From sequence record MW250785: a stretch of DNA of 64,000 bases; one strand, given 5' to 3'. This stretch comes from Escherichia phage UPEC03. The stretch's first letter is position 1. Each line of letters begins with the position of its first letter. Below are positions 1 through 64,000 of the stretch, one piece after another. The position numbers were made by a program, and so were the translations under genes. The notes below the pieces were generated by a model. It was given only the letters and a program-made list of their open reading frames with translations, was not told where the DNA came from and did not search any database.

Positions 1-2119
1 TGTCGTTGACCTGCTTCGTGATGGTATGACTACCAAACAGATCCAGGCTGTAGCGATCAAGTATGCAGCGGATCGAATCTCCGCAAAAGAACCTGACTGG
101 CAGTATGTAGCGGCTAACCTCGAAATGTTCGCCCTTCGTAAAACCGTTTACGGGCAGTTTGACCCGATTCCGTTCTACGACCACATCGCTAATCTGGTTC
201 TCGCTGGGAAATACGATAAAGAAATCCTGGCAAAATGGACTCCAGCGGAGATTGATTATCTGGAATCGAAAATCAATCACGATAAAGATTTTGAATTTTC
301 GTATGCTGGCGTTCAGCAGTTGATCGGGAAATATCTGTTACAGGATCGCACGTCCGGCGACATCTACGAAACACCACAGTATGCATTCATGCTGATCGCG
401 ATGTGTCTGCATCAGGACGAAAAACACGCTGATAAAATCAGTCATGTGGTTGACTTCTATAACGCAATTTCGGATCGTAAACTGTCATTACCTACGCCTA
501 TTATGGCGGGTGTGCGTACTCCTACGCGTCAGTTCTCCAGTTGTGTTGTAATCGAATCTGGTGATTCTCTGGGTTCTCTGAACGCTGTTACGTCCGCGAT
601 CGTGAAATATATCTCTCAACGTGCGGGTATCGGTGTCAACGCCGGACACATTCGCGCTATGGGTTCAAAAATCCGTGGTGGTGAAGCAGTCCATACAGGC
701 GTTATCCCGTTCTGGAAACACATTCAGACGGCGGTTAAATCCTGTTCACAGGGCGGTGTTCGTGGTGGTGCAGCAACCCTGTATTATCCGATCTGGCATC
801 TTGAAGTTGAAAACCTGCTGGTTCTGAAAAATAACCGTGGTGTTGAAGAAAACCGTATTCGTCACCTGGACTATGGCGTACAGCTTAACGATTTGATGTA
901 TAAGCGTTTAATCAATAACGATTACATCACCCTGTTCAGCCCTGACGTTGCAAACGATCGCCTGTATGACGCGTTCTATCAAGCGGATCAGAGTGAGTTT
1001 GAAGAACTCTATACCAGTCTGGAAAAAGACCCAACGGTACGCAAGAAACGCATCAAAGCGGTAGATCTGTTCCAGTTGCTTGTTCAGGAACGCGCACAGA
1101 CCGGACGCAAATACATTTTCAACAGTCATCACGTAAACCAGCAGGGTAGTTTCTCTGTTCCGGTTCGTATGTCGAACCTGTGTTGTGAAATCGCGATCCC
1201 AACTTCACCACTGGACGACGATGATAAACTGGCTGGCGAAATTGGACTGTGTACGCTTATGGCGATCGTTCTCGATAATGCCGATATAAGCGAATTCCCA
1301 GCCCTTACACGCATCGCAGTACGCGCACTGGATAACCTGCTGGATTATCAGAACTACCCTGTTGCAGCGGCTCTGAAAGCCAAACAGCGTCGTTCTCTGG
1401 GTGTTGGTATTACTAACTATGCATCATGGCTGGCAAGCAACTATTGCGACTACTCCGAAGCATACGCCGGAAACGTTCATGAGTTGATGGAAGCGTTTCA
1501 ATTTAACCTGCTGGTTGCCTCTATGGAACTCGCACAGGAACGCGGTGCATGTGGACTGTTCCACGAAACGAAATATGCACAAGGGCTGTTGCCTATTGAC
1601 TGGTACTGCAAAAACGTTGATGAACTGGCAGCGCCTGTGTATAACTGCGACTGGGAATGGTTACGCGGTGAAATTAAAAAACACGGTTTGCGTAACTCAA
1701 CGCTTTCTGCTTTAATGCCTTGTGAAAGTAGCTCGCAGGTAAGTAACTCAACTAACGGGATCGAACCTCCGCGCGGCCCTGTGAGTGTGAAATCTTCGAA
1801 AGAAGGTTCATTCAATCAGGTAGTACCAAACCAGAATAATCAGATTGACTTCTATGATTATCTCTGGACAATGGCAAAACGTGGAAACAAAGGTTATCTG
1901 TCGCACGTAGCGGTTATGCAGAAGTTTGTTGATCAGGCTATCTCTGCAAACACAAACTATGATCCGGCTAACTTCCCAGATGGTAAAGTGAAATCTGAAA
2001 TCATCCTTGAAGATCTGCTGTATGCAAACTATTTCGGCATCAAAACGCTGTACTACCACAACACCCGTGACGGTGCAGGTGAGGAAGAAGCGGAAGATTG
2101 CGAAGGTTGCAAAATTTGA
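1..2119 (+). CDS. nrdA: ribonucleotide reductase class Ia alpha subunit, 5' end outside window
   Basis: ORF open to window start (track ORF 26..2119); motif NLCCEIAIP and C-terminal redox tail CEGCKI; followed directly by nrdB. Confidence 0.9.
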   Translation, partial: VVDLLRDGMTTKQIQAVAIKYAADRISAKEPDWQYVAANLEMFALRKTVYGQFDPIPFYDHIANLVLAGKYDKEILAKWTPAEIDYLESKINHDKDFEFSYAGVQQLIGKYLLQDRTSGDIYETPQYAFMLIAMCLHQDEKHADKISHVVDFYNAISDRKLSLPTPIMAGVRTPTRQFSSCVVIESGDSLGSLNAVTSAIVKYISQRAGIGVNAGHIRAMGSKIRGGEAVHTGVIPFWKHIQTAVKSCSQGGVRGGAATLYYPIWHLEVENLLVLKNNRGVEENRIRHLDYGVQLNDLMYKRLINNDYITLFSPDVANDRLYDAFYQADQSEFEELYTSLEKDPTVRKKRIKAVDLFQLLVQERAQTGRKYIFNSHHVNQQGSFSVPVRMSNLCCEIAIPTSPLDDDDKLAGEIGLCTLMAIVLDNADISEFPALTRIAVRALDNLLDYQNYPVAAALKAKQRRSLGVGITNYASWLASNYCDYSEAYAGNVHELMEAFQFNLLVASMELAQERGACGLFHETKYAQGLLPIDWYCKNVDELAAPVYNCDWEWLRGEIKKHGLRNSTLSALMPCESSSQVSNSTNGIEPPRGPVSVKSSKEGSFNQVVPNQNNQIDFYDYLWTMAKRGNKGYLSHVAVMQKFVDQAISANTNYDPANFPDGKVKSEIILEDLLYANYFGIKTLYYHNTRDGAGEEEAEDCEGCKI

Positions 2120-2125
2120 TTCAAT

Positions 2126-2145
2126 GCCCCTTCGGGGGCTTTTTA
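2126..2145 (+). terminator. intergenic hairpin plus T-run between nrdA and nrdB
   Basis: gcccc-ttcg-ggggc stem-loop followed by ttttt. Confidence 0.55.
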
Positions 2146-2157
2146 TAAGGTAAATCC

Positions 2158-3333
2158 ATGTTAACTGTAATGAACACAAACCCAGATCACAAACACTTAG
2201 AACAGCCTATGTTCTTTGGTGAGGATACGGGCGTAGCACGATACGAAGAACAGAAACACCGTGTATTCGAAACCCTGACTGAAAAACAACTGTCATTCTT
2301 CTGGCGACCGGAAGAAGTGGATCTGTCGATCGACCGTATGCAGTACGCGAAAATGCCGGAACACGAAAAAATCATTTTCGATTCGAACCTGCAATATCAA
2401 ACCCTGTTGGATACCATTCAGGGGCGCGGCCCTAACCTGGCTTTCCTCCCTATCGCTTCCGATGTCTCAATGGAAACGTGGATCGAAACATGGGCGTTCA
2501 GTGAAACAATTCATAGCCGCAGTTATACGCACATTCAGCGCAATTTACACATCGACCCGTCGAAAGAGTTCGATAAAATTCTGCGCAACGAAGCGATCAT
2601 GAAACGTTCGGCTTCCATGACAAAATACTACGATGACCTGATCGCAGAATGTCACGAACTGAAAAACATTGTGCTCAAAATCGAAATGTTAACGTCCCAC
2701 GGATACCCAGACGAATCGATCGCAGAGTACGAAAAGAAACGCAAAGAGCAAATGCGTAAATGCAAGGTTGCTCTATACCTGTGTATGCACGCTGTCAACG
2801 CTCTGGAAGCGATCCGCTTCTACGTGTCGTTTACCTTCACGTTCAACTTTGCCGAACAAGGCAAGATGGAAGGTAACGCGAAGATCATGCGTCTGATTGC
2901 CCGTGATGAAGCACTTCACCAGAAAGGCACTCAAAGCAAGATCCGACTCTGGCAGATGGGTAAAGATGACCCAGAAATGGCGGAAATCGCTTACCAGTAC
3001 GAAGAGGAAGCGACAAAGATTTTCCTGGAAGTATACGAACAGGAAAAAGAATGGGCTGAACACCTGTTCTCTATCGGTGATGTAGACGGCGTATCCCTGA
3101 AAAGTACGATCGCTTATATCGAACACCTGACAGATCAGCGTATGCGAGCGGTTGGCTTGCAGTCTCCATTTAAACCAACGCCGAACCCGTATCCGTGGAT
3201 GAACAAATGGTTGAAGTCTGACAACGTACAGGTAGCCCCACAGGAAGTAGAAGTGAGTTCTTACCTGGTTGGCAACCTCAACACCGAGATCAGCGACGAA
3301 TCCTATGCAAAATGGCGACAAAAATACGCTTGA
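2158..3333 (+). CDS. nrdB: ribonucleotide reductase beta subunit
   Basis: 391 aa; ferritin-like di-iron motifs (ETIHSRSY, ARDEALH); uninterrupted reading frame. Confidence 0.9.
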   Translation: MLTVMNTNPDHKHLEQPMFFGEDTGVARYEEQKHRVFETLTEKQLSFFWRPEEVDLSIDRMQYAKMPEHEKIIFDSNLQYQTLLDTIQGRGPNLAFLPIASDVSMETWIETWAFSETIHSRSYTHIQRNLHIDPSKEFDKILRNEAIMKRSASMTKYYDDLIAECHELKNIVLKIEMLTSHGYPDESIAEYEKKRKEQMRKCKVALYLCMHAVNALEAIRFYVSFTFTFNFAEQGKMEGNAKIMRLIARDEALHQKGTQSKIRLWQMGKDDPEMAEIAYQYEEEATKIFLEVYEQEKEWAEHLFSIGDVDGVSLKSTIAYIEHLTDQRMRAVGLQSPFKPTPNPYPWMNKWLKSDNVQVAPQEVEVSSYLVGNLNTEISDESYAKWRQKYA

Positions 3334-3616
3334 TTGTCGCGTCGTAAACAAGTATAAAGGTAGCTGGGATGTCGATATTCAGAGAGGTACGAAATTCGGC
3401 AATCCCTTCTACAAGGGAACACGGGCTGAAAACATAATGAACTTCATCCCGTATTTCCAAAACTTGATTCGAACTGGCGTGATCACAATCGACGAACTGA
3501 AAGCATTGGACGGGAAGCGGTTAGGATGTACATGCAAACCTCTACCGTGCCACGGTGATTATATTGCTCACTGCGTCAATGTGTTGACCGGAAAGGTGAA
3601 TAAGTTGGATATATAA
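3305..3616 (+). CDS. hypothetical protein
   Basis: ORF overlapping nrdB stop; internal ATG at 3305 chosen over track start 3269; no motif recognised. Confidence 0.45.
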   Translation: MQNGDKNTLDCRVVNKYKGSWDVDIQRGTKFGNPFYKGTRAENIMNFIPYFQNLIRTGVITIDELKALDGKRLGCTCKPLPCHGDYIAHCVNVLTGKVNKLDI

Positions 3617-4014
3617 TGGACGATGTAACATTTGGTGTAATATTTCCTTTGCGTCTGGGTTCAGACAAGAGGATAGACCGGAGTTTCGTTAAATGTGGCG
3701 AATTCCGGCATTGTGTGTATTTTATTGAAATTGACGGTCGGATAGTGTATGTTGGAAAATGTCGTGATTTGTGGAAGCGGTTAGACACATACCGCAATTC
3801 GAAATACTGGCGGGAAGCAAACCCCAGTAATATTCTGAAAACCGCACGTCTGGAAATGGCAATCAAAAAACGTAAGCGTGTAAATCTTATCGTGACAACA
3901 CACGATGAAGACACATATCATGATTTTGAAATAAACATGATCCGAAAAATCAATCCTGAATGGAACAAACAGCACTATGACAAAGCTAACCAAAAATCAG
4001 AAAACCCTCTTTGA
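3616..4014 (+). CDS. denA: endonuclease II-like GIY-YIG nuclease
   Basis: 132 aa; GIY-YIG-like core VYFIEIDGRIVYVGKCRDLWKRLDTYR and C-terminal INPEWNKQH resemble T4 DenA as recalled; sits between nrdB and rnlA as in T4. Confidence 0.7.
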   Translation: MDDVTFGVIFPLRLGSDKRIDRSFVKCGEFRHCVYFIEIDGRIVYVGKCRDLWKRLDTYRNSKYWREANPSNILKTARLEMAIKKRKRVNLIVTTHDEDTYHDFEINMIRKINPEWNKQHYDKANQKSENPL

Positions 4015-5134
4015 CCAGTTGATGAAACTGTGTAACGAAAGCGAATGCTTCTACTTCATTGATCAAAAAACTGTGATGCAAACCAATGTTCGCATCTTTA
4101 ACTATCGCATGGCGAGCTATTCCGACTGGTTAAAACCTGGTGCGCTGGAATGTCGCGGCATCATGTTTGTAATGGATGGGGATACCCCCGTAAAACTCGC
4201 CAGTCGCCCTATGGAGAAGTTTTTCAACTATGCCGAGGTAAAGGCATGGGAAGCGCTGAAAGCCTCTCCTGTGACGATTGGTGAAACCGTAGTGGATGTG
4301 ATGATTAAGGAAGATGGTTCCCTGATCTCCACCTTCTGTGATTCCGGCTATCTGGGCGTTAAGTCTAAAGCATCCGTTCAATCTGAACAGGCTATGGACG
4401 CTATGAGCGTGATCCAGACTAACCGCGCATTGTTCGACCGCCTGACCGAACTGGTTAACGATGGTTTCACAGTCAACATGGAATACGTCGCACCGACAAA
4501 CCGTATTGTAATTGGCTATCAGGAACCAGCAGTGGTGATCCTGAACATCCGTAATAACGACACGGGCGAATATGTCGATTATCAGGATATCTTCGCAGAT
4601 GGTGTATTACGTCCGTTCCTGGTTGAGCGCGAGAAAATCGAAATCACCGATCTGGATGCGTTCATTACCGAAGCCTACACGAAAGAAGGTTTCGAGGGTT
4701 ACGTGATCAAAACTGATAAAGGTTTTGTGAAAGCGAAAACCAACTGGTATGTAAACCTTCACCGCACTAAGGATAGCATCAACAATAATAAGGATCTGTT
4801 CTTAAATATTGTTGAAAATACCGTCGATGACCTGAAACAAATGTTCCTCGATGATATGTACGCACTCAAGAAGATCGACGCGTTCGAAACGTTATTCCTT
4901 GATAGTCTGAATCGTCTGACTGCAAAAGCATTCCAGGCAATCGAAGACACGAAAGGCAAATCACGCAAAGATTACGCGATCGCCCTGAGCGCTGACTTAA
5001 CCCCTGACGGTCGTATTATCTTCGGGCCTATGATGCGTTATTTCGATGATACCGATAAGCAAAAGCTGGTCGATAACATCGTTGCATTAATGGCGAAGAA
5101 CTACGAACAGTTTATACCGGAAGAATATAAATGA
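3977..5134 (+). CDS. rnlA: RNA ligase 1
   Basis: 385 aa; strong resemblance to T4 Rnl1 as recalled (ALECRGIMF, lysine-adenylation motif IKEDGSL, IEGYV). Confidence 0.85.
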   Translation: MTKLTKNQKTLFDQLMKLCNESECFYFIDQKTVMQTNVRIFNYRMASYSDWLKPGALECRGIMFVMDGDTPVKLASRPMEKFFNYAEVKAWEALKASPVTIGETVVDVMIKEDGSLISTFCDSGYLGVKSKASVQSEQAMDAMSVIQTNRALFDRLTELVNDGFTVNMEYVAPTNRIVIGYQEPAVVILNIRNNDTGEYVDYQDIFADGVLRPFLVEREKIEITDLDAFITEAYTKEGFEGYVIKTDKGFVKAKTNWYVNLHRTKDSINNNKDLFLNIVENTVDDLKQMFLDDMYALKKIDAFETLFLDSLNRLTAKAFQAIEDTKGKSRKDYAIALSADLTPDGRIIFGPMMRYFDDTDKQKLVDNIVALMAKNYEQFIPEEYK

Positions 5135-5457
5135 CATTACCAGCCTTTCCAAAGTTAACTTCTTTGGTGTGGCCTGTCATTGTAGCCCTGTCTTTGGCAG
5201 GGCTTTTGTACATGACAATCACGCTAAAGAGCGAAAACGATCAATTGGCTAAAGATATCAAAGAGTTACAGGCTGATATCAAAAAAGTCAAAGAGACAAA
5301 CAACACCAATACGGTGATCTATGTCGAACAGAAAGCGAAGGATCAGCAGTTGGTCAAGGATGCCGGACGTAAAGACCTGCTGTTCAAGAAACCAGGACTG
5401 ATCGAAATCAAGATCAACAAGTCCTTCGAAGAGTATATGGCGGAGTACGACAAATGA
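5131..5457 (+). CDS. i-spanin-like membrane protein
   Basis: N-terminal TM helix then coiled-coil; ATGA-coupled to the next gene. Confidence 0.55.
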   Translation: MTLPAFPKLTSLVWPVIVALSLAGLLYMTITLKSENDQLAKDIKELQADIKKVKETNNTNTVIYVEQKAKDQQLVKDAGRKDLLFKKPGLIEIKINKSFEEYMAEYDK

Positions 5458-5771
5458 AAATTGCAACGATAGCCCTTGTTCTGGGCGTTCTGTTGGTTGG
5501 GTGTGCGGAGAAGCCCCCAGAAAAGATTTTGCCTACACTCCCCGCTAAGGTGAATCCGGTGAATGTGAAATGGAAAGTGGTTGCAGAAGTCCGAGAGATT
5601 GACGGTAAAAAATACCTTGTCATGCCTTATGACGGAAACCCATACGTTGCCCTTTCATATCCCGATTCGTTAATCTTCCGTAGCTGGATGAATGACGTTA
5701 AGCGTCAGAAAGACCAGACGGATAACATTCTGTGTACCGTGGGATACCCTGAGAAATGCAAGTCAAAATAA
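5454..5771 (+). CDS. o-spanin-like outer-membrane lipoprotein
   Basis: signal peptide with lipobox LLVGC directly after the i-spanin-like gene. Confidence 0.6.
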   Translation: MKIATIALVLGVLLVGCAEKPPEKILPTLPAKVNPVNVKWKVVAEVREIDGKKYLVMPYDGNPYVALSYPDSLIFRSWMNDVKRQKDQTDNILCTVGYPEKCKSK

Positions 5772-5929
5772 TCAAGTCATTTTTCCGTGACATAACCGAA
5801 GGAAAGGTTTATGATGCGAAGAAGGACAAAGAAGGTCTCTGGATCGAAAATGACTGGAACCGTGATATGTGGCTCAATCTAACGAATGAGCATAACAAAG
5901 AACTGATTGAATATGAGATTGTGAAATGA
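5756..5929 (+). CDS. small hypothetical protein (57 aa)
   Basis: ORF found by hand (below track cut-off); stop overlaps pseT start (ATGA). Confidence 0.35.
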   Translation: MQVKIIKSFFRDITEGKVYDAKKDKEGLWIENDWNRDMWLNLTNEHNKELIEYEIVK

Positions 5930-6813
5930 ATCTGTTTATTACTGTAGGCGTACCAGGTAGCGGGAAAACTACATGGGCGAAAGAAAAAGCGCGTCAACTG
6001 GGGAACACGCTGACTGTTTCCCGTGACGATATCCGCAAAACCCTTTACTGTGCTGGCGGTGATCTGACTAACTACCGATTCACCGAAGAGAAAGAACTGT
6101 TTGTTTGCCGTGTGCAAGAAGATACAGTTCGTAATGCCCTGGCGAGTGGAAAGAACGTTATCGTTCACAATACCCATTTACACCAAAAAGATCATGATGT
6201 GTGGCGAGAGATCGCGAAAGAGTTCAATGCTGATTTCCATATCGAATGGATTGATGCCGATATCGTAGAACTCCTGAAACGCAACCATAAACGCGGTGTG
6301 AATGCTCTACCTGTTTCCCGTGTCTGGGCGATGTTCGAACAGTACCGTAAACTCCGTGGCTGGGTTCCGGCTATGAGCTATGCAGATCCGAGCAAACCGA
6401 AATGCGTTATCTTCGACGTTGACGGGACATTAACCAAAGTTGGACAACGTAGCCCGTATGACTTCACGAAGGTTATCAACGATCCGCCTAACCCTCCTGT
6501 TCAAGAACTGTTCAGGATGTATAAGGCCGCTGGTTATGCCTGTGTTGTTGTGTCTGGGCGTGAGGGTACTGCACAGTGCGCACATGATACCGCTGCAAGC
6601 CTGATCGGGTACGATATTGACCTGAGTGATGGTATCTACATGCGCGAAGAAGGTGATCATCGTCACGATTTCCACGTAAAAGAGCAAATACTTGTTGAAA
6701 AGATTCTCGATAAGTATTATCCTGTTCTTGCAGTGGACGACAGGGATACACCAGTCGGGATGTGGCGAATGAACGGTATCCCATGTTTCCAGGTTGATTA
6801 CGGCGACTTCTAA
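5926..6813 (+). CDS. pseT: polynucleotide 5'-kinase/3'-phosphatase
   Basis: Walker A GVPGSGKTT; HAD phosphatase motif VIFDVDGTL; length and layout match T4 Pnk. Confidence 0.9.
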   Translation: MNLFITVGVPGSGKTTWAKEKARQLGNTLTVSRDDIRKTLYCAGGDLTNYRFTEEKELFVCRVQEDTVRNALASGKNVIVHNTHLHQKDHDVWREIAKEFNADFHIEWIDADIVELLKRNHKRGVNALPVSRVWAMFEQYRKLRGWVPAMSYADPSKPKCVIFDVDGTLTKVGQRSPYDFTKVINDPPNPPVQELFRMYKAAGYACVVVSGREGTAQCAHDTAASLIGYDIDLSDGIYMREEGDHRHDFHVKEQILVEKILDKYYPVLAVDDRDTPVGMWRMNGIPCFQVDYGDF

Positions 6814-6819
6814 AAACAG

Positions 6820-6848
6820 TTGACAGTGAAGTGCGGGTGTGATAAGAT
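6820..6848 (+). promoter_or_regulatory. sigma70-type early promoter
   Basis: TTGACA (6820-6825), 17-nt spacer, TAAGAT (6843-6848); 25 nt upstream of RBS aaaggagaa and ATG 6874. Confidence 0.6.
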
Positions 6849-6873
6849 ACCCGCACAAACAAAGGAGAATATT

Positions 6874-7140
6874 ATGGTTATTCGTGAAAATGAAAATGTG
6901 ATGGTTGAACTGGGTGATCGTGTTAAAGTTGAGAATCCTGTTGAACTTCAACTGAAACTCAACCAGTTAGGCCAGCGCATTGCTGATAAAATTCCTGCTG
7001 GTTATACAGTGAAGATTGTCCGCGATGGTCAGTTCTCCTTCCTCCTGGGTATTTTGAGTCAACGCAACATCGTTGAACAACAGTTCGGGATTCAGTGGAA
7101 TCCGGTAACTAAATTCGTAACATGGGCGGCAGTATTATGA
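6874..7140 (+). CDS. hypothetical protein
   Basis: ORF with RBS aaaggaga; start moved from track 6820 to ATG 6874 downstream of the promoter. Confidence 0.55.
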   Translation: MVIRENENVMVELGDRVKVENPVELQLKLNQLGQRIADKIPAGYTVKIVRDGQFSFLLGILSQRNIVEQQFGIQWNPVTKFVTWAAVL

Positions 7141-7391
7141 GTGACAAAATCAGAAAGATCCATCAAGCATGGTTCTGTACTGAACCAACGATGCTTCGGT
7201 ATGGTTGTGTGTTTGGGTTGGTTGATAATGATCCGCAACAGGACATTGCAACAAGTCCGGTTGTTGAATACGCGATTCCGGCGAACAAATCGTTTGTTGA
7301 AGTAGTGACACGTTCAGGTACTACGTATCACATCGTTAACCCTGATAACGATTTCATCAAAGACATTCTGAAATATATGGATGACCGTTAA
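7137..7391 (+). CDS. hypothetical protein
   Basis: ATGA-coupled ORF between the previous gene and cd. Confidence 0.5.
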   Translation: MSDKIRKIHQAWFCTEPTMLRYGCVFGLVDNDPQQDIATSPVVEYAIPANKSFVEVVTRSGTTYHIVNPDNDFIKDILKYMDDR

Positions 7392-7921
7392 TGAAATTCA
7401 AAGTAATGAATATGCTGAGAGCAATCGATCGGAGTCAACGTTCTCAATGTATTTCGAATCGTGTAGGTGCTATTATCGCGATGGGTGGTCGTGCCGTCGC
7501 GTGGGGAGAAAATAATACGGTTGACCTTGATTGTCGTTGCAACTCATGCAACAATCATATGGTGAATGATGACGGTAAACTGAAAGCGGTTGATCGTCCT
7601 GAACATTCAGCGTGGTCAAACGATAACGAAATTCATGCAGAAATGAAAGCGCTATTGAGTGCGCACACAAGAGGTGTTATACTCAAAGATGCAGCACTTT
7701 ACACAACTGCATCGCCTTGCCCTAACTGCGCGAAACATATCGAATGGTATGTTGCTAGCGGGGCGATTACATCGGTGTATTATCTCGATAAATACGATCG
7801 TGGTAATGATGAATGGATTTCACGCTTGCAGAAATATGGCTGTGTCGTGGAACAAATTAAACGGGAAGAGTTAGAATCGTTTATCGACTTTTCCAAAGTA
7901 GTGTTTAACAACAATGAGTAA
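7391..7921 (+). CDS. cd: dCMP deaminase
   Basis: cytidine/dCMP deaminase zinc motifs HAE (NEIHAEMKAL) and SPCPNCAK. Confidence 0.85.
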   Translation: MKFKVMNMLRAIDRSQRSQCISNRVGAIIAMGGRAVAWGENNTVDLDCRCNSCNNHMVNDDGKLKAVDRPEHSAWSNDNEIHAEMKALLSAHTRGVILKDAALYTTASPCPNCAKHIEWYVASGAITSVYYLDKYDRGNDEWISRLQKYGCVVEQIKREELESFIDFSKVVFNNNE

Positions 7922-8270
7922 AGAAATGTCTGAACTGAAAGTAAAAGCATCCGGCGAATATGTGATCATCGAAGCTACTGCGCGTCCGCAGGGTTCCGAA
8001 ATCAAATCTGAATCTGGTATCGTGGTTGGTGTACGCCAGCACGGGGAACAACCTTTTTATGGTAAAGTTGTTTCTGTAGGCGTAGACGTTCCAGCAGAAG
8101 CGGCAGAACGAATCCTGGGTAAATATATCCCACTGCCAAGCGCTCACATGGCGAATGTTCCTGACCCTGATCTGGTTGCGGGTTACATTTCCGAAAAAGA
8201 AGCAAAAGAGAAGGAAACAAAATACGTTTCCGCACATTACAAAGCAATCCAGGCAATCTACGAGATCTAA
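7914..8270 (+). CDS. 31: GroES-like co-chaperonin for capsid folding (gp31-like)
   Basis: 118 aa; position after cd and similarity to T4 gp31 as recalled (GEYVI..., SAHYKAIQ). Confidence 0.7.
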   Translation: MSKEMSELKVKASGEYVIIEATARPQGSEIKSESGIVVGVRQHGEQPFYGKVVSVGVDVPAEAAERILGKYIPLPSAHMANVPDPDLVAGYISEKEAKEKETKYVSAHYKAIQAIYEI

Positions 8271-8272
8271 AA

Positions 8273-8524
8273 ATGGCTAAATCAATTCAAGCAATTATCG
8301 CTGATACCGTCAGCAAATCCAAAAAGCTGTTCGACAAAGGCGAAATTCTGGAAGCCCCGACGCGTATTGACGTAATGACATCAATGATCATTGATGCGCA
8401 TCAGGGTAAACTAAAATCCCGTGCCGATGAAGTCATGGCGTACATCGTCCAGTTCGAAGACGTATGTAAGTACGCGAAAGATGTTGATCCGCTGGTTCGC
8501 GAAATCTATCGCAAACAGTTCTAA
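8273..8524 (+). CDS. hypothetical protein (31.1-like by position)
   Basis: 83-aa ORF directly after gene 31. Confidence 0.55.
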   Translation: MAKSIQAIIADTVSKSKKLFDKGEILEAPTRIDVMTSMIIDAHQGKLKSRADEVMAYIVQFEDVCKYAKDVDPLVREIYRKQF

Positions 8525-8531
8525 AAATTCC

Positions 8532-8608
8532 GGCCCTTTAGCTTAATTGGTTAGAGCGGGTGACTCATAATCGCGCGGTTGCTGGTTCGAATCCAGCAGG
8601 GGCCACCA
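8532..8608 (+). tRNA. tRNA with CAT anticodon (Ile2-type or Met)
   Basis: hand-folded cloverleaf: acceptor GGCCCTT/AGGGGCC, D-arm with GG, anticodon loop CTCATAA, T-loop TTCGAAT, 3' CCA encoded; close to E. coli ileX as recalled. Confidence 0.75.
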
Positions 8609-8613
8609 AATAC

Positions 8614-8689
8614 GCAGGTGTAGTTCAATTGGTAGAATATCTGGTTTCCATCCAGATTGTTGAGGGTTCGAGTCCCTTCACCTGCTCCA
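8614..8689 (+). tRNA. tRNA-Gly (anticodon TCC)
   Basis: hand-folded cloverleaf: acceptor GCAGGTG/CACCTGC, anticodon stem TCTGG/CCAGA, loop TTTCCAT, T-arm GAGGG-TTCGAGT-CCCTT, CCA encoded. Confidence 0.8.
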
Positions 8690-8838
8690 ATTCGGGTGCG
8701 TAGCGCAATGCCGTTAAATGGTTCGGAATATGCAACCTTATCGTATGCGATAGGCTCTGTTGGTATCCGGTAATAGGTTCCCCGGAATGCGGGGTGAAGT
8801 AAAGAAACTTCCAGCCCACAAATTTAAAAGAGAAAAAT

Positions 8839-9258
8839 ATGAAAGGTCTCCAAAAGCTGTTTGAGTTAACCCCAAAAATTCGCGAAATCGTCGCTGCATC
8901 AACTGAAAAAGAAATCAACGGTAAATTGATGAAACTGTTTACCGAAGAAATCACTGATTTCGATAAAGAATATCGTAAAGCGTTCGATGCGTATTCTGTT
9001 GATGGTTTCTTTGCATCACCGCAGGTGAATAGCAAACATGAATATCATCGACGATTCTTTGACTGGTCGATCGTCAATATCGTTCGACGAACTGATATCG
9101 AACCTACGAACCATCAGTTGATCTCTATGGATTCTTCTGTGTTCTTTATCCAGTATCTTATTACTGGTGGATTTAAAGCAGAAGGTATTCCGTTCTACAA
9201 CGAAGCTCTGGAAGAAGAATTCGCAGAAGCGTATAAGTATATCAAAGCAGTTCGTTAA
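8839..9258 (+). CDS. hypothetical protein
   Basis: 139-aa ORF with RBS; followed by terminator. Confidence 0.6.
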   Translation: MKGLQKLFELTPKIREIVAASTEKEINGKLMKLFTEEITDFDKEYRKAFDAYSVDGFFASPQVNSKHEYHRRFFDWSIVNIVRRTDIEPTNHQLISMDSSVFFIQYLITGGFKAEGIPFYNEALEEEFAEAYKYIKAVR

Positions 9259-9264
9259 TCAACA

Positions 9265-9288
9265 GGCTATCTTCGGATAGCCTTTTTT
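9265..9288 (+). terminator. rho-independent terminator
   Basis: ggctatc-ttcg-gatagcc stem-loop followed by tttttt. Confidence 0.65.
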
Positions 9289-9300
9289 CTGGAGAAGCAC

Positions 9301-9870
9301 ATGCGCTTTTTAAAATACGCAAGCTGGTTTGTACTGGTTCCCCTGGATATTCTGTCCGGTGTTCTGGCTATTCTGCTGGCTCCTTTCGTGGTTCCGTTCT
9401 ACAGTGACGAAACAGGACATTTGCCTAAAGGGTTCCGTTGGATGGAAACATTCGATAACCCGATCGATGGTGATGGTGGACATATCCGGCGTTGGGCTAA
9501 CATCCGGTATCACTTAGGCGCTCTGGGTGTGTATGCGCAGCGTGTAGGCTGGTTGTGGCGTAACAAGGCGTACAACTTCGCTTATAACGTCTTAGGGCGT
9601 GAAGCACAATCAGACTTCGACTGGAAGGGAAACCCGAAAACAGAAGGTGGTTCCGACCCATCACGTCACGGTTATCTGTTGATGTGGAATGATTCGGCAT
9701 GGGGGCTTTATGTCTTCAAACCGTGGCTTAAAGTCGGAAAGGTTCAGTTCTGCTTACGCGTGTATTGCGGGTGGAAACTGAAACAGGAAGTAACTGACCC
9801 TAACGGGCTGGATCGTGCAATGCTGGCGTTCCATATCAACCCGTTACGTTATTATGTCGTAGAAAGGTAA
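9301..9870 (+). CDS. hypothetical membrane protein
   Basis: 189 aa; hydrophobic N-terminal helix ([23 protein letters not shown]). Confidence 0.6.
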
Positions 9871-9874
9871 TACA

Positions 9875-10237
9875 ATGAAAGCATATCAGATTTTAGAAGG
9901 TTTACACACTGGTACAATCTACCTGGAAGAAGGTAATGATGTTCGTGTGGTGGTATCCAAAACCCTCGAAATGGATTCAGTGATCGGTAAAGCTCGCGTT
10001 GCTCCATTCGCAAAACGTGAAGTCGATATTGAATTTCAACCCACTGTTAAAGTGGAAGGTGGACAACACTTAAACGTAAACGTGTTGCGCCGTGAAACTC
10101 TGGAAGACGCTGTGAAGCATCCAGAAAAATACCCACAGTTAACGATCCGTGTGTCCGGCTATGCAGTGCGTTTCAATTCACTGACTCCTGAACAACAGCG
10201 CGACGTTATCGCCCGAACCTTTACAGAGAGTCTATAA
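9875..10237 (+). CDS. autonomous glycyl-radical cofactor (GrcA/YfiD-like, T4 Y06I-type)
   Basis: 120 aa; glycyl-radical motif RVSGYAVRF; C-terminal ~60 aa appear identical to enterobacterial GrcA as recalled. Confidence 0.85.
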
Positions 10238-10518
10238 TGGCGATTGAAGACGTACAGGGCTATAAGCCCCATTCAAAAGAAAAGATCGACAAAGTAAACC
10301 ACATCAAGGCCGCTGAAATTGCCCTGGGCGAAATCTTCAAAGAACTGGATGAAGAGTATTCAAGCGATTACGCGGTATCAGATACCGATTCATTCACCAC
10401 AGAAGAACTCGATGCGATGCTTGAACGTGTCCATCAAATCCAACTGGCGAAAGACCGACTGAAAGAAGCCTCTATGTGGGCGTGTCGTGCGGTGTTCCAG
10501 CCAGAAGAAAAGTATTAA
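10237..10518 (+). CDS. hypothetical protein
   Basis: 93-aa ORF, ATGA-coupled to the GrcA-like gene. Confidence 0.55.
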   Translation: MAIEDVQGYKPHSKEKIDKVNHIKAAEIALGEIFKELDEEYSSDYAVSDTDSFTTEELDAMLERVHQIQLAKDRLKEASMWACRAVFQPEEKY

Positions 10519-10522
10519 AATC

Positions 10523-10553
10523 CAGCCGTTGCCGAAAGGTAGCGGCTTTTTTC
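10523..10553 (+). terminator. probable terminator
   Basis: imperfect hairpin agccg...cggct followed by ttttttcgttttt. Confidence 0.45.
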
Positions 10554-10573
10554 GTTTTTATGCAAAATAATGC

Positions 10574-10602
10574 TTGCACTGAATCAGGCTTTCTTGTATC
10601 TT
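10574..10602 (+). promoter_or_regulatory. candidate promoter
   Basis: TTGCAC, 17-nt spacer, TATCTT; preceded by aaTGCTTgca (MotA-box-like); upstream of RBS tgaggatga. Confidence 0.4.
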
Positions 10603-10643
10603 TAACCACGTAGGCAAGACAACTTAACTTTGAGGATGACATT

Positions 10644-10937
10644 ATGAAAACTTACAACATGAAAGAACTGGTTTGCTTCAACACTCGTCGTGAAGCCCGT
10701 GCGTATGTTCTGGCGGCTGGTAAGAATACCTCTGCTGTAATCGACCTGGGTACTGATAAAGCTGTTGGCGCACGTTGGGCTGCTGTTGTGGTTATCGCTG
10801 CTCCTGTGACTCCTGTTAAAACTCTGGTTCTGGGTGCGCGTAAAGCCGAAACTCTGAAAACCAGCACTTGCGGGGCGGGTGGTGTTCATAATGTTACGGT
10901 CATTCGAAAAAGATCTTTTAATCGAGTCGGTGTATGA
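10644..10937 (+). CDS. hypothetical protein in a locally GC-rich segment
   Basis: ORF with RBS gagga; region open in three frames on both strands; 3' extent uncertain. Confidence 0.4.
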   Translation: MKTYNMKELVCFNTRREARAYVLAAGKNTSAVIDLGTDKAVGARWAAVVVIAAPVTPVKTLVLGARKAETLKTSTCGAGGVHNVTVIRKRSFNRVGV

Positions 10938-11027
10938 AGGTATACGGGGAAAACATAAAGAACAATCTCCGAAGAGATTGATGTAATCAATGAATTTCTA
11001 TGTAGACCATACGTTAAGAGAGTTATT

Positions 11028-11468
11028 ATGAATATTGGTAGTGGTGATTCATACCCATCATGCGCATTGAGCAACTTCGCCCCGCATCCGTTTACGTTTG
11101 ACGGGGTAGAATGTGCATCAATGGAGGGCTTTTTACAAAGTCTGAAATTCAGCAATCCAGATATGCAAGCGCATGTGTGTACGCTGGTTGGTAAAGCCGC
11201 CAAGTTCAAAGGCAAGAAAAAGAAATGGTATCGCGATCAGACCCTATACTGGAAGGGTATGCCGATTCACCGTGAATCAGAAGCATATCAAATCCTGATT
11301 GAAAACGCGTACAATGCTCTTTTCCTGAATGACGGGTTCCGCCGTGCGCTGGCTGCAACCGGAAAAAGTACCTTGACTCATTCAATGGGAAAGAATAAGA
11401 TGAATGAAACGGTACTCACTGAACGTGAGTTTGTCCGAAATTTAACCCGATTGAGAGATCTGTTATGA
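11028..11468 (+). CDS. NADAR-domain (YbiA-like) protein
   Basis: 146 aa; NADAR signature ALSNFAPHPFTFDGVECASMEGFLQSLKF. Confidence 0.6.
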   Translation: MNIGSGDSYPSCALSNFAPHPFTFDGVECASMEGFLQSLKFSNPDMQAHVCTLVGKAAKFKGKKKKWYRDQTLYWKGMPIHRESEAYQILIENAYNALFLNDGFRRALAATGKSTLTHSMGKNKMNETVLTEREFVRNLTRLRDLL

Positions 11469-11743
11469 TAGGTTATAAAGATTATGATGAAAGAGTAGAA
11501 TGCGCGTTCCTGTTCAAAGGCGCGATTAACCCGTTGGCATTACTCCACGCACAGGGTGCTTTGAGTTCTACCCTGATTATGGGTGTTATCTACAAAGCAG
11601 GTGTGTATTACGTTACCATCGGCGCAAACAACATTAACGTGATCAACAGCTACGTTGAAAAATGTAAGCTGAAAGATATTGTGTTCGATAAAGTCGAAAT
11701 GGATGTTCCAGGCTTCGACGCTGTTTATATGTACAAGGGCTGA
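11465..11743 (+). CDS. hypothetical protein
   Basis: ATGA-coupled 92-aa ORF. Confidence 0.5.
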   Translation: MIGYKDYDERVECAFLFKGAINPLALLHAQGALSSTLIMGVIYKAGVYYVTIGANNINVINSYVEKCKLKDIVFDKVEMDVPGFDAVYMYKG

Positions 11744-11745
11744 TA

Positions 11746-11991
11746 ATGAGTTACGTAATTTATTTCGATTGTTCGGATCTTGATCCTTTCGTTCTGCAAC
11801 AGGCAAAGAAATATCATCAAGATATCACTGGTATCAGTGTCACGAACGATGATATGCTGTGCATCGAATTTGATTATTATCGTACATTTGAGCGTGACAA
11901 ATTCCTTGCGGATATTGAAGCGTTTAAAGTACCCTTTTCTTTGATCGTTATGAGGTTAAATCTTGAAACCAGTTATTCTTACCGACATTGA
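11746..11991 (+). CDS. hypothetical protein
   Basis: 81-aa ORF. Confidence 0.45.
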   Translation: MSYVIYFDCSDLDPFVLQQAKKYHQDITGISVTNDDMLCIEFDYYRTFERDKFLADIEAFKVPFSLIVMRLNLETSYSYRH

Positions 11992-12568
11992 CGGGATCGC
12001 CGTAAAATGGCAGTCGGGGTTGCCGTTCTTTTTGTCTAAACACAACATGCCGACCGATATCGCGCTGGATATGGTTACGGATGAAAAGTTCCGCGATATG
12101 ACCGAAATCTTCGGGTGTGATCACCAACTGGCGAAAATTCTCATGGAAGAATACAACAACAGTTCGTTTATTCGCTATCTAAGCGCGTATGACGATGCGT
12201 TAATTGTTATCAACCGTCTGAAAGCCAAATATGATTTTGTGGCTGTCACGGCGCTGGGAACCACTCCTACGGCAAGCCTTAACCGTATTGCAAACCTGAA
12301 CACGCTGTTCCCTTCTGCATTCAAAGAGGTTTGTGTTGTCGGTCACGGCGAAACGAAAGTACATCGTTACCTGGAAGCCAAAGCAAAATATGGCGATCGT
12401 TTAGTATGTTTCATTGATGACCTTGCAGTAAACTTGAATGAGTGTCATAACGTCATCAGTCAGTTGCCGTTATTCCATATGTTGCGTGGCGAACGTAGTG
12501 AACCGAGTGTACCTCATACTAAAGTGAATAACTGGCATGAAATTGAAAAAGCAATTGAGAACTCTTGA
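11963..12568 (+). CDS. HAD-superfamily hydrolase
   Basis: HAD motif I LTDIDGIAV; TTG start with RBS tgagg. Confidence 0.55.
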   Translation: MKPVILTDIDGIAVKWQSGLPFFLSKHNMPTDIALDMVTDEKFRDMTEIFGCDHQLAKILMEEYNNSSFIRYLSAYDDALIVINRLKAKYDFVAVTALGTTPTASLNRIANLNTLFPSAFKEVCVVGHGETKVHRYLEAKAKYGDRLVCFIDDLAVNLNECHNVISQLPLFHMLRGERSEPSVPHTKVNNWHEIEKAIENS

Positions 12569-13088
12569 TGAAGAAACGCAAGGTATAGAAAACCTACTAC
12601 AATGTATTCGAGTAGAACCAGAAACCGGAAAATGTTTCTGGTTGGAAAAGAGAAGTAATAAAATTCCTGCTGGAAGTGAAGCAGGTTCTTTTCATAAATC
12701 AAGTGGATATACGCGAATAAAATTCGAAAATGCGATGTACATCCGGTCACGGGTGATATTTTATTACGTTAATGGTTATCTTCCAGTGATGGTTGACCAT
12801 GTTCACGGTGTTGAATGCGGTGATATGATTTCTAATCTAAGGGAGTCCAATCAGGTAACAAATCAACAAAACCGCACACGGAATAAAAATAATACCGTTG
12901 GGTTTAAGGGCGTGTCATTCAACAAGAAATCGCAAAAATATAGCGCCAAAATCACTTTACATGGAGTGACTAAGTGGTTAGGATTTTATGATTCTGCCGA
13001 GGAAGCAAGTGAAGCATATAAGGCCAAAGCACTCGTTTCCTTTACACATAATGAAAGGTACTTAAATGATCTTACAGATTCTAAATGA
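12537..13088 (+). CDS. HNH homing endonuclease with AP2 DNA-binding domain
   Basis: HNH core VDHVHGVECGDMISNLR...N; AP2-like GFKGVSF...YSAKITLHG...GFYDSAEEASEAYKAKA; paralogous to ORFs at 30224 and 44376. Confidence 0.7.
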   Translation: MKLKKQLRTLDEETQGIENLLQCIRVEPETGKCFWLEKRSNKIPAGSEAGSFHKSSGYTRIKFENAMYIRSRVIFYYVNGYLPVMVDHVHGVECGDMISNLRESNQVTNQQNRTRNKNNTVGFKGVSFNKKSQKYSAKITLHGVTKWLGFYDSAEEASEAYKAKALVSFTHNERYLNDLTDSK

Positions 13089-14589
13089 ACTCGCTTCGAC
13101 TCTGAAAATTTCAGAGAAGGAAGCGATCCTGAAACGTAATGCAGGTAATGATCTGCTGAAAGAGATTTTCCGCATTACGTACACGAAACAGATTATGTTT
13201 CACATTAAGAAGTTTCCGCAGGTGGACGGTAAGCCAGGCACAACCCCGCTATCGAATGCTATCGCGGATTTGATGTCTGATTTGGCAACGCGAAAATATA
13301 CGGGCAACGCAGCCCGTGATCGTCTGCTGGATATCGTATCATCGGTGAACGAGAATGATCGCGAAGTGCTTCGCCGTATCATTAACCGCGATCTGGAATG
13401 TGGTGCTGGTACAACGTTACCGAACCGCGTATGGAAGAAACTCATTCCAGAACAGCCTCAATGCCTCGCTACGCCGTTTAGTGAGAAAGCCTTAAAACGT
13501 ATTCGCTTCCCTGCTTACTCGCAGCTTAAAGCCGATGGTGCGCGTTGTATGTCCGATCTGTTAGAGAATCAGATCCGCAAAGCAACCCGCGCGGGAAATG
13601 AGTATGAAGGTTTGGTGAATCTGGACAAGGATCTGAAAAAGATTCGTGAATATCTGGGTTATGATGTTGTACTTGATGGAGAACTGATTTATGTCCCTGC
13701 TGAAAAAACTGCTGTCGTTCCTTCAAACAGCGTTCCATTTAGTCTTGCTGGGTTTATGGGCGATGACGACGATTCTGTTTCTGACCTTGTGGCAGATGTT
13801 AGGCGGGAAGCTACCGAGAACGAGACACAAGCGGAAGCGAAACGCGAAGAGGGCAACGGGATTGTAAACAAATCCCTGAAAGGTACTATCAGCGACGAAG
13901 AACAGCGCAATATCGTTTATGTTGTCTGGGATATCGTACCGTATGAAGTATACTATGGCGATGCTCCGAGTGTTCAACCATATTGCGATCGTTTCTCTAT
14001 CCTGGAAGGTGCGCTGGCTGGCTCTGGTGTAACATCGGTTAAGTTGATCCCTTCTATCCTGGTGCAGAACTACGCGGAAGCGAAAAAGGATTACAACAAT
14101 TACCGCAATGACGGTAAAGAGGGTTCAATCCTGAAAAACGTTGATTTCAAATGGAAGGATTCACGCGTTGCGGATCAGGTGAAGTTGAAGAACAAAACCC
14201 CGATTGAACTGCGAATCATCGACGTGTACGAACACACCAAAGAAGCTCATAAGGTCGGAGGGTTCGTGGTTGAGGACTTATCAGGAGAAGCCAGAACAAA
14301 CACAGGTTCCGGTCTGACTGATACGGACTACCGATACGATGAAGACGGTATTAACCGCGTGTACATCCCGTTAGAAGAACGTGGTGAACTGGATCGCGAA
14401 TACATCATGGCGAACAAAGATGACTATATCGGCGCTATCGTCGAAATGGAAGTTGACGGACTCCAGAAGTCTAAAACGCGTAAGAAGGGCGAACCTGAGT
14501 TCAGTTTCTTCTTGCCAATCATCAAGAAGATCCGACGCGATAAGACCGAACCGGATGATATTCACGTTATCTTCGCTGATCTGTTTTAA
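13066..14589 (+). CDS. 30: ATP-dependent DNA ligase
   Basis: 507 aa; adenylation motif QLKADGARC; N-terminus resembles T4 gp30 as recalled. Confidence 0.9.
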   Translation: MILQILNELASTLKISEKEAILKRNAGNDLLKEIFRITYTKQIMFHIKKFPQVDGKPGTTPLSNAIADLMSDLATRKYTGNAARDRLLDIVSSVNENDREVLRRIINRDLECGAGTTLPNRVWKKLIPEQPQCLATPFSEKALKRIRFPAYSQLKADGARCMSDLLENQIRKATRAGNEYEGLVNLDKDLKKIREYLGYDVVLDGELIYVPAEKTAVVPSNSVPFSLAGFMGDDDDSVSDLVADVRREATENETQAEAKREEGNGIVNKSLKGTISDEEQRNIVYVVWDIVPYEVYYGDAPSVQPYCDRFSILEGALAGSGVTSVKLIPSILVQNYAEAKKDYNNYRNDGKEGSILKNVDFKWKDSRVADQVKLKNKTPIELRIIDVYEHTKEAHKVGGFVVEDLSGEARTNTGSGLTDTDYRYDEDGINRVYIPLEERGELDREYIMANKDDYIGAIVEMEVDGLQKSKTRKKGEPEFSFFLPIIKKIRRDKTEPDDIHVIFADLF

Positions 14590-14606
14590 ATAGCACTTTT
14601 TGCTAA

Positions 14607-14650
14607 AAAGCCCCTTGCATGAGTAAGGGGCTTTTGTTATATTACAAACA
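14607..14650 (+). promoter_or_regulatory. stem-loop/promoter cassette (PeSL-like) after ligase
   Basis: hairpin aaagcccctt-gcatgagt-aaggggcttt with -35-like TTGCAT in the loop, -10-like TATATT, then leader ACAAACATCGAAACGAAA. Confidence 0.55.
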
Positions 14651-14680
14651 TCGAAACGAAACAGACAAAAGGAACATCCC

Positions 14681-14953
14681 ATGCAAATCACTAAAGAACT
14701 CGAAGGCAAAGTAATCGTTCTGGTAAATGAAGACCGTTTGGCACAACTGGGTAACGGTGGTGAAAAACTGCCAGCGGACGCACTCGAAAGCCTTTCTAAA
14801 ATGCGTGTGATGCGTGTTACTGACGGTTGGGTTACTTGTCTGCCTCTGAACGACGAAGACAAAGCCGTATACGATGCACAAGCGGATTCATGGGATATCG
14901 AAGTACCTCTGGTAAACATCGAAGTTGAAGAGTGCTACGAAATCGAAAAATAA
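14681..14953 (+). CDS. hypothetical protein
   Basis: 90-aa ORF downstream of the cassette. Confidence 0.55.
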   Translation: MQITKELEGKVIVLVNEDRLAQLGNGGEKLPADALESLSKMRVMRVTDGWVTCLPLNDEDKAVYDAQADSWDIEVPLVNIEVEECYEIEK

Positions 14954-14956
14954 TGC

Positions 14957-14989
14957 TTGCTTACTGGGTAATGTAGTGGTACATTACCC
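14957..14989 (+). promoter_or_regulatory. candidate promoter with spacer stem-loop
   Basis: TTGCTT, 17-nt spacer, TACATT; 10-bp inverted repeat gggtaatgta/tacattaccc; followed by ATCGAAACGAAAGGAGA leader. Confidence 0.45.
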
Positions 14990-15014
14990 ATATCGAAACG
15001 AAAGGAGAAACATC

Positions 15015-15194
15015 ATGAAAATTATGCACACTGCAAATCAACTTCAAAACGGCAACTACGCTATCCACGATGCTATCGGTGCGCTGGTTGGGGTTTATCT
15101 TCATGGTATCAAACTCCTTGAAGTAAGTGGGAATACCTTTTATGGTGTTGAAAACATCGAAGCAGCGATGGAAATTATCGGTGACCTGAAATGA
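15015..15194 (+). CDS. hypothetical protein
   Basis: 59-aa ORF with RBS aaaggaga; start moved from track 14925 to the internal ATG. Confidence 0.5.
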   Translation: MKIMHTANQLQNGNYAIHDAIGALVGVYLHGIKLLEVSGNTFYGVENIEAAMEIIGDLK

Positions 15195-15382
15195 GTAAGA
15201 AACTCGAAATATTCGAAACTATCAGCGAAGACCCTAATCATCGCTGGTGCTGTGCGAAAACTGGTTTTGATGCTGCATGGGGTGATACTCCAGAACAGGC
15301 GCGTAAAAACTGGGAACACCAACAATTGTTTTTTGCCTGTCGGGTTCCTACCAATTATGAGGGGAGTCAATTGTTAGCATGA
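15191..15382 (+). CDS. hypothetical protein
   Basis: ATGA-coupled 63-aa ORF. Confidence 0.5.
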   Translation: MSKKLEIFETISEDPNHRWCCAKTGFDAAWGDTPEQARKNWEHQQLFFACRVPTNYEGSQLLA

Positions 15383-15675
15383 AAAATAAAGAATATGACC
15401 CAATAGAAGTTAAAGAGCGGTTATCGGTAGCAAGAAGATTCCTTGAATCTATCGACCCTGATAAACTTGGAAAATGCCCTGATACGATTTGCCTTAATTG
15501 TGGGCGATCCGTAATGGTTGGAAAGTGCTGTGATAATCAGAATATCGTTATCATGGACAGGAAAGAAGTTTCACCGGAAGTATGGGATCGGATTCAAGAG
15601 ATCATCAAAAACCCACCTGAACCGACGAAACGTTTACGCGAACTTATGAGCAGGAAACCACGTTATGAAAAATGA
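15379..15675 (+). CDS. hypothetical protein with Cys cluster
   Basis: 98-aa ORF; CPDTICLNCG...CC. Confidence 0.5.
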   Translation: MKNKEYDPIEVKERLSVARRFLESIDPDKLGKCPDTICLNCGRSVMVGKCCDNQNIVIMDRKEVSPEVWDRIQEIIKNPPEPTKRLRELMSRKPRYEK

Positions 15676-16039
15676 ACCAAGTAAAACTATCCGCCTGATC
15701 CGTTGGGAAGGGCAAGAAATCCGTTATGAAGACGACGACCGCGAATTCGTCCATGAAATGCTTGCGCATAATCTGGGATTCAAAAACGCCGCACTGGTGA
15801 TGATGCAACAAACCAGCGATGAAGACACCTGGCAATGCGTCATTCTCGATCTGGACAAAAACAAGGAATACACCGAAGATGAACTGTTTGCGCTCACAGA
15901 GAACGCTACAGCGCGTCAGAAGTGCTTCATGATCGATATGCCTCGCGAGAACTACGAGAATATCAAGAAAGCCCGTAAACAGAACAAGAACAACGTGTTC
16001 GACCTGTTCATGGGCTATCATGAAGAAACTACGGCCTAA
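15665..16039 (+). CDS. hypothetical protein
   Basis: 124-aa ORF. Confidence 0.5.
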   Translation: MKNEPSKTIRLIRWEGQEIRYEDDDREFVHEMLAHNLGFKNAALVMMQQTSDEDTWQCVILDLDKNKEYTEDELFALTENATARQKCFMIDMPRENYENIKKARKQNKNNVFDLFMGYHEETTA

Positions 16040-17139
16040 GCCTCACTTGTTTTGCTGGTGTCGTTAGTAGCCGCTGCCACCTGTACACATTCCAATGTTT
16101 GCAGGTGGAAATCTTTTGATACGTCGCGGACACATTCAACGATCAGATACTTCCCTGAATATTCATCCCCTAACACCTCAATCAATGCCCCCACTTTAAC
16201 ATCCATTCGACCCTGATTGATATCAAACCGAATACGTTTTTCATAGCTGGATAACGTCTGACACTTCACAGCCTGGAACGGTTGACCCTGTTTGTCTGGG
16301 TTCTGGAAGTTGTTCTCATATACCGCGTTTCTGTTCATGGTGATCCATGCGTTTTCAATATCGGTACTCGCAAGGATATCACTATACAGTTTTTTATCCG
16401 TCATCGAGAAACTAAAGAAACTTGCATCCCCTAACAGGGTAGTGTTATCCTTATGGGTAATGTATTCACCTTTCGTGAATACCAAAGCGTCACCTAAAAA
16501 CGGGTTACTTACGTTGAACTTGTAAGCCTTTAACGGGGTTTGTGCGAGGATCTCCGTATTGCTTTTCATAAAGATACCGGAACCATCTTCCCACAGATAA
16601 CAGAAGTCAGACGAATCTACGCTCTGCCCGTTGTCACGGATGTAATCAAACACGGTTTCATACGTCCCGCTCAGGCAAGCCGGAGGAATACGCACGTTTG
16701 ATGCGTCGATATGCGGCGTGATCAACTTCATATCGTTATACAGTGCCGTCATGCACTCTGTAATCGTCTGTACGGCGTTGTTACTGAACGAACGGGAAAA
16801 CTTACGACGAAACACCGTATGCACCGGAGAAAGGTTTAGGCGCAGTATAGAGCGGTTCATATCATCGGTTTCGACGTTTGAATACAGAACACCGTAGTAA
16901 TGCTGTTCTAACGTTTCGTTATACTGGAAGGATACCTGAATAATCGGTTTTTCTGTCAACTGATAGATTAACTGGTTATCATAGATCTGCATCAATGTTT
17001 CAGAAGTACCGTTAATGATGGTTTTCTCACTCATTGAGACAAGGGCAGGTAACAATTCAAGATAGACGTTATCAGCGAACTTTTCATATGTTGGATATAA
17101 TTTAACCGACACGACGCGGTTTATAACTTTACTGGACAT
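16036..17139 (-). CDS. 27: baseplate hub subunit (gp27-like)
   Basis: 367 aa; segments resemble T4 gp27 as recalled (VSVKLYPTYE, LMQIYDNQ, IIQVS, CYLWED); RBS ggagg. Confidence 0.65.
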   Translation of the reverse strand: MSSKVINRVVSVKLYPTYEKFADNVYLELLPALVSMSEKTIINGTSETLMQIYDNQLIYQLTEKPIIQVSFQYNETLEQHYYGVLYSNVETDDMNRSILRLNLSPVHTVFRRKFSRSFSNNAVQTITECMTALYNDMKLITPHIDASNVRIPPACLSGTYETVFDYIRDNGQSVDSSDFCYLWEDGSGIFMKSNTEILAQTPLKAYKFNVSNPFLGDALVFTKGEYITHKDNTTLLGDASFFSFSMTDKKLYSDILASTDIENAWITMNRNAVYENNFQNPDKQGQPFQAVKCQTLSSYEKRIRFDINQGRMDVKVGALIEVLGDEYSGKYLIVECVRDVSKDFHLQTLECVQVAAATNDTSKTSEA

Positions 17140-17201
17140 TAGACATCCTCCCTTTATATTCTATTTACTAAATAGTAAATATCGGGATACTTGAGGCGAT
17201 C

Positions 17202-17780
17202 ATGAAAGAGAAGAAAAACACACTTGATAAATTTATGGTTACGCGTTTAAACATCAAGAACAGCAAAAATAAAGTAGTCACGTTGCCTACTGGTGAACAG
17301 GTTACGATCCCCCGTCTGGGCTATCGTCATTTCACCCAGATTAAAGCAATGAAAGACCCAATGCAGTTGCTTGAGTATATCATCAAAGAGATTCAACCGC
17401 GCGAATTAACCGCAGCAGAAACCGAATTCCTTTTGATTCACCTGCATTATCACAATGACGATAAAGCAATGGCGATACTGAAAGAGATCGGTATTAATCT
17501 GGATGATATGAAAATCAGCGAAGCTAAGTATGAACATACTTTTGATAACCTTCGATTGGTCTTCAATAAACCGACCCTAATGCTGGATGATCTGGCATTA
17601 CTGCTTAAAGAAGCGTATGACAACGGGAAGCCGATCGAACTGACGGACGAAAACCGTATTCAATTAATTAACTGCCTGTATCGTTATGAATATGACGATG
17701 TAAAACGTGGCGTACTCCAGGAAGTCTATATTGTGCATGAGGGGAAAACCATTAAAGGGCTTAACATCATCGGTGAATGA
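17202..17780 (+). CDS. putative baseplate hub distal subunit (gp28-like), assigned by position and size
   Basis: 192-aa ORF immediately upstream of, and coupled to, the gp29-like gene. Confidence 0.4.
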   Translation: MKEKKNTLDKFMVTRLNIKNSKNKVVTLPTGEQVTIPRLGYRHFTQIKAMKDPMQLLEYIIKEIQPRELTAAETEFLLIHLHYHNDDKAMAILKEIGINLDDMKISEAKYEHTFDNLRLVFNKPTLMLDDLALLLKEAYDNGKPIELTDENRIQLINCLYRYEYDDVKRGVLQEVYIVHEGKTIKGLNIIGE

Positions 17781-19525
17781 TAATGGCTAGCAATCCATAT
17801 TTTAACGAAGAACAACGTCGCCGGATGCAGAATCCACCAAAACCACAGGCGCAACCGACTGTTCGTAAGATCCAGGCAACGTTAGATAAAGATTCGATGC
17901 GCGAGTTAAAGGATATCAATGATAATACCCTTGAAACCGCGCTGAATACACTGGACATCAAAGACAGTGTGAAATCCTTTGAGGATCGTTTCAAAGAGAA
18001 ATTCGCTGGCTTCCAGGAACAATACGAACAGGATCAGCAACCACTTGCTGAACAGTTGCCCGATTTTGTTGGGCCAGCGCGTCCACCATCATTAACAGAC
18101 AACAGCACAACCAGTGTTGATAACTCCGTCAGTGTATCGAACCAGCATAACCCATTTGCGAAAATCGAAACATACACCGGAACGATTGCAGAAGCAATCA
18201 CCAAGTTTATCGAACTCGCTGAAAAGAAACCAGCCCCCGCGCCGGAACCTGAACCAGTACCGGAAGAGGAACCGGAGGTCGATCGGGACAAGAAGAAGAT
18301 CCGCGATAAGGATAAAGACGAGAAGAAATTCAGCAAGAAAGTATTGTCTTTGCTGGGTGCAATCAAGGATAATACATCCGGTCTTCTGGCTCGCTTTATC
18401 GGTTATTCTCTCGAAGCGCTGGCGAAGTTTGCAAAATGGACTCTGATTATCGGTAGTATCGTATTTGCGATCGACGTACTGAGTAAGGTTGTTCAGAAGT
18501 GGTTCCAGGATATTCTTGCAGAGGGTGAAGCCTCGAAAGATTTGTTTGGTTCATACTTCGGGAATATCAAAACCCTTGCTGAGAAAATCAACGAAGGTCT
18601 GCAAAACTTTGATATGAGTAATTTGGGCGAATCGCTGAAAAACTTGTTCCTTGAACCGTTTAAGGTTCTGGGCGATACCATCAAAACCGCAATCACGGAA
18701 GGTATCGGTAATCTGATTTACGCTCTGGGTGAATATACCGGATCTGAAACAATTACCAACGCCGGACGCGGAATGAAAGTATCAGCACTGCGCGACAAAC
18801 AAAAATACGGTCTTGAAATTGATCCCGATGACCTGATTCTGCTGAAACAGCAGGAGATCCAGGATCAGAATGATAAAGTGGTTGAGGCACGTTCTAAGGT
18901 TGTCGAACAGGTTAAGGCTACCCAGGGCGCATTCTCATATAGTTTCGGACAGCAAACAGACGCACAGAAAGCATTGTCTAAGCAATTGGAACAGATGCGC
19001 GATCGTGTGGCTATTGAAGAAAAGATCACCGAAGAGAAGAAGAAAGAACTGAAAGCATTGCAGGAAAACCCCGCACTGTTACAGGCTGAGGTTGATAAAG
19101 AGAATACCGCTAATCGTAAGCGCGTGGACGAAACCAAACAGATCGAAGCCGCGCAAGCGAAAGCGAAACCTAAAGCGGATAATGAATTCGATCAGGGCGA
19201 TGAAATCCTGAACAAAGACAATCTGACGGGCAACGATAAAAAGGTAATGGAAAAACTCATAGAATCGCTTGAAGAGAAAAACAACTCCAAGAAACTTGAC
19301 GAAGACGATAGCGAACGATTCCGCTCAATGCTTGACCAGTGGCAGAACAAGATCGCCGCAGTACCGGAAAGCAGTGCAAGTATTGACAAGCAACCGGAAG
19401 CAGTGAAAGCCCCTGTTCAGCCTACAACGCCTAACAGCGTTCAGGTCAACAACAAAACAGTAAACAACACGGTTCAGCATTCAGTACAACGAACTGACCG
19501 TAAATCATTGATTGCATTAGCTTAA
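17777..19525 (+). CDS. 29: baseplate hub / tail length determinator (gp29-like)
   Basis: 582 aa, low-complexity and coiled-coil rich; size and neighbours match T4 gp29. Confidence 0.55.
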   Translation: MIMASNPYFNEEQRRRMQNPPKPQAQPTVRKIQATLDKDSMRELKDINDNTLETALNTLDIKDSVKSFEDRFKEKFAGFQEQYEQDQQPLAEQLPDFVGPARPPSLTDNSTTSVDNSVSVSNQHNPFAKIETYTGTIAEAITKFIELAEKKPAPAPEPEPVPEEEPEVDRDKKKIRDKDKDEKKFSKKVLSLLGAIKDNTSGLLARFIGYSLEALAKFAKWTLIIGSIVFAIDVLSKVVQKWFQDILAEGEASKDLFGSYFGNIKTLAEKINEGLQNFDMSNLGESLKNLFLEPFKVLGDTIKTAITEGIGNLIYALGEYTGSETITNAGRGMKVSALRDKQKYGLEIDPDDLILLKQQEIQDQNDKVVEARSKVVEQVKATQGAFSYSFGQQTDAQKALSKQLEQMRDRVAIEEKITEEKKKELKALQENPALLQAEVDKENTANRKRVDETKQIEAAQAKAKPKADNEFDQGDEILNKDNLTGNDKKVMEKLIESLEEKNNSKKLDEDDSERFRSMLDQWQNKIAAVPESSASIDKQPEAVKAPVQPTTPNSVQVNNKTVNNTVQHSVQRTDRKSLIALA

Positions 19526-19536
19526 AGGAAATTTAA

Positions 19537-20622
19537 ATGAAAATTACAGTATTGCAAGACACTGTACAATCATTTGCTGAAATCAAAAATGCTGGCATCC
19601 CCTCTGGGGGTGCTGCAACAACTAAAAACGCGTTGACTCAACCGATCGTAACAGCGGAATTTCCTTCCCAACGTGCAGCAGGTATTGATAACGCTTATAA
19701 TGCATCAAGCCTGTATAATAACGGCTTGCTGTTCACAGCATATGATTTCACGGGTGGACTTGCACCAGGCAGTAAAGACAACTACCGCTCATTACGTCAG
19801 GCAGCACAGAACGCGCAACAGATCCTTAGTGCCAACACTGGGAACGTTCGATACAAACAGGTTTTGAATACCCGTACTATGGGTACACTTAACCCCATTT
19901 GTCAAATACTTTTACCGCGAAGCCTGAACGATAACGAAGTGAACTCACACCGTTATCAGGATGCAACCGATAGTATTGTTGCTAAAGGTTTATCCCGTGC
20001 GGTATCAAACGTTATCTGGGGCGCTGTAGAATCCGTTTCTGGTGGTATTCTGGCAGACCGTAGGGAAGCAATCGACATCGGTACGAAAGCAGCGTTTCAA
20101 GGCTCTGATAAGCGCACAAAGATGTATTACAATACATTCGTTATCGAAAGCCGTTATGACCTGCTGGAACTGATTAAAATCTATTACCTGTTCACGGTGC
20201 TGGGTTATGGTACTACTTCTGGCGGTACTCCAGCAGAATTAGCCGGACTGGTTAAACAAGCGTATAATTCCAGCGCTTCGAAGGTTGCAAACGTTTTTGC
20301 ACCATCAACAAACCAGACGACAGCAAGCGATTTCAACGGCAGCATCGGGGATCAGATTGTTGACTTCGTATCGAACGTTGAAGTTATTAAATCGCCTCCT
20401 GTGTGGTTTATTCGTGACTTCCAGACAGGTGACAGTTTGCGGTTCCCTCATTCCACGTTCGGGCCAGCAGGTATTACCAGCGTTCGTTTCGGGCGTACAA
20501 TGGACAACATTGTAAATACGTTGAGAGAATCACCGAACACCCCGATCGCAGTTGAAATCGAAATTCAGTTTATGGAACTGATCGATATGCGTCAGGATTC
20601 GATTTTTGATACGCAGTATTAA
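19537..20622 (+). CDS. 48: baseplate tail-tube cap (gp48-like)
   Basis: 361 aa; size and position between the 29-like and 54-like genes. Confidence 0.5.
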   Translation: MKITVLQDTVQSFAEIKNAGIPSGGAATTKNALTQPIVTAEFPSQRAAGIDNAYNASSLYNNGLLFTAYDFTGGLAPGSKDNYRSLRQAAQNAQQILSANTGNVRYKQVLNTRTMGTLNPICQILLPRSLNDNEVNSHRYQDATDSIVAKGLSRAVSNVIWGAVESVSGGILADRREAIDIGTKAAFQGSDKRTKMYYNTFVIESRYDLLELIKIYYLFTVLGYGTTSGGTPAELAGLVKQAYNSSASKVANVFAPSTNQTTASDFNGSIGDQIVDFVSNVEVIKSPPVWFIRDFQTGDSLRFPHSTFGPAGITSVRFGRTMDNIVNTLRESPNTPIAVEIEIQFMELIDMRQDSIFDTQY

Positions 20623-20631
20623 GGGGGAACA

Positions 20632-21495
20632 ATGTTCTATAGCGTAGATGAATTTTTGTCAGGAATGGCAAATAGAGACTTTCAGCGAAGCAACCTGTTT
20701 AGTGTTGTATTCGCAACCAGTCCTGCATCACGCATTCTCGACAGCACGATCGGGAGTATCCGCGATACTTTAATAGATGGTACTATGAGTTCCATTAACG
20801 CGAATAACCCGAACGAGTTCATGAACGCTATTACAGGGGGCGTAAGCAAGCTATTCAGCTATACAGTTGATAAAGCTATTATGTCCCTGAACAAAACAGG
20901 TTTCAGTAAAATCATGGGGGCGTTAAGCCCTCGTTTAATTACTTCCCTGTTTGGTGATAGTGTTTACGGACAGATGCTAACAGAATTCCGTGACAAAATG
21001 ATGTATAATATGGGGTTGAGCATCGTTGGTGTTCAGTTGCCTGGCAAAACGCTGGGTTATGAATACGTGTATAATGGCGGTGTACCCCAGATCCGATTCA
21101 CCCGACCGGAGAATGGAGAATTATCACTAACGTTCCGTGTGGATTCAGAAGCGCGTAACCTGAAAGTATTCAACGAATGGTTATCGGCTATTCGCGATGA
21201 TATTACAGGCCAGTTCGCATTCATTGATGAAGTATCAAGCGCGATCCAGGTAAACTTACACAATCGCGATGGTGTCCCGCACAGCACGTATGTATTCCAG
21301 AAGTGTTTGCCTGTTAAAGTCAGCAACCCAGAACTGAGTTATGAAAGCAATAACGAAATCTGGACATTCACTGTTGACTTTGCATATAAAACAGGCTGGC
21401 TTGTCGAAGCAGATAAAGAAGGTTGGGACGGATTCAAACAATCACTTATCGAAGGGGCAGCAATTGCCGTTCGTGGTGTGGTTACAGGACAATAA
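20632..21495 (+). CDS. 54: baseplate tail-tube initiator (gp54-like)
   Basis: 287 aa; N-terminus MFYSVDEFL...DFQRSNLFSVVFAT resembles T4 gp54 as recalled. Confidence 0.55.
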   Translation: MFYSVDEFLSGMANRDFQRSNLFSVVFATSPASRILDSTIGSIRDTLIDGTMSSINANNPNEFMNAITGGVSKLFSYTVDKAIMSLNKTGFSKIMGALSPRLITSLFGDSVYGQMLTEFRDKMMYNMGLSIVGVQLPGKTLGYEYVYNGGVPQIRFTRPENGELSLTFRVDSEARNLKVFNEWLSAIRDDITGQFAFIDEVSSAIQVNLHNRDGVPHSTYVFQKCLPVKVSNPELSYESNNEIWTFTVDFAYKTGWLVEADKEGWDGFKQSLIEGAAIAVRGVVTGQ

Positions 21496-21513
21496 GGGGC
21501 GAAAGCCCCTTTT
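21496..21513 (+). terminator. hairpin plus short T-run after the gp54-like gene
   Basis: ggggc-gaaa-gcccc followed by tttt. Confidence 0.4.
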
Positions 21514-21522
21514 GAGGTTAAA

Positions 21523-22266
21523 ATGATTGACATAATCCGCGTAAAACTCCCAGGTGGAGTGAAGCGATTCCCTATGTTTACCGTGCGCGATCAATTGAGT
21601 TTCTTACTCACAAGCGCGGACATGGAAGGGAAGACGCTCACAGAACAGCAAGAAATGCTGGATGAAATTTTAGATATTCTGTATCCGGGTTATTCCCGCA
21701 CCGAACAGGAAAACATTTTCACTAAGGTGTATTGTGTATCGTTCGGTAAGAACGCAATCAAGATCCGAATCAAAGGCAGCAGCGGACAATCAGAAGCATT
21801 CATGCATGTAACTGATTACGTTTTGCAAAATGAATATGCCCTTGATGATTCGCTTACTCTGGGATTCAAATTCCCGAAACATCGTAACAACAGTGAACAA
21901 TTATTCCTTGAATGTATCCAGTATGTCAAGCAGGACGGCGAAAGATACGAATGGAATGCATTAGACGAGGATACAAAGAACGCGATCCTGGATCTGGTGT
22001 CTATTGAAGATATGGAAAATATCGTTAAACTGTTACGCAAGTCCTGTCATGTTACCGTGCGTGATATTGAGTTCAGCGACTTATTGACACTGTACAAAAT
22101 CCTGTTCAACAAATCAGAACTGAATGAGTTCTTCAAAACCAACTATTTGTTAAATAAGAATACCGTACAGATTGAACCTATAATGAATGGAAGCCCGATG
22201 GAACGTTCAATTTACGTTGCATTGCTGGCAGAAGACTTGAAACGAAAAGAGAATGCAAATGCGTAA
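21523..22266 (+). CDS. putative baseplate hub assembly protein (gp51-like), assigned by size and position
   Basis: 247-aa ORF (T4 gp51 is 249 aa) upstream of the 26-like and 25 genes. Confidence 0.4.
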   Translation: MIDIIRVKLPGGVKRFPMFTVRDQLSFLLTSADMEGKTLTEQQEMLDEILDILYPGYSRTEQENIFTKVYCVSFGKNAIKIRIKGSSGQSEAFMHVTDYVLQNEYALDDSLTLGFKFPKHRNNSEQLFLECIQYVKQDGERYEWNALDEDTKNAILDLVSIEDMENIVKLLRKSCHVTVRDIEFSDLLTLYKILFNKSELNEFFKTNYLLNKNTVQIEPIMNGSPMERSIYVALLAEDLKRKENANA

Positions 22267-22816
22267 ACATACCCCCCGACATATCCCAAAATATAATGTG
22301 ACTTATCGCCCGTTAACCATTGGCGATCTTGATGATACGGATAACTTCATCATTGAAGGTGATGTGTTCAGGCATCAGCGCGATTATGTTTACATTATGG
22401 CTCTGTTCGACAGTATCAACAAAGAGACTGTAGATCTCCAAATCAAATGCCCTGAATGCGGGGAACTGATTAAGTTTGTGCTCAACCGTCATCATATCAT
22501 GGTGGATGAATACGAAGAAAAGCTGTATGGCAATGAGATCAAGATTTCAGTTGAACCACGTCGCACCGGAAAGGAAGAGTTACCCGAACTGATTAAGTTT
22601 GTTGTCATCGACGGTGAACAAATCTTATGGGATGACTGTAAAGAGTCAGAGAAAGAAGCCGTTCTGGATAGTATCGACTATCCGGTCTTTAAATCAATAA
22701 ATAGCGCCCTGGATAAGCCAGCAATCGTTGCAAACATTCCGGTAAGGTGTTCGTGTGGCTACGAGCATATCGTTGCACTGAGAGGCTTAGAGGCGTTTCT
22801 AAAGGTGGTTGGATAA
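22253..22816 (+). CDS. putative baseplate hub subunit (gp26-like), assigned by position
   Basis: 187-aa ORF with Cys pairs (CPECG, CSCG) directly upstream of gp25. Confidence 0.4.
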   Translation: MQMRKHTPRHIPKYNVTYRPLTIGDLDDTDNFIIEGDVFRHQRDYVYIMALFDSINKETVDLQIKCPECGELIKFVLNRHHIMVDEYEEKLYGNEIKISVEPRRTGKEELPELIKFVVIDGEQILWDDCKESEKEAVLDSIDYPVFKSINSALDKPAIVANIPVRCSCGYEHIVALRGLEAFLKVVG

Positions 22817-23210
22817 AATGGGTGTTAACCTTCGCTTACTGTATAGCGATATCGATCCCAACTTAACAAAAGACTGGAACAATGACGTAACCGCCTCGAA
22901 AGGGGCGGCAGCGGTAAAGAATAGTCTGATCGGTATCGTAACAACACAAAAAGGCACACGGCCTTTCGATAGCAACTTTGGTTGTGAGATCGGGGAACAG
23001 ATTTTCGAGAACATGAACCCGCTAACAGCGGAAGCAGTAAGGACTTCGATTGTCTCCGCGATCCGCACATACGAACCCCGTGTTTACAATCTGGATGTTG
23101 AAGTGATTCCGCAGTATGACGAAAACGCAATCACCGTGACGATTTACTACAGCATCATTGATGAACCGGAAGAAGTAGAAAGAATCAAACTCCAGCTATC
23201 ATCCTCATAA
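22809..23210 (+). CDS. 25: baseplate wedge subunit gp25 (GPW/gp25 family)
   Basis: 133 aa; LYSDIDP, SLIGIVTTQKGTRPFDSNFGCEIGEQIFENMNPLTA, EQIKLQL resemble T4 gp25 as recalled. Confidence 0.85.
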   Translation: MDKMGVNLRLLYSDIDPNLTKDWNNDVTASKGAAAVKNSLIGIVTTQKGTRPFDSNFGCEIGEQIFENMNPLTAEAVRTSIVSAIRTYEPRVYNLDVEVIPQYDENAITVTIYYSIIDEPEEVERIKLQLSSS

Positions 23211-23215
23211 CAAAA

Positions 23216-23235
23216 AGCCCCTTTCGGGGCTTTTC
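23216..23235. terminator. bidirectional terminator between convergent gene blocks
   Basis: agcccc-tttc-ggggct hairpin flanked by an A-run upstream and T-run downstream. Confidence 0.65.
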
Positions 23236-23733
23236 TTATTCCATCACGATCCAGCCCATTAGCTGTTGATATCGCAATTCGAACGGGGTGATGAAAGAGC
23301 GGTTATTGATAACCTTCGTCCCGTTGTAGGACTTAATCACTTCTTCACCACGAAGTACATATTCGTATACTTCGTCCATAGTGTCGTAACGCACTTCTTC
23401 GACTTCGAAGCAGAAGTTGGAATATTCAATCATCCCGATCTTGTTCGCGTAACGACGTTCGATACAACCCTGTTTTTCAATCTGAGTAATCGCAGTATCA
23501 ATGAACTGCGCAAGTGCTTGCATGAAATTACCACATTCGACTTCACGGCCCCCGCTTGAGATAGCCAGGTAAACGCGGTTCAATCCATCATTACCGATGT
23601 AGCCGATGCAATCGCCACCGATATTAACAGCCCACACTTTACCCATTGGCCCCATACCCATTCTGTTCTCACTACGAGAAACACCTTTCAGTAACAGTGC
23701 CATGATACCGCCGCGAACGTAATTCATTTTCAT
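23236..23733 (-). CDS. hypothetical protein
   Basis: 165-aa ORF; last gene of the minus-strand block. Confidence 0.55.
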   Translation of the reverse strand: MKMNYVRGGIMALLLKGVSRSENRMGMGPMGKVWAVNIGGDCIGYIGNDGLNRVYLAISSGGREVECGNFMQALAQFIDTAITQIEKQGCIERRYANKIGMIEYSNFCFEVEEVRYDTMDEVYEYVLRGEEVIKSYNGTKVINNRSFITPFELRYQQLMGWIVME

Positions 23734-23743
23734 GATAAGCCCC

Positions 23744-23974
23744 TTATTTTTTCAGGTTGATTAACCAAGATGGTTGGGTTTCTAAACTAACCGCTTTCCA
23801 AGCATATGCAACACTATAACCGGAATACGTCTGACATACAACAGCATTTTCATTTAAATATTTCACTTTGTGATTTGCCTCTTGTTCATCCAGGGCAGCA
23901 CACACGATATTCTTTTCATACACCCCGCCGTTTGGCTGGATAATGGTTTCTTCAATCAGATAAACGCTGTTCAT
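23744..23974 (-). CDS. hypothetical protein
   Basis: 76-aa ORF. Confidence 0.5.
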   Translation of the reverse strand: MNSVYLIEETIIQPNGGVYEKNIVCAALDEQEANHKVKYLNENAVVCQTYSGYSVAYAWKAVSLETQPSWLINLKK

Positions 23975-24186
23975 GCTAATTCCTTCTCGATTGCTTCGAT
24001 GATGTGGAGAACGTAACCGTTCAGTTCTTTTGCTTTATCAGCGGCTTCAACCATACCGTAACGAGGAACTTCTAAAACGTTCGCACCTTCGAGCAGGTTG
24101 CTTTCGATGTCTACGATTACGTAGCTCTCACCGATTACTGCGCCTTTTCTCCAGTCTTTTACGAACTTCATCATTTTAGCTTTCAT
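23971..24186 (-). CDS. hypothetical protein
   Basis: start moved to the internal ATG at 24186 that follows the cassette leader and RBS aaaaggaac. Confidence 0.5.
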   Translation of the reverse strand: MKAKMMKFVKDWRKGAVIGESYVIVDIESNLLEGANVLEVPRYGMVEAADKAKELNGYVLHIIEAIEKELA

Positions 24187-24210
24187 GTTCTCGTTCCTTT
24201 TGGCTGTTCC

Positions 24211-24264
24211 GTTTCGATATGTGTAATATAACAAAGCCCTCACCGAGAGGCAAGGGCTTTTTTG
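24211..24264 (-). promoter_or_regulatory. PeSL-like stem-loop/promoter cassette
   Basis: minus-strand reading: agccc-TTGCCT...-gggct hairpin, TATATT, ACACATATCGAAACGGAA leader. Confidence 0.55.
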
Positions 24265-24266
24265 AT

Positions 24267-24557
24267 TTAATGCATAAAAGATTTGACGTACTTCACGATT
24301 TCTTCACGACACATATCGACCGGAGTATCCTCTGCAATAGCAGCATGACAGAAGATTTCACCATCCAGCCAGAACGATAGCATGTACTGAATATCCCGAC
24401 CTTCGTTTTCTTTCTGGTGTTTCTTGATGCGATCAAATGCATCATCCATACTTTCGGTAGCTGTAAGCATTTCAGATTCACCCGCTACAGCAGCCATTTC
24501 CCCAGCTTCATCACTGAATTCGCTTTCCAGTTCTTCCCAGTATACTATCGTTATCAT
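24267..24557 (-). CDS. hypothetical protein
   Basis: 96-aa acidic ORF. Confidence 0.5.
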   Translation of the reverse strand: MITIVYWEELESEFSDEAGEMAAVAGESEMLTATESMDDAFDRIKKHQKENEGRDIQYMLSFWLDGEIFCHAAIAEDTPVDMCREEIVKYVKSFMH

Positions 24558-24560
24558 GGA

Positions 24561-24701
24561 TTACCCCAAACAGATTTTACATTTACAGAGAGGACATTCC
24601 GCCTCTTTAACGCGCAAGCGCTTTGTTGCTGTTCGCTTCGCTGTGTTGTGATCATACACATGCAAACAGCGATAACAGATCACCAATCGTTTAGCCGTCA
24701 T
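24561..24701 (-). CDS. small zinc-ribbon-like protein (46 aa)
   Basis: hand-found ORF MTAKRLVICYRCLHV...CPLCKCKICLG; start overlaps upstream stop. Confidence 0.35.
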   Translation of the reverse strand: MTAKRLVICYRCLHVYDHNTAKRTATKRLRVKEAECPLCKCKICLG

Positions 24702-25164
24702 AACCACCACCGCAACGAACATCACCTTCAATGAACAGTTCGCGGTTATCTCTCAGGAGATTGTATTTCTTTTCGAGTTCCGGCCCGAATGCGTCCGCGT
24801 CGTCATACCAGTCATAGTTATAACTTCCGGTTTCCTCGTCGTATTCCGGTTCGTCGCCGCACTCATTGAAGTGAACGATTTTAACATCATCCAGATTCAG
24901 TTCTTTCAGCTTGTCCCAGATGCGGGTTATTTCGACGCTATTACATCCGAACGCTTCCAGTGTGATTGTACCGTCATCATGTACTTGAGGAACACCCCAG
25001 CGCGGACGATGATGAATTTCGGTGATCATATCCATCAGCGATTCAACGTTTGACTCACCGTAAATCTTTGCAACTTCCTGTTCTTTACCAGGGCGGACAA
25101 GTCCTATCCCGATAATGAAACTACTGCTTGAGCTATTGCTCACGAACCCAGAACGGATCTTCAT
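24691..25164 (-). CDS. hypothetical protein, paralogue A with conserved N-terminal peptide
   Basis: 157 aa; first 16 residues MKIRSGFVSNSSSSSF identical to ORF 28599..29111 although six codons differ synonymously; acidic YDW motifs. Confidence 0.65.
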   Translation of the reverse strand: MKIRSGFVSNSSSSSFIIGIGLVRPGKEQEVAKIYGESNVESLMDMITEIHHRPRWGVPQVHDDGTITLEAFGCNSVEITRIWDKLKELNLDDVKIVHFNECGDEPEYDEETGSYNYDWYDDADAFGPELEKKYNLLRDNRELFIEGDVRCGGGYDG

Positions 25165-25352
25165 CGCCTTGCCTCGTATTTCGCGTTATCTGCGATTTTC
25201 TCATGATACAGGTTGTATGACAACACCAGCGGGATACAAGCTACTATAAGCCCGATGATAGCCAGTTGATATTCGCGTTTATCGAACGCCATGAATGTAA
25301 TCGTAGCGCCCAGAATAAACACACCTAACGCAATGATGAAGAATAATGTCAT
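25161..25352 (-). CDS. small membrane protein
   Basis: 63 aa with two predicted TM helices; ATGA-coupled. Confidence 0.5.
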   Translation of the reverse strand: MTLFFIIALGVFILGATITFMAFDKREYQLAIIGLIVACIPLVLSYNLYHEKIADNAKYEARR

Positions 25353-25975
25353 TTTGGCAGGGTATCCATTTCACGAGATTTTGCTTTCAGGATGTCAATC
25401 ACAGTAGTCATCGCCTGTTCTACATCACCATCATAGTGAACCAGGAATGTTTTGTGAAGTCCCATGATCAGACGATTGATGATATAAGCCATTTCTGACG
25501 GTAACAGTTTACCATTCTGGCGATCGTACTTTCCAAACAAGCGGTAGAGTTCTGCGCTGTTGCCTGGCTTCTCAATGCTGAAATTATGCATCCCAGACAG
25601 AATACCATCCAGATACAGAACAGTTTTGTTATCACTACGCAGGTGTCCGCCGACCTTGTAGTAGTTGCTGAATACATACGGTTTTTCGCGGATATCTTCG
25701 ATATCGAAATCACCATGATCTTCGATGTTGCCAACATGGGCGAAGAAATGATGATCTTCCAGTTCGAGAAGGATTGCACCCTTTTTGTATGGGAATCCGA
25801 CTAAATCGATCTGCCAGCCATTTTCACCGACAAAGACATCATCGACAACCACGAAATCCGGCAGCATAGGCGCGTATGCGTGGTTCTTTTCGTTGTTTTC
25901 ACGATAGGCTTGTGGTTCGGACAGATACAGGATATCGCCTTTTACAACTTCACCCCAGAATACGTTACGTGACAT
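25349..25975 (-). CDS. hypothetical protein
   Basis: start moved to ATG 25975, which has RBS gagga and follows a hairpin. Confidence 0.5.
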   Translation of the reverse strand: MSRNVFWGEVVKGDILYLSEPQAYRENNEKNHAYAPMLPDFVVVDDVFVGENGWQIDLVGFPYKKGAILLELEDHHFFAHVGNIEDHGDFDIEDIREKPYVFSNYYKVGGHLRSDNKTVLYLDGILSGMHNFSIEKPGNSAELYRLFGKYDRQNGKLLPSEMAYIINRLIMGLHKTFLVHYDGDVEQAMTTVIDILKAKSREMDTLPK

Positions 25976-26016
25976 ATTATTTTCCTCAATATGCCCCCTT
26001 TCGGGGGCGGTCATTG

Positions 26017-28263
26017 TTAGATTTTGACTTCTTTTTCTTCCAGGACGATTTCACATTCGAATGATGTGGTTTCCCAGACTTTCCAGAAATCGGATGGAAT
26101 ATTATCTTCTTTCGGAAGAATATCTTTTGCAGCGATAGAAACTTTGGTTTCTTCGAAGTCCAGATCCGCGAACCATGCATGGGCTACTACAACACCGTAC
26201 ATTACGCGACTTAAACGGGCATTCAGTTTACGGACTTCCTGAATCGTTGCCTTTGTCTGCTTATCAAGATACTCGACTACCTGATCTTTGTCAAGCGCAT
26301 CCAGTTCAGATTTCACCTGATCGTAAGCCCACAGGATAATCAGGTCGCCGTTGTTCAGTTTCTTCTTACCTTCGTCACGTTTCGCGACGGTAGCCGCTAC
26401 AGCAGGAAGGGAGGAAACACCCTTGACTTTCACGTTCAGTTCTTTCGACATGTAAACATCAGTCGATTCTGTGCGCTCAACCTTCGGAGAGAACCCGTAA
26501 TCACGAATATCCTGTTCAGACAGCCATTCACCCGCTGCATCACCAAAGCGCTGTTTCAGCCCTTCTGCGTTGCGCAGTCCGATCGCGTTGTCACGGAAGA
26601 ACTTCATAACCTTCTGACGGCCTTTCAGGATTTCCAGACGCACGTTATCAGTCACGAACTCTTTACCGCTTAACCCGCGAGTCATGCCACGGTTAACCAG
26701 AGGCAGAGAGGTAAAGTCTACCAGTACCGACATACGGTCATCACCGATTTTTTCCAGCGGCTTGATAGTCAGGCCAGAAGCGCGAAGGTTTTTCAGTGTC
26801 GGAATATCAGTTTCCAGCGGCAGAACTTTCACGTTCACGATACCATCTTTAACGATGGTGAAGTTACGCACCTGCTTAGTTTCGATTTTTTCCGGCAGAC
26901 CGAATTCTTTCTGTTTGCTTTCTGGGATAGTCACATACCCTTCCAGATCCGTGTTGATGGAAATGTTAGGACGGGAACTGTTACCCACCAGATGTTTAAC
27001 CGATACTTTGGTTGTGGTCTGGGTAAATTTCGGTGTCCAGACTTCATGCGCTACCATTTGCGCCGCCAGTGCTTTACGTTCTTCTGGGATTGCAGCGTTT
27101 GCGATCTGTTCGGTCAGTTGATCCAGTGTATCATCTTCTTTCTGTACAGTCTGACGGCCTGTGCGGTTATACGCCCAGTGCTCAGAAGACAGGTCGATCA
27201 CTGTGTCAGTTTGTGCCAGCAGTTCGAGCGCATCAACCAGAGTGAACGCGTTTTCGTCTGGAACCATGTTGTAATCAATACCATCAACGAAACGCTGTGA
27301 TGGATCTACAACAGCCTGTGCAATCAGGTCTTTCGCGTTGGAGTAGTCCTGTTTGGTAAAGCAGTTGTCATACGCCTTGATCAGACGGACATCACCCAGC
27401 TTTTGAAGCACTTTCCATGCCAGATCAGGGTTCATTGTGTGCAGTGCATGATAAAGCACGACATACAGAACTTGCTGTTCGCTGGCGATGTTCGGATCGA
27501 ATCCGTCAACATCATTAATCGCGTTTTCACCCAGCGCCCAGATGTTTTTGATGTGTTCTGGAACTAGCACAACACCGTTTGCAGCGTTCAGGACATACAC
27601 GCACCCTTCGTCCAGGTAGATCGCATGGGTAGCATCAGCAACTTTGACTTCGATACGCGCGGAAGTCTGCGCGGTGATGATTTCGTTAAATGCTGGTTCG
27701 TATGCGTCGAAACCTTCAACGAATTTGTGCAATGCGTTGGTTGCTTCTGCCATTTTTTCCAGCAGAGGACGGTTTACATAATAACCGTATTCCAGGAACG
27801 CGATACTGTTGAAAGTCAGTGGCAGAACCGCACACGCTTTCAGAATATCATCGGTACGCCAGCAGTTATCATAACCATCAGTCAGGAAGATCAGGCTGTT
27901 CAGGTTGCCGTTTTCAGATTGCAGATCGGTAGCGATTTCCGCAGCCAGATTCAACGGCTCAACAAAGCCAGTACAACCCGTAGGTTTCAGGTAACGGTCG
28001 ATAGCCGCGCAGATGTTAGACAGGTCAGAGACATTGCTAACCTTCTCACCACGGAACACCGTGCCGTAATCGCCTTTGCTGGAGAAGTACAGGATCGAAA
28101 CGGTGTCATCCTGTTTAACCAGACTCGCCAGATTTGCTTTCAGGTGTTTACGGATCTTAGGCAGTTCGTTGTACATTGAACCGGATACGTCACACACGAA
28201 AACGTGGTTTGTCGGGGTTGGCTTCGATACAGCGTTTTTGAATTCGATATTTGTGATTGACAT
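26017..28263 (-). CDS. von Willebrand factor A (vWA) domain protein
   Basis: 748 aa; N-terminal MIDAS motif VFVCDVSGSM and later FLTDGYDN; long C-terminal region with no motif recognised. Confidence 0.7.
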   Translation of the reverse strand: MSITNIEFKNAVSKPTPTNHVFVCDVSGSMYNELPKIRKHLKANLASLVKQDDTVSILYFSSKGDYGTVFRGEKVSNVSDLSNICAAIDRYLKPTGCTGFVEPLNLAAEIATDLQSENGNLNSLIFLTDGYDNCWRTDDILKACAVLPLTFNSIAFLEYGYYVNRPLLEKMAEATNALHKFVEGFDAYEPAFNEIITAQTSARIEVKVADATHAIYLDEGCVYVLNAANGVVLVPEHIKNIWALGENAINDVDGFDPNIASEQQVLYVVLYHALHTMNPDLAWKVLQKLGDVRLIKAYDNCFTKQDYSNAKDLIAQAVVDPSQRFVDGIDYNMVPDENAFTLVDALELLAQTDTVIDLSSEHWAYNRTGRQTVQKEDDTLDQLTEQIANAAIPEERKALAAQMVAHEVWTPKFTQTTTKVSVKHLVGNSSRPNISINTDLEGYVTIPESKQKEFGLPEKIETKQVRNFTIVKDGIVNVKVLPLETDIPTLKNLRASGLTIKPLEKIGDDRMSVLVDFTSLPLVNRGMTRGLSGKEFVTDNVRLEILKGRQKVMKFFRDNAIGLRNAEGLKQRFGDAAGEWLSEQDIRDYGFSPKVERTESTDVYMSKELNVKVKGVSSLPAVAATVAKRDEGKKKLNNGDLIILWAYDQVKSELDALDKDQVVEYLDKQTKATIQEVRKLNARLSRVMYGVVVAHAWFADLDFEETKVSIAAKDILPKEDNIPSDFWKVWETTSFECEIVLEEKEVKI

Positions 28264-28599
28264 TTAAATTTTCTCGTATTTGAATTTTTCTAAAATTTCG
28301 TTAACTTTATTGCTTACTGCTTCGACTGTACGATCACACCCGAACTTACGCGCCAGGAGTTCAACGTATTCATCCATCGTAGTGAGTTTGGATTCTGCAA
28401 CGTCAAACGCAAGCGCATACATTACTGGATTCAATACTCGAACGATTTGGAGAGTATACTCGTTCAGTTCAAAACGTTCAAGATATTTTCGCAGAGAAAA
28501 TACATCAAACGGTGCGGGGCGATCCTGGCTAAAGGGGATCGACTCCCCTAATGCATAGCGAGGCATAACAACACAGACTTCGGTTTTTAACTTATCCAT
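28264..28599 (-). CDS. hypothetical protein
   Basis: 111-aa ORF between paralogue B and the vWA gene. Confidence 0.5.
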   Translation of the reverse strand: MDKLKTEVCVVMPRYALGESIPFSQDRPAPFDVFSLRKYLERFELNEYTLQIVRVLNPVMYALAFDVAESKLTTMDEYVELLARKFGCDRTVEAVSNKVNEILEKFKYEKI

Positions 28600-29111
28600 C
28601 AGTGATGACTCTTTGATGTGTGTTCAAGGTTACGGAAGATGTTTCCATGTTCCAGTTGAGTTCCGATCGGGCCGCATTCATCGGAGTACGTGAATTCATA
28701 GATAAACACGCCGTCCTGATTGCCATACTTCGTGTTGTACTCTTCATACAACCACATTTTGATCAGAGCGTCTTTCTCTTCTGTGTCCAGATCGTACCAG
28801 TCTCGCCCGTCATACGCAAGCGCAATTTGAGGGTTTGAACGGTAGCGGGTTTCTGCGCTTTCTTCGGTTTCCCAGTCATAGCGTTTATCGTCGTAGAACG
28901 ATTCAAAGCTATTACCCAGATGACCGCCTAAGTCACGGTGAACATGATTGACCACTTCTTCCGCTGTTAACGGAGGATTGTAGTAACCGCAGTTCGGAAC
29001 GCAATCACCCATCATTTCGCGCAGGTTGTCGATATTAGTCGGATCTTTCGGGAACCGGACGATGAAACTACTTGATGAACTGTTGCTCACAAAACCAGAA
29101 CGGATTTTCAT
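28599..29111 (-). CDS. hypothetical protein, paralogue B with conserved N-terminal peptide
   Basis: 170 aa; N-terminus MKIRSGFVSNSSSSSF identical to paralogue A; RBS gagga. Confidence 0.65.
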   Translation of the reverse strand: MKIRSGFVSNSSSSSFIVRFPKDPTNIDNLREMMGDCVPNCGYYNPPLTAEEVVNHVHRDLGGHLGNSFESFYDDKRYDWETEESAETRYRSNPQIALAYDGRDWYDLDTEEKDALIKMWLYEEYNTKYGNQDGVFIYEFTYSDECGPIGTQLEHGNIFRNLEHTSKSHH

Positions 29112-29341
29112 TTTACATCCTCAAATTGTAAGTTTTCTTTGGTTGCGTTCGCAATGGCTTTTTCGTTGCTCAGTGTTACTATGCGCAGACGTTCTCCAGT
29201 AAAGCCGTCGCATTCAGTGATACTTACCCAGTCAAAAGGTTTAGCCATTTCAATCGCACGTTCCAGCGATACGGTAGAACCGACCAAATCACTAAATGTA
29301 TAGTAATCTTCGCTTAAACTTTCAACAGTATAAATTTTCAC
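29108..29341 (-). CDS. hypothetical protein
   Basis: 77 aa; N-terminus MKIYTVESL resembles that of ORF 29577..29849. Confidence 0.5.
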   Translation of the reverse strand: MKIYTVESLSEDYYTFSDLVGSTVSLERAIEMAKPFDWVSITECDGFTGERLRIVTLSNEKAIANATKENLQFEDVK

Positions 29342-29580
29342 GATACTTTACCTTTTGTTTCAGATTTCAGGACGATGTTACTGTAAGGATCTTTTGCTAC
29401 CAGTTCCCACAGGTCGCCAGGATGTTCCCCGCTACGGTAGACGGATGAACGGATGATTTCGTTAAACTTGCTCAGGGCTTCGTCTATGTCGTCATACCCG
29501 CATTTGAGAGGCTTACGGTTGCAACGAATGAAGAACATTTCGTTGGTATTCTCCCAGCGTTCGGCGTTTTTAACCTTCAT
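29338..29580 (-). CDS. hypothetical protein
   Basis: 80-aa ATGA-coupled ORF. Confidence 0.5.
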   Translation of the reverse strand: MKVKNAERWENTNEMFFIRCNRKPLKCGYDDIDEALSKFNEIIRSSVYRSGEHPGDLWELVAKDPYSNIVLKSETKGKVS

Positions 29581-29849
29581 ACCGCCTCCATTTTACCAAT
29601 GACTTCTTCGTATGTCACAGGGTTAGGTTCATAGCCGTTAGCGCCTATTGTATCGCCTACTCTGTTTCCTACTAAAGAAGCAACCGCAACTTTCTTGCCG
29701 TCTTTCCACGCAGTGAAATGCAGATTATCCGCAACATACGGGAAGGTTTCGTGATTGTTCACCGCGTCGATGCAGTCCATAACGGTATCAGACGCGCAGA
29801 TCAGATTACCAGGTTCATAATCAACCAAACATTCAACAGTGTAAATCAT
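29577..29849 (-). CDS. hypothetical protein
   Basis: 90 aa; N-terminus MIYTVECL. Confidence 0.5.
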   Translation of the reverse strand: MIYTVECLVDYEPGNLICASDTVMDCIDAVNNHETFPYVADNLHFTAWKDGKKVAVASLVGNRVGDTIGANGYEPNPVTYEEVIGKMEAV

Positions 29850-29868
29850 AATAATTTCCTCACGAAAA

Positions 29869-29884
29869 AGCCCCTTTCGGGGCT
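29869..29884. terminator. hairpin terminator
   Basis: agcccc-tttc-ggggct with flanking A/T runs. Confidence 0.55.
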
Positions 29885-29891
29885 TGATTAA

Positions 29892-30170
29892 TCAGTGTCC
29901 GAACACACCACGAATAGACTCTGCGAACGCGTACAGTTCAGGGTTTTTCGCTTTCACTGTTTCGATTTGTTCCAGGATGTAATCTGGTTTGTATTTCGCA
30001 CCGAACCAGCAGTAAGAGAAAGAACGATCCCACATGAACACGTTGTAGTATTCACCGTTACGCACTTCAACCATCACGTAACCTGGATTAGAACCCAGCG
30101 GGTAATCTTTCAGTAGATTAAATTTCGCACCAGCGCCAGTACATCCGTTAAACAGGTCATTAAAAGTCAT
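29892..30170 (-). CDS. hypothetical protein
   Basis: 92-aa ORF. Confidence 0.5.
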   Translation of the reverse strand: MTFNDLFNGCTGAGAKFNLLKDYPLGSNPGYVMVEVRNGEYYNVFMWDRSFSYCWFGAKYKPDYILEQIETVKAKNPELYAFAESIRGVFGH

Positions 30171-30223
30171 GGTATGTTCCTTTTCAGTTTCGTTTCGGTA
30201 AAGCTAATGTATCACTATCCTGG

Positions 30224-30760
30224 TCAGTATGCAATGTTTAATTTTGCAAATTTACCAAAATGTTTTATCGCTTCCCGATCGTATGCTTTTGCAGCCTCGT
30301 ATTCGTCACGATAGGAACCGATATGTTTAACCTTGCCGTCAATCTTTATCTGTGCAATGTAACGTATTCCAGTAGGTTGATCACGTACACATACACCCTT
30401 GAATCGACTGGTTGCTACTCTTCGTTTAGTCCGGTTCTGACAGTTTCGGGATTGATCCGCTTCACGCAAGTTATCAATCCCGTCGCCAGCCTCAACACCA
30501 TTTTTATGATCAATCACATCAGGCAGTTTTCCGGTTGCAACGTAGTAGATGATTCGATGACGTAGATATCCTTTGCTTTTGAAATAAACGCGGGTATATC
30601 CTCCTTTAATCTTCGAACCTACTTCCTTTCCGATCAAGTCAGAACGTTTGTGTGACGTTCGTATAATTGTCCCCGTTTGTATATCAACAGAAACAGTTTT
30701 AAGGAATTCGTCAATTCCTTTCTGTTCTTCTTCGATTGTTCTTAGTCCGTTGTGTGACAT
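30224..30760 (-). CDS. HNH homing endonuclease with AP2 domain
   Basis: HNH core RHRIIYYVATGKLPDVIDHKNGVEAGDGIDNLR; AP2-like FKGVCVRD...YIAQIKIDGK...GSYRDEYEAAKAYD; overlaps the methyltransferase gene 3' end. Confidence 0.7.
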   Translation of the reverse strand: MSHNGLRTIEEEQKGIDEFLKTVSVDIQTGTIIRTSHKRSDLIGKEVGSKIKGGYTRVYFKSKGYLRHRIIYYVATGKLPDVIDHKNGVEAGDGIDNLREADQSRNCQNRTKRRVATSRFKGVCVRDQPTGIRYIAQIKIDGKVKHIGSYRDEYEAAKAYDREAIKHFGKFAKLNIAY

Positions 30761-31665
30761 AACACCTTCTTGATTTGTTTTGCTATAGCCTCGATTACTG
30801 GTATTGAAACAGAATTACCTGCTTGTTTATACGCTTGCATCTTGCTTTTGTTGATAATAAACGAATCTGGGAAACCCTGCAAACGAAAACACTCACGGGG
30901 AGTAAGTCTTCGGGGGTTCTTTCCTTCCTGCAATACCAGACATTGAACACCATCTTTATAGTAATTTGCAGTGATAGTCCCAGTGTGCGTAGAATCGCTT
31001 GTGACGGCCTGATAACCGAAACCCTTACCGTTTGCCTTATTTCGTTCCTTACGCTCTCTAAAGCCCTTCCATGCGTTATCTGACAGGGTGAACGAATCAT
31101 CAGCATCTTCGAGGATGTCGCCTACGCGTGTAGGGGTACGCGGGGGAACCGGAAACGAAAAGAATACATCATCCAGGAAGCAGACAATAAACACGCGTTC
31201 CCGTCTTTGGGGTAGTCCGAAATCCTTTGTGTTCAGGCGTTGATAGAATACGTTATATCCTTCGGCCTCCAGAAGCCCGTAAATCGTTTTAAACGTCTTC
31301 CCCTTGTCATGGGTTAGCAGTTCAGGCACGTTCTCAAAGAACAACACACGGGGCTTTTTAGCGCGTATAATGCGGAGGATTTCGAAGAACACCGTACCGC
31401 GTACATCATCAAAGCCCAGTTTCAATCCGGCTTTACTGAACGCCTGACACGGGAACCCCGCGAGCAGGATATCATGATCAGGTACTTTGTTTTCATCAAT
31501 GGCGAATAGATCACCCTGTAGGTTATCATCGCCCCAGTTTTCGATATATGTTTGCTGTGCGAACTTGTCGATTTCAGACGTTAAAAGGCATTCGACACCG
31601 CCGAACGCCTTATCAAATCCTAATCGAACCCCGCCCACACCAGCGCAGAGGTCAATTATTTTCAT
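30742..31665 (-). CDS. DNA (cytosine-5)-methyltransferase
   Basis: 307 aa with C5-MTase motifs I DLCAGVGG, IV GFPCQAFS, VI FFENV, VIII QRRERVFIV and X AGNSV. Confidence 0.85.
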   Translation of the reverse strand: MKIIDLCAGVGGVRLGFDKAFGGVECLLTSEIDKFAQQTYIENWGDDNLQGDLFAIDENKVPDHDILLAGFPCQAFSKAGLKLGFDDVRGTVFFEILRIIRAKKPRVLFFENVPELLTHDKGKTFKTIYGLLEAEGYNVFYQRLNTKDFGLPQRRERVFIVCFLDDVFFSFPVPPRTPTRVGDILEDADDSFTLSDNAWKGFRERKERNKANGKGFGYQAVTSDSTHTGTITANYYKDGVQCLVLQEGKNPRRLTPRECFRLQGFPDSFIINKSKMQAYKQAGNSVSIPVIEAIAKQIKKVLCHTTD

Positions 31666-31931
31666 ACGTCAAAATCAATCTCGTCGATTTTGTATGAGTT
31701 TTCGTCAATGTCCGCCCATAGGGTTACATTAACGTGTTTGCTATCTTCGTACAACTGGCGACCATCAATCCCGCCCGTGTAATTGCTTTCGGTACGTTCA
31801 GTAACTTCCAGTCGGAGGCTATCGCGCATGATCTGAACAACAGCCTGTTCCAGTGTAACTGCGTCTGGGTTTTTGGTATCGCCCAGTACAACATCTTTAA
31901 CGTTCAAAATAATATCAGTCATTAGTGCCAC
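31662..31931 (-). CDS. hypothetical protein
   Basis: 89-aa ORF coupled to the methyltransferase gene. Confidence 0.5.
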   Translation of the reverse strand: MALMTDIILNVKDVVLGDTKNPDAVTLEQAVVQIMRDSLRLEVTERTESNYTGGIDGRQLYEDSKHVNVTLWADIDENSYKIDEIDFDV

Positions 31932-32164
31932 TCCGTTTTAATACCATGTCGGTATGCGTCAATCCCCAGCGGGGTAATCAGCAACCATGCTTTCGAATTA
32001 TCGTGATAGCCCGTTACCCTTCGAGCGTAACCTTTTTGAATCAGGGCATCACGCCCTGATTTGCTGGGTACGTCATCGAAATCTAAGTCTAGCACCTTAG
32101 TTGCATATCCGTAAAGTTTATACAGAACATCAATTTCAGCGCCGGACAATTTAGGATACATCAT
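31922..32164 (-). CDS. hypothetical protein
   Basis: 80-aa ORF. Confidence 0.5.
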   Translation of the reverse strand: MMYPKLSGAEIDVLYKLYGYATKVLDLDFDDVPSKSGRDALIQKGYARRVTGYHDNSKAWLLITPLGIDAYRHGIKTEWH

Positions 32165-33162
32165 TTGTAATACCCCACAACATGATCGCGGTATACGCGT
32201 TCGATGAAATCGTTCCAGAATTCGCGGTCAACTTCTTTCGGATATGTTGAAATCGCTGCAAGCCGTTCGACTTCGCCCATGACTTCTTCCAGCTTTTCCT
32301 GTACGGTTGCGAACGGTACGCCGCCAGCTTTAACCAGTTTCAGGAATGCGCTATCAGGCAGAGGATAAACGATATCACCATCTTTGTAAATCTGGATCAA
32401 CTGCATACCACCGCGCAACGCGTGACTTAAAGCCTTCCAGTCGATGCCGTTGTTGGCTTCTGCTTGTCGTGCGCGTTCTCCGTATTCATCCCAGAGTTTG
32501 TACACTGACTTACGCATTTCATCGGCTTTGATCGTGAACTGGAATTTACGCCCCAGCACTTCATAGAAGTCCTGACAACCAGATTTCATTGTCGTGTCGG
32601 TAACGAATCGGCAGAACTCGTTTGTAGGGAAACGATTCTTGATGTCAGACACTTTCACTTCACGCGTATAGCGTTTCATATCTGGTGTGAATTCCTGAAT
32701 ACCACCGATCGTTTCGGTTTCTTTCAGTACATCGACAACTTCGCGCAGTGCAGCCAGTCGGGAACCTTTCACACCATATTTTGCGGCTTGCTTGCGAACA
32801 TAACCGAACAGGCCAGTTAGTTCAGTGGTGTAAAAACGCCAGCGGTTAGCGCGGATATACTGCCAGATTTCAGAGTTAGCGATCAGCTTGTCATCCGAAG
32901 CGTGAAGCATATCGAGCGCTACGGTATCACCATCACACGCAAGGCTGATAAACTTAGTCAGACTATACAACTGACGATCAACGTCGTCTACGGTGTTTTT
33001 AGAGCTTTTATCGCCCGTGCTGGTGTCGATAGACTTCTTCGCAGTGCCTAACAGGATTTCGCGAGGATGAGGGAGATAGATCCCTTTGTAGTCTTTATCG
33101 CTTGTTGGTGTTTCCAGTCCGTAAAGATGGGATCCAAAAATCATTTCAGTAATCATTTTCAT
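32161..33162 (-). CDS. nucleotidyltransferase (pol-beta superfamily) of unknown specificity
   Basis: GS-x10-DxD signature FGSHLYGLETPTSDKDYKG; start moved to ATG 33162, which has RBS ggag and a TAATG overlap with the upstream stop. Confidence 0.55.
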   Translation of the reverse strand: MKMITEMIFGSHLYGLETPTSDKDYKGIYLPHPREILLGTAKKSIDTSTGDKSSKNTVDDVDRQLYSLTKFISLACDGDTVALDMLHASDDKLIANSEIWQYIRANRWRFYTTELTGLFGYVRKQAAKYGVKGSRLAALREVVDVLKETETIGGIQEFTPDMKRYTREVKVSDIKNRFPTNEFCRFVTDTTMKSGCQDFYEVLGRKFQFTIKADEMRKSVYKLWDEYGERARQAEANNGIDWKALSHALRGGMQLIQIYKDGDIVYPLPDSAFLKLVKAGGVPFATVQEKLEEVMGEVERLAAISTYPKEVDREFWNDFIERVYRDHVVGYYK

Positions 33163-33920
33163 TATACAAATCTCCAATAAAACCCTTTATGAGTTTTTCT
33201 TTTACCGTTACAGCATGAACTTACATGCCCTTTGTTATACCCCATTTCAACGGCTTCCACAATACCACCATTTAAAATAGTTTCTCTTTCTGTTTTGATA
33301 CATTTCATAATCAAAGGTTTTATCAATTCCGTCTTCTTTTGTGAAATATTAGCTAATGCAATTACATTTCTGATATCAGATTCACTCATTAAATCAGAAA
33401 TCTTCTTTCTTAACCATACATAGCCTTGACTTTTGGCAAGTTTGCCGGAGCAACATTCATGAATATGACTAGGGTTAAATCCACGCAATTTCATTTCTTG
33501 CCGACCGCCTAATATGATAATCTCGTCTCCTGTTTCAAGGTTGAATCCGACAACTGGAATTATTTGCCGTTCCGACATTTTCTTTCTCGCTTCTTTCGTG
33601 AATATTGTAAGAGATTTTAATTTTCTCGCGTCGCTCATTTGCGAAGATGTCGTTTTGTATTTCTTAGTATTATGAGACATACGGAAAAAAGCATATCTCA
33701 TTTTATCACCAGCATACTTAGCAAGTAGATGATGAGCAAGATAATGCTCTTTATATGTTAAATATACTAAATTTTCGGGTTCATCAGTACCACCTAATGA
33801 CTTAGCAACGATATGGTGTATATCATAACCGCGCTTTCTATACTTTTTCGAGTAACCTTTAGGTATATCTCTTCTTTTTGCCAATGTAATTAGTTGGTCG
33901 TAAATACGCTTATAGTTCAT
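33162..33920 (-). CDS. HNH homing endonuclease (Mob-like family)
   Basis: HNH motif YDIHHIVAKSLGGTDEPENLVYLTYKEHYLAHH; start at internal ATG 33920 with RBS ggag; paralogous to ORF 61728..62396. Confidence 0.65.
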   Translation of the reverse strand: MNYKRIYDQLITLAKRRDIPKGYSKKYRKRGYDIHHIVAKSLGGTDEPENLVYLTYKEHYLAHHLLAKYAGDKMRYAFFRMSHNTKKYKTTSSQMSDARKLKSLTIFTKEARKKMSERQIIPVVGFNLETGDEIIILGGRQEMKLRGFNPSHIHECCSGKLAKSQGYVWLRKKISDLMSESDIRNVIALANISQKKTELIKPLIMKCIKTERETILNGGIVEAVEMGYNKGHVSSCCNGKRKTHKGFYWRFV

Positions 33921-34050
33921 ACACTCTCCTTTAGGCGTATTTATCACTTAAAATCCGAACACGGTTTCCATAATCATTTTCATCAGAATTCAACCTTTAA
34001 TGTTTTTGCGATCCCGCGCAATTCCGCGGTAGTAATAACAGGGATCATAA

Positions 34051-34323
34051 TCATTTCCTCACAGTTTCAAATTCTTCGTCAGATTTCCAGTACACGTTAA
34101 AGTTACGGCAATCGTGGTCGGAAGTCAACGTATATTTTTCTTTTGTTTTCTCGTCGGTGATCACCATCGTTTCATTCTCGATCGAGTCCACACCATAGAC
34201 GAATACTTTATCACCGCGTTTATTCAGGAACGCTTCACCTGTTTCAACCAACTGCCAGCAGTTGACGGGTAAACCACCCGCACAGATCGGACGGTTTACG
34301 AGGCAGTAAGGACGTTTAATCAT
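34051..34323 (-). CDS. hypothetical protein
   Basis: 90-aa ORF. Confidence 0.5.
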   Translation of the reverse strand: MIKRPYCLVNRPICAGGLPVNCWQLVETGEAFLNKRGDKVFVYGVDSIENETMVITDEKTKEKYTLTSDHDCRNFNVYWKSDEEFETVRK

Positions 34324-34514
34324 TTAAATTCTTCCATTGCATAGGAAGTAAGATCTTTGAAATACCTTGCGGTGTTGCCTTCTGGGTTGTTTGTAATCTC
34401 CATCAGGATAACAGCACCATCAACTCCTGCTTTCTTAGCCATGAATGAAATGGCTTCGGTAGCAATAATCGTTGCTTTCATAACATCAGCTTTAGAAACG
34501 TTGATCGTATTCAT
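34320..34514 (-). CDS. hypothetical protein
   Basis: 64-aa ORF downstream of the cassette; RBS aaaaggaag. Confidence 0.5.
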   Translation of the reverse strand: MNTINVSKADVMKATIIATEAISFMAKKAGVDGAVILMEITNNPEGNTARYFKDLTSYAMEEFK

Positions 34515-34547
34515 TTTTCTTCCTTTTCATTATTCATGCGGTATGTG

Positions 34548-34603
34548 TATATAATACAAAAGCCCTCACGCGAACGCAAGGGCTTTTTTAATCTTTTATC
34601 AGA
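34548..34603 (-). promoter_or_regulatory. PeSL-like stem-loop/promoter cassette
   Basis: minus-strand reading: aaaaaagccc-TTGCGT...-gggctttt hairpin, TATTAT, ACACATACCGCATGAA leader. Confidence 0.5.
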
Positions 34604-35666
34604 GTCCCGTGAAAGCTACAACGATTTGATAGTGGTCATCGAAGAATTCCCCTTGTCGTTGTACGACCTCATGTAAGGGCATCCAGAACGCCTCTAACGC
34701 ATCGTCAGAACCGCCCATAATGCGGGGCAGACTACCATCATTGTTAGGCTCTAACTTGATGTACTGCGCCACAGTCGGTTTTGAGAAGTGTACGGAACGC
34801 TTCGGATGATCGAACAACATCGAATTGCGGATTGAACCACGGATAACCTTTTCAGGAACCTTGATCCGTACCTCTTCGAGCAGTTCGCGGATCGCACAAT
34901 CCAGGAACGTTTCATTTGCGTTTTTGTGTCCGCCGGGAAGGGCTAACGCGTCTTTACCTGGGGCGAACTTACGACGAATTACCAGCAGGTGATTGTTGCA
35001 CACAACCACACTATCACCCGTGCAACAGTTTAGCGCGTCGGGGTATGGGTAGTTTTTGAATTTCTCCAATTCGCTTTCCCATTTCTCGTATTCGTAGAAT
35101 AAACGCCAGAACGTGTCTTCCATCATCCATTTGTCGATATAATCAACGGTTGCTTGAGGAACAAAGCGCAACAGTTTCTTATCCCACCCGTTTTTATGGT
35201 TAAAGATAATCGGACGCAGATCGGTTGCTGATAGATCCTTGCCGTTAATCTGGACAGGTGGAACTGGTACGTGTGTCCATCCGAACGCTTTAAGCCAGTA
35301 TGAACCTGCATCTTTTTCGTAACCGTAGATAGCGATTTTGTCGCCTTTGGTTTCCCTGATAGCAGTACGAACAGAGGTTTTCCATTTCTCTTCGTTGTAA
35401 AGATAATCTGGAATGTGCTCAAACTGAACACGAACAACATCTTCGATCGGGAAGTTAGCGTTTAACCATGAGAAGATCATGGTTTGACGCTCACGCGCCG
35501 TCAGCGGGTTTAAAACGTTAGGGTAAGCATATGCTGAACCCAGAAGGATGTAAACGATCTTTGCTTCTCCGAGTGCTTTACGCACCATTGCTGCATGACC
35601 ATTATGGAAGGGTTGGAATCTGCCAATTACGACAGCTTTATCAAATTGTTTCATAACGTGCTCCAC
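34599..35666 (-). CDS. bifunctional NMN adenylyltransferase / Nudix hydrolase (NatV/NadM-like)
   Basis: 355 aa; HxGH motif GRFQPFHNGH at the N-terminus; C-terminal Nudix box GGHKNANETFLDCAIRELLEEV. Confidence 0.8.
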   Translation of the reverse strand: MEHVMKQFDKAVVIGRFQPFHNGHAAMVRKALGEAKIVYILLGSAYAYPNVLNPLTARERQTMIFSWLNANFPIEDVVRVQFEHIPDYLYNEEKWKTSVRTAIRETKGDKIAIYGYEKDAGSYWLKAFGWTHVPVPPVQINGKDLSATDLRPIIFNHKNGWDKKLLRFVPQATVDYIDKWMMEDTFWRLFYEYEKWESELEKFKNYPYPDALNCCTGDSVVVCNNHLLVIRRKFAPGKDALALPGGHKNANETFLDCAIRELLEEVRIKVPEKVIRGSIRNSMLFDHPKRSVHFSKPTVAQYIKLEPNNDGSLPRIMGGSDDALEAFWMPLHEVVQRQGEFFDDHYQIVVAFTGL

Positions 35667-35679
35667 GTTTAAAGGTTAA

Positions 35680-35778
35680 TCATAAAACAGACGCAATCAC
35701 CAATACACCAAGAAAACCGCCAATAAAGCCGAAGAATAGCGAAATGAAGATAGTAAGGATGATCTGTTTTATGTTCAT
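35680..35778 (-). CDS. small hydrophobic peptide (32 aa)
   Basis: hand-found ORF MNIKQIILTIFISLFFGFIGGFLGVLVIASVL. Confidence 0.3.
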   Translation of the reverse strand: MNIKQIILTIFISLFFGFIGGFLGVLVIASVL

Positions 35779-35794
35779 TGTAGTATTCTCGTTC

Positions 35795-35818
35795 GGAGAA
35801 AGCCCCCGCTCTGGGGGC
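35795..35818 (-). terminator. terminator after the SPFH gene
   Basis: agccccc-agagc-gggggct hairpin with T-run on the minus strand. Confidence 0.55.
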
Positions 35819-35827
35819 TTTAAACCC

Positions 35828-36754
35828 TTATTTACGAGAATCGAAAATCACTTTACCAGCGTAATCAGAACCCATGACAGTTTGAGGTACACCGCCCTGA
35901 TATTTTTCCGCGATGGTCTGCTGAACATCAAGTTCTTTCCAGCGAATCATTTCTGGTGTAATGGTACGCTGCAACACGGCGTTCGCTTCGGCTTCTTTCT
36001 TAGCCGCATACAGACGGGCATCAGCATCACGCTCGTTAGCCTGTGCAGCATTGCTACGGGCTTCTTTATCGGCAATTGCCTGAACAACTGCCTGTTGAGC
36101 GATTTGCTCTTTACGTGCCAGTTCTGCTTTCTCTGCGTTCACCTGTTCTTCACGAATTTTCGTGTTTTCAACCTGCTTCTTGATCGCTTCCGGCAGGTCG
36201 ATATCCTGCAAGAATACCTGTTTCACGGTGTAACCGTAAGGGCGGGCATACTCTTCAACTTCCTGCTGGATCGCGATCTGTAGCTGGCTTTGAACTTCTG
36301 CATTATACAGATCCTGTGCTTTCGGTACAGATTTACCGAACTCACGGACAGTTGACAGAAGTTTTTCAGTCACATATTTATCCAGCGCCTGATCCTGACT
36401 ACCCGCATTGATACGGTTGATCGGGGCTTTGCTACCATCGAACTGTAACATCACGGTCATATCCACAGTGGATTTGAATTTATCCTGGGACGGAACCTGC
36501 AATTTGTCAAACTTCATTGCGATGTCTTTGGTGTTGAACACCTCGAAATCAGCCAGTGGATTTACCAGGTGGAAACCAGGCAGAACAGGCTTCGGTGAAA
36601 CTTTACCCATGAAGGTTTGAGTTTTTACCGTACCATCCTGAACGATAGTGTACGAGTTCGGAACCAGCCACAGAGCGGCGATTACGCCCAGAGCGATCAG
36701 TGTGGTTTTCTTCGGGTTGTTTACGATAGTGTTTAAGTTCATCATTATTTCCAT
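35828..36754 (-). CDS. SPFH/band-7 (prohibitin/HflC-like) membrane protein
   Basis: N-terminal TM helix, SPFH-like core, Ala/Gln/Glu-rich coiled coil; exact start uncertain (ATG at 36754, 36745 or 36742). Confidence 0.65.
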   Translation of the reverse strand: MEIMMNLNTIVNNPKKTTLIALGVIAALWLVPNSYTIVQDGTVKTQTFMGKVSPKPVLPGFHLVNPLADFEVFNTKDIAMKFDKLQVPSQDKFKSTVDMTVMLQFDGSKAPINRINAGSQDQALDKYVTEKLLSTVREFGKSVPKAQDLYNAEVQSQLQIAIQQEVEEYARPYGYTVKQVFLQDIDLPEAIKKQVENTKIREEQVNAEKAELARKEQIAQQAVVQAIADKEARSNAAQANERDADARLYAAKKEAEANAVLQRTITPEMIRWKELDVQQTIAEKYQGGVPQTVMGSDYAGKVIFDSRK

Positions 36755-36815
36755 TGGGTTTATGTTTCAATTCGATAGTTATTCTATCATCACTTTTTCG
36801 CTTGTCAAACTCTTT

Positions 36816-37205
36816 TTAAGAAAGTTTTGTCAGCTTGTAAATCGTTTGATAGCACAAGCCTTTGATCTCGTCCAGGACGTTCTTCAATGAACTATCTACT
36901 GAATCATAGATTTCGTTGGCTTCATCGGCTATTTTACGGAGATACGCGACCGTGTCAAGCACATTTTCTGTTTTTAATACGGGTTTGTATCGACCAGTAA
37001 TGCCTATATGGATTTCGGTGAATTTATCAACCAAATCCTGCATATCTTCGTAAAACCCTTCAAATGCTTTATGCTGTGAATATGAACCAGTCGCAAAATG
37101 TGCGCTGTGCATATAGGTTACAGACATTAAGCAAGTGCCAATAAAGGCATCAATTTTACTCGCGGTATCGCGTTCTGTTACTTCGTTAAACGTCTGCATC
37201 TTCAT
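36816..37205 (-). CDS. hypothetical protein
   Basis: 129-aa ORF. Confidence 0.5.
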   Translation of the reverse strand: MKMQTFNEVTERDTASKIDAFIGTCLMSVTYMHSAHFATGSYSQHKAFEGFYEDMQDLVDKFTEIHIGITGRYKPVLKTENVLDTVAYLRKIADEANEIYDSVDSSLKNVLDEIKGLCYQTIYKLTKLS

Positions 37206-37208
37206 CCC

Positions 37209-37499
37209 TTATGAACGATGAATAGCGGCGAATTCACTTGCAACCCGTAGCCCTAAACGTTTACATTCGGGTTCGGATTTACATTGCTTCTGCTGCCATT
37301 TTCGTTCCATGTAATTATAGAATAGTTCACTGATATTTACGCTGGGAGGGATGGTGTCAAGATATACCTGTAGCGCCGCATTGATATAGTAATCGAACTC
37401 TTTGGCGACTACTGACCTATCATCAGCATGTGATGACGGAGACAAGATTAACAAACCAAACATCAGCGCTTTAGATATGCGTTTAATGTTCATAAGCAA
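37209..37499 (-). CDS. hypothetical secreted protein
   Basis: predicted signal peptide (MFGLLILSPSSHA). Confidence 0.5.
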   Translation of the reverse strand: MLMNIKRISKALMFGLLILSPSSHADDRSVVAKEFDYYINAALQVYLDTIPPSVNISELFYNYMERKWQQKQCKSEPECKRLGLRVASEFAAIHRS

Positions 37500-37558
37500 T
37501 TCTCTACGTGCTTACGGATCAACAATAGATCCGTTCCTGTATATATTTATAGCAAAAA

Positions 37559-37576
37559 AGGGGCGATTCGCCCCTT
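37559..37576 (-). terminator. rho-independent terminator
   Basis: ggggcg-attc-gcccc hairpin with T-run on the minus strand. Confidence 0.6.
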
Positions 37577-37600
37577 ATGTAAAATTAGTCTAAAAATACA

Positions 37601-37993
37601 TCAAGTTATCTCATACCAGCATAAGCTACGCTCAAAAGCGCGGATCTTATTTGCGTTCTCGATATTTTCATCCCATCCAATCACGCCAGCTTTCATCCGG
37701 CGTAACTCCTGACGCATTTTAGCGCGTACTTTCGAATCAATCTTTTTGACTGCGATTGAAAGCATCGCGGAGATATCACGATGAGCTTTGTTACCGTCGC
37801 GATTCAGGTTTTTATCGAACCGGATATATGCACAACCTGATTTGTGTTTCCAGTTGGTTGAGTACCAACGAATACCATCAGGGCTTTCTCCGTGCTGTGC
37901 ATAATACTGTGAAAATGCTTTTGTCTCTTCGATTTGTTCGATAGAGGACTTATCACGGACTGGAACATATTTCTTACGGTAAGTACGGCTCAT
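37601..37993 (-). CDS. hypothetical protein
   Basis: 130-aa basic ORF. Confidence 0.5.
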   Translation of the reverse strand: MSRTYRKKYVPVRDKSSIEQIEETKAFSQYYAQHGESPDGIRWYSTNWKHKSGCAYIRFDKNLNRDGNKAHRDISAMLSIAVKKIDSKVRAKMRQELRRMKAGVIGWDENIENANKIRAFERSLCWYEIT

Positions 37994-38023
37994 AGTGTTC
38001 TCCTTTGTTTGTCTGAATACACC

Positions 38024-38608
38024 TTAACAGTTCAGACCAACATTATCAAGAAGTTTTTCGTGATAATGTTTGCGACAGAGCGAAACGTATTTGTCTTCGG
38101 CTCCGATCTCAACCTGCGCCCCTTCGGTTACGAAGTTGCCTTGTGCGTCGATACGTGCAACCGTAGTTGCTTTACGCCCACAGTGACACATTCCGCGCAG
38201 TTCTCGGATCTCGTCTGCCCAGGCCAGCAACCAGTAAGAACCCTCGAACAGATTCAACTGAAAATCAGTACGCAGACCGTAAGCCATTACAGGGATTTCG
38301 AGTTCATCAACAACGCGACATAGATCGAAAACGTTTTTCTTCGAAAGGAATTGCGCCTCGTCAACGAAGATGCAAGCAATTTTATTCCGGCGCTGAATGT
38401 CCCAGAACAGATCCATATCAGGCGCAATCAATTCACACTTTTCGTTCAGCCCGATACGCGAACTCACTGTGTTTGATGTGCGGGTGTCGATTGCTGGCTT
38501 ATAGATTACAACTCGCATACCGCGCTCTTTGTAATTGTGCGCGTCCGTCAATAGTCGCGCACTTTTGCCAGCGTTCATGGATGCATAGTGATAATACAAT
38601 TTAGCCAT
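38024..38608 (-). CDS. tk: thymidine kinase
   Basis: P-loop ASMNAGKSA; motifs VDEAQF, YGLRTDF, CHCG..., SLCRKHY; start at internal ATG 38608. Confidence 0.85.
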   Translation of the reverse strand: MAKLYYHYASMNAGKSARLLTDAHNYKERGMRVVIYKPAIDTRTSNTVSSRIGLNEKCELIAPDMDLFWDIQRRNKIACIFVDEAQFLSKKNVFDLCRVVDELEIPVMAYGLRTDFQLNLFEGSYWLLAWADEIRELRGMCHCGRKATTVARIDAQGNFVTEGAQVEIGAEDKYVSLCRKHYHEKLLDNVGLNC

Positions 38609-38882
38609 TGACACGCTCCACAAACTTAATATGATTCTGGAATTTGCCCTCACCTTCATGGTTTTTGCATGTTTTGTTTGAACAGTATATCCACCAATCC
38701 CACTCGTCGTAAGGGGGTTTGTCAATGTTCATGACGCAAATCAAAGGAAAATGACAATCCCGACAACGAACTTTTTCTATAATGTGTGCGTTAGCCAATT
38801 GAAAACCATCCTTTACCCATGAGTTTTTCATTATGTCGCGCAAGATGCTCTTTGATTTCCGGTATCTGGATAGCAATATCAT
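38601..38882 (-). CDS. hypothetical Cys-rich protein
   Basis: ORF with CRDCHFP...CSNKTCKNH; start uncertain. Confidence 0.45.
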   Translation of the reverse strand: MILLSRYRKSKSILRDIMKNSWVKDGFQLANAHIIEKVRCRDCHFPLICVMNIDKPPYDEWDWWIYCSNKTCKNHEGEGKFQNHIKFVERVNG

Positions 38883-39006
38883 ACTCTTCTTTCGTCATAG
38901 TATGATTTGCGCAACCCATACACCCGCACACCTGCGCGTTACACCAACGGAGTGTTCCGTATGTCGCAATCACCTTCATTGCTTTAGCTTTGATTTTGTC
39001 AGTCAT
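38791..39006 (-). CDS. hypothetical Cys-rich protein
   Basis: 71 aa with WCNAQVCGCMGCANH. Confidence 0.45.
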   Translation of the reverse strand: MTDKIKAKAMKVIATYGTLRWCNAQVCGCMGCANHTMTKEEYDIAIQIPEIKEHLARHNEKLMGKGWFSIG

Positions 39007-39211
39007 GATTAGCTCGCTCCACCGCTACCGCATCACGAACAGCATCGGTGATTTCATTTTCAACGAAATCCAGGATATCCGCTGTAATATCGTCGATACA
39101 GGATTGATTGTAGTTACGTGAATCAGGATCATCATCTTCGGCATAATCCTGATACGCTTCGCCCAGTTGTTTCAGCTTGTGTTTTAACAGCTTTTGTTCT
39201 TGCGGTCTCAT
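38999..39211 (-). CDS. hypothetical acidic protein
   Basis: 70-aa ORF. Confidence 0.45.
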   Translation of the reverse strand: MRPQEQKLLKHKLKQLGEAYQDYAEDDDPDSRNYNQSCIDDITADILDFVENEITDAVRDAVAVERANHD

Positions 39212-39705
39212 GATAAATCCGCCTTATGTGGATCAACCGATGGATCGAAGTGAACAACGATGATTGGATAATCACCCGTACACTCGTCGATAATGGCGCT
39301 AATACGCAACCAATCGCCACCAGCAAGCCCCGCACCGATAAGAGGGGTAATGATAGGCAATTTTTCAGGAAACGCACTGGCGCGTTCTACGGCGCTCACA
39401 AAGCATGATCGGATTGCGTCATAATCCACTTGCGGGCCAGTACCCCAGAATTTAAACTGAGTGTAGGCATTGAAGACAATCTGACCTTCTTCCGTCATGT
39501 AGATGGAGTTAGTGCCTAACTTACGCTGGTCTCCTTTCATCGTCAATGCATCAATTTTGAACGCACCAGGGATTTTGTGCTTCACTTCTTTAGCAATACC
39601 CGCACCCATGTTGCAATAACAGTTACACCCATGAATCAAGTGTACTTTTCGTTTCAGGAACAACTCTACAGCGTTCCCTTTGATTTCTTTAATAATCATT
39701 TTCAT
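39208..39705 (-). CDS. macro-domain protein (ADP-ribose binding/processing)
   Basis: glycine-rich macro motifs NMGAGIAK and IGAGLAGGDW; ATG at 39705 preferred over the track GTG start. Confidence 0.65.
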   Translation of the reverse strand: MKMIIKEIKGNAVELFLKRKVHLIHGCNCYCNMGAGIAKEVKHKIPGAFKIDALTMKGDQRKLGTNSIYMTEEGQIVFNAYTQFKFWGTGPQVDYDAIRSCFVSAVERASAFPEKLPIITPLIGAGLAGGDWLRISAIIDECTGDYPIIVVHFDPSVDPHKADLS

Positions 39706-39787
39706 CACCTGTATAGTGGCGGTAAGCCAGCACAGCCAGCCCCGCGATCACAACAATAACACACATTAAGATATAACCTGTGTTCAT
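39689..39787 (-). CDS. small TM peptide (32 aa)
   Basis: hand-found ORF MNTGYILMCVIVVIAGLAVLAYRHYTGDENDY, ATGA-coupled on both sides. Confidence 0.35.
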   Translation of the reverse strand: MNTGYILMCVIVVIAGLAVLAYRHYTGDENDY

Positions 39788-39930
39788 TTAAATTGGTCAT
39801 CCCATCTTTGCCACGCTTCCAACTCGTCATCATATACAGGGAACGAGCTTTCGTTTGGCTTTTTAACGTAATACCAGATAATGATTGCAGCAGCAATCAC
39901 ACACCCATAAAAGATCACTAATCCCAACAT
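39784..39930 (-). CDS. small TM peptide (48 aa)
   Basis: hand-found ORF MLGLVIFYGCVIAAAIIIWYYVKK..., ATGA-coupled to both neighbours. Confidence 0.4.
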   Translation of the reverse strand: MLGLVIFYGCVIAAAIIIWYYVKKPNESSFPVYDDELEAWQRWDDQFK

Positions 39931-40250
39931 CAGTATAATCCTATACCAGCGTTATATTCTTCAACCAGGTAAGTACGGAGTTTTTCACAACGTTCCTTAT
40001 TTGGCGCTTTGGTGCAGAGGTTCATCATCGGTTCAGACTGCAAAAACTCACGCTGTTTAACCAGCTTCTGACGCTTGAAGAGGTGCGCATTTTCTTCGCC
40101 CCATACATAAGCCGCGTCCAGTTGTTCAGCGATTACCTGTTCACATACCGCAACGTCTTTAATGTCACGATTATTGCAGAGTTCAGCCAGTCGATCATCA
40201 GCATGAGCAAAGCCAGCAAACAGAGTGAGTAACAGCGCAAGTTTTTTCAT
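39930..40250 (-). CDS. hypothetical secreted protein
   Basis: signal peptide MKKLALLLTLFAGFAHA. Confidence 0.55.
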   Translation of the reverse strand: MKKLALLLTLFAGFAHADDRLAELCNNRDIKDVAVCEQVIAEQLDAAYVWGEENAHLFKRQKLVKQREFLQSEPMMNLCTKAPNKERCEKLRTYLVEEYNAGIGLY

Positions 40251-40259
40251 CGTTTTACC

Positions 40260-40871
40260 TTAGTATGAATCGTTTTCGATAGGGGTATAATAATGGGTTT
40301 CGCAGACATAAGCAAGCACTGATCGCAAACTATCGCTTTCAAATTCTGGCTTTTGATTGAGTTCCAGACTCCAGCCAGTGAAGCACATCCAGCGTTCTTC
40401 TGCAACGTCAAAGGCTAACCAATACATGTTGAACTGTGAACATGTATGTTCGAAGATGTCGAATAGTAGTTTACCGCCGATCGGTTTCACATATGGTTTC
40501 ACGCGTTGAAGCGATTTCAGGACTGTTTCGAGGTTACTGCGATCCTCATTCATCGCGATACGAAGAATATGCTGATTGGTTTCTGGGTTGTATCCATCAA
40601 TCCCCAACCCCATATCCTGGAAGAACTTAGTCGCATCATGGAAAATCTCTCGTCCGCTGTTCGGGGAATTGATGTAAAACTTAATGCGTTGTTTTGGAGT
40701 CATCGCGCGGACACGGGAAGCGGTTTTGTGATCGATCTCTTCTTTGATGTCTTTGCGAGCGTTCAGAAGTTTATTCAGCTTTTCCTGGTAAGGTTTCATT
40801 ACCGCCCTGATCTCGTCGATACGTTCATCAACGATCGCTAACTGCTGTTCCGGTGTCAGTTTAGTTTCCAT
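40260..40871 (-). CDS. hypothetical protein
   Basis: 203-aa ORF. Confidence 0.55.
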   Translation of the reverse strand: METKLTPEQQLAIVDERIDEIRAVMKPYQEKLNKLLNARKDIKEEIDHKTASRVRAMTPKQRIKFYINSPNSGREIFHDATKFFQDMGLGIDGYNPETNQHILRIAMNEDRSNLETVLKSLQRVKPYVKPIGGKLLFDIFEHTCSQFNMYWLAFDVAEERWMCFTGWSLELNQKPEFESDSLRSVLAYVCETHYYTPIENDSY

Positions 40872-40872
40872 G

Positions 40873-41277
40873 TTAAGCCCCTACGCACACAAAGCGATCT
40901 TCAATTGCATCATTAACACATTCGTAAATGCTAACGTCATTCGGGACGTGCTTACGAATACCCACTTTCACGATATCCATGATCTCTTTGTTGCTGCCCC
41001 ACACGTTCAGGTTGAAGTAAACACCGCCGCTATGAATTGTGCTGTTGCCAACATCAAGATACGTATCTTGACTTTCGCAGATAAACAGTTTGCGTTTTTC
41101 TTCTCCGTATGCGAAGTAGATACTGAACGATTCCATACGATGACGATCGACCGTGATGGTTTCCACTTTAACCTTTGGATCTTTGTTCAGTTCATCTAAC
41201 ACACCCTGAATGATGTGCAGCATGTTCGGCTTGATGATAGTCGGATGACTGGTGATAACTCGATGTGATGTGCTCAT
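40873..41277 (-). CDS. hypothetical protein
   Basis: 134-aa ORF. Confidence 0.55.
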   Translation of the reverse strand: MSTSHRVITSHPTIIKPNMLHIIQGVLDELNKDPKVKVETITVDRHRMESFSIYFAYGEEKRKLFICESQDTYLDVGNSTIHSGGVYFNLNVWGSNKEIMDIVKVGIRKHVPNDVSIYECVNDAIEDRFVCVGA

Positions 41278-41312
41278 AATTTAATCCTCAATAGTTGGTA
41301 CACACATAATAA

Positions 41313-41343
41313 AAAAGCCCCTGCGAAAATGCAAGGGCTTTTT
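41313..41343. terminator. hairpin terminator
   Basis: agcccctgc-gaaaa-tgcaagggct hairpin flanked by A and T runs. Confidence 0.55.
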
Positions 41344-41344
41344 A

Positions 41345-41992
41345 TCAGATAATGCGTTTTTCTTCTAACAGCTTCGCGGTATGGTTAACCATGCGAGCAT
41401 AATCACGGGCTTCTTTCTTTGAATACTTGAACCCCGCGTTGTAACTCGCCAGCGCCTTTTTCAAGTCGCCTTTGTGGTAATCAAGCCAGTATTCCAGTTC
41501 GTGAAGTGCGTACTTGGAACCACCCCGAAGGGTTTCGAGCTTATTGATTACTACGCGTTTGGAATATGATTTATCCATTCGTGCGGACGCGCTACGGGCT
41601 GTTACTTGAAAACAACCATAAGCATGATGATTCTTTTTGCCTTTCCCTACGTTCTCACATGCGCGAGACTCGATCCAGGCAATAGCCGCTAAATGATATC
41701 CCAAACGTTTCGATGTTTCCGATTCAACTGGCTTTGCAGTTTTGAGATCGTATTCGTTACCGATCCTGAAAGCGTACTCCAAAACCTTTTTCTGCTTTGG
41801 TGTAATATCATCCAATTCCTTAACATAGCTGAGGGCATTGGCTGGCGCTTTCTTCATTACTGTTGCTTGTTGTAGCGGTAAAGTTGACTTCACAGAAGGG
41901 AGTGTTTGGATAAACTCTCCTAACGGATCAGTCGCCGCGTTGCCAGAAAAAGAGCATAAGAAAATGCTGGCAGCAAAGATAATTTTCTTCAT
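41345..41992 (-). CDS. lytic transglycosylase (SLT domain) with signal peptide
   Basis: signal peptide MKKIIFAASIFLCSFSGNA; SLT catalytic region AWIESRACEN...YGCFQV; start at internal ATG 41992. Confidence 0.65.
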   Translation of the reverse strand: MKKIIFAASIFLCSFSGNAATDPLGEFIQTLPSVKSTLPLQQATVMKKAPANALSYVKELDDITPKQKKVLEYAFRIGNEYDLKTAKPVESETSKRLGYHLAAIAWIESRACENVGKGKKNHHAYGCFQVTARSASARMDKSYSKRVVINKLETLRGGSKYALHELEYWLDYHKGDLKKALASYNAGFKYSKKEARDYARMVNHTAKLLEEKRII

Positions 41993-42043
41993 TGTAATAC
42001 CTATTTGTAACAAGAGAGGGCTATGATACCCTCGTCTTATTAT

Positions 42044-42613
42044 TTATGCAACGATTTTACGCTGTTTTGCTTCGGTCAGCTTTTTCTCGATGAATTCAGC
42101 AATGTTATAGTTTGAAATTGACGCAATCGGATCGTACAGCGCTATGATTTCATCAAACGATACCCGAACCACATGTTTAAAGTAAACGCTCCAGCTTGTC
42201 GTAAAGATTTCGCTGTGATCAAATCCACAATTAGGACTGAACAAGGCGCGGTATTGGTATCCGCTGTATTTGGTCAGACGGCTTGTGCTGTGCGCGTTAC
42301 TGGTGATGAGGAATTTCCCTGTGTGAGTCTCAACCACGAAGAAATAACCCAGACGTTCTTTGTTGTCCAGCATCGTTTCAAACTTACGATTGTTTTCTTC
42401 GCGCTCAACACGGGTTTCGATCATCTTCCAGACCTGTTCATATTCAGGCCAATCATGCTCGACAACAACCCCTTTTATGGGTTCTTTGCCTTGCTCTTTA
42501 CGATAGCGATCAATTTTATTCACTACCGCAGAGAGAAGCAGTTTGTCGCTATCACTTAACGCCGCATCAATATCCGCATATTTAAGCACTGCATAACGTT
42601 CTTCGCGTTTCAT
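42044..42613 (-). CDS. hypothetical protein
   Basis: 189-aa ORF. Confidence 0.5.
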   Translation of the reverse strand: MKREERYAVLKYADIDAALSDSDKLLLSAVVNKIDRYRKEQGKEPIKGVVVEHDWPEYEQVWKMIETRVEREENNRKFETMLDNKERLGYFFVVETHTGKFLITSNAHSTSRLTKYSGYQYRALFSPNCGFDHSEIFTTSWSVYFKHVVRVSFDEIIALYDPIASISNYNIAEFIEKKLTEAKQRKIVA

Positions 42614-42780
42614 ACTACTACATCCTTATCACAGACTGGACACCGGATCACACGATACACATCACGACCGCCAGTGTAATCAGTAGATACCTTTTCTTTG
42701 ACATCCTGCGCAGTGTATGACAGAACAGCACCACAACGACAGGCAGTTTGTTTTGGGGTAATGCTTACAACTTGAACCAT
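42610..42780 (-). CDS. small zinc-ribbon protein (56 aa)
   Basis: hand-found ORF with CRCG...CPVC, RBS gaggt, ATGA-coupled to the downstream gene. Confidence 0.4.
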   Translation of the reverse strand: MVQVVSITPKQTACRCGAVLSYTAQDVKEKVSTDYTGGRDVYRVIRCPVCDKDVVV

Positions 42781-42787
42781 AATAACC

Positions 42788-42982
42788 TCACAAAAATAGT
42801 TTCACTTCGCTACCGCATTTCGGGCAGACGATATGTTTTTTCACGATGTAATCAGCAGCACGGAAGAAACCGTTGTAGAACACTTCGTTTTTCTTCTGTA
42901 CATCAGACAATTCATACTCTAACCCACTTTTGCAGTTAGCGCAAACGGTAATTAGCTTTGGACTAACAATAACGCTGATCAT
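42788..42982 (-). CDS. small zinc-ribbon protein (64 aa)
   Basis: CANCKSG...CPKCGSE; start at internal ATG 42982 with RBS gaggt. Confidence 0.45.
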   Translation of the reverse strand: MISVIVSPKLITVCANCKSGLEYELSDVQKKNEVFYNGFFRAADYIVKKHIVCPKCGSEVKLFL

Positions 42983-42999
42983 GTATACCTCACGAAAAA

Positions 43000-43015
43000 G
43001 GGGGCCGAAGCCCCC
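43000..43015 (-). terminator. terminator after the PhoH-like gene
   Basis: gggggc-cgaa-gccccc hairpin with T-run on the minus strand. Confidence 0.6.
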
Positions 43016-43019
43016 TTGA

Positions 43020-44366
43020 TTAAAAGTTCTCTTCGACGAATGCAGCCAGTCGCCCACGATATACGGTATCCAGGATCACATGACTTGAATGACCGTACTC
43101 TTTAAGTTTTTCAACCGCATACACAAAGCCGTTGTTAACAGCAGTGTTGCGCGGGTTGTCAATCTGTTTAATGTTCCCGCATAGTATCAGAAGGGTGTTC
43201 TCACCGCAACGGGAAATGATGGATTTGATTTCGTGATTGCTCAAGTTTTGACATTCATCAACAATCAGAACCGAACCTTTACCCGGATCAGGATGCCCGA
43301 TTGAGCGCCCACGGAAGTAATACAGGCTAGGGAACTGGACAACGTTTTTCTCCAGCAGCCCTTCTACGTATTTGTCAACTTCCGGTTGATCCTTAAACAG
43401 AATGTTCAGGCTCGTAATACATGGTTCTACAGCAGGACGCAGTTTTTCGCCAAGAGTACCAGGTAAGAACCCGATTTCGCCCGACAGAGGGCTATCTGCC
43501 TTGACATACATCAGGTTTGCGAAGTGTCCCGCGTTTACCATGTGCATTGCACCAGCAACAGCCAGCATGGTTTTACCTGAACCCGCCGCGCCCATGATGG
43601 TCACAACGTCATTGTTTTTGTCCAGAATAGCATCAACGAATGACGCTTGCAGAGCATCGCGAGGCTGAATTGTTTTCATCAGCTTACGCTTTAACGCCTG
43701 TTCGTGCTTAATAGGCAACACTTCAAGCTGAAACTCTCCAGCATTCACCACACGCCCTACAATCTCACCACACGATAGAATGTATTGGTTAGGGTAGAAA
43801 TCCGCGTCAGGAAGCGATGAATACGTTATAACGGCAACAGGCCCGACATACTCCAGGACTTCAACAGTTTCCCAGAACAGAGGCAGGTCGATATAACCTG
43901 AATACAACACATCACTATCTTTCAGCGAGTCATCGCCAGTGTATTGAAGAACCGAACAACCTTTAGACATCGCGATCAACAGCATGTTAATGTCACGAGT
44001 CACCAGAGTTGCGCCCTGCTGAATACAAGTTGCAATGATCCGCGCATCCTGTTTATCCAGAGGGAATTCTTCGGTGCCGTCATAATCGACGATTTTCAGT
44101 GTTACGCTTTCCGGTACTGCTGGGTTCGATAAGTTTAACGAAACCCCTGTTTGGGTAATTGCTTCATAATTTTGTCCCAGGATTGCTTTGGACAAAAGCC
44201 GGATCGCCAGTCGTGCTTCATGAGCGGTTCGCTCTTTGCTTTTCAGGTGATCCAGTTCTTCCATCGTTGCAGCGGTGATAATGATTTCGCTGTCAGGTTC
44301 GATGTAAGAATAGATTGAATATGGGTTACTAATCAAAACATTGGTGTCTAATACGTATTTTGACAT
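43020..44366 (-). CDS. PIN-domain PhoH-like ATPase (PhoH2-type)
   Basis: N-terminal PIN-like YVLDTNVLI; Walker A GAAGSGKT; Walker B VLIVDECQN. Confidence 0.8.
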   Translation of the reverse strand: MSKYVLDTNVLISNPYSIYSYIEPDSEIIITAATMEELDHLKSKERTAHEARLAIRLLSKAILGQNYEAITQTGVSLNLSNPAVPESVTLKIVDYDGTEEFPLDKQDARIIATCIQQGATLVTRDINMLLIAMSKGCSVLQYTGDDSLKDSDVLYSGYIDLPLFWETVEVLEYVGPVAVITYSSLPDADFYPNQYILSCGEIVGRVVNAGEFQLEVLPIKHEQALKRKLMKTIQPRDALQASFVDAILDKNNDVVTIMGAAGSGKTMLAVAGAMHMVNAGHFANLMYVKADSPLSGEIGFLPGTLGEKLRPAVEPCITSLNILFKDQPEVDKYVEGLLEKNVVQFPSLYYFRGRSIGHPDPGKGSVLIVDECQNLSNHEIKSIISRCGENTLLILCGNIKQIDNPRNTAVNNGFVYAVEKLKEYGHSSHVILDTVYRGRLAAFVEENF

Positions 44367-44375
44367 ACATTAACC

Positions 44376-44900
44376 TTATGTGGTTTCGTTAAAAAATGTG
44401 CCGAAAACCTCTTTCGCTTTCCGGTCATAAACGGCTTTTGCTTCTTCTGGAGTGGTATAATACCCCAAAAATTTTCTTTTTCCATCTATGTTTATCTGCG
44501 CTTTATACTTCCCATTTGCTTTGTGATAAGAAACACCTTTCAACCCCGTACTGCTGTTTGAATTACATTTCTTTTTCATCGCGTTTTGTTGGTTCGTCGC
44601 TTTCTGTAGATTTCTTGCTGTATCTCCATTTTCAACACCATACACATGATCTACGATAGGAGGAAGATAACCATTCTCAACGTAAAACACTATTCGGTGT
44701 CGCAAATACATAGAACCTTTAAAATGAATTTGGGAATACTCGTTCTTGCTTCCGGCTTCACTTCCAGGAGACATAGGGCCGCGCTGAATTTTCCAATACA
44801 CTTTTCCCGTAGATGTATCAACATCTACATAACTCAGAAGAGACTCAATCCCTTGAATCTCTTCCTGTATGGTTCTTGATGAATAACCATGACTTTTCAT
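44376..44900 (-). CDS. HNH homing endonuclease with AP2 domain
   Basis: RHRIVFYVENGYLPPIVDHVYGVENGD...NL plus AP2-like GLKGVSYHKANGKYKAQINIDGK; ATG at 44900 preferred to the track GTG at 44963. Confidence 0.65.
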   Translation of the reverse strand: MKSHGYSSRTIQEEIQGIESLLSYVDVDTSTGKVYWKIQRGPMSPGSEAGSKNEYSQIHFKGSMYLRHRIVFYVENGYLPPIVDHVYGVENGDTARNLQKATNQQNAMKKKCNSNSSTGLKGVSYHKANGKYKAQINIDGKRKFLGYYTTPEEAKAVYDRKAKEVFGTFFNETT

Positions 44901-45370
44901 TACATACCCAAACGGATAATATGGATATATGGGAACGGGTGAAGATGACTTGAACGCATACACAAGGTCAGTGTTTTTGCCAGTTCAAACCGTTCGTCGA
45001 TCGTCATGTCGCATTCATCGAAAATCAGGTTGATTGCCTGATACTTGATCGTTTGTCCACGGAAAATGGTATTCAGATCTTGACGTTTCGACAGAATGAA
45101 AGACGAATCAGCGCCCTTATCCATTCCATGTTCTGCCGCAGCACAAATACCCATTTGCTTTGTCGGCGCAACGTAGATATTCAGTGTCCCTTTCGACTGC
45201 TTGATGATATCGAAAGCCGCTTTGGTTTTACCCGACATCCGGCCCATATCCAGCGCAGTTTCGAAAATAGACACACCGCCGCATTCTTGCCCCCAACGCC
45301 CATCAATGATTCGCGCAAGGTGCAGGTTACGTGACTGCTTTACAGCGTCAACATAGAATTGTGAAATCAT
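44900..45370 (-). CDS. small P-loop NTPase-like protein, possibly truncated
   Basis: Walker A-like GRMSGKTKAAF and Walker B-like LIFDECD in only 156 aa; abuts the HNH gene. Confidence 0.4.
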   Translation of the reverse strand: MISQFYVDAVKQSRNLHLARIIDGRWGQECGGVSIFETALDMGRMSGKTKAAFDIIKQSKGTLNIYVAPTKQMGICAAAEHGMDKGADSSFILSKRQDLNTIFRGQTIKYQAINLIFDECDMTIDERFELAKTLTLCMRSSHLHPFPYIHIIRLGM

Positions 45371-45379
45371 GTTGTCGCC

Positions 45380-45775
45380 TTATGCAAGTTCAACGTGTGG
45401 TGCGTCGATAAATTTCGTTTCAATAGGAAGATTTGGATCGTTCTTCCAGTTGATACCGTAACGCAGTTTTACACCCTGTTCACCAGCGGCTTGTTTCACT
45501 GCATTCAGGACAGGCAACCACACTTTCGGGTTAGTCTGCCAGCCAGCAGGGAGAACGCTAGGATACAGATCCACAGCATCACCAGTGATGTGTTTTGAGT
45601 TCATGGTCTGGGAAACACCCTTGCGGACGTTCTCGCGCTGTTGCTCTACGGTGCGCAGACCTTCGCGTACACCAAAATCAACAGGCGAGAGTTCCAAAGC
45701 ACGTTTTACCACCTTAACCAGTTCCGGCTTCACGCCTTGCAGGTTGTTCAGGCTTTTCTGACTAAATTTAAACAT
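45380..45775 (-). CDS. endolysin, peptidase M15-type L-alanyl-D-glutamate peptidase (T5-endolysin-like)
   Basis: 131 aa; zinc-peptidase motif SKHITGDAVD and C-terminal HVEL; overall resemblance to T5 endolysin as recalled. Confidence 0.7.
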   Translation of the reverse strand: MFKFSQKSLNNLQGVKPELVKVVKRALELSPVDFGVREGLRTVEQQRENVRKGVSQTMNSKHITGDAVDLYPSVLPAGWQTNPKVWLPVLNAVKQAAGEQGVKLRYGINWKNDPNLPIETKFIDAPHVELA

Positions 45776-45842
45776 ACATACCTCTTTATGAAAATACCCT
45801 ATGGGCTACACAGGGTATTTACGGTTTAAGAGGCGCAACGTT

Positions 45843-46241
45843 TTACATGTAACCCCAAATTGCATCTTCCGCGCGATCGCGTTTCCAGCGAATCGTCATT
45901 TCAACACTCTCCTGTTTGTCATCAGGAGGAAGTTTATCATTATTGATTTGTTCAATATATGCTTGCGCATCTGCTTCGCTACGGAACAACGCATGGAAAT
46001 TATAATGGTTGCGCCCAGTTACGTTACGATCATCCAGAGAGAATTGACCTTTATTTTCCCAATCATCATACACAGTGATTCCGTTAACAAACAGCCCCAG
46101 CCCACGATGTTCACGCGGGAAGCCAGTGATGATATGTTTTCGACCCATCTGTGCCTTTTCACCAGTGATACTGATTACTTCGTACAGGATTGCGCCAGGT
46201 TTGATATCTTTCAGGACAGCACGTTTTTCAAAAGCGTTCAT
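45843..46241 (-). CDS. hypothetical protein
   Basis: start moved to internal ATG 46241, which has RBS gagga. Confidence 0.5.
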   Translation of the reverse strand: MNAFEKRAVLKDIKPGAILYEVISITGEKAQMGRKHIITGFPREHRGLGLFVNGITVYDDWENKGQFSLDDRNVTGRNHYNFHALFRSEADAQAYIEQINNDKLPPDDKQESVEMTIRWKRDRAEDAIWGYM

Positions 46242-46296
46242 AATGTATTCCTCACAATTAGTTTTCATATACAGATTACCACAATCTGTTTTGATG

Positions 46297-46617
46297 TCAA
46301 CAAGGTCTATCGTTTTTATTTGGGAAAGTTAACTGGAACAGGCGATCGTGTAATCCCTCGATCCGCTCATACGCTTGTTTCAGGATCGTCTTATCTTCTG
46401 GGTTCGTTGTCTCGATACAGATCAGTTCGTCCGAGTCGATAGCGATCACATCATCCATCAGTGAAGCGAATACGTTCACGTCAGGGTGAGTCAATTCCTT
46501 TATCTCCGCTTCCATCCCGTCATGCTGGGATAACAGTTCGATGATATCGCGCTGTAGATCTCCCTGGTACGGGAATCCGGTTTGAAGATGGTTAATAATT
46601 CTTTCTGCTTTGGTCAT
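46297..46617 (-). CDS. hypothetical protein
   Basis: 106-aa ORF. Confidence 0.5.
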   Translation of the reverse strand: MTKAERIINHLQTGFPYQGDLQRDIIELLSQHDGMEAEIKELTHPDVNVFASLMDDVIAIDSDELICIETTNPEDKTILKQAYERIEGLHDRLFQLTFPNKNDRPC

Positions 46618-46634
46618 ATTTCACCTACAAAAAA

Positions 46635-46650
46635 AGCCCCTTTCGGGGCT
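46635..46650 (-). terminator. rho-independent terminator
   Basis: agcccc-tttc-ggggct hairpin with T-run on the minus strand. Confidence 0.6.
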
Positions 46651-46654
46651 GGGA

Positions 46655-46918
46655 TTAAATGTCTTTGCACTGGCAAACACCGTATTTGGTGAAAGGCTTG
46701 TCACCGCTCAGGTAAGACCAGAAATCGCAAGCCTGTTCAGCGGTTTCGAAGATTACAGCATCATAGAAGCCGTGTTCTTCGTTACCATCTTTATTGAGGA
46801 ACACAGGAAGCCAGCTTTGCGGTTTGAAGCAGTCAGTAACAACTACCCAACCTTCTTTCGCTTTCATTGCTTCTTTGTTCGCTTCAACCATTTCCAGCAT
46901 TTCGTTCAGTAAGTTCAT
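46655..46918 (-). CDS. hypothetical protein
   Basis: 87-aa ORF. Confidence 0.5.
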   Translation of the reverse strand: MNLLNEMLEMVEANKEAMKAKEGWVVVTDCFKPQSWLPVFLNKDGNEEHGFYDAVIFETAEQACDFWSYLSGDKPFTKYGVCQCKDI

Positions 46919-46990
46919 TTCAATCCCCTTGTTTATCTGTTTCGTTGTCTACGAGAGAGATATTATCACAACGGGGATTAGTGTCAACAG

Positions 46991-47254
46991 TTATTCGAAA
47001 CGAATTGTGCTATTTTTGAAAAACATTCCAGAGCACACAGATCCTTTGATCTGCTTGCCGTTCACACCAGTTGCTTCGAATCCGGTTGAGTATGTGTCTT
47101 TTTCAGAACATGCAAACCACTTGTAACCCGTGAACTGGATGTTCGTATAACCCTGTGCTTCCAGGATACGCTGTGCCTCTTTCTCGTCAGTACAGCTTGA
47201 CTGCAAGAACACAACAACGACAACCATCAAAATACACACAACAATTTTCCACAT
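46991..47254 (-). CDS. hypothetical secreted or membrane-anchored protein
   Basis: hydrophobic N-terminus MWKIVVCILMVVVVVFLQSSC. Confidence 0.5.
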   Translation of the reverse strand: MWKIVVCILMVVVVVFLQSSCTDEKEAQRILEAQGYTNIQFTGYKWFACSEKDTYSTGFEATGVNGKQIKGSVCSGMFFKNSTIRFE

Positions 47255-47257
47255 AAT

Positions 47258-47686
47258 TTATACTCTTTTAAGGTTAGTTTTGCTGGCTTCGATCCAGCTT
47301 ACTTGGTTAGATCCAATATCACCCAGACATACAGTTGTATGACTAAATGTGTTCGGTAAAGAAACACCATCAGGAGATAACAACAAATCATGTACACTTA
47401 CGCTGGTTGCATACAAATAACCACCGGACGTATACAGTGTTTTTATGAAATCATATGAATCGTTGGGCCACTTGAAACGGTATTTCTGGTTCCAGAGTTC
47501 AACTTCATGCACATCATATTCATCGAACAGGGGATCGTTGCCCTTTGTCGCTTCGTAAAGCGCACCGCGCCATTCAACTAAATCCGCTTCGATATCACTT
47601 ACACAAAACTCTTCTTTTGCGCTCAGTTTATCAAGCATCATTTCAATAGTGCGGATAGCCATGCTTAATTCACGATCGAGTTTCAT
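47258..47686 (-). CDS. hypothetical protein
   Basis: start at internal ATG 47686, ATGA-coupled to the upstream gene. Confidence 0.45.
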   Translation of the reverse strand: MKLDRELSMAIRTIEMMLDKLSAKEEFCVSDIEADLVEWRGALYEATKGNDPLFDEYDVHEVELWNQKYRFKWPNDSYDFIKTLYTSGGYLYATSVSVHDLLLSPDGVSLPNTFSHTTVCLGDIGSNQVSWIEASKTNLKRV

Positions 47687-48045
47687 ACAATACCCTCTTC
47701 TTCGAGCACTTCCCAGATCAGGCGATCCAGGTGCATCAGGTTCCACATAACGGAGTCATACGAACCCAGCGAGCGGGAGTAAATCACTCCCCATGAACGA
47801 TAAGCCTTTTGGAATGATTCAGCACTGTTTTCATCGTGCGGCATATCGTCACCCGAAGCGATCAGCAGTTTCAGAACCATCAGGCTATTGAGTGCCTTTG
47901 GTGTGAATTCCTGTTCGCTTAACTTCATCGCGTAGCGTTCGATGATCGCGATTGACTTCGGATCTTTAATACGCCCATCTGTACGGCGCGTTTTAAACGC
48001 TCTCATTAATTCATCAACTACGGCGGTACACTTCATATGCTTCAT
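47683..48045 (-). CDS. hypothetical protein
   Basis: ORF; start uncertain (48045 or 48096). Confidence 0.45.
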   Translation of the reverse strand: MKHMKCTAVVDELMRAFKTRRTDGRIKDPKSIAIIERYAMKLSEQEFTPKALNSLMVLKLLIASGDDMPHDENSAESFQKAYRSWGVIYSRSLGSYDSVMWNLMHLDRLIWEVLEEEGIV

Positions 48046-48391
48046 CCTTTTCCTGTACAGACATCCGATTATAGCGGATCTCTTCGCGCTGTTCAACTTC
48101 TCTCACTGCTTCGGCTTTCTTTTCAGCGGTGAGTATGTGATGTACTACAGCGTTTCGGATTTCCCAGAGATATTCAATCATCTGCATATCTTCAACGGTG
48201 TGGTAGCCTTTCATATCACATTCAAATACAATTTCATCGCGTTCTGCCATTGCCACCTGTGCGGTAGAAGGACAAATAACCATTCCAGAGTATTTTTCAA
48301 TCAACGATTCCAGTGTACGCGGTTTTGCTGGAATGTCAATAGATACCGGAACCATTCGCATCGTTGAATCATTATGGGATTGGTAAATCAT
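48014..48391 (-). CDS. hypothetical protein
   Basis: 125-aa ORF. Confidence 0.5.
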   Translation of the reverse strand: MIYQSHNDSTMRMVPVSIDIPAKPRTLESLIEKYSGMVICPSTAQVAMAERDEIVFECDMKGYHTVEDMQMIEYLWEIRNAVVHHILTAEKKAEAVREVEQREEIRYNRMSVQEKDEAYEVYRRS

Positions 48392-48684
48392 CAGAATGTG
48401 ATCTCCGCAAACTGCATTCTACGCTCAATCGCATGGATAGCGTTATCACGCTGTTCTTTGTTTTCATATCCAGCCCAGGTAATCGGAGTTGAACAGATCA
48501 GGTGAAAAGTGATTGCTGGGTGTCTCTTCCCTTCAACAACGATTGTTGCATCATCTTCGATCCAGGTTACGTGATCCAGATTCACCGGATAGTTTCTTAC
48601 GGTAACAGTTTCACCAACCATAGGCGACACGTCCAGAATATCACGATCACGAACGTATGATTTAATACGAGATACGATTAACAT
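48391..48684 (-). CDS. hypothetical protein
   Basis: 97-aa ORF. Confidence 0.5.
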   Translation of the reverse strand: MLIVSRIKSYVRDRDILDVSPMVGETVTVRNYPVNLDHVTWIEDDATIVVEGKRHPAITFHLICSTPITWAGYENKEQRDNAIHAIERRMQFAEITF

Positions 48685-49838
48685 TATTTCAACTCCACTG
48701 CATATACATCGGTTTCAGGGGCTTTGTGTACGCGCATATCTTTACCACATACCGCATAAGCCGGACAGTTACGGCAACCGTTATGATCCTTGTTGCCCGT
48801 CAGTTCTTTACGGAACTGTTTTGTTTTCGGGTGTTCCCAGATATCCTTCACAAAATCTTCGGCTTCCAGAACATCCAGACCTTCTTCCCAGCCACCTTCA
48901 ACCCAACGTTCGGTAAACGAGCAAGGGAAGAACTGACCACGTTCATTAATGTAAGAGCTAAACATCGTCGCTTCACAGTCTTCGGCGTATTGCTTGTACT
49001 GTTCGAAGTTCGGGTGTCCCTCCATCGCTTCAACGAAAGCGGGGGCTGAACAGCTATCGAATCCAAATCCTACACCAGAATCGAGGCAATATTCAACAAG
49101 TTTTTTATATTGTTCGCGGGTAACGGTGTCCCAGTTCTTACCGCGTCCTTTTTGTTTCAGTCCCAGGAACACGATCGCGTTGACTTGTTTCAGGCGCGGA
49201 TCATTCTTCACGGCATCAACCACGTTAAACGCATCATCATAGGTTTTCGAGCTAACCATGAAGTGAAGGTTGATTTGCTGTTGTCCGGCTTCTGTCAGGT
49301 TCGCTACTGAGTCGAAAGCGACATCAAAACCAGCGTGTTTATAAACCGATACCGCAACAGCCCCAGCAACCGCCGCTAAACGCGCTGCAACGTCTTTTGA
49401 TACGTCAGCAATGGTAAGGTTCGGTACAATGCCTTTAGAACGCGCATACGCCATCATATCGAACATATCAGGGTTTGTTTGCCCCTGTGCATCAGCACCG
49501 AGTGCGCATTGAGTCAGCCAGGGCATTTTGTCGATGATTTTTTTGAAGTTGGCAAGATCCATGTTGAACCCGTTAGGGTTATTGGACTTGTAGCAGAACC
49601 CGCAGAGTTTACCAGCGGGACCATTACATTTGGTAGTGATCTCAACATCCAAGATTTCTGGGAATGGGGCATAGGTAGGATCAGTTTCGAACGATGTTCC
49701 CCAGCGAGCAAACTCACCAGTTTTAACGTTGAAATTGTAGTTGTACCAATTAGAGCGAGCGAAGCGCATATTACCCTGCTGGTAAATCATTAGCGAAGGG
49801 GCTTTCATTACAGTCTGTGCGCGGTCAATAATATCCAT
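48684..49838 (-). CDS. putative Fe-S / radical-SAM-like enzyme
   Basis: 384 aa; Cys cluster TTKCNGPAGKLCGFCYK (Cx7CxxC) near the N-terminus and C-terminal GCRNCPAYAVCG. Confidence 0.4.
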   Translation of the reverse strand: MDIIDRAQTVMKAPSLMIYQQGNMRFARSNWYNYNFNVKTGEFARWGTSFETDPTYAPFPEILDVEITTKCNGPAGKLCGFCYKSNNPNGFNMDLANFKKIIDKMPWLTQCALGADAQGQTNPDMFDMMAYARSKGIVPNLTIADVSKDVAARLAAVAGAVAVSVYKHAGFDVAFDSVANLTEAGQQQINLHFMVSSKTYDDAFNVVDAVKNDPRLKQVNAIVFLGLKQKGRGKNWDTVTREQYKKLVEYCLDSGVGFGFDSCSAPAFVEAMEGHPNFEQYKQYAEDCEATMFSSYINERGQFFPCSFTERWVEGGWEEGLDVLEAEDFVKDIWEHPKTKQFRKELTGNKDHNGCRNCPAYAVCGKDMRVHKAPETDVYAVELK

Positions 49839-49849
49839 GTATATAGTTC

Positions 49850-50056
49850 TCAGAATTTAATGTGGGATTGGAAAACAGCACGAGCAAGTGTTTCGCTATC
49901 GAACGGGATTGATGTTCCCTGGTCTTTGCTGTCAATGTTAACGCGCCAGAACTCACTAGACCCGTTTTTGGTGGAGTAATGCATCAGCGTTACCGTCTTA
50001 TTCTTTTCCAGGAAGGTGCGTTTATCAATCTCTGTTTTTATTTCGTGCTGCATCAT
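49850..50056 (-). CDS. hypothetical protein
   Basis: 68-aa ORF. Confidence 0.45.
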   Translation of the reverse strand: MMQHEIKTEIDKRTFLEKNKTVTLMHYSTKNGSSEFWRVNIDSKDQGTSIPFDSETLARAVFQSHIKF

Positions 50057-50313
50057 TTTACACTCCGTTTCAGTTTACGTTCGTCAGCCAGTTCTTTTTT
50101 GTACGTTTTGATGTACTTCCCGTTAAGGATGCGAAGCTGTTGGAAAACTTTGTTGCACAAAGCACGTTTTGCTTTGTATTCCTGCGTATTACGGATTGAT
50201 TCGACCGTCATACCCATTTCGTTTTTAGGGTACGCGCTCAACTCCCTGCCGATCTCTCTGTGCCAGTTGCTTAACTGATCACGCTGTGCTTTGTACTCTT
50301 CAAAAGTTAACAT
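50053..50313 (-). CDS. hypothetical protein
   Basis: 86-aa ORF following the cassette variant; RBS ggag. Confidence 0.5.
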   Translation of the reverse strand: MLTFEEYKAQRDQLSNWHREIGRELSAYPKNEMGMTVESIRNTQEYKAKRALCNKVFQQLRILNGKYIKTYKKELADERKLKRSVK

Positions 50314-50325
50314 AACAATCTCCGG

Positions 50326-50376
50326 TTTCGTTTCTATGTGTGTAAGGTATCATTACCCTACACACAACGCAAGCGA
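50326..50376 (-). promoter_or_regulatory. stem-loop/promoter cassette (variant)
   Basis: minus-strand reading: TTGCGT, 17-nt spacer containing inverted repeat gtgtgtaggg/ccttacacac, TACCTT, leader CATAGAAACGAAACCGGAG. Confidence 0.4.
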
Positions 50377-50379
50377 TTT

Positions 50380-50580
50380 TTATTTTCCGTAAAGAACACA
50401 ATATTCTTTATATTTTTCACGGGCTTTTTCTTCATTACTAAAGGAAACTCCCATTCCAAAATCAGAACCTTCGAACGTAACATCCCACGATTCATACCCA
50501 TCTTCCGAATAATAGGAAAGTGTTATTTTACGATCTTCAAGAACAAGTTGTTCAACAACAATATCAATTTCAGTAGTCAT
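50380..50580 (-). CDS. hypothetical protein
   Basis: 66-aa ORF. Confidence 0.5.
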   Translation of the reverse strand: MTTEIDIVVEQLVLEDRKITLSYYSEDGYESWDVTFEGSDFGMGVSFSNEEKAREKYKEYCVLYGK

Positions 50581-50723
50581 AGTTCATTTCCATAATCTTT
50601 TGCTGCATCTTCGGGGGTTGCGTCCAGTCGGTAAAGCTCAACGGCTAACGGACTGGGTTTGATTTCGCGGTTCAGGATCTCACTGATACCGCGAAGGAAT
50701 TCGATATAAGGACGGAATCTCAT
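50577..50723 (-). CDS. small hypothetical protein (48 aa)
   Basis: hand-found ORF ATGA-coupled to both neighbours. Confidence 0.35.
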   Translation of the reverse strand: MRFRPYIEFLRGISEILNREIKPSPLAVELYRLDATPEDAAKDYGNEL

Positions 50724-50971
50724 TTGATACGTACCGCGTTAAAAGCCTGGTTGCGCAGTTCATAAGCCTGTTCAAGCTGTTCTGTAGTGAACAGAGGACT
50801 ATCGGTGTTAGTGGTGAAACTGCAAATGGTTTTGTTGTCGGCGTTAACTTCTTCAACAACGATTTCATAACCCCAGATCCCGCTGTACTCACATTTCACG
50901 TTACGGTACTTGATGTAAACCGCAGCAACATCTTCTTTTTTGTAGTTCCGGCTTTTGTAGATGATTTCCAT
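50720..50971 (-). CDS. hypothetical protein
   Basis: start at ATG 50971 after the cassette leader and RBS ggagg. Confidence 0.5.
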   Translation of the reverse strand: MEIIYKSRNYKKEDVAAVYIKYRNVKCEYSGIWGYEIVVEEVNADNKTICSFTTNTDSPLFTTEQLEQAYELRNQAFNAVRIK

Positions 50972-51040
50972 GATATCCTCCTTCGTTTCGATGTGTGTAA
51001 TATAACAAAACCCCTCACCATAGACAAGGGGTTTCTTTAA
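50972..51040 (-). promoter_or_regulatory. PeSL-like stem-loop/promoter cassette
   Basis: minus-strand reading: aacccc-TTGTCT...-ggggtt hairpin, TATATT, ACACACATCGAAACGAAGGAGG leader. Confidence 0.55.
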
Positions 51041-51053
51041 CAAAAAGTGCTAT

Positions 51054-51656
51054 TTAATAGTATCCAGGATCTTTGAAGTGTGCTTTCATATATCGCAGAA
51101 TTTCACGCAACATCTGGGTTTGCTCATGTCCACACTGTGAAGCCATATCGATCATGACGCGAGTCATTTCGACGTTCTCCAAGCTGGTTATACGCTGTTT
51201 TAAGGCTTTGTTTTCCTCTTCCAACTCAACCATACGGTCATATGCTTTGATGCGCTCCAAAGGCATATCAGGGCGCTGTTTGAGGACACGGGCGCGTGAC
51301 ACTTCGCATTCGTGATTTGCTTTCCAGTGATCACGTTCACCAGCAATTTTATCATTCTCCTGGTGTAGACGTACAATCTCTTTAAGGAGGCGTTCAGTGG
51401 TATCGGGATCAAACGAAACCATGTATTGCATCAGGGATTGCAACCACAGATCCTCTTGTACCGCCTGTAACGCTTTAGGCCCAATAATGGTAAACTCGCG
51501 TTTCTTCATGTTGCTACCGCAACCGTAGTTAACGTTACCCGCAATCGAACCTGGTTGATTAGTACCATCCCATTTGTCACCGATAACAGGTTTTACTTGC
51601 TGAATAGCACGATTCAGCATTTCGAATTCTTCATCTAAAATCATTTCATATCCCAT
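51054..51656 (-). CDS. hypothetical protein
   Basis: 200-aa ORF. Confidence 0.55.
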   Translation of the reverse strand: MGYEMILDEEFEMLNRAIQQVKPVIGDKWDGTNQPGSIAGNVNYGCGSNMKKREFTIIGPKALQAVQEDLWLQSLMQYMVSFDPDTTERLLKEIVRLHQENDKIAGERDHWKANHECEVSRARVLKQRPDMPLERIKAYDRMVELEEENKALKQRITSLENVEMTRVMIDMASQCGHEQTQMLREILRYMKAHFKDPGYY

Positions 51657-52045
51657 AATTCATATTGTGAGCGAAGGATAGCGTAAAGGCTACCGATATG
51701 GATTGTGTCTACCGGACACTGGAAAAGATCCCCGCGCATCATGTTAAACTCGATATCGTTACGTTCAACATAGTTACCGATCATTGATGTCCAACCCATC
51801 ACCAGGTTATAACCATCTTCTGATAACCCATAAGCCAGCCTAACCATGATACAACGCTTATCAGCCAGTTCTACGCGCATATGGGTACTGGTATGAGTGA
51901 CCTTGTTCGGGAATCTGCGAAACATTTTAGTAAGGAGTTTGGCGGTTTCAATATTGAACGCCAGTTCTTGATCCTTACTGGTCTGGTTGTCATGACGGCG
52001 ATTCAGATACTTTTCCATTTTTGGGTTGAGATTCACATGTTGCAT
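51641..52045 (-). CDS. hypothetical protein
   Basis: 134-aa ORF. Confidence 0.5.
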   Translation of the reverse strand: MQHVNLNPKMEKYLNRRHDNQTSKDQELAFNIETAKLLTKMFRRFPNKVTHTSTHMRVELADKRCIMVRLAYGLSEDGYNLVMGWTSMIGNYVERNDIEFNMMRGDLFQCPVDTIHIGSLYAILRSQYELWDMK

Positions 52046-52251
52046 AATATATTCCTCACAGGTTTAAAGCGTTCTTTTCCGGTTCCATTACATGAACTGC
52101 ATTTCGGAGATCGGTCGCTATCATATCGCCCAGATCCATTACATGCAACACATTTCCGTAATTTCCAGCCATACACGAACCGCATATAATCGGTTCGTGC
52201 GGCCTTGCGTTCGTGGAAGTTCATACTTTGTTGTAAACCTGAACAACCCAC
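52033..52251 (-). CDS. small DnaJ-type zinc-finger protein
   Basis: two CxxCxGxG repeats (CVACNGSG, CSSCNGTG). Confidence 0.5.
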   Translation of the reverse strand: MGCSGLQQSMNFHERKAARTDYMRFVYGWKLRKCVACNGSGRYDSDRSPKCSSCNGTGKERFKPVRNILCNM

Positions 52252-52427
52252 ATTTCGATGTTCGGTGAGTAAGTAACGTTCACCATCGGCATAGTGCGGT
52301 ATTTGTATGCGGCTTTGTACGCATCGAGTTCAGTCGGAACACAGAAAGAGAAACCGTTGTCATAACGTTCTGCGTTAGAAACTTCACAACCAACTACAGA
52401 AGCAATGTTTTTGTTCATGTTCATGAT
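52221..52427 (-). CDS. hypothetical protein
   Basis: start at ATG 52427 after the cassette leader and RBS aaaggaaaa. Confidence 0.5.
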   Translation of the reverse strand: MMNMNKNIASVVGCEVSNAERYDNGFSFCVPTELDAYKAAYKYRTMPMVNVTYSPNIEMWVVQVYNKV

Positions 52428-52500
52428 GTTTTCCTTTCTCTGTTTCGTTTCGATGTGTGTAATATAACAAAGCCCCTGCATTGCTGCAAGGGCTTTTTTC
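52428..52500 (-). promoter_or_regulatory. PeSL-like stem-loop/promoter cassette
   Basis: minus-strand reading: aaaaaagccc-TTGCAG...-ggggcttt hairpin, TATATT, ACACACATCGAAACGAAACA leader. Confidence 0.55.
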
Positions 52501-52503
52501 ACT

Positions 52504-52812
52504 TTAATCGAATTTTTCTGGCAACTGGTCTACAAGTGCTTGAGTTTGATGAAGTTCTTCACTCAATTTATCACGATAATGAACCAATTCGCGGGTTCTT
52601 GATGCGGAATAGCTAATGAGTTTATCAGCGGTAGCGGTGTAACCGTAACCAGCACACGCGATTTCCAGTTTTGCGTTATCGCCGTTAGGTACGCGGATAT
52701 GAGCATACGCCAGCAAGTTTTTAACCGCTTGCAACAGTTCATGATCTTCTTTGCCGATGATAAACTGGTTTGGTTCTGCTGAATCCATATACAGTTCTTC
52801 GTCTTTGTTCAT
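52504..52812 (-). CDS. hypothetical protein
   Basis: 102-aa ORF. Confidence 0.5.
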   Translation of the reverse strand: MNKDEELYMDSAEPNQFIIGKEDHELLQAVKNLLAYAHIRVPNGDNAKLEIACAGYGYTATADKLISYSASRTRELVHYRDKLSEELHQTQALVDQLPEKFD

Positions 52813-53342
52813 TTTGCAGCCTTATACATTTCCAGGACGCGGTTCATGTGATCTTGAGATTGAGGCACACCCGCGAAGTTCAGTTTGATGAAGAATTCCA
52901 GACGATCCTTTTTGGTGCATTCATCCAGCCCCAGGGCAGGTAATGAAATGTTTTCAAAGGCTCGTTGTTCGTGTCGTGGTATTTCGTCCCAGAACAAACG
53001 GGAACCGTCCGGCATAGGAATCCCAATTTCACCTTCGTAGACTTTGATAATCGTCGTCAGGCGTTGTTTGCCGTCGATCACTTCTACCCAATGGGTTTCG
53101 TTGAACTGACTATCAACCGCGATCGCAATGATACCGCAAGGGAAACCACTGATCAGGGTAGTCAGAAACGCATCTTGCTCTTTCTGCGTCCACACATAGG
53201 GGCGCTGGTAAGATGGATTCAGATCCAGATCTTTATTCTTCCACCAATGCAGATAACTCCCAACCATGATCGCGTGATCGCGACTGCGAAAAGTTAACTG
53301 ATCGCGGATACGGTTATGAACCGGAATATCATCTTTAGACAT
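52809..53342 (-). CDS. DUF262 (ParB-like / GmrSD N-terminal-like) domain protein
   Basis: motifs NPSYQRPYVW and IDGKQRLTT; 177 aa with no DUF1524/HNH partner domain. Confidence 0.55.
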   Translation of the reverse strand: MSKDDIPVHNRIRDQLTFRSRDHAIMVGSYLHWWKNKDLDLNPSYQRPYVWTQKEQDAFLTTLISGFPCGIIAIAVDSQFNETHWVEVIDGKQRLTTIIKVYEGEIGIPMPDGSRLFWDEIPRHEQRAFENISLPALGLDECTKKDRLEFFIKLNFAGVPQSQDHMNRVLEMYKAAK

Positions 53343-53664
53343 GATTCACCACCCAGCCCAACAAACCAGTATTGATAGCCGCAACGGTAAGGCAAATCAC
53401 CGCCAACACCCGCGCGTTATGAACTTTGGTTTTCAGTTCTGCGATCTCCTGATCATTTTCACTTTCGAACTCTTCACGGGTTCCATAGTAACCAGGATCA
53501 GCAGCGGTTGCCGGACGAACTGCATCTTTTTCAACGATGGTTGCATAACCGCTCGTTACTTTCGTTGCTCCGTACCAGTCACCGCGATCGTTATTGATGA
53601 TCAGGTGATCACCCTTCGCGTTATGCTTCGACTTACCAATGACAACTACACGTTCACCATTCAT
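53335..53664 (-). CDS. hypothetical protein with C-terminal TM helix
   Basis: C-terminus VLAVICLTVAAINTGLLGWVV. Confidence 0.5.
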   Translation of the reverse strand: MNGERVVVIGKSKHNAKGDHLIINNDRGDWYGATKVTSGYATIVEKDAVRPATAADPGYYGTREEFESENDQEIAELKTKVHNARVLAVICLTVAAINTGLLGWVVNHV

Positions 53665-53671
53665 AATATAA

Positions 53672-53932
53672 TCACTCTTTCACGTTTTGTTGTAAGAACT
53701 CTAACAGCTTTCCTTCGGCCTGTAAAGCATAAAGTTTATTCAGCTTTGCGATATTTTCAAAGTCTGATTTTTCGCTGAACGACCAGACCCCATCATCGGA
53801 AACCAGCGCACCGATTGATACGCCAGTTTCAGGATCACGCGTCAACGCCAGCCCCAGGGGATGCAGGATATCTTTATTGATTTTCCAAATCAGCCCCAAT
53901 TGAGATAAGGTGTTGAAATCAACGTGACTCAT
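53672..53932 (-). CDS. hypothetical protein
   Basis: 86-aa ORF. Confidence 0.5.
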   Translation of the reverse strand: MSHVDFNTLSQLGLIWKINKDILHPLGLALTRDPETGVSIGALVSDDGVWSFSEKSDFENIAKLNKLYALQAEGKLLEFLQQNVKE

Positions 53933-54315
53933 TTAGGCAATGCCCCGAAAGACAGCAGCCCCATACGATGATCGTTATCTGATTCACCAGTGCTGAATTC
54001 AAATTCTTCACCGCTGATACTGATAGCGCGGAAACCGTCTTTCAGGTATGGCAACAGATACAGAGGGATCAGCATCATGTTTGAATCGTCGCTCCACTTA
54101 CGGAAGCCCAGATTTTTCATTTCTTCCAGCGTCAAATCATTCGGATCGACGGGTTCGAAATCAGGGGAAGCGTAAAGGCGTCCAGGCAGATCGCGAATAT
54201 TTTTCACGGTGAATGAATCACCCCAGGACTGATACACGGTAGGTTCAGCGGCGCGGGTTGCGGTAGCCAGGAGGATCATTTGACAGATTTGAAAAGTTGT
54301 TGCTTTTGGTTTCAT
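53929..54315 (-). CDS. hypothetical secreted protein
   Basis: N-terminal signal-like sequence. Confidence 0.5.
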   Translation of the reverse strand: MKPKATTFQICQMILLATATRAAEPTVYQSWGDSFTVKNIRDLPGRLYASPDFEPVDPNDLTLEEMKNLGFRKWSDDSNMMLIPLYLLPYLKDGFRAISISGEEFEFSTGESDNDHRMGLLSFGALPK

Positions 54316-54725
54316 GATGTATATCCCACAAGTTTAGTCAGTAAATTCCCCATAGTCTTACGCGCATGATCGCGGATCTGGCTATACGGAACATATTTGA
54401 AGTCATCCATTTCAGTAATGGTTCGACCATTTTTAACGAAGGTTGAAGCACAAACACATTTTTCTGCTTCGGGGTAATTATTACCCACATATACGAATAA
54501 CACAAGCTCTTTTTTACTCGTATAATCAATCAGACCCAGGCTCAACAGTTCGTGTTGTTCAACTACAACGCCCGTTTCCTCGAAGCATTCACGGATAGCA
54601 GCATTGATCGGGGATTCGCCTTTTTCGATATGCCCCTTTGGGATGTCCCAATGAGGCGTTTCGGTTGCGTGGCCCATTAAAACGCTGCCGTTATTCAGGA
54701 AGAGAATACCAGCAGACCGTTCCAT
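54312..54725 (-). CDS. Nudix hydrolase (NudE-like)
   Basis: perfect Nudix box GHIEKGESPINAAIRECFEETGV. Confidence 0.8.
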   Translation of the reverse strand: MERSAGILFLNNGSVLMGHATETPHWDIPKGHIEKGESPINAAIRECFEETGVVVEQHELLSLGLIDYTSKKELVLFVYVGNNYPEAEKCVCASTFVKNGRTITEMDDFKYVPYSQIRDHARKTMGNLLTKLVGYTS

Positions 54726-54970
54726 TACTGTGCTCCGAACTTACGATCGTATGCTGCCAGCGCTTTATCTGCTGCATCAACTGCCTGAGTGTGTTTGTTA
54801 GCGGATTTCTCGCTGAACACTTCGCGGTAAATGGCAACCCAGAGGGATCGGCGGGTCTGTTCGCTTTCTTCATTGACGCGAGAAGCCGCAAAAGCGTTAT
54901 GTTCTTTGATCAGTTGTGCGAATTCAGCATCATGATCAATGGTTTGTTGTTGAATAGCTGTAGAAGTCAT
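54725..54970 (-). CDS. hypothetical protein
   Basis: 81-aa ORF. Confidence 0.5.
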   Translation of the reverse strand: MTSTAIQQQTIDHDAEFAQLIKEHNAFAASRVNEESEQTRRSLWVAIYREVFSEKSANKHTQAVDAADKALAAYDRKFGAQ

Positions 54971-55245
54971 AATTCACCTATTTCTTTCAGTTCAGTTTTG
55001 AGTTTTTCGAGAGTCGATTGGTACTGAATGCCGTTTTCTGGATTTGGCAGACGGGCATAATACAGCGTACCAGTTTTGTTGATGTCTGACAACACCTCTT
55101 GATCGAGGGTAGCCGGATCGATGCCAAAAGCCATTTTAAACATGGTTTCCGCGTCTGGGGCGAATCCGTGAGAGAATGCAAACCCCAGCTTTTTATCAAA
55201 CTGCATCAGGGATACTTTGTTACCCATTGATATCTTATTCCCCAT
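54967..55245 (-). CDS. hypothetical protein
   Basis: ORF; start uncertain (55245 or 55227). Confidence 0.4.
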   Translation of the reverse strand: MGNKISMGNKVSLMQFDKKLGFAFSHGFAPDAETMFKMAFGIDPATLDQEVLSDINKTGTLYYARLPNPENGIQYQSTLEKLKTELKEIGEL

Positions 55246-55531
55246 AATGTTCTTCGTAATCCTCGCATTCTGGGAGATAGGTTTCGCAGAACATACACAG
55301 CGTGAAGAATGTAGGCTGGCGAATTCCGATATTATCGGGTAAGTACATCCAGAACGTGTTAGCAAACACGATGAACGTTTTCAGGTTTTCAACGGTTACG
55401 GTACTGACACCATCATAACCGGATTGAGCAATTGCGCGTTCCAGGGGAACAGGGTATTGCTCGCAGTAATCGACGTAATGATCGCTTGTTACAAGCGCAT
55501 TAGCCGCTTTTACGAGATCGGTAATTTTCAT
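55235..55531 (-). CDS. hypothetical protein
   Basis: 98-aa ORF. Confidence 0.5.
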   Translation of the reverse strand: MKITDLVKAANALVTSDHYVDYCEQYPVPLERAIAQSGYDGVSTVTVENLKTFIVFANTFWMYLPDNIGIRQPTFFTLCMFCETYLPECEDYEEHYGE

Positions 55532-55794
55532 TCAATATATCCCCAACGAATTTTTACGTTATCTTCTGACGCCGGACTTGTAGGAGTTGGGTATGGATAA
55601 CTTTGCGCTTCCCACAGATAAACAATGGCGTGTTTTGTCAATTCTTCGATAACTTCATCGAAAGTACCGACACTGGTTTGTAAAGGCAACGAGAAAGGTT
55701 TATCGTTGGTTTCTACTTGAGCGATTGGCCCATCTACCAAGATAACACGAACCGTTGTGTGCTCAGACATATGAGCATAGATTTTGTTTTTCAT
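55528..55794 (-). CDS. hypothetical protein
   Basis: 88-aa ORF. Confidence 0.5.
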   Translation of the reverse strand: MKNKIYAHMSEHTTVRVILVDGPIAQVETNDKPFSLPLQTSVGTFDEVIEELTKHAIVYLWEAQSYPYPTPTSPASEDNVKIRWGYIE

Positions 55795-56129
55795 GCGGGT
55801 ACATATTCCACTTTGACAGGTTTTGCAATAAGGCGTTCTTTGGTGAAGCCTTGCCCGTTACAGATATCACAAGTAACGTTGAAGTCTTCCATCTGATCAA
55901 CCCAGCCAGAATCCGGTAAGCCAGAAGGATACGTGTTAACACGCACAACTTCGAACCCTTTACCATCGCATTTCGGGCATTTGTGCGGGTACTGGGATTT
56001 AACCATACTCAGCAGTTGCCCCAGCGTTGTTGAACGATCGAAGCGTTCGACCAGTGCCATTACATCAGCAATACGAATCGAACCAGCATCAATAACGGTA
56101 TACAGGTTTTTCGGTACATTTGAGCGCAT
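55791..56129 (-). CDS. DnaJ-type zinc-finger protein
   Basis: CxxCxGxG repeats (CPKCDGKG, CDICNGQG); start at internal ATG 56129. Confidence 0.5.
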   Translation of the reverse strand: MRSNVPKNLYTVIDAGSIRIADVMALVERFDRSTTLGQLLSMVKSQYPHKCPKCDGKGFEVVRVNTYPSGLPDSGWVDQMEDFNVTCDICNGQGFTKERLIAKPVKVEYVPA

Positions 56130-56133
56130 AGTA

Positions 56134-56280
56134 TATTTCTCACTTAAAAATTTTTTTGATGAAAGAGAGGAACAATCCACCACCGAACATGATCCAGTAT
56201 CCCGCGCCGTCACCGTTAAACAGGACATACACAGCGACACCATAGCAAAAGATTTCCGCGATATTCAGTAAGTTTCTCAT
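56134..56280 (-). CDS. small TM peptide (48 aa)
   Basis: hand-found hydrophobic ORF with strong RBS aaaggaggg. Confidence 0.4.
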
Positions 56281-56369
56281 AACTCCCTCCTTTGTCTACA
56301 CCAGGTATTTTACCAGAAAGTAGATTACTGTCAACAACAAAGTTTTATCAACCCACTTATCACCAGTCA

Positions 56370-56510
56370 TTAGTAATCCCCTACAGGTTGAGAAGATGCA
56401 ACGCTCAGTATACGGAAAGAGCATTCATTCCATTTGCAATAAGTTTTCGCACAGTGAACAGTGCCTTTCATTACAAACCCGTTTGAGAACACCAGCCAGT
56501 AAAGTTTCAT
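56370..56510 (-). CDS. small Cys-containing protein (46 aa)
   Basis: start at ATG 56510 after the cassette leader and RBS aaaggagg. Confidence 0.4.
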   Translation of the reverse strand: MKLYWLVFSNGFVMKGTVHCAKTYCKWNECSFRILSVASSQPVGDY

Positions 56511-56585
56511 GATTGCCTCCTTTGTTTCGACACCCCTAATATAACAAAAGCCCCTGCACGAATGCAAGGGCTTTTTTCAAATATT
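56511..56585 (-). promoter_or_regulatory. PeSL-like stem-loop/promoter cassette
   Basis: minus-strand reading: aaaaaagccc-TTGCAT...-ggggctttt hairpin, TATATT, leader GGGGTGTCGAAACAAAGGAGG. Confidence 0.5.
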
Positions 56586-57134
56586 TTTCAACATGTGTAG
56601 TTGAGGCGGACAATCTTTTGAAGCAATCAGGCGATCCAGGCGTGACATAACGCGTCTGTAGCCGTCATACTCGAACTTGATTTTAGGTGCGATGTAATTA
56701 ACATGGATCGCGTTTCGCGTGTTCAGGCTCAATGTATACTCAGGGATAACGGTTCGGAATCGTACAGCAATCACTGGCTTTTCGTGAGCAATAGAATCAT
56801 CCATGTTTTCAAACATCTGGACGGTGAACGCACAGGCAAACACTTTGCCATTGATCCGGCGATATGCAATGACTTCCTGCATACCTTCGTTTTTCGCTTT
56901 CACCGCGTAATGCAGAACGTTACACGAATAATGTTTAGCGAGACTATTAAGAATTTCACTGTAGATCGCAAAGTCTTTTTTGACTGACGCGGAACGATCC
57001 AGGAATCGGTCTGCGATGTGATCTGTAGTCATTGAAACCTTTGTCACATACCAATCACTTAACGCTTTACTGAAATTTTGGTTAACTTCTCTGCGTAAGT
57101 TATTGATAACATACATCAATCGTGCTCTGTTCAT
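56577..57134 (-). CDS. hypothetical protein
   Basis: 185-aa ORF. Confidence 0.55.
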   Translation of the reverse strand: MNRARLMYVINNLRREVNQNFSKALSDWYVTKVSMTTDHIADRFLDRSASVKKDFAIYSEILNSLAKHYSCNVLHYAVKAKNEGMQEVIAYRRINGKVFACAFTVQMFENMDDSIAHEKPVIAVRFRTVIPEYTLSLNTRNAIHVNYIAPKIKFEYDGYRRVMSRLDRLIASKDCPPQLHMLKNI

Positions 57135-57137
57135 AAA

Positions 57138-57761
57138 TCACCCATTATGTTTGAAGTATTCGATCTGACGCAGACGTTTTTCTGCTGCCTCTTTCGAATC
57201 ATATTCACCAAGTTCTTTCGTGCGATCATGGTTCAGCACAACCCACTTATCGCCGCGATGTTCGATGTGCTCCGTGATGTCTTCAACTTTCTTATCAAGA
57301 TCCAGCGGTTCAGCATCTTCCTCGATAATAGTCAAATCTACGGGCAGTGTCAACAGTCTTTTAACTCCGCTGATATCTTCGATGCGGGAATCATATGCGA
57401 GCGTTACGTGTGGTTTGTAATCGTCATAATCGTATGTTGCTCCAGCATCCATTGCATCTTTGAAGCGGCTATGGAGATAATCAGATTCCAGAACGCCCAC
57501 GATCGTATTACCGTATTTCGTTTCCCACTTCTCCACGTCAACCAGTCGGGCAGGTTCAGAGATACCGGAGGCAGGGAACAGATCAACCGTCTTACGGCTA
57601 TACACAATCGTTGTATGCAGTTTTGCAGCGGAAACAGGATTCTCTACACCCAGAAGTTTTTGCACCTTCGCGAGCGCTTCACAGGAAGCCTGATCGAACT
57701 TCGCACACATATAGATCCCCGGATCAACTACGGGTTTCGCTACTTCAATAAAACTTTTCAT
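57138..57761 (-). CDS. 57B: 2H phosphoesterase family protein (57B-like)
   Basis: two H-x-T motifs (LHTTIVYS, PHVTLAYD); lies downstream of 57A as in T4. Confidence 0.6.
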   Translation of the reverse strand: MKSFIEVAKPVVDPGIYMCAKFDQASCEALAKVQKLLGVENPVSAAKLHTTIVYSRKTVDLFPASGISEPARLVDVEKWETKYGNTIVGVLESDYLHSRFKDAMDAGATYDYDDYKPHVTLAYDSRIEDISGVKRLLTLPVDLTIIEEDAEPLDLDKKVEDITEHIEHRGDKWVVLNHDRTKELGEYDSKEAAEKRLRQIEYFKHNG

Positions 57762-57780
57762 GTGTACTCCAAATGAAAAA

Positions 57781-57794
57781 GGGGCTTTCGCCCC
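57781..57794 (-). terminator. terminator after the 57A-like gene
   Basis: ggggc-gaaa-gcccc hairpin with T-run on the minus strand; second palindrome aacgcctaagcgtt lies beside it. Confidence 0.5.
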
Positions 57795-57819
57795 CAGTGG
57801 TTAAACGCCTAAGCGTTAA

Positions 57820-58086
57820 TTATGCTTTTGATGCATCAATCGCTTCATTATCACCAGCGATTTCTACTGTTGCTGGCAGAAGTGCTTTGATCGCGCCGAT
57901 CAGGGCATCAGGGGATACACCCTGCGAACCGTCGATTTCCAGAAGACCGCAAATCTGGCCTACGAGTTGACGGTGATTTGCCAGTTCTTGTTCTTTACCC
58001 TGAATGATTTCGTTCAGGTCGAATACACGGGCTTTCAGGATCAGGACATCGTTTTGAAGCTGTTGGGTTTGGTTTTGTTCAGTCAT
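57820..58086 (-). CDS. 57A: tail-fibre assembly chaperone (gp57A-like)
   Basis: 88-aa coiled-coil protein directly downstream of gene 1. Confidence 0.6.
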   Translation of the reverse strand: MTEQNQTQQLQNDVLILKARVFDLNEIIQGKEQELANHRQLVGQICGLLEIDGSQGVSPDALIGAIKALLPATVEIAGDNEAIDASKA

Positions 58087-58089
58087 TGT

Positions 58090-58758
58090 TTACACTCTTA
58101 AAAGATTGAATACATTAAGCACGTTGCGTTTCAAATCGTCTAACGTACCATTATTTAGGATTGTATAATCACTCAAGCCAGGTGTCAAACCTTTCTCCGT
58201 TGAATGATTATCTTCAATACCAGTTTCACGTTCAAGGAACACAAAGCGAGTCCCGAACTTGCTCAGGTATTTATATTCGTGCGGTTGACGCACATCGGTA
58301 ATGATAAAGTGATCCGCGTAGGATTTCAACATTTTTTGAAGCGCAATTGAAGTCCAGATAGACGGATCTACTTTACAAACAATATCAGTCCCGAACACCT
58401 GCATCAAACGGCGAATCGTCCAGGGCTGGGTGTTTTCTTCGCAAATTTTATGAGCGATAACATCTGCGTTACTCATGAAGAACCCGCGAGAACTTAATTT
58501 TTTGATACCGCTAGAAAACAGCGTGTATGCATCGTTATTGGACATCACCAGCGGGGCTTCACGATCACCCTCATAGAATGGGTTCTTCGCTGCCAGCGCT
58601 CGCAATTGCGTGTTATCGTGATGTTCCATAGAACGTTTCAGGATAGCTTTGATTTCGTCGGCTAACGCGATAACTTCAACATTGCGGAAGTTATGCACAA
58701 CCATTTGAGCAACGGTATCTTTACCCGTTCGCTTTTTACCACAAATACCATAAATCAT
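58090..58758 (-). CDS. 1: deoxynucleoside monophosphate kinase
   Basis: P-loop GICGKKRTGKDT; segment WTIRRLMQVFGTDIV resembles T4 gp1 as recalled. Confidence 0.8.
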   Translation of the reverse strand: MIYGICGKKRTGKDTVAQMVVHNFRNVEVIALADEIKAILKRSMEHHDNTQLRALAAKNPFYEGDREAPLVMSNNDAYTLFSSGIKKLSSRGFFMSNADVIAHKICEENTQPWTIRRLMQVFGTDIVCKVDPSIWTSIALQKMLKSYADHFIITDVRQPHEYKYLSKFGTRFVFLERETGIEDNHSTEKGLTPGLSDYTILNNGTLDDLKRNVLNVFNLLRV

Positions 58759-59306
58759 TTTTGCGTTTTCCGTGGAGTAGGCACGATCACCCGTCCGTCG
58801 ATCTCAATTTCCATGTGAGCGAAGTTGAACATCGTCATACAGGATACGGCTTCATCCGAATCATTGGTATACATAAGCTCAAGCTCTCCGAGGTTGGAGG
58901 GCCAAGCGCCATAGAAGCGAAATGTCGCTACAGTTTTTGACTGCGAGTTATCCAGGATATGCAAAGCCATTGCCTGTTGTGGTTCACTCCAACGCACGGA
59001 ATCGAAGGTGTTAAAATCGACAGTACCGAGCATCCAAAGGTAAACCCCAAGATACGATCGCAGTTCTTCATCAACAGCAAAACGAATAGTCAGTGGATCG
59101 AACTCCATTGCAGATCCTGGGATCTTCCCTCGAATCATTGGGTTCAGTGGGACATCCGTAATTGGAATGTTGATAGAAGGTAGTGTAACACCCTGAACTT
59201 GTAGTTTCAACCCTTTTACATAATCATTGTCAGGAATATCTAACATGAAGTTAGTAGGTGAAATCTGGTTCAGGATCATAGCAGTTGTATTCATGATGAT
59301 CTCCAT
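58755..59306 (-). CDS. 3: tail completion / sheath stabiliser protein (gp3-like), by synteny
   Basis: 183-aa ORF immediately upstream of gene 1 (T4 order 3-1-57A-57B); preceded by a TATAAATA motif. Confidence 0.5.
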   Translation of the reverse strand: MEIIMNTTAMILNQISPTNFMLDIPDNDYVKGLKLQVQGVTLPSINIPITDVPLNPMIRGKIPGSAMEFDPLTIRFAVDEELRSYLGVYLWMLGTVDFNTFDSVRWSEPQQAMALHILDNSQSKTVATFRFYGAWPSNLGELELMYTNDSDEAVSCMTMFNFAHMEIEIDGRVIVPTPRKTQK

Positions 59307-59387
59307 TTTATAGATATTTAGATCAAGACCGTGAGCGAAGCGAACACACGAACGAAGTGAGTGTTATGTACGATGTACTGTTTATAA

Positions 59388-59395
59388 TATTTATA
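59388..59395 (-). promoter_or_regulatory. T4-type late promoter core TATAAATA
   Basis: exact TATAAATA on the minus strand about 80 nt upstream of the gp3-like start, inside an AT-rich core flanked by inverted GC-rich repeats. Confidence 0.45.
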
Positions 59396-59562
59396 TTTTA
59401 TATATAGAGAAAACAGTACATTTCCGTATACTTTTTATACAATCGTTAACTATCCGTCTTCGCTTCGCTTGACGGAACTCGCTTCGCTCGCGATCTAATT
59501 TTTAGTTGATCTATTCAATAAATAGGTATATCATACCTATACTTTCAAAAGAGATTGAAAAC

Positions 59563-60348
59563 ATGAAATCATTCAAAGAACTACTTTCTGAATCTGTTCA
59601 GAACAAAAAATTTGCTAAGACCGTTGATCTGGTTGACCGTGGTAACGCTGCAAAAGGTCAGATCGGTTTCCTGCATTTTGCACATGGTGCTGATTACGAT
59701 GTGTATGCGCCGGACTCCCACGATCTCGCTTACTTCGGTAAAGGTGTTGTCCGCCTGAAAGGTAAAACCACTGGTAAGACTCAGGCAGCGTATATTGACT
59801 GGGCGAAAGGCACTGTTTCATTCTACAGCGGTGATCCTGCTGACGATCTGAAATTTGACAAGCCACTGAAATTCAAAGGCGCTTCCCTGTACAAAGAAGC
59901 CGAAGAAAACCTGGATCTGTACAATCAGTTGGCGGAAGATTTCGAGATTGATCTGCCTCTGGATGAAGCATTGGTGAAAGGAAAGGTGTACAAGCTCCCA
60001 AGTAACGATATGTGCTTGCTGTATACCGGACGTACCAAAACCAAAGAAACAGGTGAATACGCCGTGTTTACGGTTGTAGATGCCTCTGGTAAGCCTCGTC
60101 TGGTATCGGGTAAACGCTTTACCCAGGAATACAAAGGTGATGTTCTGTCTAAACTGGTTCTAGCTGAATCAGAAGATTTGAACGAAGCCGCTAAAGATAT
60201 TCGCGAAAAAGTTATTGCGGTGTTGGTGAAACGTGGGTTTAACGAAAAAGACGCAGAAAAGATGGTTGATAAAAACCTGAAAGATGCGATGAAGGTTCGA
60301 CCTGGCGCAACCCCTGGCAAACTCGCGGAAATCGTGAGTATCCTGTAA
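59563..60348 (+). CDS. putative internal (capsid-packaged) protein with capsid-targeting-like N-terminus
   Basis: N-terminus MKSFKELLSE resembles the T4 internal-protein targeting sequence MKTYQEFIAE; start taken at ATG 59563 (RBS gagattgaaaac), not track start 59506. Confidence 0.45.
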   Translation: MKSFKELLSESVQNKKFAKTVDLVDRGNAAKGQIGFLHFAHGADYDVYAPDSHDLAYFGKGVVRLKGKTTGKTQAAYIDWAKGTVSFYSGDPADDLKFDKPLKFKGASLYKEAEENLDLYNQLAEDFEIDLPLDEALVKGKVYKLPSNDMCLLYTGRTKTKETGEYAVFTVVDASGKPRLVSGKRFTQEYKGDVLSKLVLAESEDLNEAAKDIREKVIAVLVKRGFNEKDAEKMVDKNLKDAMKVRPGATPGKLAEIVSIL

Positions 60349-60354
60349 AAATAA

Positions 60355-60383
60355 AGCCCCTTCCTTTCGGTTGGGGCTTTTTT
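60355..60383. terminator. bidirectional terminator
   Basis: agcccc...ggggct hairpin followed by ttttt, between convergent genes. Confidence 0.55.
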
Positions 60384-60384
60384 G

Positions 60385-61239
60385 TTAATATCTGTTCCAA
60401 ACTTTCTTCGCGCTGTATGGTTTTCCTTTGGACTGGAAAGCCTGTGTAGGCAACCAAACTGCTTTCGCCCAATCTTTTGGGGCGATCTCTGCAAGTGGTG
60501 AACGTAGATGGGCTGGCAGATAGGCTTTGATCATTTGATCAGCCCCGCGCATTCCCTTCACGTTGTTCCAGTTGATTTTCAGTCTGGTTTTGTTAGAAAG
60601 TCGATCTGTTGATCCGTAGCCACGTTTCAGGAGTTCTTCTAAAAACTCTTGACGTGCTCGCGGTGGCGCATAGTGCAAGTTCAGCCCGTAAAGAACCAAG
60701 TTACCCGCTTTCGAACGTCCTGAACCCAGGAAAATGATCAGCGGGAACCGATCCCAGTATGGCAGGGTGTCTTTGTATTTCGCATCGTAGATGAACGTAT
60801 ACAAACGACCCGTTGCTGGTTTCGCAACCCTGTGCGTCTTAATGCTGGTTTTGATGAAATCACCAAACCAATCGGTCGAATCTTTCTGACGTTTCGCAGC
60901 GGTTACACCAACAGTCATTTTCTTCAAACTGTTGCGGAAATCGTTTACGATATCAACCGCGTGTTTTTTGCGATAATCATTACGTTTGCGTCGGGCTTCG
61001 GTTTCTGCTTTACGGCGTTCGATTTCATCATCAATCTGCTGCTTATAGCGGTGCATAGACTTTGTGAACGTTGCGTATGCAATCCCGTTTTCGTCCGCGA
61101 ACTTTTTGGCTGTCATGCCTTTTAATTTTGCGCGTCGGAATTTGATACCAAGTTCAACCCATTCACCCAGCTTTCGCTTCGGTGGTGGTTTTGGCTTGTC
61201 TTCTTCTGCGATGATCTCGAACTCAAAAATAAAACTCAT
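60385..61239 (-). CDS. 2: DNA end-protector protein (gp2-like), by synteny
   Basis: 284-aa basic ORF between the gp4-like and gp3-like genes; size matches T4 gp2. Confidence 0.5.
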   Translation of the reverse strand: MSFIFEFEIIAEEDKPKPPPKRKLGEWVELGIKFRRAKLKGMTAKKFADENGIAYATFTKSMHRYKQQIDDEIERRKAETEARRKRNDYRKKHAVDIVNDFRNSLKKMTVGVTAAKRQKDSTDWFGDFIKTSIKTHRVAKPATGRLYTFIYDAKYKDTLPYWDRFPLIIFLGSGRSKAGNLVLYGLNLHYAPPRARQEFLEELLKRGYGSTDRLSNKTRLKINWNNVKGMRGADQMIKAYLPAHLRSPLAEIAPKDWAKAVWLPTQAFQSKGKPYSAKKVWNRY

Positions 61240-61260
61240 AATTCCCTCCGTTTAGGGTAT

Positions 61261-61728
61261 TTATTGCCCTTTCCATCCGAACACACGTTTCAATGTGTCC
61301 TCTGTGATGATCTTGAACTCCCAGCCCTTTTGTTTTGCTGCTGCATTCGCGGCTTTCCATTTGTCAATGTTTACTGCATACGTATACAGTGCATCAACGA
61401 ATTTCTTTTTGTTGTGAACGTTGTTGTTCGCTGGCTTAGGTGGGGGCAACGTTTCTTTCATCGGTTTGACTTCCCAAAGGTAGGTCACTCCATTATCCAT
61501 TTCGACATAGAAATCCATGAAGTAACGCCGTCGCTTTCCGTCTGCGTTGCTGAAATAAGGGATCACAACGCATTCTGAATTCCACCTCTTTACGTGGGGA
61601 TTTCGGTCTAACCAATTCATTATATATTTTTCCCATGAAGAACGATATGTTATTTTTCTGGGATCTCCTTTATACTTTTCTATCTGTTGTGGCATAAAGG
61701 AACCTTTGTATGTCTGTCTTCCAGTCAT
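61261..61728 (-). CDS. 4: head completion protein (gp4-like), by synteny
   Basis: 155-aa ORF upstream of the gp2-like gene; size matches T4 gp4. Confidence 0.5.
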   Translation of the reverse strand: MTGRQTYKGSFMPQQIEKYKGDPRKITYRSSWEKYIMNWLDRNPHVKRWNSECVVIPYFSNADGKRRRYFMDFYVEMDNGVTYLWEVKPMKETLPPPKPANNNVHNKKKFVDALYTYAVNIDKWKAANAAAKQKGWEFKIITEDTLKRVFGWKGQ

Positions 61729-62396
61729 TATTTCACCTTACAATTATCAAAATGCCACCTATACATTGCTCTGGGGTTTCCTTCTTTTCCGCAATGTGGA
61801 CATATTACAGGTTTCGTGTTTTTAGCTGAGTCGCGCATCTTTTGTTTTGCTTCTTCGCTAATAATTCTTCCTGTTAACGAAGCGCTAAGGTTATCTCTAT
61901 GCTCTTTAGAACGGTTTGACGCAACTCTACTCATTTTTTGTTTGAATTCATCACTTCTCTTTATTCCGGTCATCCCTTCGGAAATACTTTTCTTGTGTGC
62001 TTCTGATAGCGGTTTCCCTTTTATTGATTCTCGTCTTTTTCGTTTCCAATCATCGCTACGTGGTGGGTGTTTAGTCCCTATAGAATTGATTCGATTTTGT
62101 TCGGCTACTTTCTCTCTGATCCATCCGTAAGTTCGAGAAGTCATTCTTCCAGAATGAAATCTTGATGCCATTGACATCATCTTACACGCGTATATAAGTT
62201 TTCCGTTTGTTGGGTACATTTTGACGAGTAGTTGATGGGCGAGATAGTGTTCTTCGGCAGTGAGACAAACGATATTTTCGGGTTCGTCCATTCCTCCCAT
62301 ACACCGAGGGATGATGTGATGGTTTTCTGAATACCCGCTTATAGTTCTTGATTGTGCTCTTTTGATAAGAAGTTCATAGTGTTTGCGGTAATTCAT
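61728..62396 (-). CDS. HNH homing endonuclease (Mob-like family)
   Basis: HNH motif ENHHIIPRCMGGMDEPENIVCLTAEEHYLAH; C-terminal CPHCG; paralogous to ORF 33162..33920; sits between genes 4 and 53. Confidence 0.7.
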   Translation of the reverse strand: MNYRKHYELLIKRAQSRTISGYSENHHIIPRCMGGMDEPENIVCLTAEEHYLAHQLLVKMYPTNGKLIYACKMMSMASRFHSGRMTSRTYGWIREKVAEQNRINSIGTKHPPRSDDWKRKRRESIKGKPLSEAHKKSISEGMTGIKRSDEFKQKMSRVASNRSKEHRDNLSASLTGRIISEEAKQKMRDSAKNTKPVICPHCGKEGNPRAMYRWHFDNCKVK

Positions 62397-62443
62397 GCGT
62401 ATTCCCTAAATAGTAGTAATATTCATATTTAGGAGAAGCCATC

Positions 62444-62998
62444 GTGTTGTTCTCATTCTTTCCACCAGTTGATTACAAAGGCACACCAACTACTGATATC
62501 TACCGCGATTATCGTTTTTACTTTAACCGCGTGATCAGGAATTATAAGCCGCGTACATATCAACTGACAGGTTCATTAAGACCCGAACAATTAGCGGAAA
62601 CGCTATACGGAAACCAGCAATACTACTGGGTTATCCTGATGCTTAACGATAATTACGATCCGTTTTACGGATGGATTACCGATCAGGAAACGGCTTATCA
62701 ATGCGCTATCCAGCGTTATTCAAAAGCAGGTGGTGAACAGGTTCTTTATCATATGGATGGTAAGGGCAACCGTTATTACAATTTGGTTGAAGACCCTACG
62801 AATCCCGGTCATTGGTATGACAAAGGCGATAAGAACATGCGTTATTTGCAGTACCAGGGAACATTAGTCCCTGTAGATATTTATGAAGATGCGGTGCTTC
62901 AAAATGAAGCAAAACGAACCATCAAGATTATTAACCCCTCTGATATTCAATCATTTGTAAGTGATTATATCAAGGAAATGGAAAAGGCAAACCTATGA
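62444..62998 (+). CDS. 53: baseplate wedge subunit (gp53-like), by synteny
   Basis: 184-aa ORF with GTG start and RBS aggag; ATGA-coupled to gene 5. Confidence 0.5.
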   Translation: MLFSFFPPVDYKGTPTTDIYRDYRFYFNRVIRNYKPRTYQLTGSLRPEQLAETLYGNQQYYWVILMLNDNYDPFYGWITDQETAYQCAIQRYSKAGGEQVLYHMDGKGNRYYNLVEDPTNPGHWYDKGDKNMRYLQYQGTLVPVDIYEDAVLQNEAKRTIKIINPSDIQSFVSDYIKEMEKANL

Positions 62999-64000
62999 AA
63001 TACGGTGGAAATAAATACTCCCCTTTCTTTGAGGGGGTGGTCGAAGAAGTCGATGATCCTCGTCTATTGGGGCGTGTTCAGGTGCGTGTATTCGGTGAGC
63101 ATCCGGCACAGAAACAAAAATCTGAAACTATCGGTATTCCGGTTGAGGAATTGCCGTGGATGATGCCTATTCAGGATATTCGCAGCGCCGCTATTTCTGG
63201 TGTTGGTTTTTCCCCGACTGGTATCACGCGCGGTAGTTTCGTTATCGGTTACTGGCGCGATAAATGGCACCAGGACGGCGTTATACTGGGAACCTTTGCG
63301 GGTGAGTACCGAGAGAAGCCGGACACCCAGAAAGGCTTCTGTGACCCGTTTGGTGAGTATCCTCGTTATGTAGGTAACGATGTCAACGTACTGGCTCGCG
63401 GTGGCGCAGAGGGGCGCGGTTCTTCAAGCGTGATTATTCGTGATGCTAACAGTTCGTTAGCTGTCAATCCAGATGATCGCCCACTTGACGAGATCCCAGA
63501 AGATAACCGACCTGATACTGGTGGGTTTACGATAGAAAAAATGATCCGTGGTGATGAAGGTATTAGATTGACGTGGTATTATGATGTTAAAGGTTATACC
63601 ATCGGGATCGGGCACTTTTTCTTAACCGCACCACAAGGAACAGACCCAGCAGTTGTTAACGCTGCGTTATCTAAACAAATTGGCAGAACGGTTACTGGTG
63701 TTCCTGGATCAATCACTGCTGATGAAGCGAGTGTTTTATTTCAGCAGGATTTAGCTAAAGTTCATAACGATATTCAGAATAATAGCAAAGTTCGCGAAGT
63801 GTATGTGACGTTAAACCGTCCTCGTCAAATGGCTATTGAAAATATGTGCTTCCAGATGGGTGTTGGTGGTGTCGCCAAATTTACGAATGCTCTGGCTGCT
63901 ATGAAGCGTCAGGACTGGCAAACCGCTTACAACGAACTGCGAAACTCTACATGGGCTAACCAGACGCCAGGACGTTCTTCACGCGTATCTAAAATCGTTC
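62995..64000 (+). CDS. 5: baseplate hub subunit with tail lysozyme (gp5-like), 3' end outside window
   Basis: ORF open to window end; N-terminus MKYGGNKYSPFFEGVVEEVDDP...RVQVRVFG (OB-fold-like) and later lysozyme-like region. Confidence 0.7.
   Translation, partial: MKYGGNKYSPFFEGVVEEVDDPRLLGRVQVRVFGEHPAQKQKSETIGIPVEELPWMMPIQDIRSAAISGVGFSPTGITRGSFVIGYWRDKWHQDGVILGTFAGEYREKPDTQKGFCDPFGEYPRYVGNDVNVLARGGAEGRGSSSVIIRDANSSLAVNPDDRPLDEIPEDNRPDTGGFTIEKMIRGDEGIRLTWYYDVKGYTIGIGHFFLTAPQGTDPAVVNAALSKQIGRTVTGVPGSITADEASVLFQQDLAKVHNDIQNNSKVREVYVTLNRPRQMAIENMCFQMGVGGVAKFTNALAAMKRQDWQTAYNELRNSTWANQTPGRSSRVSKIV

Follow-up and report, generated by a model that had tools for sequence, protein, structure and literature searches.

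The gene at 11028..11468 of the 64,000-nucleotide stretch of Escherichia phage UPEC03 (sequence record MW250785) that was analyzed in the present work, and that is called the window below, is an ortholog of phage T4 gene 30.3 whose product has the NADAR fold, the catalytic residues of the phage NADAR family and an intact C-terminal helix. It is very likely the AdfN of the RB16 lineage (Pseudotevenvirus), a stand-alone minimal NADAR N-glycosidase which erases the guanine adducts made by the DarT1 toxin. This reading is preferred because E33, K40 and H118 are kept together with the complete C-terminal helix, and because the function of T4 gp30.3 has been published. The features of the gene and of the endonuclease gene nearby are as follows.

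11028..11468, plus strand: gp30.3/AdfN ortholog, a minimal NADAR-fold protein with putative ADP-ribosylglycohydrolase activity, as predicted from T4; 146 aa, ATG start, TGA stop
11124..11147, plus strand: codons from E33 (11124-11126) to K40 (11145-11147), equivalent to the catalytic pairs E36/K43 of T4 AdfN and E48/K55 of YbiA
11379..11381, plus strand: codon of H118, which aligns to T4 H123 and occupies the third catalytic position
11421..11462, plus strand: C-terminal helix, residues 132-145, assigned by DSSP on the predicted model; intact
12537..13088, plus strand: HNH homing endonuclease (phrog_99, E=1.4e-51; RB16 label “homing endonuclease RB16 4”)

The open reading frame had been picked out earlier, from the letters of the DNA and its translated frames, by the string LSNFAPHPFTFDGVECASMEGFLQSLKF; it exists as that sequence-only reading described it, encodes 146 residues and holds the string at residues 14-41. 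Its ATG is preceded by a ribosome-binding-like sequence, AAGAGAG. The product matches the Pfam family PF08010 (Phage_30_3) over model positions 2-138 of 138, at E=5.9e-56, its 188.5 bits exceeding the cutoff of 36; it falls in PHROGs family phrog_652, to which no function is assigned, and the corresponding RB16 gene is labelled “30.3, gp30.3 conserved hypothetical protein”. A tblastn search with the product finds homologs in 1507 phage records, nearly all of them T4-superfamily myoviruses, and a large protein database contains 4449 matching proteins; grouped at 50% identity, the homologs make up 1453 clusters in a library of 1.84 billion proteins. This confirms a real and conserved gene, with a match far past chance. 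Within the family the product clusters with proteins of T4-like phages of Klebsiella, Enterobacter, Cronobacter, Aeromonas and Vibrio (65-100% identity), and not with those of the T-even phages.

The “clear NADAR/YbiA-like signature” that the sequence-only reading had seen in this product is borne out by profile-profile alignment with hhalign, by the fold and by the E33/K40 pair, but not by the generic Pfam NADAR model, PF08719, against which the product scores 14.3 bits (E=0.049) and so stays below the cutoff of 35.1. Profile searches had been proposed as the check on both the NADAR and the macro-domain assignments, and only the latter, which is taken up below, passes its threshold. By the sequence-only reading's own criterion for refutation, a NADAR match short of significance in a profile search, the result with PF08719, like the sub-cutoff match to TIGR02464 and the empty searches of the PDB, would by itself have refuted the assignment. 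It is outweighed by three stronger tests, namely the fold, the YbiA profile and the catalytic residues; the phage NADAR clade has a Pfam model of its own in PF08010, and another member of the gp30.3 family (P0345) does match PF08719, at 1.6e-4. Among the solved structures of the PDB, a sequence-only search with the single protein found no NADAR, and a search with a profile of 33 sequences likewise found none and returned only chance defensin matches with E values of 0.3 or worse, so that a comparison of folds was needed. The product has the NADAR alpha+beta fold, with a helical core and small beta-hairpins at the flanks, and the profile built from the 33 homologs aligns with E. coli YbiA in hhalign at E=8.7e-5, which places LSNFAPHPFTFDGVECASMEGFLQSLKF opposite FSNFAAWPIKVDGKTWPTSEHYFQAQKF.

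The NADAR motif E-x(2)-F/Y-Q-x(2)-K-F contributes a catalytic Glu and a catalytic Lys, both of which are present in the product; E33 and K40 align with E36 and K43 of T4 in the pairwise comparison and with E48 and K55 of YbiA in the hhalign comparison. The third catalytic residue of the superfamily, which lies in the last strand, is His in the phage (gp30.3) NADARs, Glu in the YbiA type and Asp in the DarG1 type (PMC11125620, PMC12945103). The hhalign match stops one column short of H118; continued by that column, it pairs H118 with YbiA E125. All three residues (E33, K40 and H118) are invariant in the alignment of 33 homologs, and the alignment of the product with T4 gp30.3 reaches the last residue. 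The fold and the active site thus make the protein a member of the NADAR superfamily, and its sequence assigns it to the gp30.3 family.

Orthology to T4 gp30.3 is given by an identity of 42% from end to end (E=1e-35; 146 versus 152 aa) and by a gene order common to both phages, in which 30.3 is followed by 30.2 and then by the DNA ligase gene 30. The NADAR nature of gp30.3 was predicted bioinformatically by De Souza and Aravind in 2012. Cihlova et al. 2024 found that T4 gp30.3 cleaves guanine-ADP-ribose on DNA in vitro and that it gives no rescue from DarT1 toxicity in uninfected cells (PMC11125620), and guanine-ADP-ribosylated RNA has also been reported as an in vitro substrate of the T4 enzyme (PMC11833690). 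A further study credits it with guanine-ADP-ribose activity and includes it in a list of NADARs that fail to reverse cytidine-ADP-ribose (PMC12945103). Its role in infection comes from Johannesman et al. 2025, in which the DarTG1 resistance of T2 and T4 was mapped to 30.3 and the gene was renamed adfN; AdfN, for anti-DarT factor NADAR, is both necessary and sufficient for the T-even phages to resist DarTG1, strips ADP-ribose from DNA purified out of DarT1-expressing cells, and has no effect against DarTG2 (all PMC11825919). Most activity is lost in the mutants E36A and K43A, and the natural allele of RB69, in which a frameshift removes the last 15 residues, is inactive, AdfN being impaired without its C-terminal helix (PMC11825919). 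In a transposon screen of T4, insertions in 30.3 were lost on a DarTG1 host (preprint 10.1101/2025.11.20.689424).

By analogy with the T4 enzyme, the UPEC03 product would remove ADP-ribose from guanine in DNA, and in RNA under in vitro conditions, and would serve against DarTG1, a function presumed to carry over across 42% identity. In an infected cell that carries DarTG1, the DarT1 toxin would ADP-ribosylate phage DNA at guanine (N2) and thereby block its replication; the helical pocket of AdfN would take up the ADP-ribose moiety by means of Glu33, Lys40 and His118, and hydrolysis of the bond between the ribose and the guanine would make the template replicable again. In effect, the phage would carry an orphan equivalent of the DarG1 antitoxin. 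The suggestion of the sequence-only reading that host ADP-ribosylation is being countered is supported in this respect by the work on the T4 ortholog, and DarTG, which it had named as a challenge, was the correct choice.

Among known systems, the closest comparison is T4 gp30.3/AdfN itself, which shares with the UPEC03 protein the PF08010 family, the catalytic Glu/Lys/His, the C-terminal helix and three structural neighbours, and whose gene likewise lies upstream of 30.2 and the DNA ligase gene; it differs in that the 30.3-30.2-30 block of UPEC03 is interleaved with two small ORFs and a homing endonuclease gene. The antitoxin of DarTG1, DarG1, which is itself a NADAR protein (for example that of Geobacter lovleyi, PDB 8bat, or that of E. 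coli C7), is also among the closest known systems, and has Asp where the UPEC03 protein has His118. E. coli YbiA (PDB 2b3w, PF08719), an N-glycosidase of riboflavin intermediates, has Glu125 at that place and a different biological role. The AdfN proteins of Bas32/Bas33 and Bas60-62 are orphan NADARs of phages, as this one is, and have been found to counter DarTG1, but they are described as belonging to other NADAR clades, as independently acquired, and as effective without the phage context (PMC11825919).

The locus itself is arranged as follows. The stop codon of 30.3 overlaps the start of the next ORF (ATGA, 11465-11468). Where 30.2 lies directly 3' of 30.3 in T4, two small, unrelated plus-strand ORFs intervene here, 11465..11743 (phrog_7604) and 11746..11991 (phrog_6222); both belong to families without a function and have no Pfam match. 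The HNH gene sits between 30.2 and the DNA ligase gene 30, and overlaps at both of its ends. Upstream, a small ORF at 10644..10937 separates the 30.3 gene from an intrinsic-terminator-like hairpin at 10524-10547. A promoter scan around the gene was uninformative, with 5 sigma-70-like sites against 4.4 expected, and a MotA-like box, TGCTT at 10572, was rejected as a canonical T4 middle promoter because its 18-nt distance to the possible -10 element is too great.

T4 AdfN is fully effective only in the course of T-even infection and performs poorly for non-T-even phages, which implies a T-even co-factor (PMC11825919). Given this need for a phage factor, it is conceivable that the two small ORFs encode partners of the NADAR protein. 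It is also possible, though unlikely, that the RB16-type AdfN differs in function from its T4 counterpart, in that it acts autonomously without a T-even co-factor, or depends on the products of 11465..11743 and 11746..11991, or accepts a wider range of substrates; the grounds for this are the 42% identity to T4 and the fact that neither dCMP hydroxymethylase (gene 42) nor glucosyltransferase genes are annotated in the RB16-type lineage.

A second and rather doubtful alternative is that the main substrates of the enzyme are not DNA adducts at all, but guanine-ADP-ribosylated RNA or soluble immune signals and toxins derived from ADP-ribose, in which case defences other than DarTG1 would be the ones blunted. 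The clearance of guanine-ADP-ribose from RNA by the T4 NADAR in vitro (PMC11833690) and the weakness of T4 AdfN as an antitoxin outside infection are consistent with it, as is the argument of Iyer et al. 2022 that the Macro, NADAR and Nudix proteins of phages, which co-occur in large phage genomes, are mostly aimed at low-molecular-weight ADP-ribose derivatives (PMC9503650). Some members of the gp30.3 family are moreover fused to domains unrelated to DNA, which suggests that the family may reach beyond DNA repair. On the other hand, DarTG1 sensitivity is the sole genetic phenotype so far in T4, the T4 enzyme does de-ADP-ribosylate DNA from DarT1-expressing cells, and the demonstrated substrates of phage NADARs do not include a soluble one.

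The gp30.3-type NADAR domain occurs inside larger proteins in P0244, P0292, P0317, P0341 and P0296, and the larger relatives include tandem NADAR copies, which number three stretches in the homolog search and two by Pfam. The fusion partners are Lgt, BspA-type LRRs, a GDSL/SGNH hydrolase and a membrane domain resembling FtsW/RodA, whose match (E=3.3e-5) does not reach the Pfam cutoff. These fusions could be genuine and hint at non-DNA substrates, or they could be products of gene-calling read-through on metagenome contigs.

It is highly improbable that the protein is instead a YbiA-like N-glycosidase which clears reactive intermediates of the riboflavin pathway, in which case its gene would count as auxiliary metabolic and not as counter-defence. 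The match to the YbiA-type model TIGR02464 reaches 17.9 bits (E=0.0029) against a cutoff of 73.7 and covers 41 residues, the Glu that defines the YbiA family is replaced by His118, which is the hallmark of the phage clade, the demonstrated role of the T4 ortholog is the de-ADP-ribosylation of DNA, and no riboflavin genes were seen within the 64-kb window. That the enzyme reverses the work of the phage's own ADP-ribosyltransferases (of the Alt, ModA and ModB type), and so regulates host takeover, is barely credible, since no alt, modA or modB is annotated across the RB16 genome (hypothetical proteins aside), since the targets of NADARs are N-glycosidic base adducts and not arginine-linked protein ADP-ribose (PMC11833690), and since the T4 data indicate DarT1 adducts.

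With the product of 11028..11468 taken as the RB16-type AdfN, its relation to the other genes that had been grouped with it can be considered. The sequence-only reading had proposed a dispersed set of ADP-ribose-handling genes, of which the remaining four are these.

39208..39705, minus strand: macro-domain protein (Pfam Macro), ortholog of T4 Tk.4 (AdfM), of the TARG1/DarG/SCO6735 class
34599..35666, minus strand: bifunctional NMN adenylyltransferase/Nudix protein (NCBIfam and Pfam), similar to KVP40 NatV; candidate for the Nmnat half of NARP2
54312..54725, minus strand: NudE-type Nudix hydrolase (Pfam NUDIX E=2.5e-16; phrog_1185, nudix hydrolase, E=1.7e-57; RB16 nudE)
57138..57761, minus strand: Acb1, ortholog of T4 gp57B, 2H fold (PF23474 over residues 15-158, E=3.8e-49, 166.6 bits, cutoff 27)

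That the genes are dispersed is correct, but they are independent modules: the idea that the five form one system or operon was rejected, as distances of 2.4 to 23 kb separate them, both strands are used, and every one of them has its own counterpart in T4 or KVP40.

The macro-domain assignment stands, on the minus strand, which the sequence-only reading had left unstated: the product passes the Pfam Macro cutoff (27.6 bits against 22, E=3e-6), its best match in the defence libraries is PADLOC DarG (E=6.3e-8), and the NCBIfam model antitoxin_DarG matches at 2.2e-5, below its cutoff. T4 Tk.4 shares 36% identity with it (E=4e-30), and in both phages the gene lies in the rI-tk region. A profile of the macro family matches 2fg1 and 2afc (BT1257) at 8e-17, SCO6735 at 1.2e-14 and M. 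tuberculosis DarG at 5.6e-11, and also T. aquaticus DarG, Poa1p and TARG1; with the predicted model (pLDDT 89.6), Foldseek finds TARG1 at 7e-9 and DarG at 2e-7, within a range of 7e-9 to 4e-6 for TARG1, Poa1p and DarG. The catalytic Asn of DarG (N22 in T. aquaticus) is present as N28, and the position of its catalytic Lys (K80 in T. aquaticus) is occupied by Gln83, which lies in a YTQ motif and is invariant in the family. Gln at this position is common to the UPEC03 protein, T4 Tk.4, SCO6735 and BT1257, so that the chemistry may be that of SCO6735 and not that of DarG. SCO6735 is listed as a thymine-ADP-ribose hydrolase (PMC12945103).

T4 tk.4 has been named adfM, as its knockout makes T4 sensitive to DarTG2 (preprint 10.1101/2025.11.20.689424), and an analogous AdfM has been characterized in chimalliviruses; gp104 of the chimallivirus PhiKZ and T4 Tk.4 are, like the UPEC03 product, stand-alone macrodomains of the DarG/TARG1 class. 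The block that contains the macro gene, 38608..39776, has no megablast counterpart at the corresponding locus of RB16, which holds only about 290 bp, and it is 100% identical at the protein level in Cronobacter phage JC03. Because RB16 lacks the macro gene at this locus, the AdfM-like gene is a variable accessory within the phage group. If both assignments of function hold, AdfN and the Tk.4-like macrodomain would between them erase guanine-linked (DarT1) as well as thymine-linked (DarT2) ADP-ribose.

The NMNAT-Nudix fusion, which had been reported without a position, is located at 34599..35666 and is recognized by the Pfam models CTP_transf_like and NUDIX and by NCBIfam NF003786 (E=7.5e-74, 249 bits, under the 397-bit equivalog cutoff). 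In KVP40 the NARP2 pathway consists of Nmnat and Nampt, which rebuild NAD+ against NAD-depleting defences. No plausible Nampt candidate was found among the window ORFs of 250 aa or more by Pfam or RB16 annotation (59506..60348 has no assignment). In RB16, a gene beyond the counterpart of the window, RB16p239, is annotated as “putative nicotinate phosphoribosyltransferase”, a label known from the annotation only; RB16p058 (565 aa) was considered as Nampt and discarded, as it gives only a weak DnaJ-like match. The NMNAT-Nudix gene is adjoined by a gene for an SPFH/band-7 family protein (35828..36754, minus strand, Pfam E=2.6e-20).

The NudE-like gene is where it had been placed, on the minus strand, and to judge from its family matches it is an ordinary Nudix hydrolase. 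The substrates of T4 NudE are ADP-ribose, Ap3A and FAD.

For the supposed 2H phosphoesterase, the gene and the 2H fold are as described; the profile match identifies it not as a generic phosphoesterase but as Acb1, and hence as no handler of ADP-ribose. Acb1/gp57B is an anti-CBASS cyclic-nucleotide phosphodiesterase (preprint 10.1101/2025.11.20.689424). The UPEC03 protein is extended at its C-terminus by a module of about 50 aa (residues about 160-206, …GDKWVVLNHDRTKELGEYDSKEAAEKRLRQIEYFKHNG) which is absent from T-even Acb1, the T-even homologs aligning to residues 15-156 only; the module alone matches small proteins of unrelated phages, among them Klebsiella UPM 2146, Salmonella kage and VLCpiS13b. 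Directly downstream of Acb1 lies a 185-aa ORF with no Pfam family (56577..57134, minus strand), and the segment from about 56751 to 57250 has no match in RB16.

As a discovery these results carry small weight, since the gene family, the fold, the biochemistry and the anti-DarTG1 role are already known from the T4 ortholog (a prediction in 2012, biochemistry in 2023-2024 and the role in 2025), and the 30.3 protein itself was deposited long ago in GenBank under the name RB16 gp30.3, in a record whose genes are annotated one by one. Their practical use is in annotation. In most of the listed records of related Klebsiella, Enterobacter and Cronobacter phages the 30.3 and macro genes are called “hypothetical protein”, and in several of them Acb1 is labelled “RNA ligase” and the macro gene “phosphatase”. 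Recognition of AdfN, the AdfM-like macrodomain, Acb1 and the NAD+ salvage enzyme would aid in predicting which defences are evaded (DarTG1, DarTG2, CBASS and NAD+ depletion), a prediction that is relevant to candidate therapeutic phages of the RB16-like lineage.

The placement of the DNA in that lineage rests on nucleotide comparison. Over positions 10000-13000 it shows 98.5% identity with Escherichia phage RB16, a member of the Straboviridae (Pseudotevenvirus), and 96-98% with a set of phages of Klebsiella, Enterobacter, Citrobacter and Cronobacter. Over the whole window, megablast gives about 76% to 97% identity to RB16 within aligned blocks, together with several insertions and deletions, and because of this variation UPEC03 is to be seen not as RB16 but as a relative with a mosaic genome. 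The window agrees with the RB16 gene map, which runs from nrdA to 30.3, 30.2, ligase 30 and the baseplate genes, on to 57B, gene 1 and gene 3, and then to gene 5. Two tRNA genes are common to both phages.

8532..8608, plus strand: tRNA-Met (CAT), same tRNA in RB16
8614..8689, plus strand: tRNA-Gly (TCC), same tRNA in RB16

Several other genes of the window have recognizable features. The Vs.6 homolog (9875..10237, plus strand) has a glycyl-radical signature at its end, and the annotation given to it in related phages is autonomous glycyl radical cofactor (GrcA/YfiD-like), a replacement piece for pyruvate formate-lyase that oxygen has damaged. The product of 48684..49838 (minus strand) contains a SPASM iron-sulfur domain and has the RB16 label “putative radical SAM protein”, the 748-aa protein encoded at 26017..28263 (minus strand) has a von Willebrand factor A domain at its N-terminus, and 33162..33947 is an endonuclease-like ORF with an I-HmuI NUMOD-like domain.

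Follow-up and report, generated by a model that had tools for sequence, protein, structure and literature searches.

A repeated PeSL-type cassette, probably terminator and early promoter in one, between small genes of a T4-type phage of the RB43/RB16/GAP161 group

The closest described counterparts of the elements discussed here are the PeSLs (promoter-early stem-loops) of T4-type phages, for which Arbiol et al. (2010; PMC2839356) recognised subclasses that include a stem-loop overlapping the -35 or the -10 box, and mentioned PeSL-like sequences in RB43. Reporter assays with the PeSLs of RB49 and phi1 showed both terminator and promoter activity, one such stem-loop lowering reporter expression to a degree similar to the rrnB T1 terminator (PMC2839356). 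RB43 early promoters of a like general type drive transcripts 5–8 min after infection (PMC3486835), and a search of the literature found no transcriptome paper for the RB43/GAP161 phage group.

The window, meaning the whole 64,000-nucleotide stretch analysed, belongs to a T4-type phage in the RB43/RB16/GAP161 group (Pseudotevenvirus) and is 96% identical to Cronobacter phage GAP161 (Straboviridae; Pseudotevenvirus). It contains seven near-identical intergenic cassettes and at least three looser variants. Six principal copies had been listed in an initial annotation of this DNA and all were recovered in place, but a full seventh (41279–41346, minus strand) had been overlooked. The seven sites are as follows.

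14588..14683, plus strand: C1, 3' of the DNA ligase gene gp30; 21-nt repeat aaATAGCACtttTTGcTAAAA 14588–14608; hairpin 14606–14635 (-21.1 kcal/mol, z -4.8); -35 TTGCAT 14615–14620; -10 TATATT 14638–14643, preceded by TGt; predicted +1 14650; leader ATCGAAACGAAAC 14650–14662; SD AAGGAA about 14669–14674; ATG 14681
24184..24264, minus strand: C2; hairpin 24233–24260; -35 TTGCCT 24248–24253; -10 TATATT 24225–24230; leader ATCGAAACGGAAC; ATG 24184–24186
34512..34591, minus strand: C3; hairpin 34558–34587; -35 TTGCGT 34574–34579; -10 TATTAT 34551–34556; a different leader, without the TCGAAAC motif; ATG 34512–34514
41275..41346, minus strand: C4; hairpin 41312–41343 (-21.2 kcal/mol, z -6.2); -35 TTGCAT 41329–41334; -10 TATTAT 41306–41311; a different leader; ATG 41275–41277
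50969..51056, minus strand: C5; 21-nt repeat AAATAGCACTTTTTGTTAAAG about 51035–51056; hairpin 51007–51035; -35 TTGTCT 51022–51027; -10 TATATT 50999–51004; leader joined straight to GGAGG; ATG 50969–50971; bases 50960–51007 are the frd.1 deletion junction
52422..52500, minus strand: C6; hairpin 52469–52496; -35 TTGCAG 52484–52489; -10 TATATT 52461–52466; full leader ACACAC/ATCGAAACGAAACAG; ATG 52422–52424
56508..56579, minus strand: C7; hairpin 56546–56575; -35 TTGCAT 56562–56567; 18-nt spacer; -10 TATATT 56538–56543; partial leader GTCGAAACAAAGGAGG; ATG 56508–56510

Each cassette, of about 80 bases, lies between genes, with the stop codon of the upstream gene 0–16 nt ahead of the hairpin and a same-strand ATG 26–37 nt past the -10. 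One hairpin arm, an A run followed by GCCC(C)TTGC, pairs with a GCAGGGGC arm and T run, and this 3' arm with its T run is itself the 17–18 nt promoter spacer; the A run forms an A/T-rich upstream tract at about -45 to -40. The -35-like TTGC had been placed in the hairpin loop, but it is base-paired in the upper stem, and just the last one or two bases of the hexamer reach the loop. After the spacer come an extended -10 (TGtTATATT; in general form TGnTATATT, the TG being present at -15/-14 in five of the copies), the leader, the ribosome-binding site and the ATG. A uniform 17-nt spacing had been claimed; it holds in six of the seven copies, the one at 56.5 kb having 18, and among 35 unique variants the spacing is 17 in 29 and 18 in six. 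The distance from the -10 to the leader is constant at 6 nt, the predicted +1 being the A of ATCGAAACGAAAC. Its reported conservation stands in part: it is full in four copies (14.6, 24.2, 51.0 and 52.5 kb) and partial at 56.5 kb, but absent at 34.5 and 41.3 kb, that is from C3 and C4, and it is therefore not essential to the cassette design.

The repetition is well beyond chance expectation, with six matches to the 18-mer leader at three or fewer mismatches against 0.16 expected, and a hidden Markov model built from the copies gave seven matches in the window (E 4e-13 to 7.5e-18). Relative to the ATG that follows, the leader occurs in three different reading frames, and it is therefore not coding. 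The earlier statement that open reading frames carrying the ITHIETK peptide are artefacts of the repeat is correct, and read-through of this kind was confirmed in ORFs 50720–51043 and 52221–52502. Gene starts can be corrected accordingly, one example being GAP161_165, whose annotated start codon reads through a cassette. In the whole GAP161 genome 11–12 copies were found, each in an early region of small ORFs, and the same search gave none between 100 and 174 kb, where the late structural genes lie.

Folding energies are -18.9 to -21.4 kcal/mol for six hairpins (z -4.8 to -6.2 against shuffled controls), that of C5 being weaker (-13.7 kcal/mol, z -2.6), and together the seven are the best-ranked terminator-like sites in the window. 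The efficiency of termination is not certain, because most of the T run is able to pair with the A run. GAP161, EC-F1, Fraggle, RB16 and RB43 (82% identity for RB43) retain each of the seven sites at the same position, and all 35 unique hairpin variants fold (-10.8 to -21.6 kcal/mol). Paired compensatory changes, the covariance that had been suggested as a check, occur among the relatives' copies on both sides of the stem at five positions, and the partners of the invariant TTG change solely among bases still able to pair. In the Miro and Matisse records the hairpin carries an independently made terminator annotation, and the C1 ortholog 3' of the ligase gene is annotated in the KP27 record as an overlapping terminator and promoter.

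We consider it probable that these copies are bifunctional cassettes of PeSL type, in which an intrinsic terminator is fused base for base with a host sigma-70 early promoter, the same bases supplying the terminator and also the A-rich tract, the -35 TTGCxx, the spacer, the extended -10, the leader and the ribosome-binding site. That the cassettes would end the upstream transcript and start the next had already been put forward, and this reading is supported by the sequence features, by the compensatory evolution of the stem and, by analogy, by the RB49/phi1 reporter assays. In transcripts arriving from upstream the hairpin would form and synthesis would stop in the U tract, within the spacer and -10 of the next promoter, and RNA polymerase would restart about 7 nt past the -10, at the A of ATCGAAACGAAAC. 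With termination and a fresh start at each cassette, the early transcript of every small group of genes would thus be insulated and started separately, and its 5' end would be A/C-rich and unstructured.

Were the copies plain intrinsic terminators, the promoter-like hexamers would be an accident of the A/T-rich tail; the -35 boxes match the consensus at only 3–4 of six positions and a generic promoter scan passes two of the seven cassettes, as such an accident would predict. We regard this as very unlikely, since the -35/-10 spacing is fixed at 17–18 across the 35 variants, the TG and -10 are conserved and the leader begins at a constant distance from the -10. The same -10 and leader also occur elsewhere in the window without a hairpin or with the hairpin differently placed, and with identical geometry at about 200 promoter-type sites of T1-like phages, whereas plain terminators in the window, such as 46618–46654 and 57762–57819, have no promoter or leader tail.

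The looser members of the family in the window are the following.

6814..6876, plus strand: a PeSL-like site new to this analysis; TTGACA 6820–6825, 17-nt spacer, TAAGAT 6843–6848 with TG; hairpin GTGCGGGT..ACCCGCAC surrounding the -10
10519..10646, plus strand: V1; separate terminator 10524–10547; TTGCAC 10574–10579, 17-nt spacer, TATCTT 10597–10602; unrelated leader; ATG 10644
14954..15017, plus strand: V2; TTGCTT 14957–14962, 17-nt spacer, TACATT 14980–14985; hairpin 14966–14989 over spacer and -10, no T run, -15.6 kcal/mol; leader ATCGAAACGAAAGGAG; ATG 15015
30171..30223, minus strand: promoter-like TACATT, then leader copy CCGAAACGAAACTGAAAAGGAAC and ATG; no hairpin
46919..46990, minus strand: promoter-like TTGACA, 16-nt spacer, TAATAT; leader with ACAACGAAACAGA; no terminator hairpin
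50311..50382, minus strand: V3; TTGCGT 50367–50372; TACCTT 50344–50349; hairpin 50338–50365 over spacer, -10 and start region, -19.7 kcal/mol; leader ATAGAAACGAAAC; ATG 50311–50313

Three of these had been noted as variants. Those at 14957–14989 and 50326–50376 are present, but their hairpin is of another kind, lying over the spacer and -10 and lacking a T run, and the one at 10574–10602 does have promoter-like boxes, but its terminator is separate and lies upstream. They also vary between relatives: GAP161 has the family leader ACACACATCGAAACGAAAC in place of the -10/leader segment of V1, RB43 has a C1-type hairpin at the V2 site, EC-F1 and Fraggle have neither the V3 cassette nor its upstream gene, and the V3 stem shows a compensatory change in RB16. 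Conserved hairpins without a T run (14954 and 50311) imply that some hairpins of the family do something other than intrinsic termination. They lend some weight to the idea that the cassettes are promoters only, with the hairpin stabilising RNA 3' ends, marking a processing site or serving at the DNA level as a site for a protein or for recombination, and Arbiol et al. offer the speculation that the stem-loop is bound by a protein at the DNA level. For the seven main copies this appears unlikely, as each is built as a complete terminator, with a GC-rich stem leading into UUUUGUUAU, and the RB49/phi1 stem-loop behaved in the reporter much like a known terminator.

As repeats of 60–90 nt, the cassettes occasionally serve for homologous recombination, and one deletion, frd.1, clearly took place between two leader copies. 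This indel leaves a 48-nt repeat signature within a cassette, its junction falling in 48 nt common to the two. Two replacements also have a junction within a cassette: in EC-F1 a hairpin and an extra gene have been swapped in (junction 51007), and in RB43 the gene downstream of C3 has been replaced (junction 34585). These events, the exchange of the V1 leader in GAP161 and the occurrence of the cassette in unrelated phage families whose neighbouring genes are not shared are what would be expected of primarily mobile or recombinogenic elements, with a main role in gene-module shuffling by mini-circle excision and insertion. Breakpoints fall at three of the seven cassette junctions, however, and at 13 of the 25 remaining long intergenic gaps and 31 of the 88 tight junctions; this comparison, suggested earlier as a check, gave no excess at cassettes over other gene junctions (3/7 against 45/117, Fisher p=0.55). 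The seven sites are moreover fixed in all five relatives examined, many indels involve genes annotated as homing endonucleases, and the indel adjoining C2 has microhomology of 5 nt only. We judge a primarily mobile nature to be highly improbable. The suggested shuffling role, for which the frd.1 deletion speaks but which lacks breakpoint enrichment, is weakly supported, and the idea that PeSLs drive shuffling is here tempered; we propose that the cassettes are stable, selected punctuation marks of which recombination is a by-product.

The leader extends across phage families, being found in T4-type phages (RB43, KP15, RB49 and Aeromonas PX29 groups), in T1-like Drexlerviridae (hundreds of copies) and in V5-like Certrevirus; in Pectobacterium phage POP18 it is identical over 28/28 nt (E 8e-6), and no copy was found in E. 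coli genomes. A 21-nt upstream repeat, ATAGCACnnnTTGnTAAAA, was seen only among T1-like phages and the RB43/KP15 group, the V5-like phages having the leader and hairpin design in common with the window but not the repeat. Oriented with transcription, the 21-mer stands ahead of two of the seven window cassettes (C1 and C5) and of six GAP161 sites. Direct repeats of 21 nt, aaATAGCACnnnTTGnTAAAA, were described for T1-like phages in the TLS paper, whose authors gave their function as unknown and considered a stoperator, an enhancer site or an UP element (PMC11447400); that paper does not link the repeat to T4-type phages or to any leader. T1-like contigs likewise show the repeat followed at fixed distances by the -10 and the same ATCGAAACGAA leader. 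From the repeat to the -10 the distance is 22 nt there but 32 nt in the hairpin cassettes here, one helical turn more, and from the repeat to the leader it is 33 nt against 43–44 nt; in the cassettes the stretch between repeat and -10 is occupied by the terminator hairpin, which includes a -35 of its own. At the GAP161 site downstream of frd.1 the geometry is the T1-like one of 22 nt. The genes flanking the leader in T1-like and V5-like phages are unrelated to those of the window, and no homology was found between the genes downstream of cassettes across the families.

Tentatively, the cassette may be one version of a wider expression signal found across phage families and comprising the repeat ATAGCACnnnTTGnTAAAA, an extended -10, the nearly fixed 5'-terminal RNA AUCGAAACGAA(AC) and often a nested terminator. 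Such a signal would either pass from one virulent phage to another during co-infection or be retained because the repeat and the RNA 5' end are read by a shared component of the host. If this sharing is functional, the unexplained T1-like direct repeat would be part of a promoter, and a common host-directed early-expression signal would be indicated. More generally, the cassettes would allow early transcription units to be mapped readily in about 200 sequenced phages of Klebsiella, Enterobacter, Cronobacter and E. coli, which are candidates for therapy, and would provide for engineering a compact, portable insulator of about 80 nt, with terminator and promoter in a single element.

Compared feature by feature, the resemblance to PeSLs noted at the outset is borne out, as every sequence feature of a PeSL is present. 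The cassettes are thereby confirmed, at the level of sequence, to match the published definition, including the subclass with the stem-loop overlapping the -35, and so are a known kind of element. Like the RB49/phi1 PeSLs they occupy the space between one gene's stop codon and the next gene's start codon, combine an A/T-rich upstream tract, a sigma-70-like promoter, a stable stem-loop and an SD, and are repeated in hyperplastic early regions; the stem-loop, for which five positions relative to the promoter have been described, can lie over the -35, the spacer or the -10, and all three are seen in the window. An RB49-like phage has the same leader, CCATCGAAACGAAACAC. The stem here is AAAAGCCC..GGGCTTTT, whereas theirs is polyG..polyC, the -35 is TTGCxx instead of a perfect TTGACA, and a single arrangement dominates, with seven near-identical copies and the -35 inside the terminator. 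Neither the conserved +1 leader nor the 21-nt repeat upstream of it is mentioned in the PeSL papers. Activity has been shown for the RB49/phi1 PeSLs, whereas the cassettes of the RB43/GAP161 group are known from sequence.

The PeSLs of the Vibrio phages nt-1 and KVP40 (Comeau et al. 2014, PMC4122927) have the same A-run and T-run flanks (A3-4 G3-loop-C3 T3-4) and a comparable promoter (-35 TTGYVH, N17, -10 TAWWAT), and their relative CZ01 has TTGACA within the stem and the leader CATCAAAACGAAAC. They belong to another phage genus with another host, and their arms are swapped, GGG..CCC as opposed to GCCC..GGGC here. Lambdoid morons, which are promoter–gene–terminator units, likewise bracket small accessory genes with their own promoter and terminator, but in the present cassettes one overlapping element is both terminator for one unit and promoter for the next. 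The genes here are normal for a phage in base composition and keep their positions, a point also made for T4-like phages by Nolan et al. (2006).

By every feature that can be tested in sequence, seven near-identical intergenic cassettes in the window (C1-C7) are promoter-early stem-loops (PeSLs) of the kind found in T4-type phages, and the initial annotation, which had read them as PeSL-like terminator/promoter cassettes, was essentially right. The cassettes, three looser variants (V1-V3) and other arrangements of the same parts are as follows.

Hairpin/promoter cassettes and related forms (window coordinates, strand where assigned, description)
14588..14683 (+), cassette C1
24184..24264 (-), cassette C2
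34512..34591 (-), cassette C3
41275..41346 (-), cassette C4
50969..51056 (-), cassette C5
52422..52500 (-), cassette C6
56508..56579 (-), cassette C7
10519..10646 (+), V1, separate terminator, then promoter
14954..15017 (+), V2, hairpin over spacer and -10, without a T run
50311..50382 (-), V3, hairpin over spacer and -10, without a T run
6814..6876 (+), -10 enclosed by a hairpin
30171..30223 (-), promoter and leader without a terminator
46919..46990 (-), promoter and leader without a terminator

Megablast searches with 48000-58000 and 10000-34999 matched around 178 phage genomes, with Cronobacter phage GAP161 (96%) at the top beside Enterobacter phage EC-F1 (95-98%) and Klebsiella phage Fraggle_ER53. 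Pseudotevenvirus (Straboviridae), the RB43/RB16 group of T4-type phages, is the taxon given in the GAP161 record, and roughly 40-106 kb of GAP161 is equivalent to the window, which contains nrdA/B, rnlA, pseT, cd and two tRNAs, the DNA ligase gene and the baseplate block gp27-gp25, a long series of small leftward early genes, most of them unnamed, and gp57A/B, gp1, gp3, gp2, gp4 and gp53.

Along the transcribed strand, the preceding gene ends with its stop codon 0-16 nt 5' of the hairpin, and in C1 and C5 a 21-nt element (aaATAGCACtttTTGyTAAAr) comes next. The hairpin unit consists of an A run, GCCC(C)TTGC, a loop of 3-6 nt, GCAGGGGC and a T run, after which come G, T and a -10 hexamer (TATATT or TATTAT), six bases that are usually ACACAC, a leader made up of ATCGAAACGAAACAG and an A-rich stretch, and finally AAGGAA or GGAGG and the ATG. 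Read as RNA, the GC-rich hairpin followed by UUUUGUUAU has the form of an intrinsic terminator, made symmetrical by the upstream A run. Read as DNA, the same stretch begins with an A-rich tract upstream of the -35 (TTGCxx); the hairpin 3' arm and T run make up a spacer of 17-18 nt, and the -10 is extended, five of the seven copies having TG at -15/-14. From the order of the elements, identical bases therefore carry both readings. Counting 7 nt from the -10 places the predicted +1 at the A of ATCGAAAC, which would make the conserved leader (AUCGAAACGAAAC) the extreme 5' end of the transcript. From this predicted +1 the leader reads (C)ATCGAAACGAAAC at 14650-14662, 52443-52455, 50981-50993 and 24207-24219.

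All copies listed in the initial annotation are present where it had placed them, and a generic terminator scan, in which the cassette hairpins rank first in every third of the window, exposed a seventh that it had missed (hairpin 41312-41343). The TTGC that had been assigned to the loop is base-paired in the upper stem. The proposed 17-nt spacer holds for six copies, the 56.5 kb copy having 18 nt, and the supposedly shared leader is complete in four copies and partial in one more, those at 34.5 and 41.3 kb carrying other leaders. Within the window, an HMM built from the seven copies recovers exactly those seven (E 4e-13 to 7.5e-18), two looser variants scoring E ~0.01-0.03, and the 18-mer leader has six matches at up to three mismatches against 0.16 expected. 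Folding energies are -18.9 to -21.4 kcal/mol for six hairpins (z -4.8 to -6.2) and -13.7 kcal/mol for that of C5 (z -2.6). An Rfam search of the whole window at gathering thresholds returned two tRNAs only, the cassettes matching no known RNA family, and a permissive scan of 50200-52600 gave a single, meaningless hit.

Each of the seven sites is kept in place in GAP161, EC-F1, Fraggle, RB16 (86% identity) and RB43 (82%), and cassette identity (89.4% to RB16, 84.5% to RB43) slightly exceeds the genome-wide averages over aligned sequence (86.1 and 81.8%). With five more GAP161 copies added, these sites yield 35 distinct hairpin sequences, every one of which folds. Stem pairs were counted from independent folds of each hairpin because MAFFT puts the 3' arms in differing registers, so that one structure line is unfit for all rows. 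This check for covariance in the stem found pairing maintained by compensatory, double-sided changes at five positions, including G-C to C-G, A-T to G-C, C-G to T-A and C-G to A-T, and the partners of the invariant TTG alternate solely among pairing bases (A/G opposite T, C/T opposite G). The V3 hairpin (50338-50365) likewise has a compensatory change in RB16.

PeSLs were described in RB49/phi1 by Arbiol et al. in 2010 (PMC2839356) as spanning the upstream stop codon, an A/T-rich tract, a sigma-70-like promoter, a stem-loop, a Shine-Dalgarno sequence and a start codon, with five subclasses that include stem-loops overlapping the -35, lying between the boxes or overlapping the -10. Reporters in that study demonstrated both terminator and promoter activity, and PeSL-like sequences were noted in RB43. 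Comeau et al. in 2014 (PMC4122927) extended the class to T4/PST and to nt-1/KVP40, where the stems have the form A3-4G3-loop-C3T3-4 and the promoter is TTGYVH N17 TAWWAT. For RB43, Nolan et al. in 2006 predicted early promoters that carry G at -33, either G or C at -36 and an A-rich tract from -40 to -44, and found no MotA or middle promoters. The elements of the RB43/GAP161 clade appear to have been mentioned only in passing and not previously described as PeSLs. In database records, the hairpin is annotated as a terminator in Miro and Matisse, and the C1 ortholog of KP27 carries two overlapping features, 'putative terminator' and 'putative middle promoter'. This last label would imply a MotA-type middle promoter, which is rejected since inspection found no TGCTT box at -30 and RB43 is without motA. 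A sigma-54 reading of TAGCAC..TTGC fails on inspection, the GG..GC spacing being 8 nt and not 10. As to the leader, a coding role is rejected on its three different frames relative to the ATG, complementarity to 16S rRNA as an enhancer on a longest run of 7-9 nt, no better than that of shuffled leaders, and acquisition from the host on zero matches in 5,426 E. coli genomes. From the sequence, its compensatory evolution and the experiments in related phages, we infer PeSL-type terminator and promoter function for the cassettes.

The proposal that gene-content breakpoints between related phages would coincide with cassettes fared less well. Alignment of the window with the five relatives, from which all gaps of at least 40 nt were taken, gave ~40 events and 77 breakpoint clusters, which hit 3/7 hairpin cassettes, 1/4 variant cassettes, 13/25 other intergenic gaps of at least 35 nt and 31/88 tight gene junctions, without enrichment at cassettes (one-sided Fisher p=0.55). 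Most gene-content differences are gene-sized insertions, losses or replacements independent of the cassettes (2154, 3330-3672, 11966, 12497-13061, 30220-30763, 44361-44898, 61255 and 61730-62444), and many of the differing segments are annotated in the relatives' records as HNH or GIY-YIG homing endonucleases. Cassette sequence does take part in three of the events. The gene frd.1 (GAP161_161), retained in GAP161, Fraggle, RB16 and RB43, is missing from the window, and both of its GAP161 flanks (92544-92857) align to window 50960-51007; a loss of this kind is what recombination would leave if the C5 leader had paired with a second promoter-leader copy lying downstream of frd.1. In EC-F1 the hairpin differs and one more gene lies upstream of C5, the junction (51007) falling at the hairpin/-10 border, and in RB43 both the gene and the leader downstream of C3 differ (junction 34585). 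The indel adjacent to C2 shows only TTAAT microhomology. Recombination at cassettes thus occurs, but in this sample it is not what they chiefly do, and module shuffling is here a side effect at most. C1 (14590-14664, +) and C5 (50978-51057, -) also share ~78 nt at 87% identity, inverted and 36 kb apart; in principle the pair could serve as an inversion substrate for the intervening segment, and such an inversion was seen in none of the five relatives. C5 and C6, 1.46 kb apart, form a tandem pair.

Among the other forms, the V2 site (14954) has a C1-type hairpin in RB43 in place of the variant, so hairpin position is changeable within one locus. At V1 (10.6 kb), GAP161 has the -10 and leader swapped for the family leader, a short conversion patch. 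The RB43 record shows, around 52.7 kb (equivalent to window 10615-10646), a ~27-nt tandem duplication (caacttaactttgaggatgacattatgaa) that gives the gene downstream of V1 a second RBS and start codon. At 46919-46990 (-), the spacer AATCCCC is complementary to GGGGATT at the RBS, both being kept in all five relatives; this pairing could mask the RBS in read-through RNA, while locally started RNA would lack the 5' partner. A terminator/late-promoter composite lies at 37494-37600 (-), where the terminator AAGGGGCGAATCGCCCCTTTTTT directly precedes TATAAATA, a T4-type late-promoter motif. The RefSeq start of GAP161_165 (GAP161 94121-94402; window 52221-52502; 93 aa) is a GTG within the cassette hairpin, and its counterpart in EC-F1 and RB16 is annotated from an ATG past the RBS (67 aa); the 93-aa version very probably reflects a mistaken start call.

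Searching with C6 by blastn found 1,166 places in 203 phage records, mainly of Pseudotevenvirus and Slopekvirus, and a 41-nt query of -10 plus leader found 700 records. Sites in other phages are early-promoter-like and their neighbour genes unrelated; none of the genes that follow the T1-like and V5-like cassettes has a homolog in the window's phage. T1-like TH21 has AAATAGCACGAATTGCTAAAGCCCttcgGGGCTTTT..TATATT..CATCGAAACGAAAC, Aeromonas phage PX29 a separate terminator and then CTTGCG N17 TACTAT ACACACATCGAAACGAAA, an RB49-like phage TTGACA N17 CATAAT acacCCATCGAAACGAAACAC, and a Vibrio nt-1-like phage TTGACA within the stem and the leader CATCAAAACGAAAC. An exact-pattern scan of IMG/VR for the leader found contigs of three size classes (174-180, 149-152 and 46-53 kb), and our literature search found no paper mentioning this leader. 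The V5-like Cronobacter phage PBES 02 (Vequintavirinae) and Pectobacterium phage POP18 share the design of the window cassettes (AAAGGGGTTGAC-ttcg-GTCAGCCCCTTTT, TATTCT, CCATCGAAACGAAACAGACAAAAGGAAC, ATG), the POP18 leader with 28-nt identity (E 8e-6).

Cross-family sharing of this +1 leader and of the upstream repeat is the one aspect worth pursuing further. The 21-nt element (aaATAGCACnnnTTGnTAAAA), in which lies the palindrome TAGCA-N5-TGCTA, precedes C1 (14588-14608) and C5 (~51035-51056) and occurs in GAP161 at 8889, 9337, 55228, 92577, 92949 and 140103. The TTGCTA of the element ends 22-23 or 32 nt 5' of the -10, distances one helical turn apart that would suit an UP-type or protein-binding site. 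The repeat was reported in 2024 in phage TLS (21 copies), and also in T1, Rtp and Rogue1, with its function given as unknown and no link drawn to the leader or to T4-type phages (PMC11447400). In a set of 402 unique repeats gathered without requiring the leader, TCGAAACGAA is present at up to two mismatches in 209, at exactly the same offset in 186 of these, and a -10-like hexamer lies at a fixed 22-nt distance from the repeat, G occupying -14. Scanning IMG/VR for the repeat followed by the leader found at least 120 loci, which among the matches listed lie almost all on 45-53 kb contigs with several copies apiece. A few T1-like copies nest a terminator hairpin between repeat and -10. Among the matches listed, 134 of 150 have one fixed repeat-to-leader spacing, whereas the T4-type sites are 10-11 nt longer.

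Follow-up and report, generated by a model that had tools for sequence, protein, structure and literature searches.

A portable N-terminal tag on unrelated phage proteins is genomically linked to a family of radical-SAM/SPASM enzymes

A 16-residue peptide heads two otherwise dissimilar proteins of Escherichia phage UPEC03, recurs at the N-terminus of many unrelated viral protein families, and is encoded in close genomic association with a single family of radical-SAM (rSAM)/SPASM enzymes. Our analysis suggests that this tag is probably the handle through which the phage enzyme recognizes and modifies its substrates, the two phage proteins (A and B) being unrelated cargos. Together, tag and enzyme point to a system for protein modification or docking that is encoded by viruses and has not been described. 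The window referred to throughout is the entire 64,000-nucleotide stretch analyzed (sequence record MW250785).

One tag on two different proteins

The tag-bearing genes and their surroundings are as follows.

28599..29111, minus strand: gene B, 170 aa, tag plus a phrog_7397-family cargo domain with conserved C-terminal YSDExG...EHGNIFR...SHH
29064..29111, minus strand: tag of B, codons 1-16, MKIRSGFVSNSSSSSF
24691..25164, minus strand: gene A, 157 aa, tag plus a cargo without detectable similarity to B; acidic GDEPEYD...YNYD, C-terminal GGGYDG
25117..25164, minus strand: tag of A, codons 1-16, MKIRSGFVSNSSSSSF
24691..29849, minus strand: packed gene chain with B, a 111-aa ORF, a 748-aa von Willebrand factor A (vWA) protein, ORFs of 221 and 63 aa, and A (context only)

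Both ORFs singled out in the initial annotation are present, on the minus strand, and their common N-terminus is MKIRSGFVSNSSSSSF(I), i.e. 16 residues plus the next I; both protein starts read MKIRSGFVSNSSSSSFI. As that annotation had stated, six of the 16 codons (2, 6, 7, 10, 11 and 13) differ between A and B, each synonymously; at codon 13 the serine codon family switches (AGC in one gene, TCA in the other), and codon 17 differs likewise (ATT/ATC). The dN/dS comparison it had proposed gives 9 synonymous nucleotide differences per ~9.7 synonymous sites over codons 2-17, which is near saturation, and 0 non-synonymous differences per ~38.3 sites. No third copy of the tag was found within the window.

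The two genes had also been described as divergent paralogues with weak similarity around YDW motifs, a view that our comparisons contradict. BLASTP aligned only residues 1-18 of A and B, hhalign aligned the first 36 columns of the A-family and B-family profiles and nothing else, and no profile similarity was detected once the first 20 residues were dropped. Because there is no similarity outside the tag, the match between A and B is best described as one tag on two different proteins. Searches of Pfam, NCBIfam and PADLOC (2.0) assigned neither protein to a family, and the predicted fold of B has no match in the PDB. Within PHROGs, B matches phrog_7397 only (unknown function), and the acidic C-terminal half of A matches phrog_132, labeled 'head-tail adaptor' (E 4.5e-9); we take this label, which covers the acidic segment only, as an unverified transfer in view of the early-type gene context. 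A and B indeed lie in a minus-strand early-type cluster, opposite the baseplate genes.

Along the minus strand between 29849 and 24691, most neighboring ORFs share 4 nt; the other junctions comprise a 1-nt overlap, a direct abutment and a 2-nt gap. The earlier proposal that A and B share an operon with the vWA gene (26017..28263, minus strand), which sits between them, therefore holds. The vWA protein, which PADLOC 2.0 did not match, was considered as a partner of the tag and rejected, as it is not a recurrent neighbor at other loci.

The tag heads many unrelated cargo families

What had been presented as a peculiarity of two paralogues extends to at least 507 unique viral or metagenome-assembled genome (MAG) proteins, and a tag profile search, of the kind the initial annotation had advised, matched 9,732 representatives of 50%-identity clusters. 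The consensus is M-K-x-R-x-G-F-V-S-N-S-S-S-S-S-F-[IV]-[IV]; among the 507 unique proteins K2 (98%), R4 (99.8%), G6 (97%), F7 (98%), V8 (96%) and S15 (97%) are conserved, and positions 3 and 5 are free. The tag begins at the start codon in 271/271 occurrences checked (261 ATG, 10 GTG/TTG). Across 237 distinct heads, all six serine codons are found at positions 9, 11, 12 and 15 and five at positions 13 and 14; both serine codon families (AGY and TCN) occur at every serine position, and both arginine codon families are in use at position 4. Selection therefore acts at the level of the peptide rather than on an RNA element, as first proposed.

With the tag removed, the remainders of 549 proteins fall into 167 clusters, and hhalign links only three of the 16 largest. 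These cargos range from 33 to 321 aa (median 131) and are of mixed types, including Cys-rich zinc-ribbon-like and all-helical inserts. The tag is thus portable, obligatorily N-terminal and shared by many unrelated cargo families. Its rare variants group by genome, e.g. G6S together with S9A in four paralogues of a single genome, and none of 2000 shuffles attained the tag similarity observed within loci (0/2000); this grouping counts in favor of a pairing of tag and enzyme but could also stem from the common descent of tandem paralogues.

Tag genes are linked to one radical-SAM/SPASM family

Among loci picked by the tag motif, 24 carry an rSAM gene on the same strand, no more than 2 kb from the tag gene wherever the gap was scored. 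The converse selection, by enzyme alone, yielded 80 viral loci, and in 60 of these one or more tag genes lie no further than 10 kb away; every tag gene at these loci (203/203) is on the enzyme's strand, and most of the enzyme-linked tag genes lie directly downstream of the enzyme, in arrays of up to 13. Beyond the window's clade, looser motif matching found tag-family genes at 63 of 72 loci, against only 12 of those 72 for the runner-up neighbor family, and a survey of neighbor families revealed no protease, exporter or transporter family recurring beside tag or enzyme genes. Within the window's clade the tag genes are 19-24 kb from the enzyme, so the linkage there is at genome level only. Among records of cultured phages, 173 carry protein A and 173 the rSAM enzyme, with an almost equal genus breakdown, and ~171 of the ~173 enzyme-bearing records are RB43/KP15/Karam-type phages, the window's own group. 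A single rSAM/SPASM family thus emerges as the strongly linked genomic neighbor of the tag, in viral genomes as well as in a bacterial operon, and no other partner recurs.

The window's member of this family (tblastn E down to 4e-79), which the initial annotation had missed as a context of the tag, is encoded about 20 kb from A and B.

48684..49838, minus strand: radical-SAM/SPASM (twitch-like) enzyme, 384 aa, Cx7CxxC plus four further family-invariant Cys

Radical SAM proteins are recognized by a CxxxCxxC motif that holds the SAM-binding [4Fe-4S] cluster within a partial TIM barrel. The cluster motif of the window enzyme is Cx7CxxC (KCNGPAGKLCGFCY), that of most relatives is CxxxCxxC, and its three cysteines are invariant in the family alignment. 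Homologs score above the Pfam PF04055 cut-off, and Pfam SPASM (PF13186) is matched at 24.5 bits against a cut-off of 21.5. Four further cysteines (C263, C288, C306 and C358) are invariant in the family, and the bacterial subgroup features a fuller CxxCxxxxxCxxxC pattern. The AF2 model has a pLDDT above 90 over the enzyme, and Foldseek matches it to rSAM structures, with hits to TigE, BlsE, HydE, PqqE and EpeE. The nearest named relatives are the peptide or protein maturases MftC, PqqE and WgkB; every match to a named maturase family (MftC, PqqE, WgkB, anSME, FxsB and others) falls far below its NCBIfam cut-off, the best score of the window enzyme being 28.6 bits against a cut-off of 380. PADLOC 2.0 returned no match for the window enzyme. 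Its N-terminal extension is predicted by AF2 as four β-strands with no helices, and is therefore not a canonical winged-helix RRE.

The tag as a probable enzyme handle

The cognate partner of the tag would be the phage rSAM/SPASM enzyme, which would recognize A and B through it, such that one enzyme serves many tagged substrates; the modification would most likely fall inside the tag itself. This logic would resemble that of RiPP leaders and their maturases, and that of anSME (AtsB), which matures whole proteins. That the enzyme physically recognizes the tag, and that the tag is modified, are inferences. Three chemistries with precedent are candidates: formylglycine formation by oxidation of a serine C-beta, as in AtsB/anSME; a cyclophane of the FxsB/XyeB type that cross-links Phe-x-Ser at F7-V8-S9; and epimerization of the EpeE/YydG type. 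Serine oxidation in whole proteins and cyclophane formation both have precedents amongst rSAM-SPASM enzymes (PMC10114670). When tag, linker and enzyme were modeled as an AF2 fusion, without a scrambled control, a weak signal emerged: tag residues 1-10 reach a pLDDT of 68, with a strand at residues 2-4, against 47 in the B monomer, and residues 11-30 stay below 50.

Several observations count against this interpretation. The AF2 fusion signal is weak, the N-terminal extension of the enzyme is no canonical RRE, no leader protease or exporter recurs beside the genes, and in the window's own clade tag and enzyme genes lie well apart. Enzymes of the family share only 26-43% identity, much less than the tag conserves, an unusual contrast for a leader and its enzyme. 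In the predicted model of B (numbered as protein residue minus 1), moreover, the tag runs without a linker into the first hydrophobic strand of the cargo (residues 13-20), unlike classical leaders.

A wider scheme of radical-SAM-dependent virus tagging is more tentative. Here one enzyme would modify the 16-residue handle on dozens of unrelated effectors per genome, for example with formylglycine, a Phe-Ser cyclophane or D-residues, providing an 'activation code' for early or counter-defense proteins, with a homologous module in bacterial Avs-like operons. That the cargos are expressed early and act in host takeover or counter-defense is speculation.

Alternative explanations

The same linkage data would also accommodate an adaptor model, in which the tag docks a variable cargo on the enzyme as an exchangeable, F-box-like specificity subunit, and the target bound by the cargo is acted on while the tag stays unmodified. 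That so invariant a tag sits on such diverse cargos, that no leader protease co-occurs, and that the weak AF2 fusion signal is confined to residues 1-10 are all consistent with this model. We nevertheless consider it unlikely: we know of no precedent for rSAM-SPASM enzymes with exchangeable protein adaptors, and the invariant Ser/Asn run fits a reaction site better than a docking strand. Characterized relatives, furthermore, act on the peptide or protein that they bind (PMC10114670).

Alternatively, all tagged proteins might form a single ancient superfamily with one small α/β fold, whose N-terminal strand and Ser-rich loop constitute a catalytic or ligand-binding core, the remainder having diverged and the rSAM link being one of pathway only. 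In the B model the sheet begins with the SSSFIV segment, which is paired to conserved C-terminal strands, family B retains invariant C-terminal D/E/H/N/R motifs, and, by eye, many clusters share a hydrophobic strand, an acidic S/D-D/E-x-G loop and a C-terminal aromatic-D/N-G. However, the cargos are heterogeneous in size, tagless profile-profile comparison unites few clusters, the B fold lacks a PDB counterpart, and active-site motifs are rarely invariant at 16/16 positions and fixed to residue 1, all of which renders common descent quite improbable.

A targeting signal read by host or virion machinery (for capsid targeting, packaging, secretion, the membrane or degradation) appears very improbable. 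One such signal, the T4 capsid-targeting sequence, comprises the N-terminal ~10 residues of internal proteins and ends in a gp21 cleavage site, L/I-x-E. Like the tag, it is a short N-terminal peptide on otherwise unrelated, fast-evolving proteins of T4-like genomes, and the 'head-tail adaptor' match of A could be read in the same direction. The initial annotation had nonetheless set both this sequence and hydrophobic signal peptides aside, and rightly so. Residues 1-20 of A and B contain no Glu, and hence no gp21-type site, and we rejected the capsid-targeting identity; residues 9-15 read S-N-S-S-S-S-S, and the lack of a hydrophobic h-region, lipobox or RR motif led us to reject Sec, Tat and lipoprotein signals. 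The tag further differs from the T4 signal in its own sequence, its early-type gene context opposite the baseplate genes, its spread far beyond T4-like phages and its rSAM link, which targeting leaves unexplained. Contigs binned with Firmicutes, Spirochaetes, Proteobacteria and archaeal MAGs retain the tag, and a receptor specific to one host fits poorly with such a spread. No model in Pfam, NCBIfam or PADLOC describes the tag, and the earlier suggestion of a new leader or recognition tag was the right class of idea.

A cause at the nucleotide level, whether a recent duplication, a gene conversion or an RNA or translation-initiation element common to both genes, would explain why 40/48 of the first nucleotides of A and B are identical, but its probability is negligible, since gene conversion would leave identity where we find purely synonymous differences near saturation, the 40 nt upstream of the two genes are unrelated, and the free codon choice across the 237 heads already refutes it.

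Comparison with known maturation systems

Under the handle interpretation, the closest precedents lie amongst peptide and protein maturases. AtsB/anSME is an rSAM-SPASM enzyme that modifies a serine in a full-length protein via C-beta hydrogen abstraction (PMC10114670). The window enzyme is likewise of the rSAM-SPASM type, but in place of a full SPASM domain it has a single auxiliary site of four Cys, and it scores below all NCBIfam family cut-offs; the anSME substrate motif (C/S)-x-(P/A)-x-R is absent from the tag consensus, and this identity was rejected. Glycyl-radical proteins carry the fingerprint R-V-x-G-[YF] near the C-terminus and are served by PflA-type activases that lack SPASM. This too was rejected: the R-x-G-F of the tag is one residue shorter and N-terminal, and the enzyme features SPASM.

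Kaur et al. 2020 and Haft & Basu 2011 are said to place FxSxx-COOH/FxsB in vWA-MoxR and AP-ATPase conflict systems. FxSxx systems combine a small, fast-diverging protein bearing an F-x-S peptide with an rSAM-SPASM gene in STAND NTPase conflict operons, and their motif is C-terminal and released by a zincin peptidase (PMC7159879). Shared features are F7-V8-S9 in the tag, a bacterial protease-STAND operon and the vWA gene between A and B. However, the F-V-S-N-S segment of the tag is N-terminal, no peptidase is linked and the vWA gene does not recur, so an FxsA identity was rejected; FxsB is absent among the NCBIfam matches listed for the enzymes.

Families pairing an rSAM enzyme with a target peptide have reportedly been described by Haft & Basu, and prochlorosin-like systems follow a logic of one enzyme and many substrates. 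The tag loci resemble such RiPP systems in that an rSAM/SPASM gene is followed by 1-13 co-oriented genes with a conserved N-terminal region and hypervariable remainders, i.e. precursor-like genes with a co-located maturase. They differ in that the variable parts are proteins of many unrelated families rather than short cores, the conserved part is 16-18 nearly invariant residues fixed to residue 1, and the system is essentially viral; a short precursor, leader protease, exporter and canonical RRE (wHTH) enzyme are all lacking. A literature search for the tag as a text string returned no paper, and we found no description of the system in the literature on phage rSAM/RiPP or on RB43 or KP15.

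Implications

If the tag is the enzyme's substrate handle, then the 9,732 cluster representatives define a large protein family, and radical-SAM maturation, familiar for short peptides and sulfatases, would gain a wide range of viral proteins as substrates. Since one maturation step would be common to them, hundreds of phage 'ORFan' families would together gain a first clue to their function. A portable 16-residue tag also has biotechnological potential. Nearly all cultured examples are RB43/KP15/Karam-type phages, so the question can be addressed directly in E. coli, Klebsiella or Enterobacter.

A bacterial version of the module

A conserved bacterial Avs-like operon comprises a tagged 137-aa protein and an rSAM/SPASM gene. 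Its NTPase is Avs2-like (PADLOC E 1e-17), its effector is a trypsin-like protease (hence a protease-STAND operon), and PADLOC gave its rSAM protein a generic pVip match over the rSAM core only. The KpAvs2 operon encodes an Avs2-type STAND protein together with two accessory proteins, the rSAM protein Avap1, which has no known substrate, and the small Avap2 (DUF6375) (PMC11564622). An Avap2/DUF6375 (Pfam PF19902) identity was rejected, as four bacterial tagged proteins, A and B gave no match at E up to 1. The operons thus differ in their small proteins and in their effectors, Mrr in KpAvs2 and a trypsin-like protease here, yet both combine an Avs2-type STAND protein, an rSAM enzyme (Avap1 in KpAvs2) and a small protein. 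This would connect the early genes of phages with an accessory module in the NLR-like (Avs) immunity of bacteria.

Genes A and B share an N-terminal tag

The initial annotation had described two open reading frames with a common N-terminal peptide, joined in one operon with a vWA gene. Both are present, on the minus strand, and start with the same residues, MKIRSGFVSNSSSSSFI; the peptide itself, MKIRSGFVSNSSSSSFIV, is referred to here as the tag, and the rest of each protein as its cargo. The principal features are:

24691..25164, minus strand: gene A, tagged ORF, 157 aa
25161..25352, minus strand: 63-aa ORF, predicted transmembrane segment, phrog_7160 (unknown function)
26017..28263, minus strand: 748-aa protein with N-terminal vWA/MIDAS domain, Pfam VWA, phrog_2426 (unknown function)
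28599..29111, minus strand: gene B, tagged ORF, 170 aa

The operon holds up: minus-strand ORFs are tightly packed from 29849 to 24691, mostly by 4-nt overlaps, with a 1-nt overlap, one abutment and one 2-nt gap, and the vWA gene lies between B and A. The 63-aa ORF is translationally coupled to the start of gene A by an ATGA overlap. This cluster stands opposite baseplate genes, in a window ~98% identical to T4-like phages of Enterobacter, Cronobacter and Klebsiella (RB43/KP15/Karam type). One record labels the vWA protein a "minor tail protein". vWA-MoxR conflict systems have been tied to FxSxx peptides and radical-SAM (rSAM)/SPASM enzymes (PMC7159879); vWA was not found as a recurrent neighbor of tag genes in other loci. 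Inspection by eye of 30224..31665 (minus strand) points to a likely homing-endonuclease-like gene, an ORF of 178 aa containing a DNA-binding segment of AP2 type; this ORF and the end of a C5 DNA methyltransferase gene (FPCQ motif) overlap. Endonuclease genes with an AP2 domain are described as varying among RB43-group phages (PMC3861415).

Six tag codons (2, 6, 7, 10, 11 and 13) differ between A and B, all synonymously, as had been reported (codon 13, for instance, pairs AGC with TCA); codon 17 also differs synonymously. The first 48 nt are 40/48 identical, and codons 2-17 carry 9 synonymous nucleotide differences per ~9.7 synonymous sites against 0 per ~38.3 non-synonymous sites.

The proposal that A and B are divergent paralogues did not survive, since their similarity is confined to the tag. 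BLASTP aligns residues 1-18 and nothing further, the two family profiles align over their first 36 columns alone, and comparison of the A and B cluster profiles without residues 1-20 found no similarity. As judged from these comparisons, no paralogy between A and B can be detected. Family B (154-266 aa) has conserved C-terminal motifs of its own, YSDExG...EHGNIFR...SHH, behind a variable middle. In family A the acidic core is a different one, and the C-terminus reads GGGYDG. Searches of Pfam and NCBIfam gave no family for either protein. B corresponds to phrog_7397 (unknown function), and residues 77-148 of A, its acidic C-terminal half, match phrog_132, "head-tail adaptor" (E 4.5e-9), a label also carried by some Pharokka-annotated records. 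This label is doubtful because the cluster that holds gene A is of early type and the neck genes are far away.

The tag is widespread and conserved as a peptide

A degenerate DNA pattern for MK.R.GFVSNSSSSSF matched at least 120 stretches and at least 241 ORFs in IMG/VR, mostly on 50-320 kb contigs and often in tandem arrays. Among the matches listed, the tag sits at the start codon in 271/271 occurrences (261 ATG, 10 GTG or TTG). In the same loci, both AGY and TCN serine codons are used at every tag serine, with all six occurring at positions 9, 11, 12 and 15, and both arginine codon families occur at position 4. This mixing of codon families across tag genes bears out the earlier suggestion that selection acts on the peptide.

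Conservation of the tag among at least 507 unique tagged proteins, all loci pooled
K2: 98%
R4: 99.8%
G6: 97%
F7: 98%
V8: 96%
S9: 92% (T 7%)
N10-S11-S12: 100% by construction, being demanded by the selection filter
S13: 90%
S14: 79%
S15: 97%
F16: 94% (Y 6%)
Positions 3 and 5: free

The family B profile, searched exhaustively, matched 9,732 cluster representatives at an E cut-off of 1e-3 and only 564 at 1e-30, which suggests that many of the weaker matches may have little beyond the tag in common. Across 100,044 species-representative genomes, the tag pattern occurs in 58 stretches only, mostly MAG contigs, plus a few isolates. At least one of them, a "Candidatus Pacearchaeota" MAG contig (JALOBX010000002.1, 209,974 bp; loci L151-L153), is probably a mis-binned phage, because it equals in length an IMG/VR viral contig carrying the rSAM gene and a tag gene. 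This gene pair also occurs on several Asgard and Nanoarchaeia MAG contigs, which may be of viral or cellular origin.

Tag genes co-localize with a radical-SAM/SPASM enzyme

The window encodes the following enzyme, matched by tblastn at E down to 4e-79 as a member of one rSAM family:

48684..49838, minus strand: rSAM/SPASM enzyme, 384 aa

This family, whose members are 26-43% identical, has three invariant cluster cysteines and four further invariant cysteines, and scores above the Pfam SPASM cut-off; NCBIfam matches to MftC, PqqE, WgkB and the tungsten-cofactor maturase all fall far under theirs. The window enzyme has a non-canonical Cx7CxxC spacing, as opposed to CxxxCxxC: KCNGPAGKLCGFCY. The same 4-residue insertion is seen in several family members (as in CKGPGGIPCPFCY), and others keep the canonical spacing.

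Loci selected by the tag motif contained 24 members of this one family, each co-oriented with tag genes and less than 2 kb from them wherever the gap was scored. On the Veillonella parvula chromosome, a tagged gene overlaps the start of an rSAM/SPASM gene. We also ran the reverse test, picking loci by the enzyme alone and taking the best 80 of 212 confirmed viral stretches. At least one tag gene lay within 10 kb of the enzyme in 60/80 of these; across the same best 80, all 203/203 tag genes were on the enzyme's strand, and most of them follow it immediately downstream, as arrays with up to 13 members. The largest array, in L195 (IMGVR_UViG_3300037247_001786, 461 kb; 11714..17439), comprises 13 consecutive tagged genes immediately downstream of the rSAM gene. 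The first nine loci in the list, all among the 20 negatives, comprise eight from the window's own clade (87-100% identical to its enzyme), where tag genes lie on the same strand 19-24 kb away, and L188, a relative at 63% identity with K2R tag variants that the strict pattern missed. With looser motif matching, tag-family genes were found in 63/72 loci outside the window's clade. No other gene family recurred beside the enzyme in more than 12 loci, and therefore neither a protease nor a transporter is linked. In a set of 50,697 cultured phage records, protein A occurs in 173 and the enzyme in 173, with an almost identical genus breakdown.

A bacterial operon contains a tagged gene and an rSAM/SPASM gene

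A conserved operon was found in six bacterial contigs from Firmicutes, Campylobacterota and other bacteria (L176, 2984..9265; also L126, L130, L133, L165 and L170), with three partial ones. Its genes are, in order:

Gene 1: MBL-fold protein
Gene 2: fusion of a trypsin-like protease and a STAND NTPase, Avs2-like (E 1e-17)
Gene 3: 140-aa protein
Gene 4: tagged 137-aa protein, MKIR.GFVTNSSSTSF
Gene 5: rSAM/SPASM enzyme
Gene 6: 304-aa protein

From its gene content, this looks like an undescribed Avs-type defense operon with an rSAM accessory module. An uncharacterized rSAM accessory protein is likewise part of the published KpAvs2 operon (PMC11564622). By hhalign, the tagged 137-aa protein shows homology (probability 94-98%) to two of the phage cargo clusters; its identification as DUF6375/Avap2 was rejected, with no match.

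The tag as a candidate modification handle

Read most economically, these data make the tag the handle by which the co-encoded rSAM/SPASM enzyme would recognize and modify its targets, such that one enzyme would act on many tagged protein substrates. Two further observations give weak support. Rare tag variants cluster by genome, with 0/2000 shuffles attaining the observed value. When the tag was fused to the enzyme through a GS linker and modeled with AF2 (paired alignment, no scrambled control), tag residues 1-10 reached pLDDT 68, compared with 47 in the B monomer, residues 2-4 formed a strand, and residues 11-30 stayed below 50.

That the tag is instead an adaptor or docking peptide, itself unmodified, is unlikely. 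A single ancient fold whose N-terminal core is conserved is rather improbable: the tag-less remainders form 167 BLAST clusters, of which 123 are singletons, and hhalign connects only 3 of the 16 largest clusters. One large cluster, cluster 1 (46 members; L005, L007, L008, L013 and others), has paired Cys/His motifs right behind the tag, C..C...C.NGH..C..H...CP.C, with the look of a treble clef or zinc ribbon. A targeting signal for host or virion is very unlikely, and a nucleotide-level element, set beside the mixed codon families, has a negligible chance.

As a handle, the tag would belong to an already known kind of system, in which an rSAM/SPASM maturase is encoded together with its tagged targets. 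The variant has not been described before: viral, protein-scale, with an invariant N-terminal Ser-rich handle, lacking a protease and tied to an Avs-like bacterial operon. No model covering the tag was found in Pfam, NCBIfam or PADLOC, PHROGs holds unnamed cargo families only, and neither the tag string nor its pairing with the enzyme was found in the library searched. Unlike a classical leader, the tag has no linker before the first cargo strand in the B model and no linked protease, the N-terminal extension of the enzyme does not resemble an RRE by AF2, and conservation of the tag far exceeds that of the enzyme.

Precedents exist for such chemistry. AtsB/anSME oxidizes the Ser C-beta in whole sulfatase proteins, and FxsB, XyeB and GrrB form cyclophanes (PMC10114670). 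An F7-V8-S9 segment is present in the tag. The Foldseek neighbors of the window enzyme are TigE, BlsE, HydE, PqqE and EpeE, the last an epimerase.
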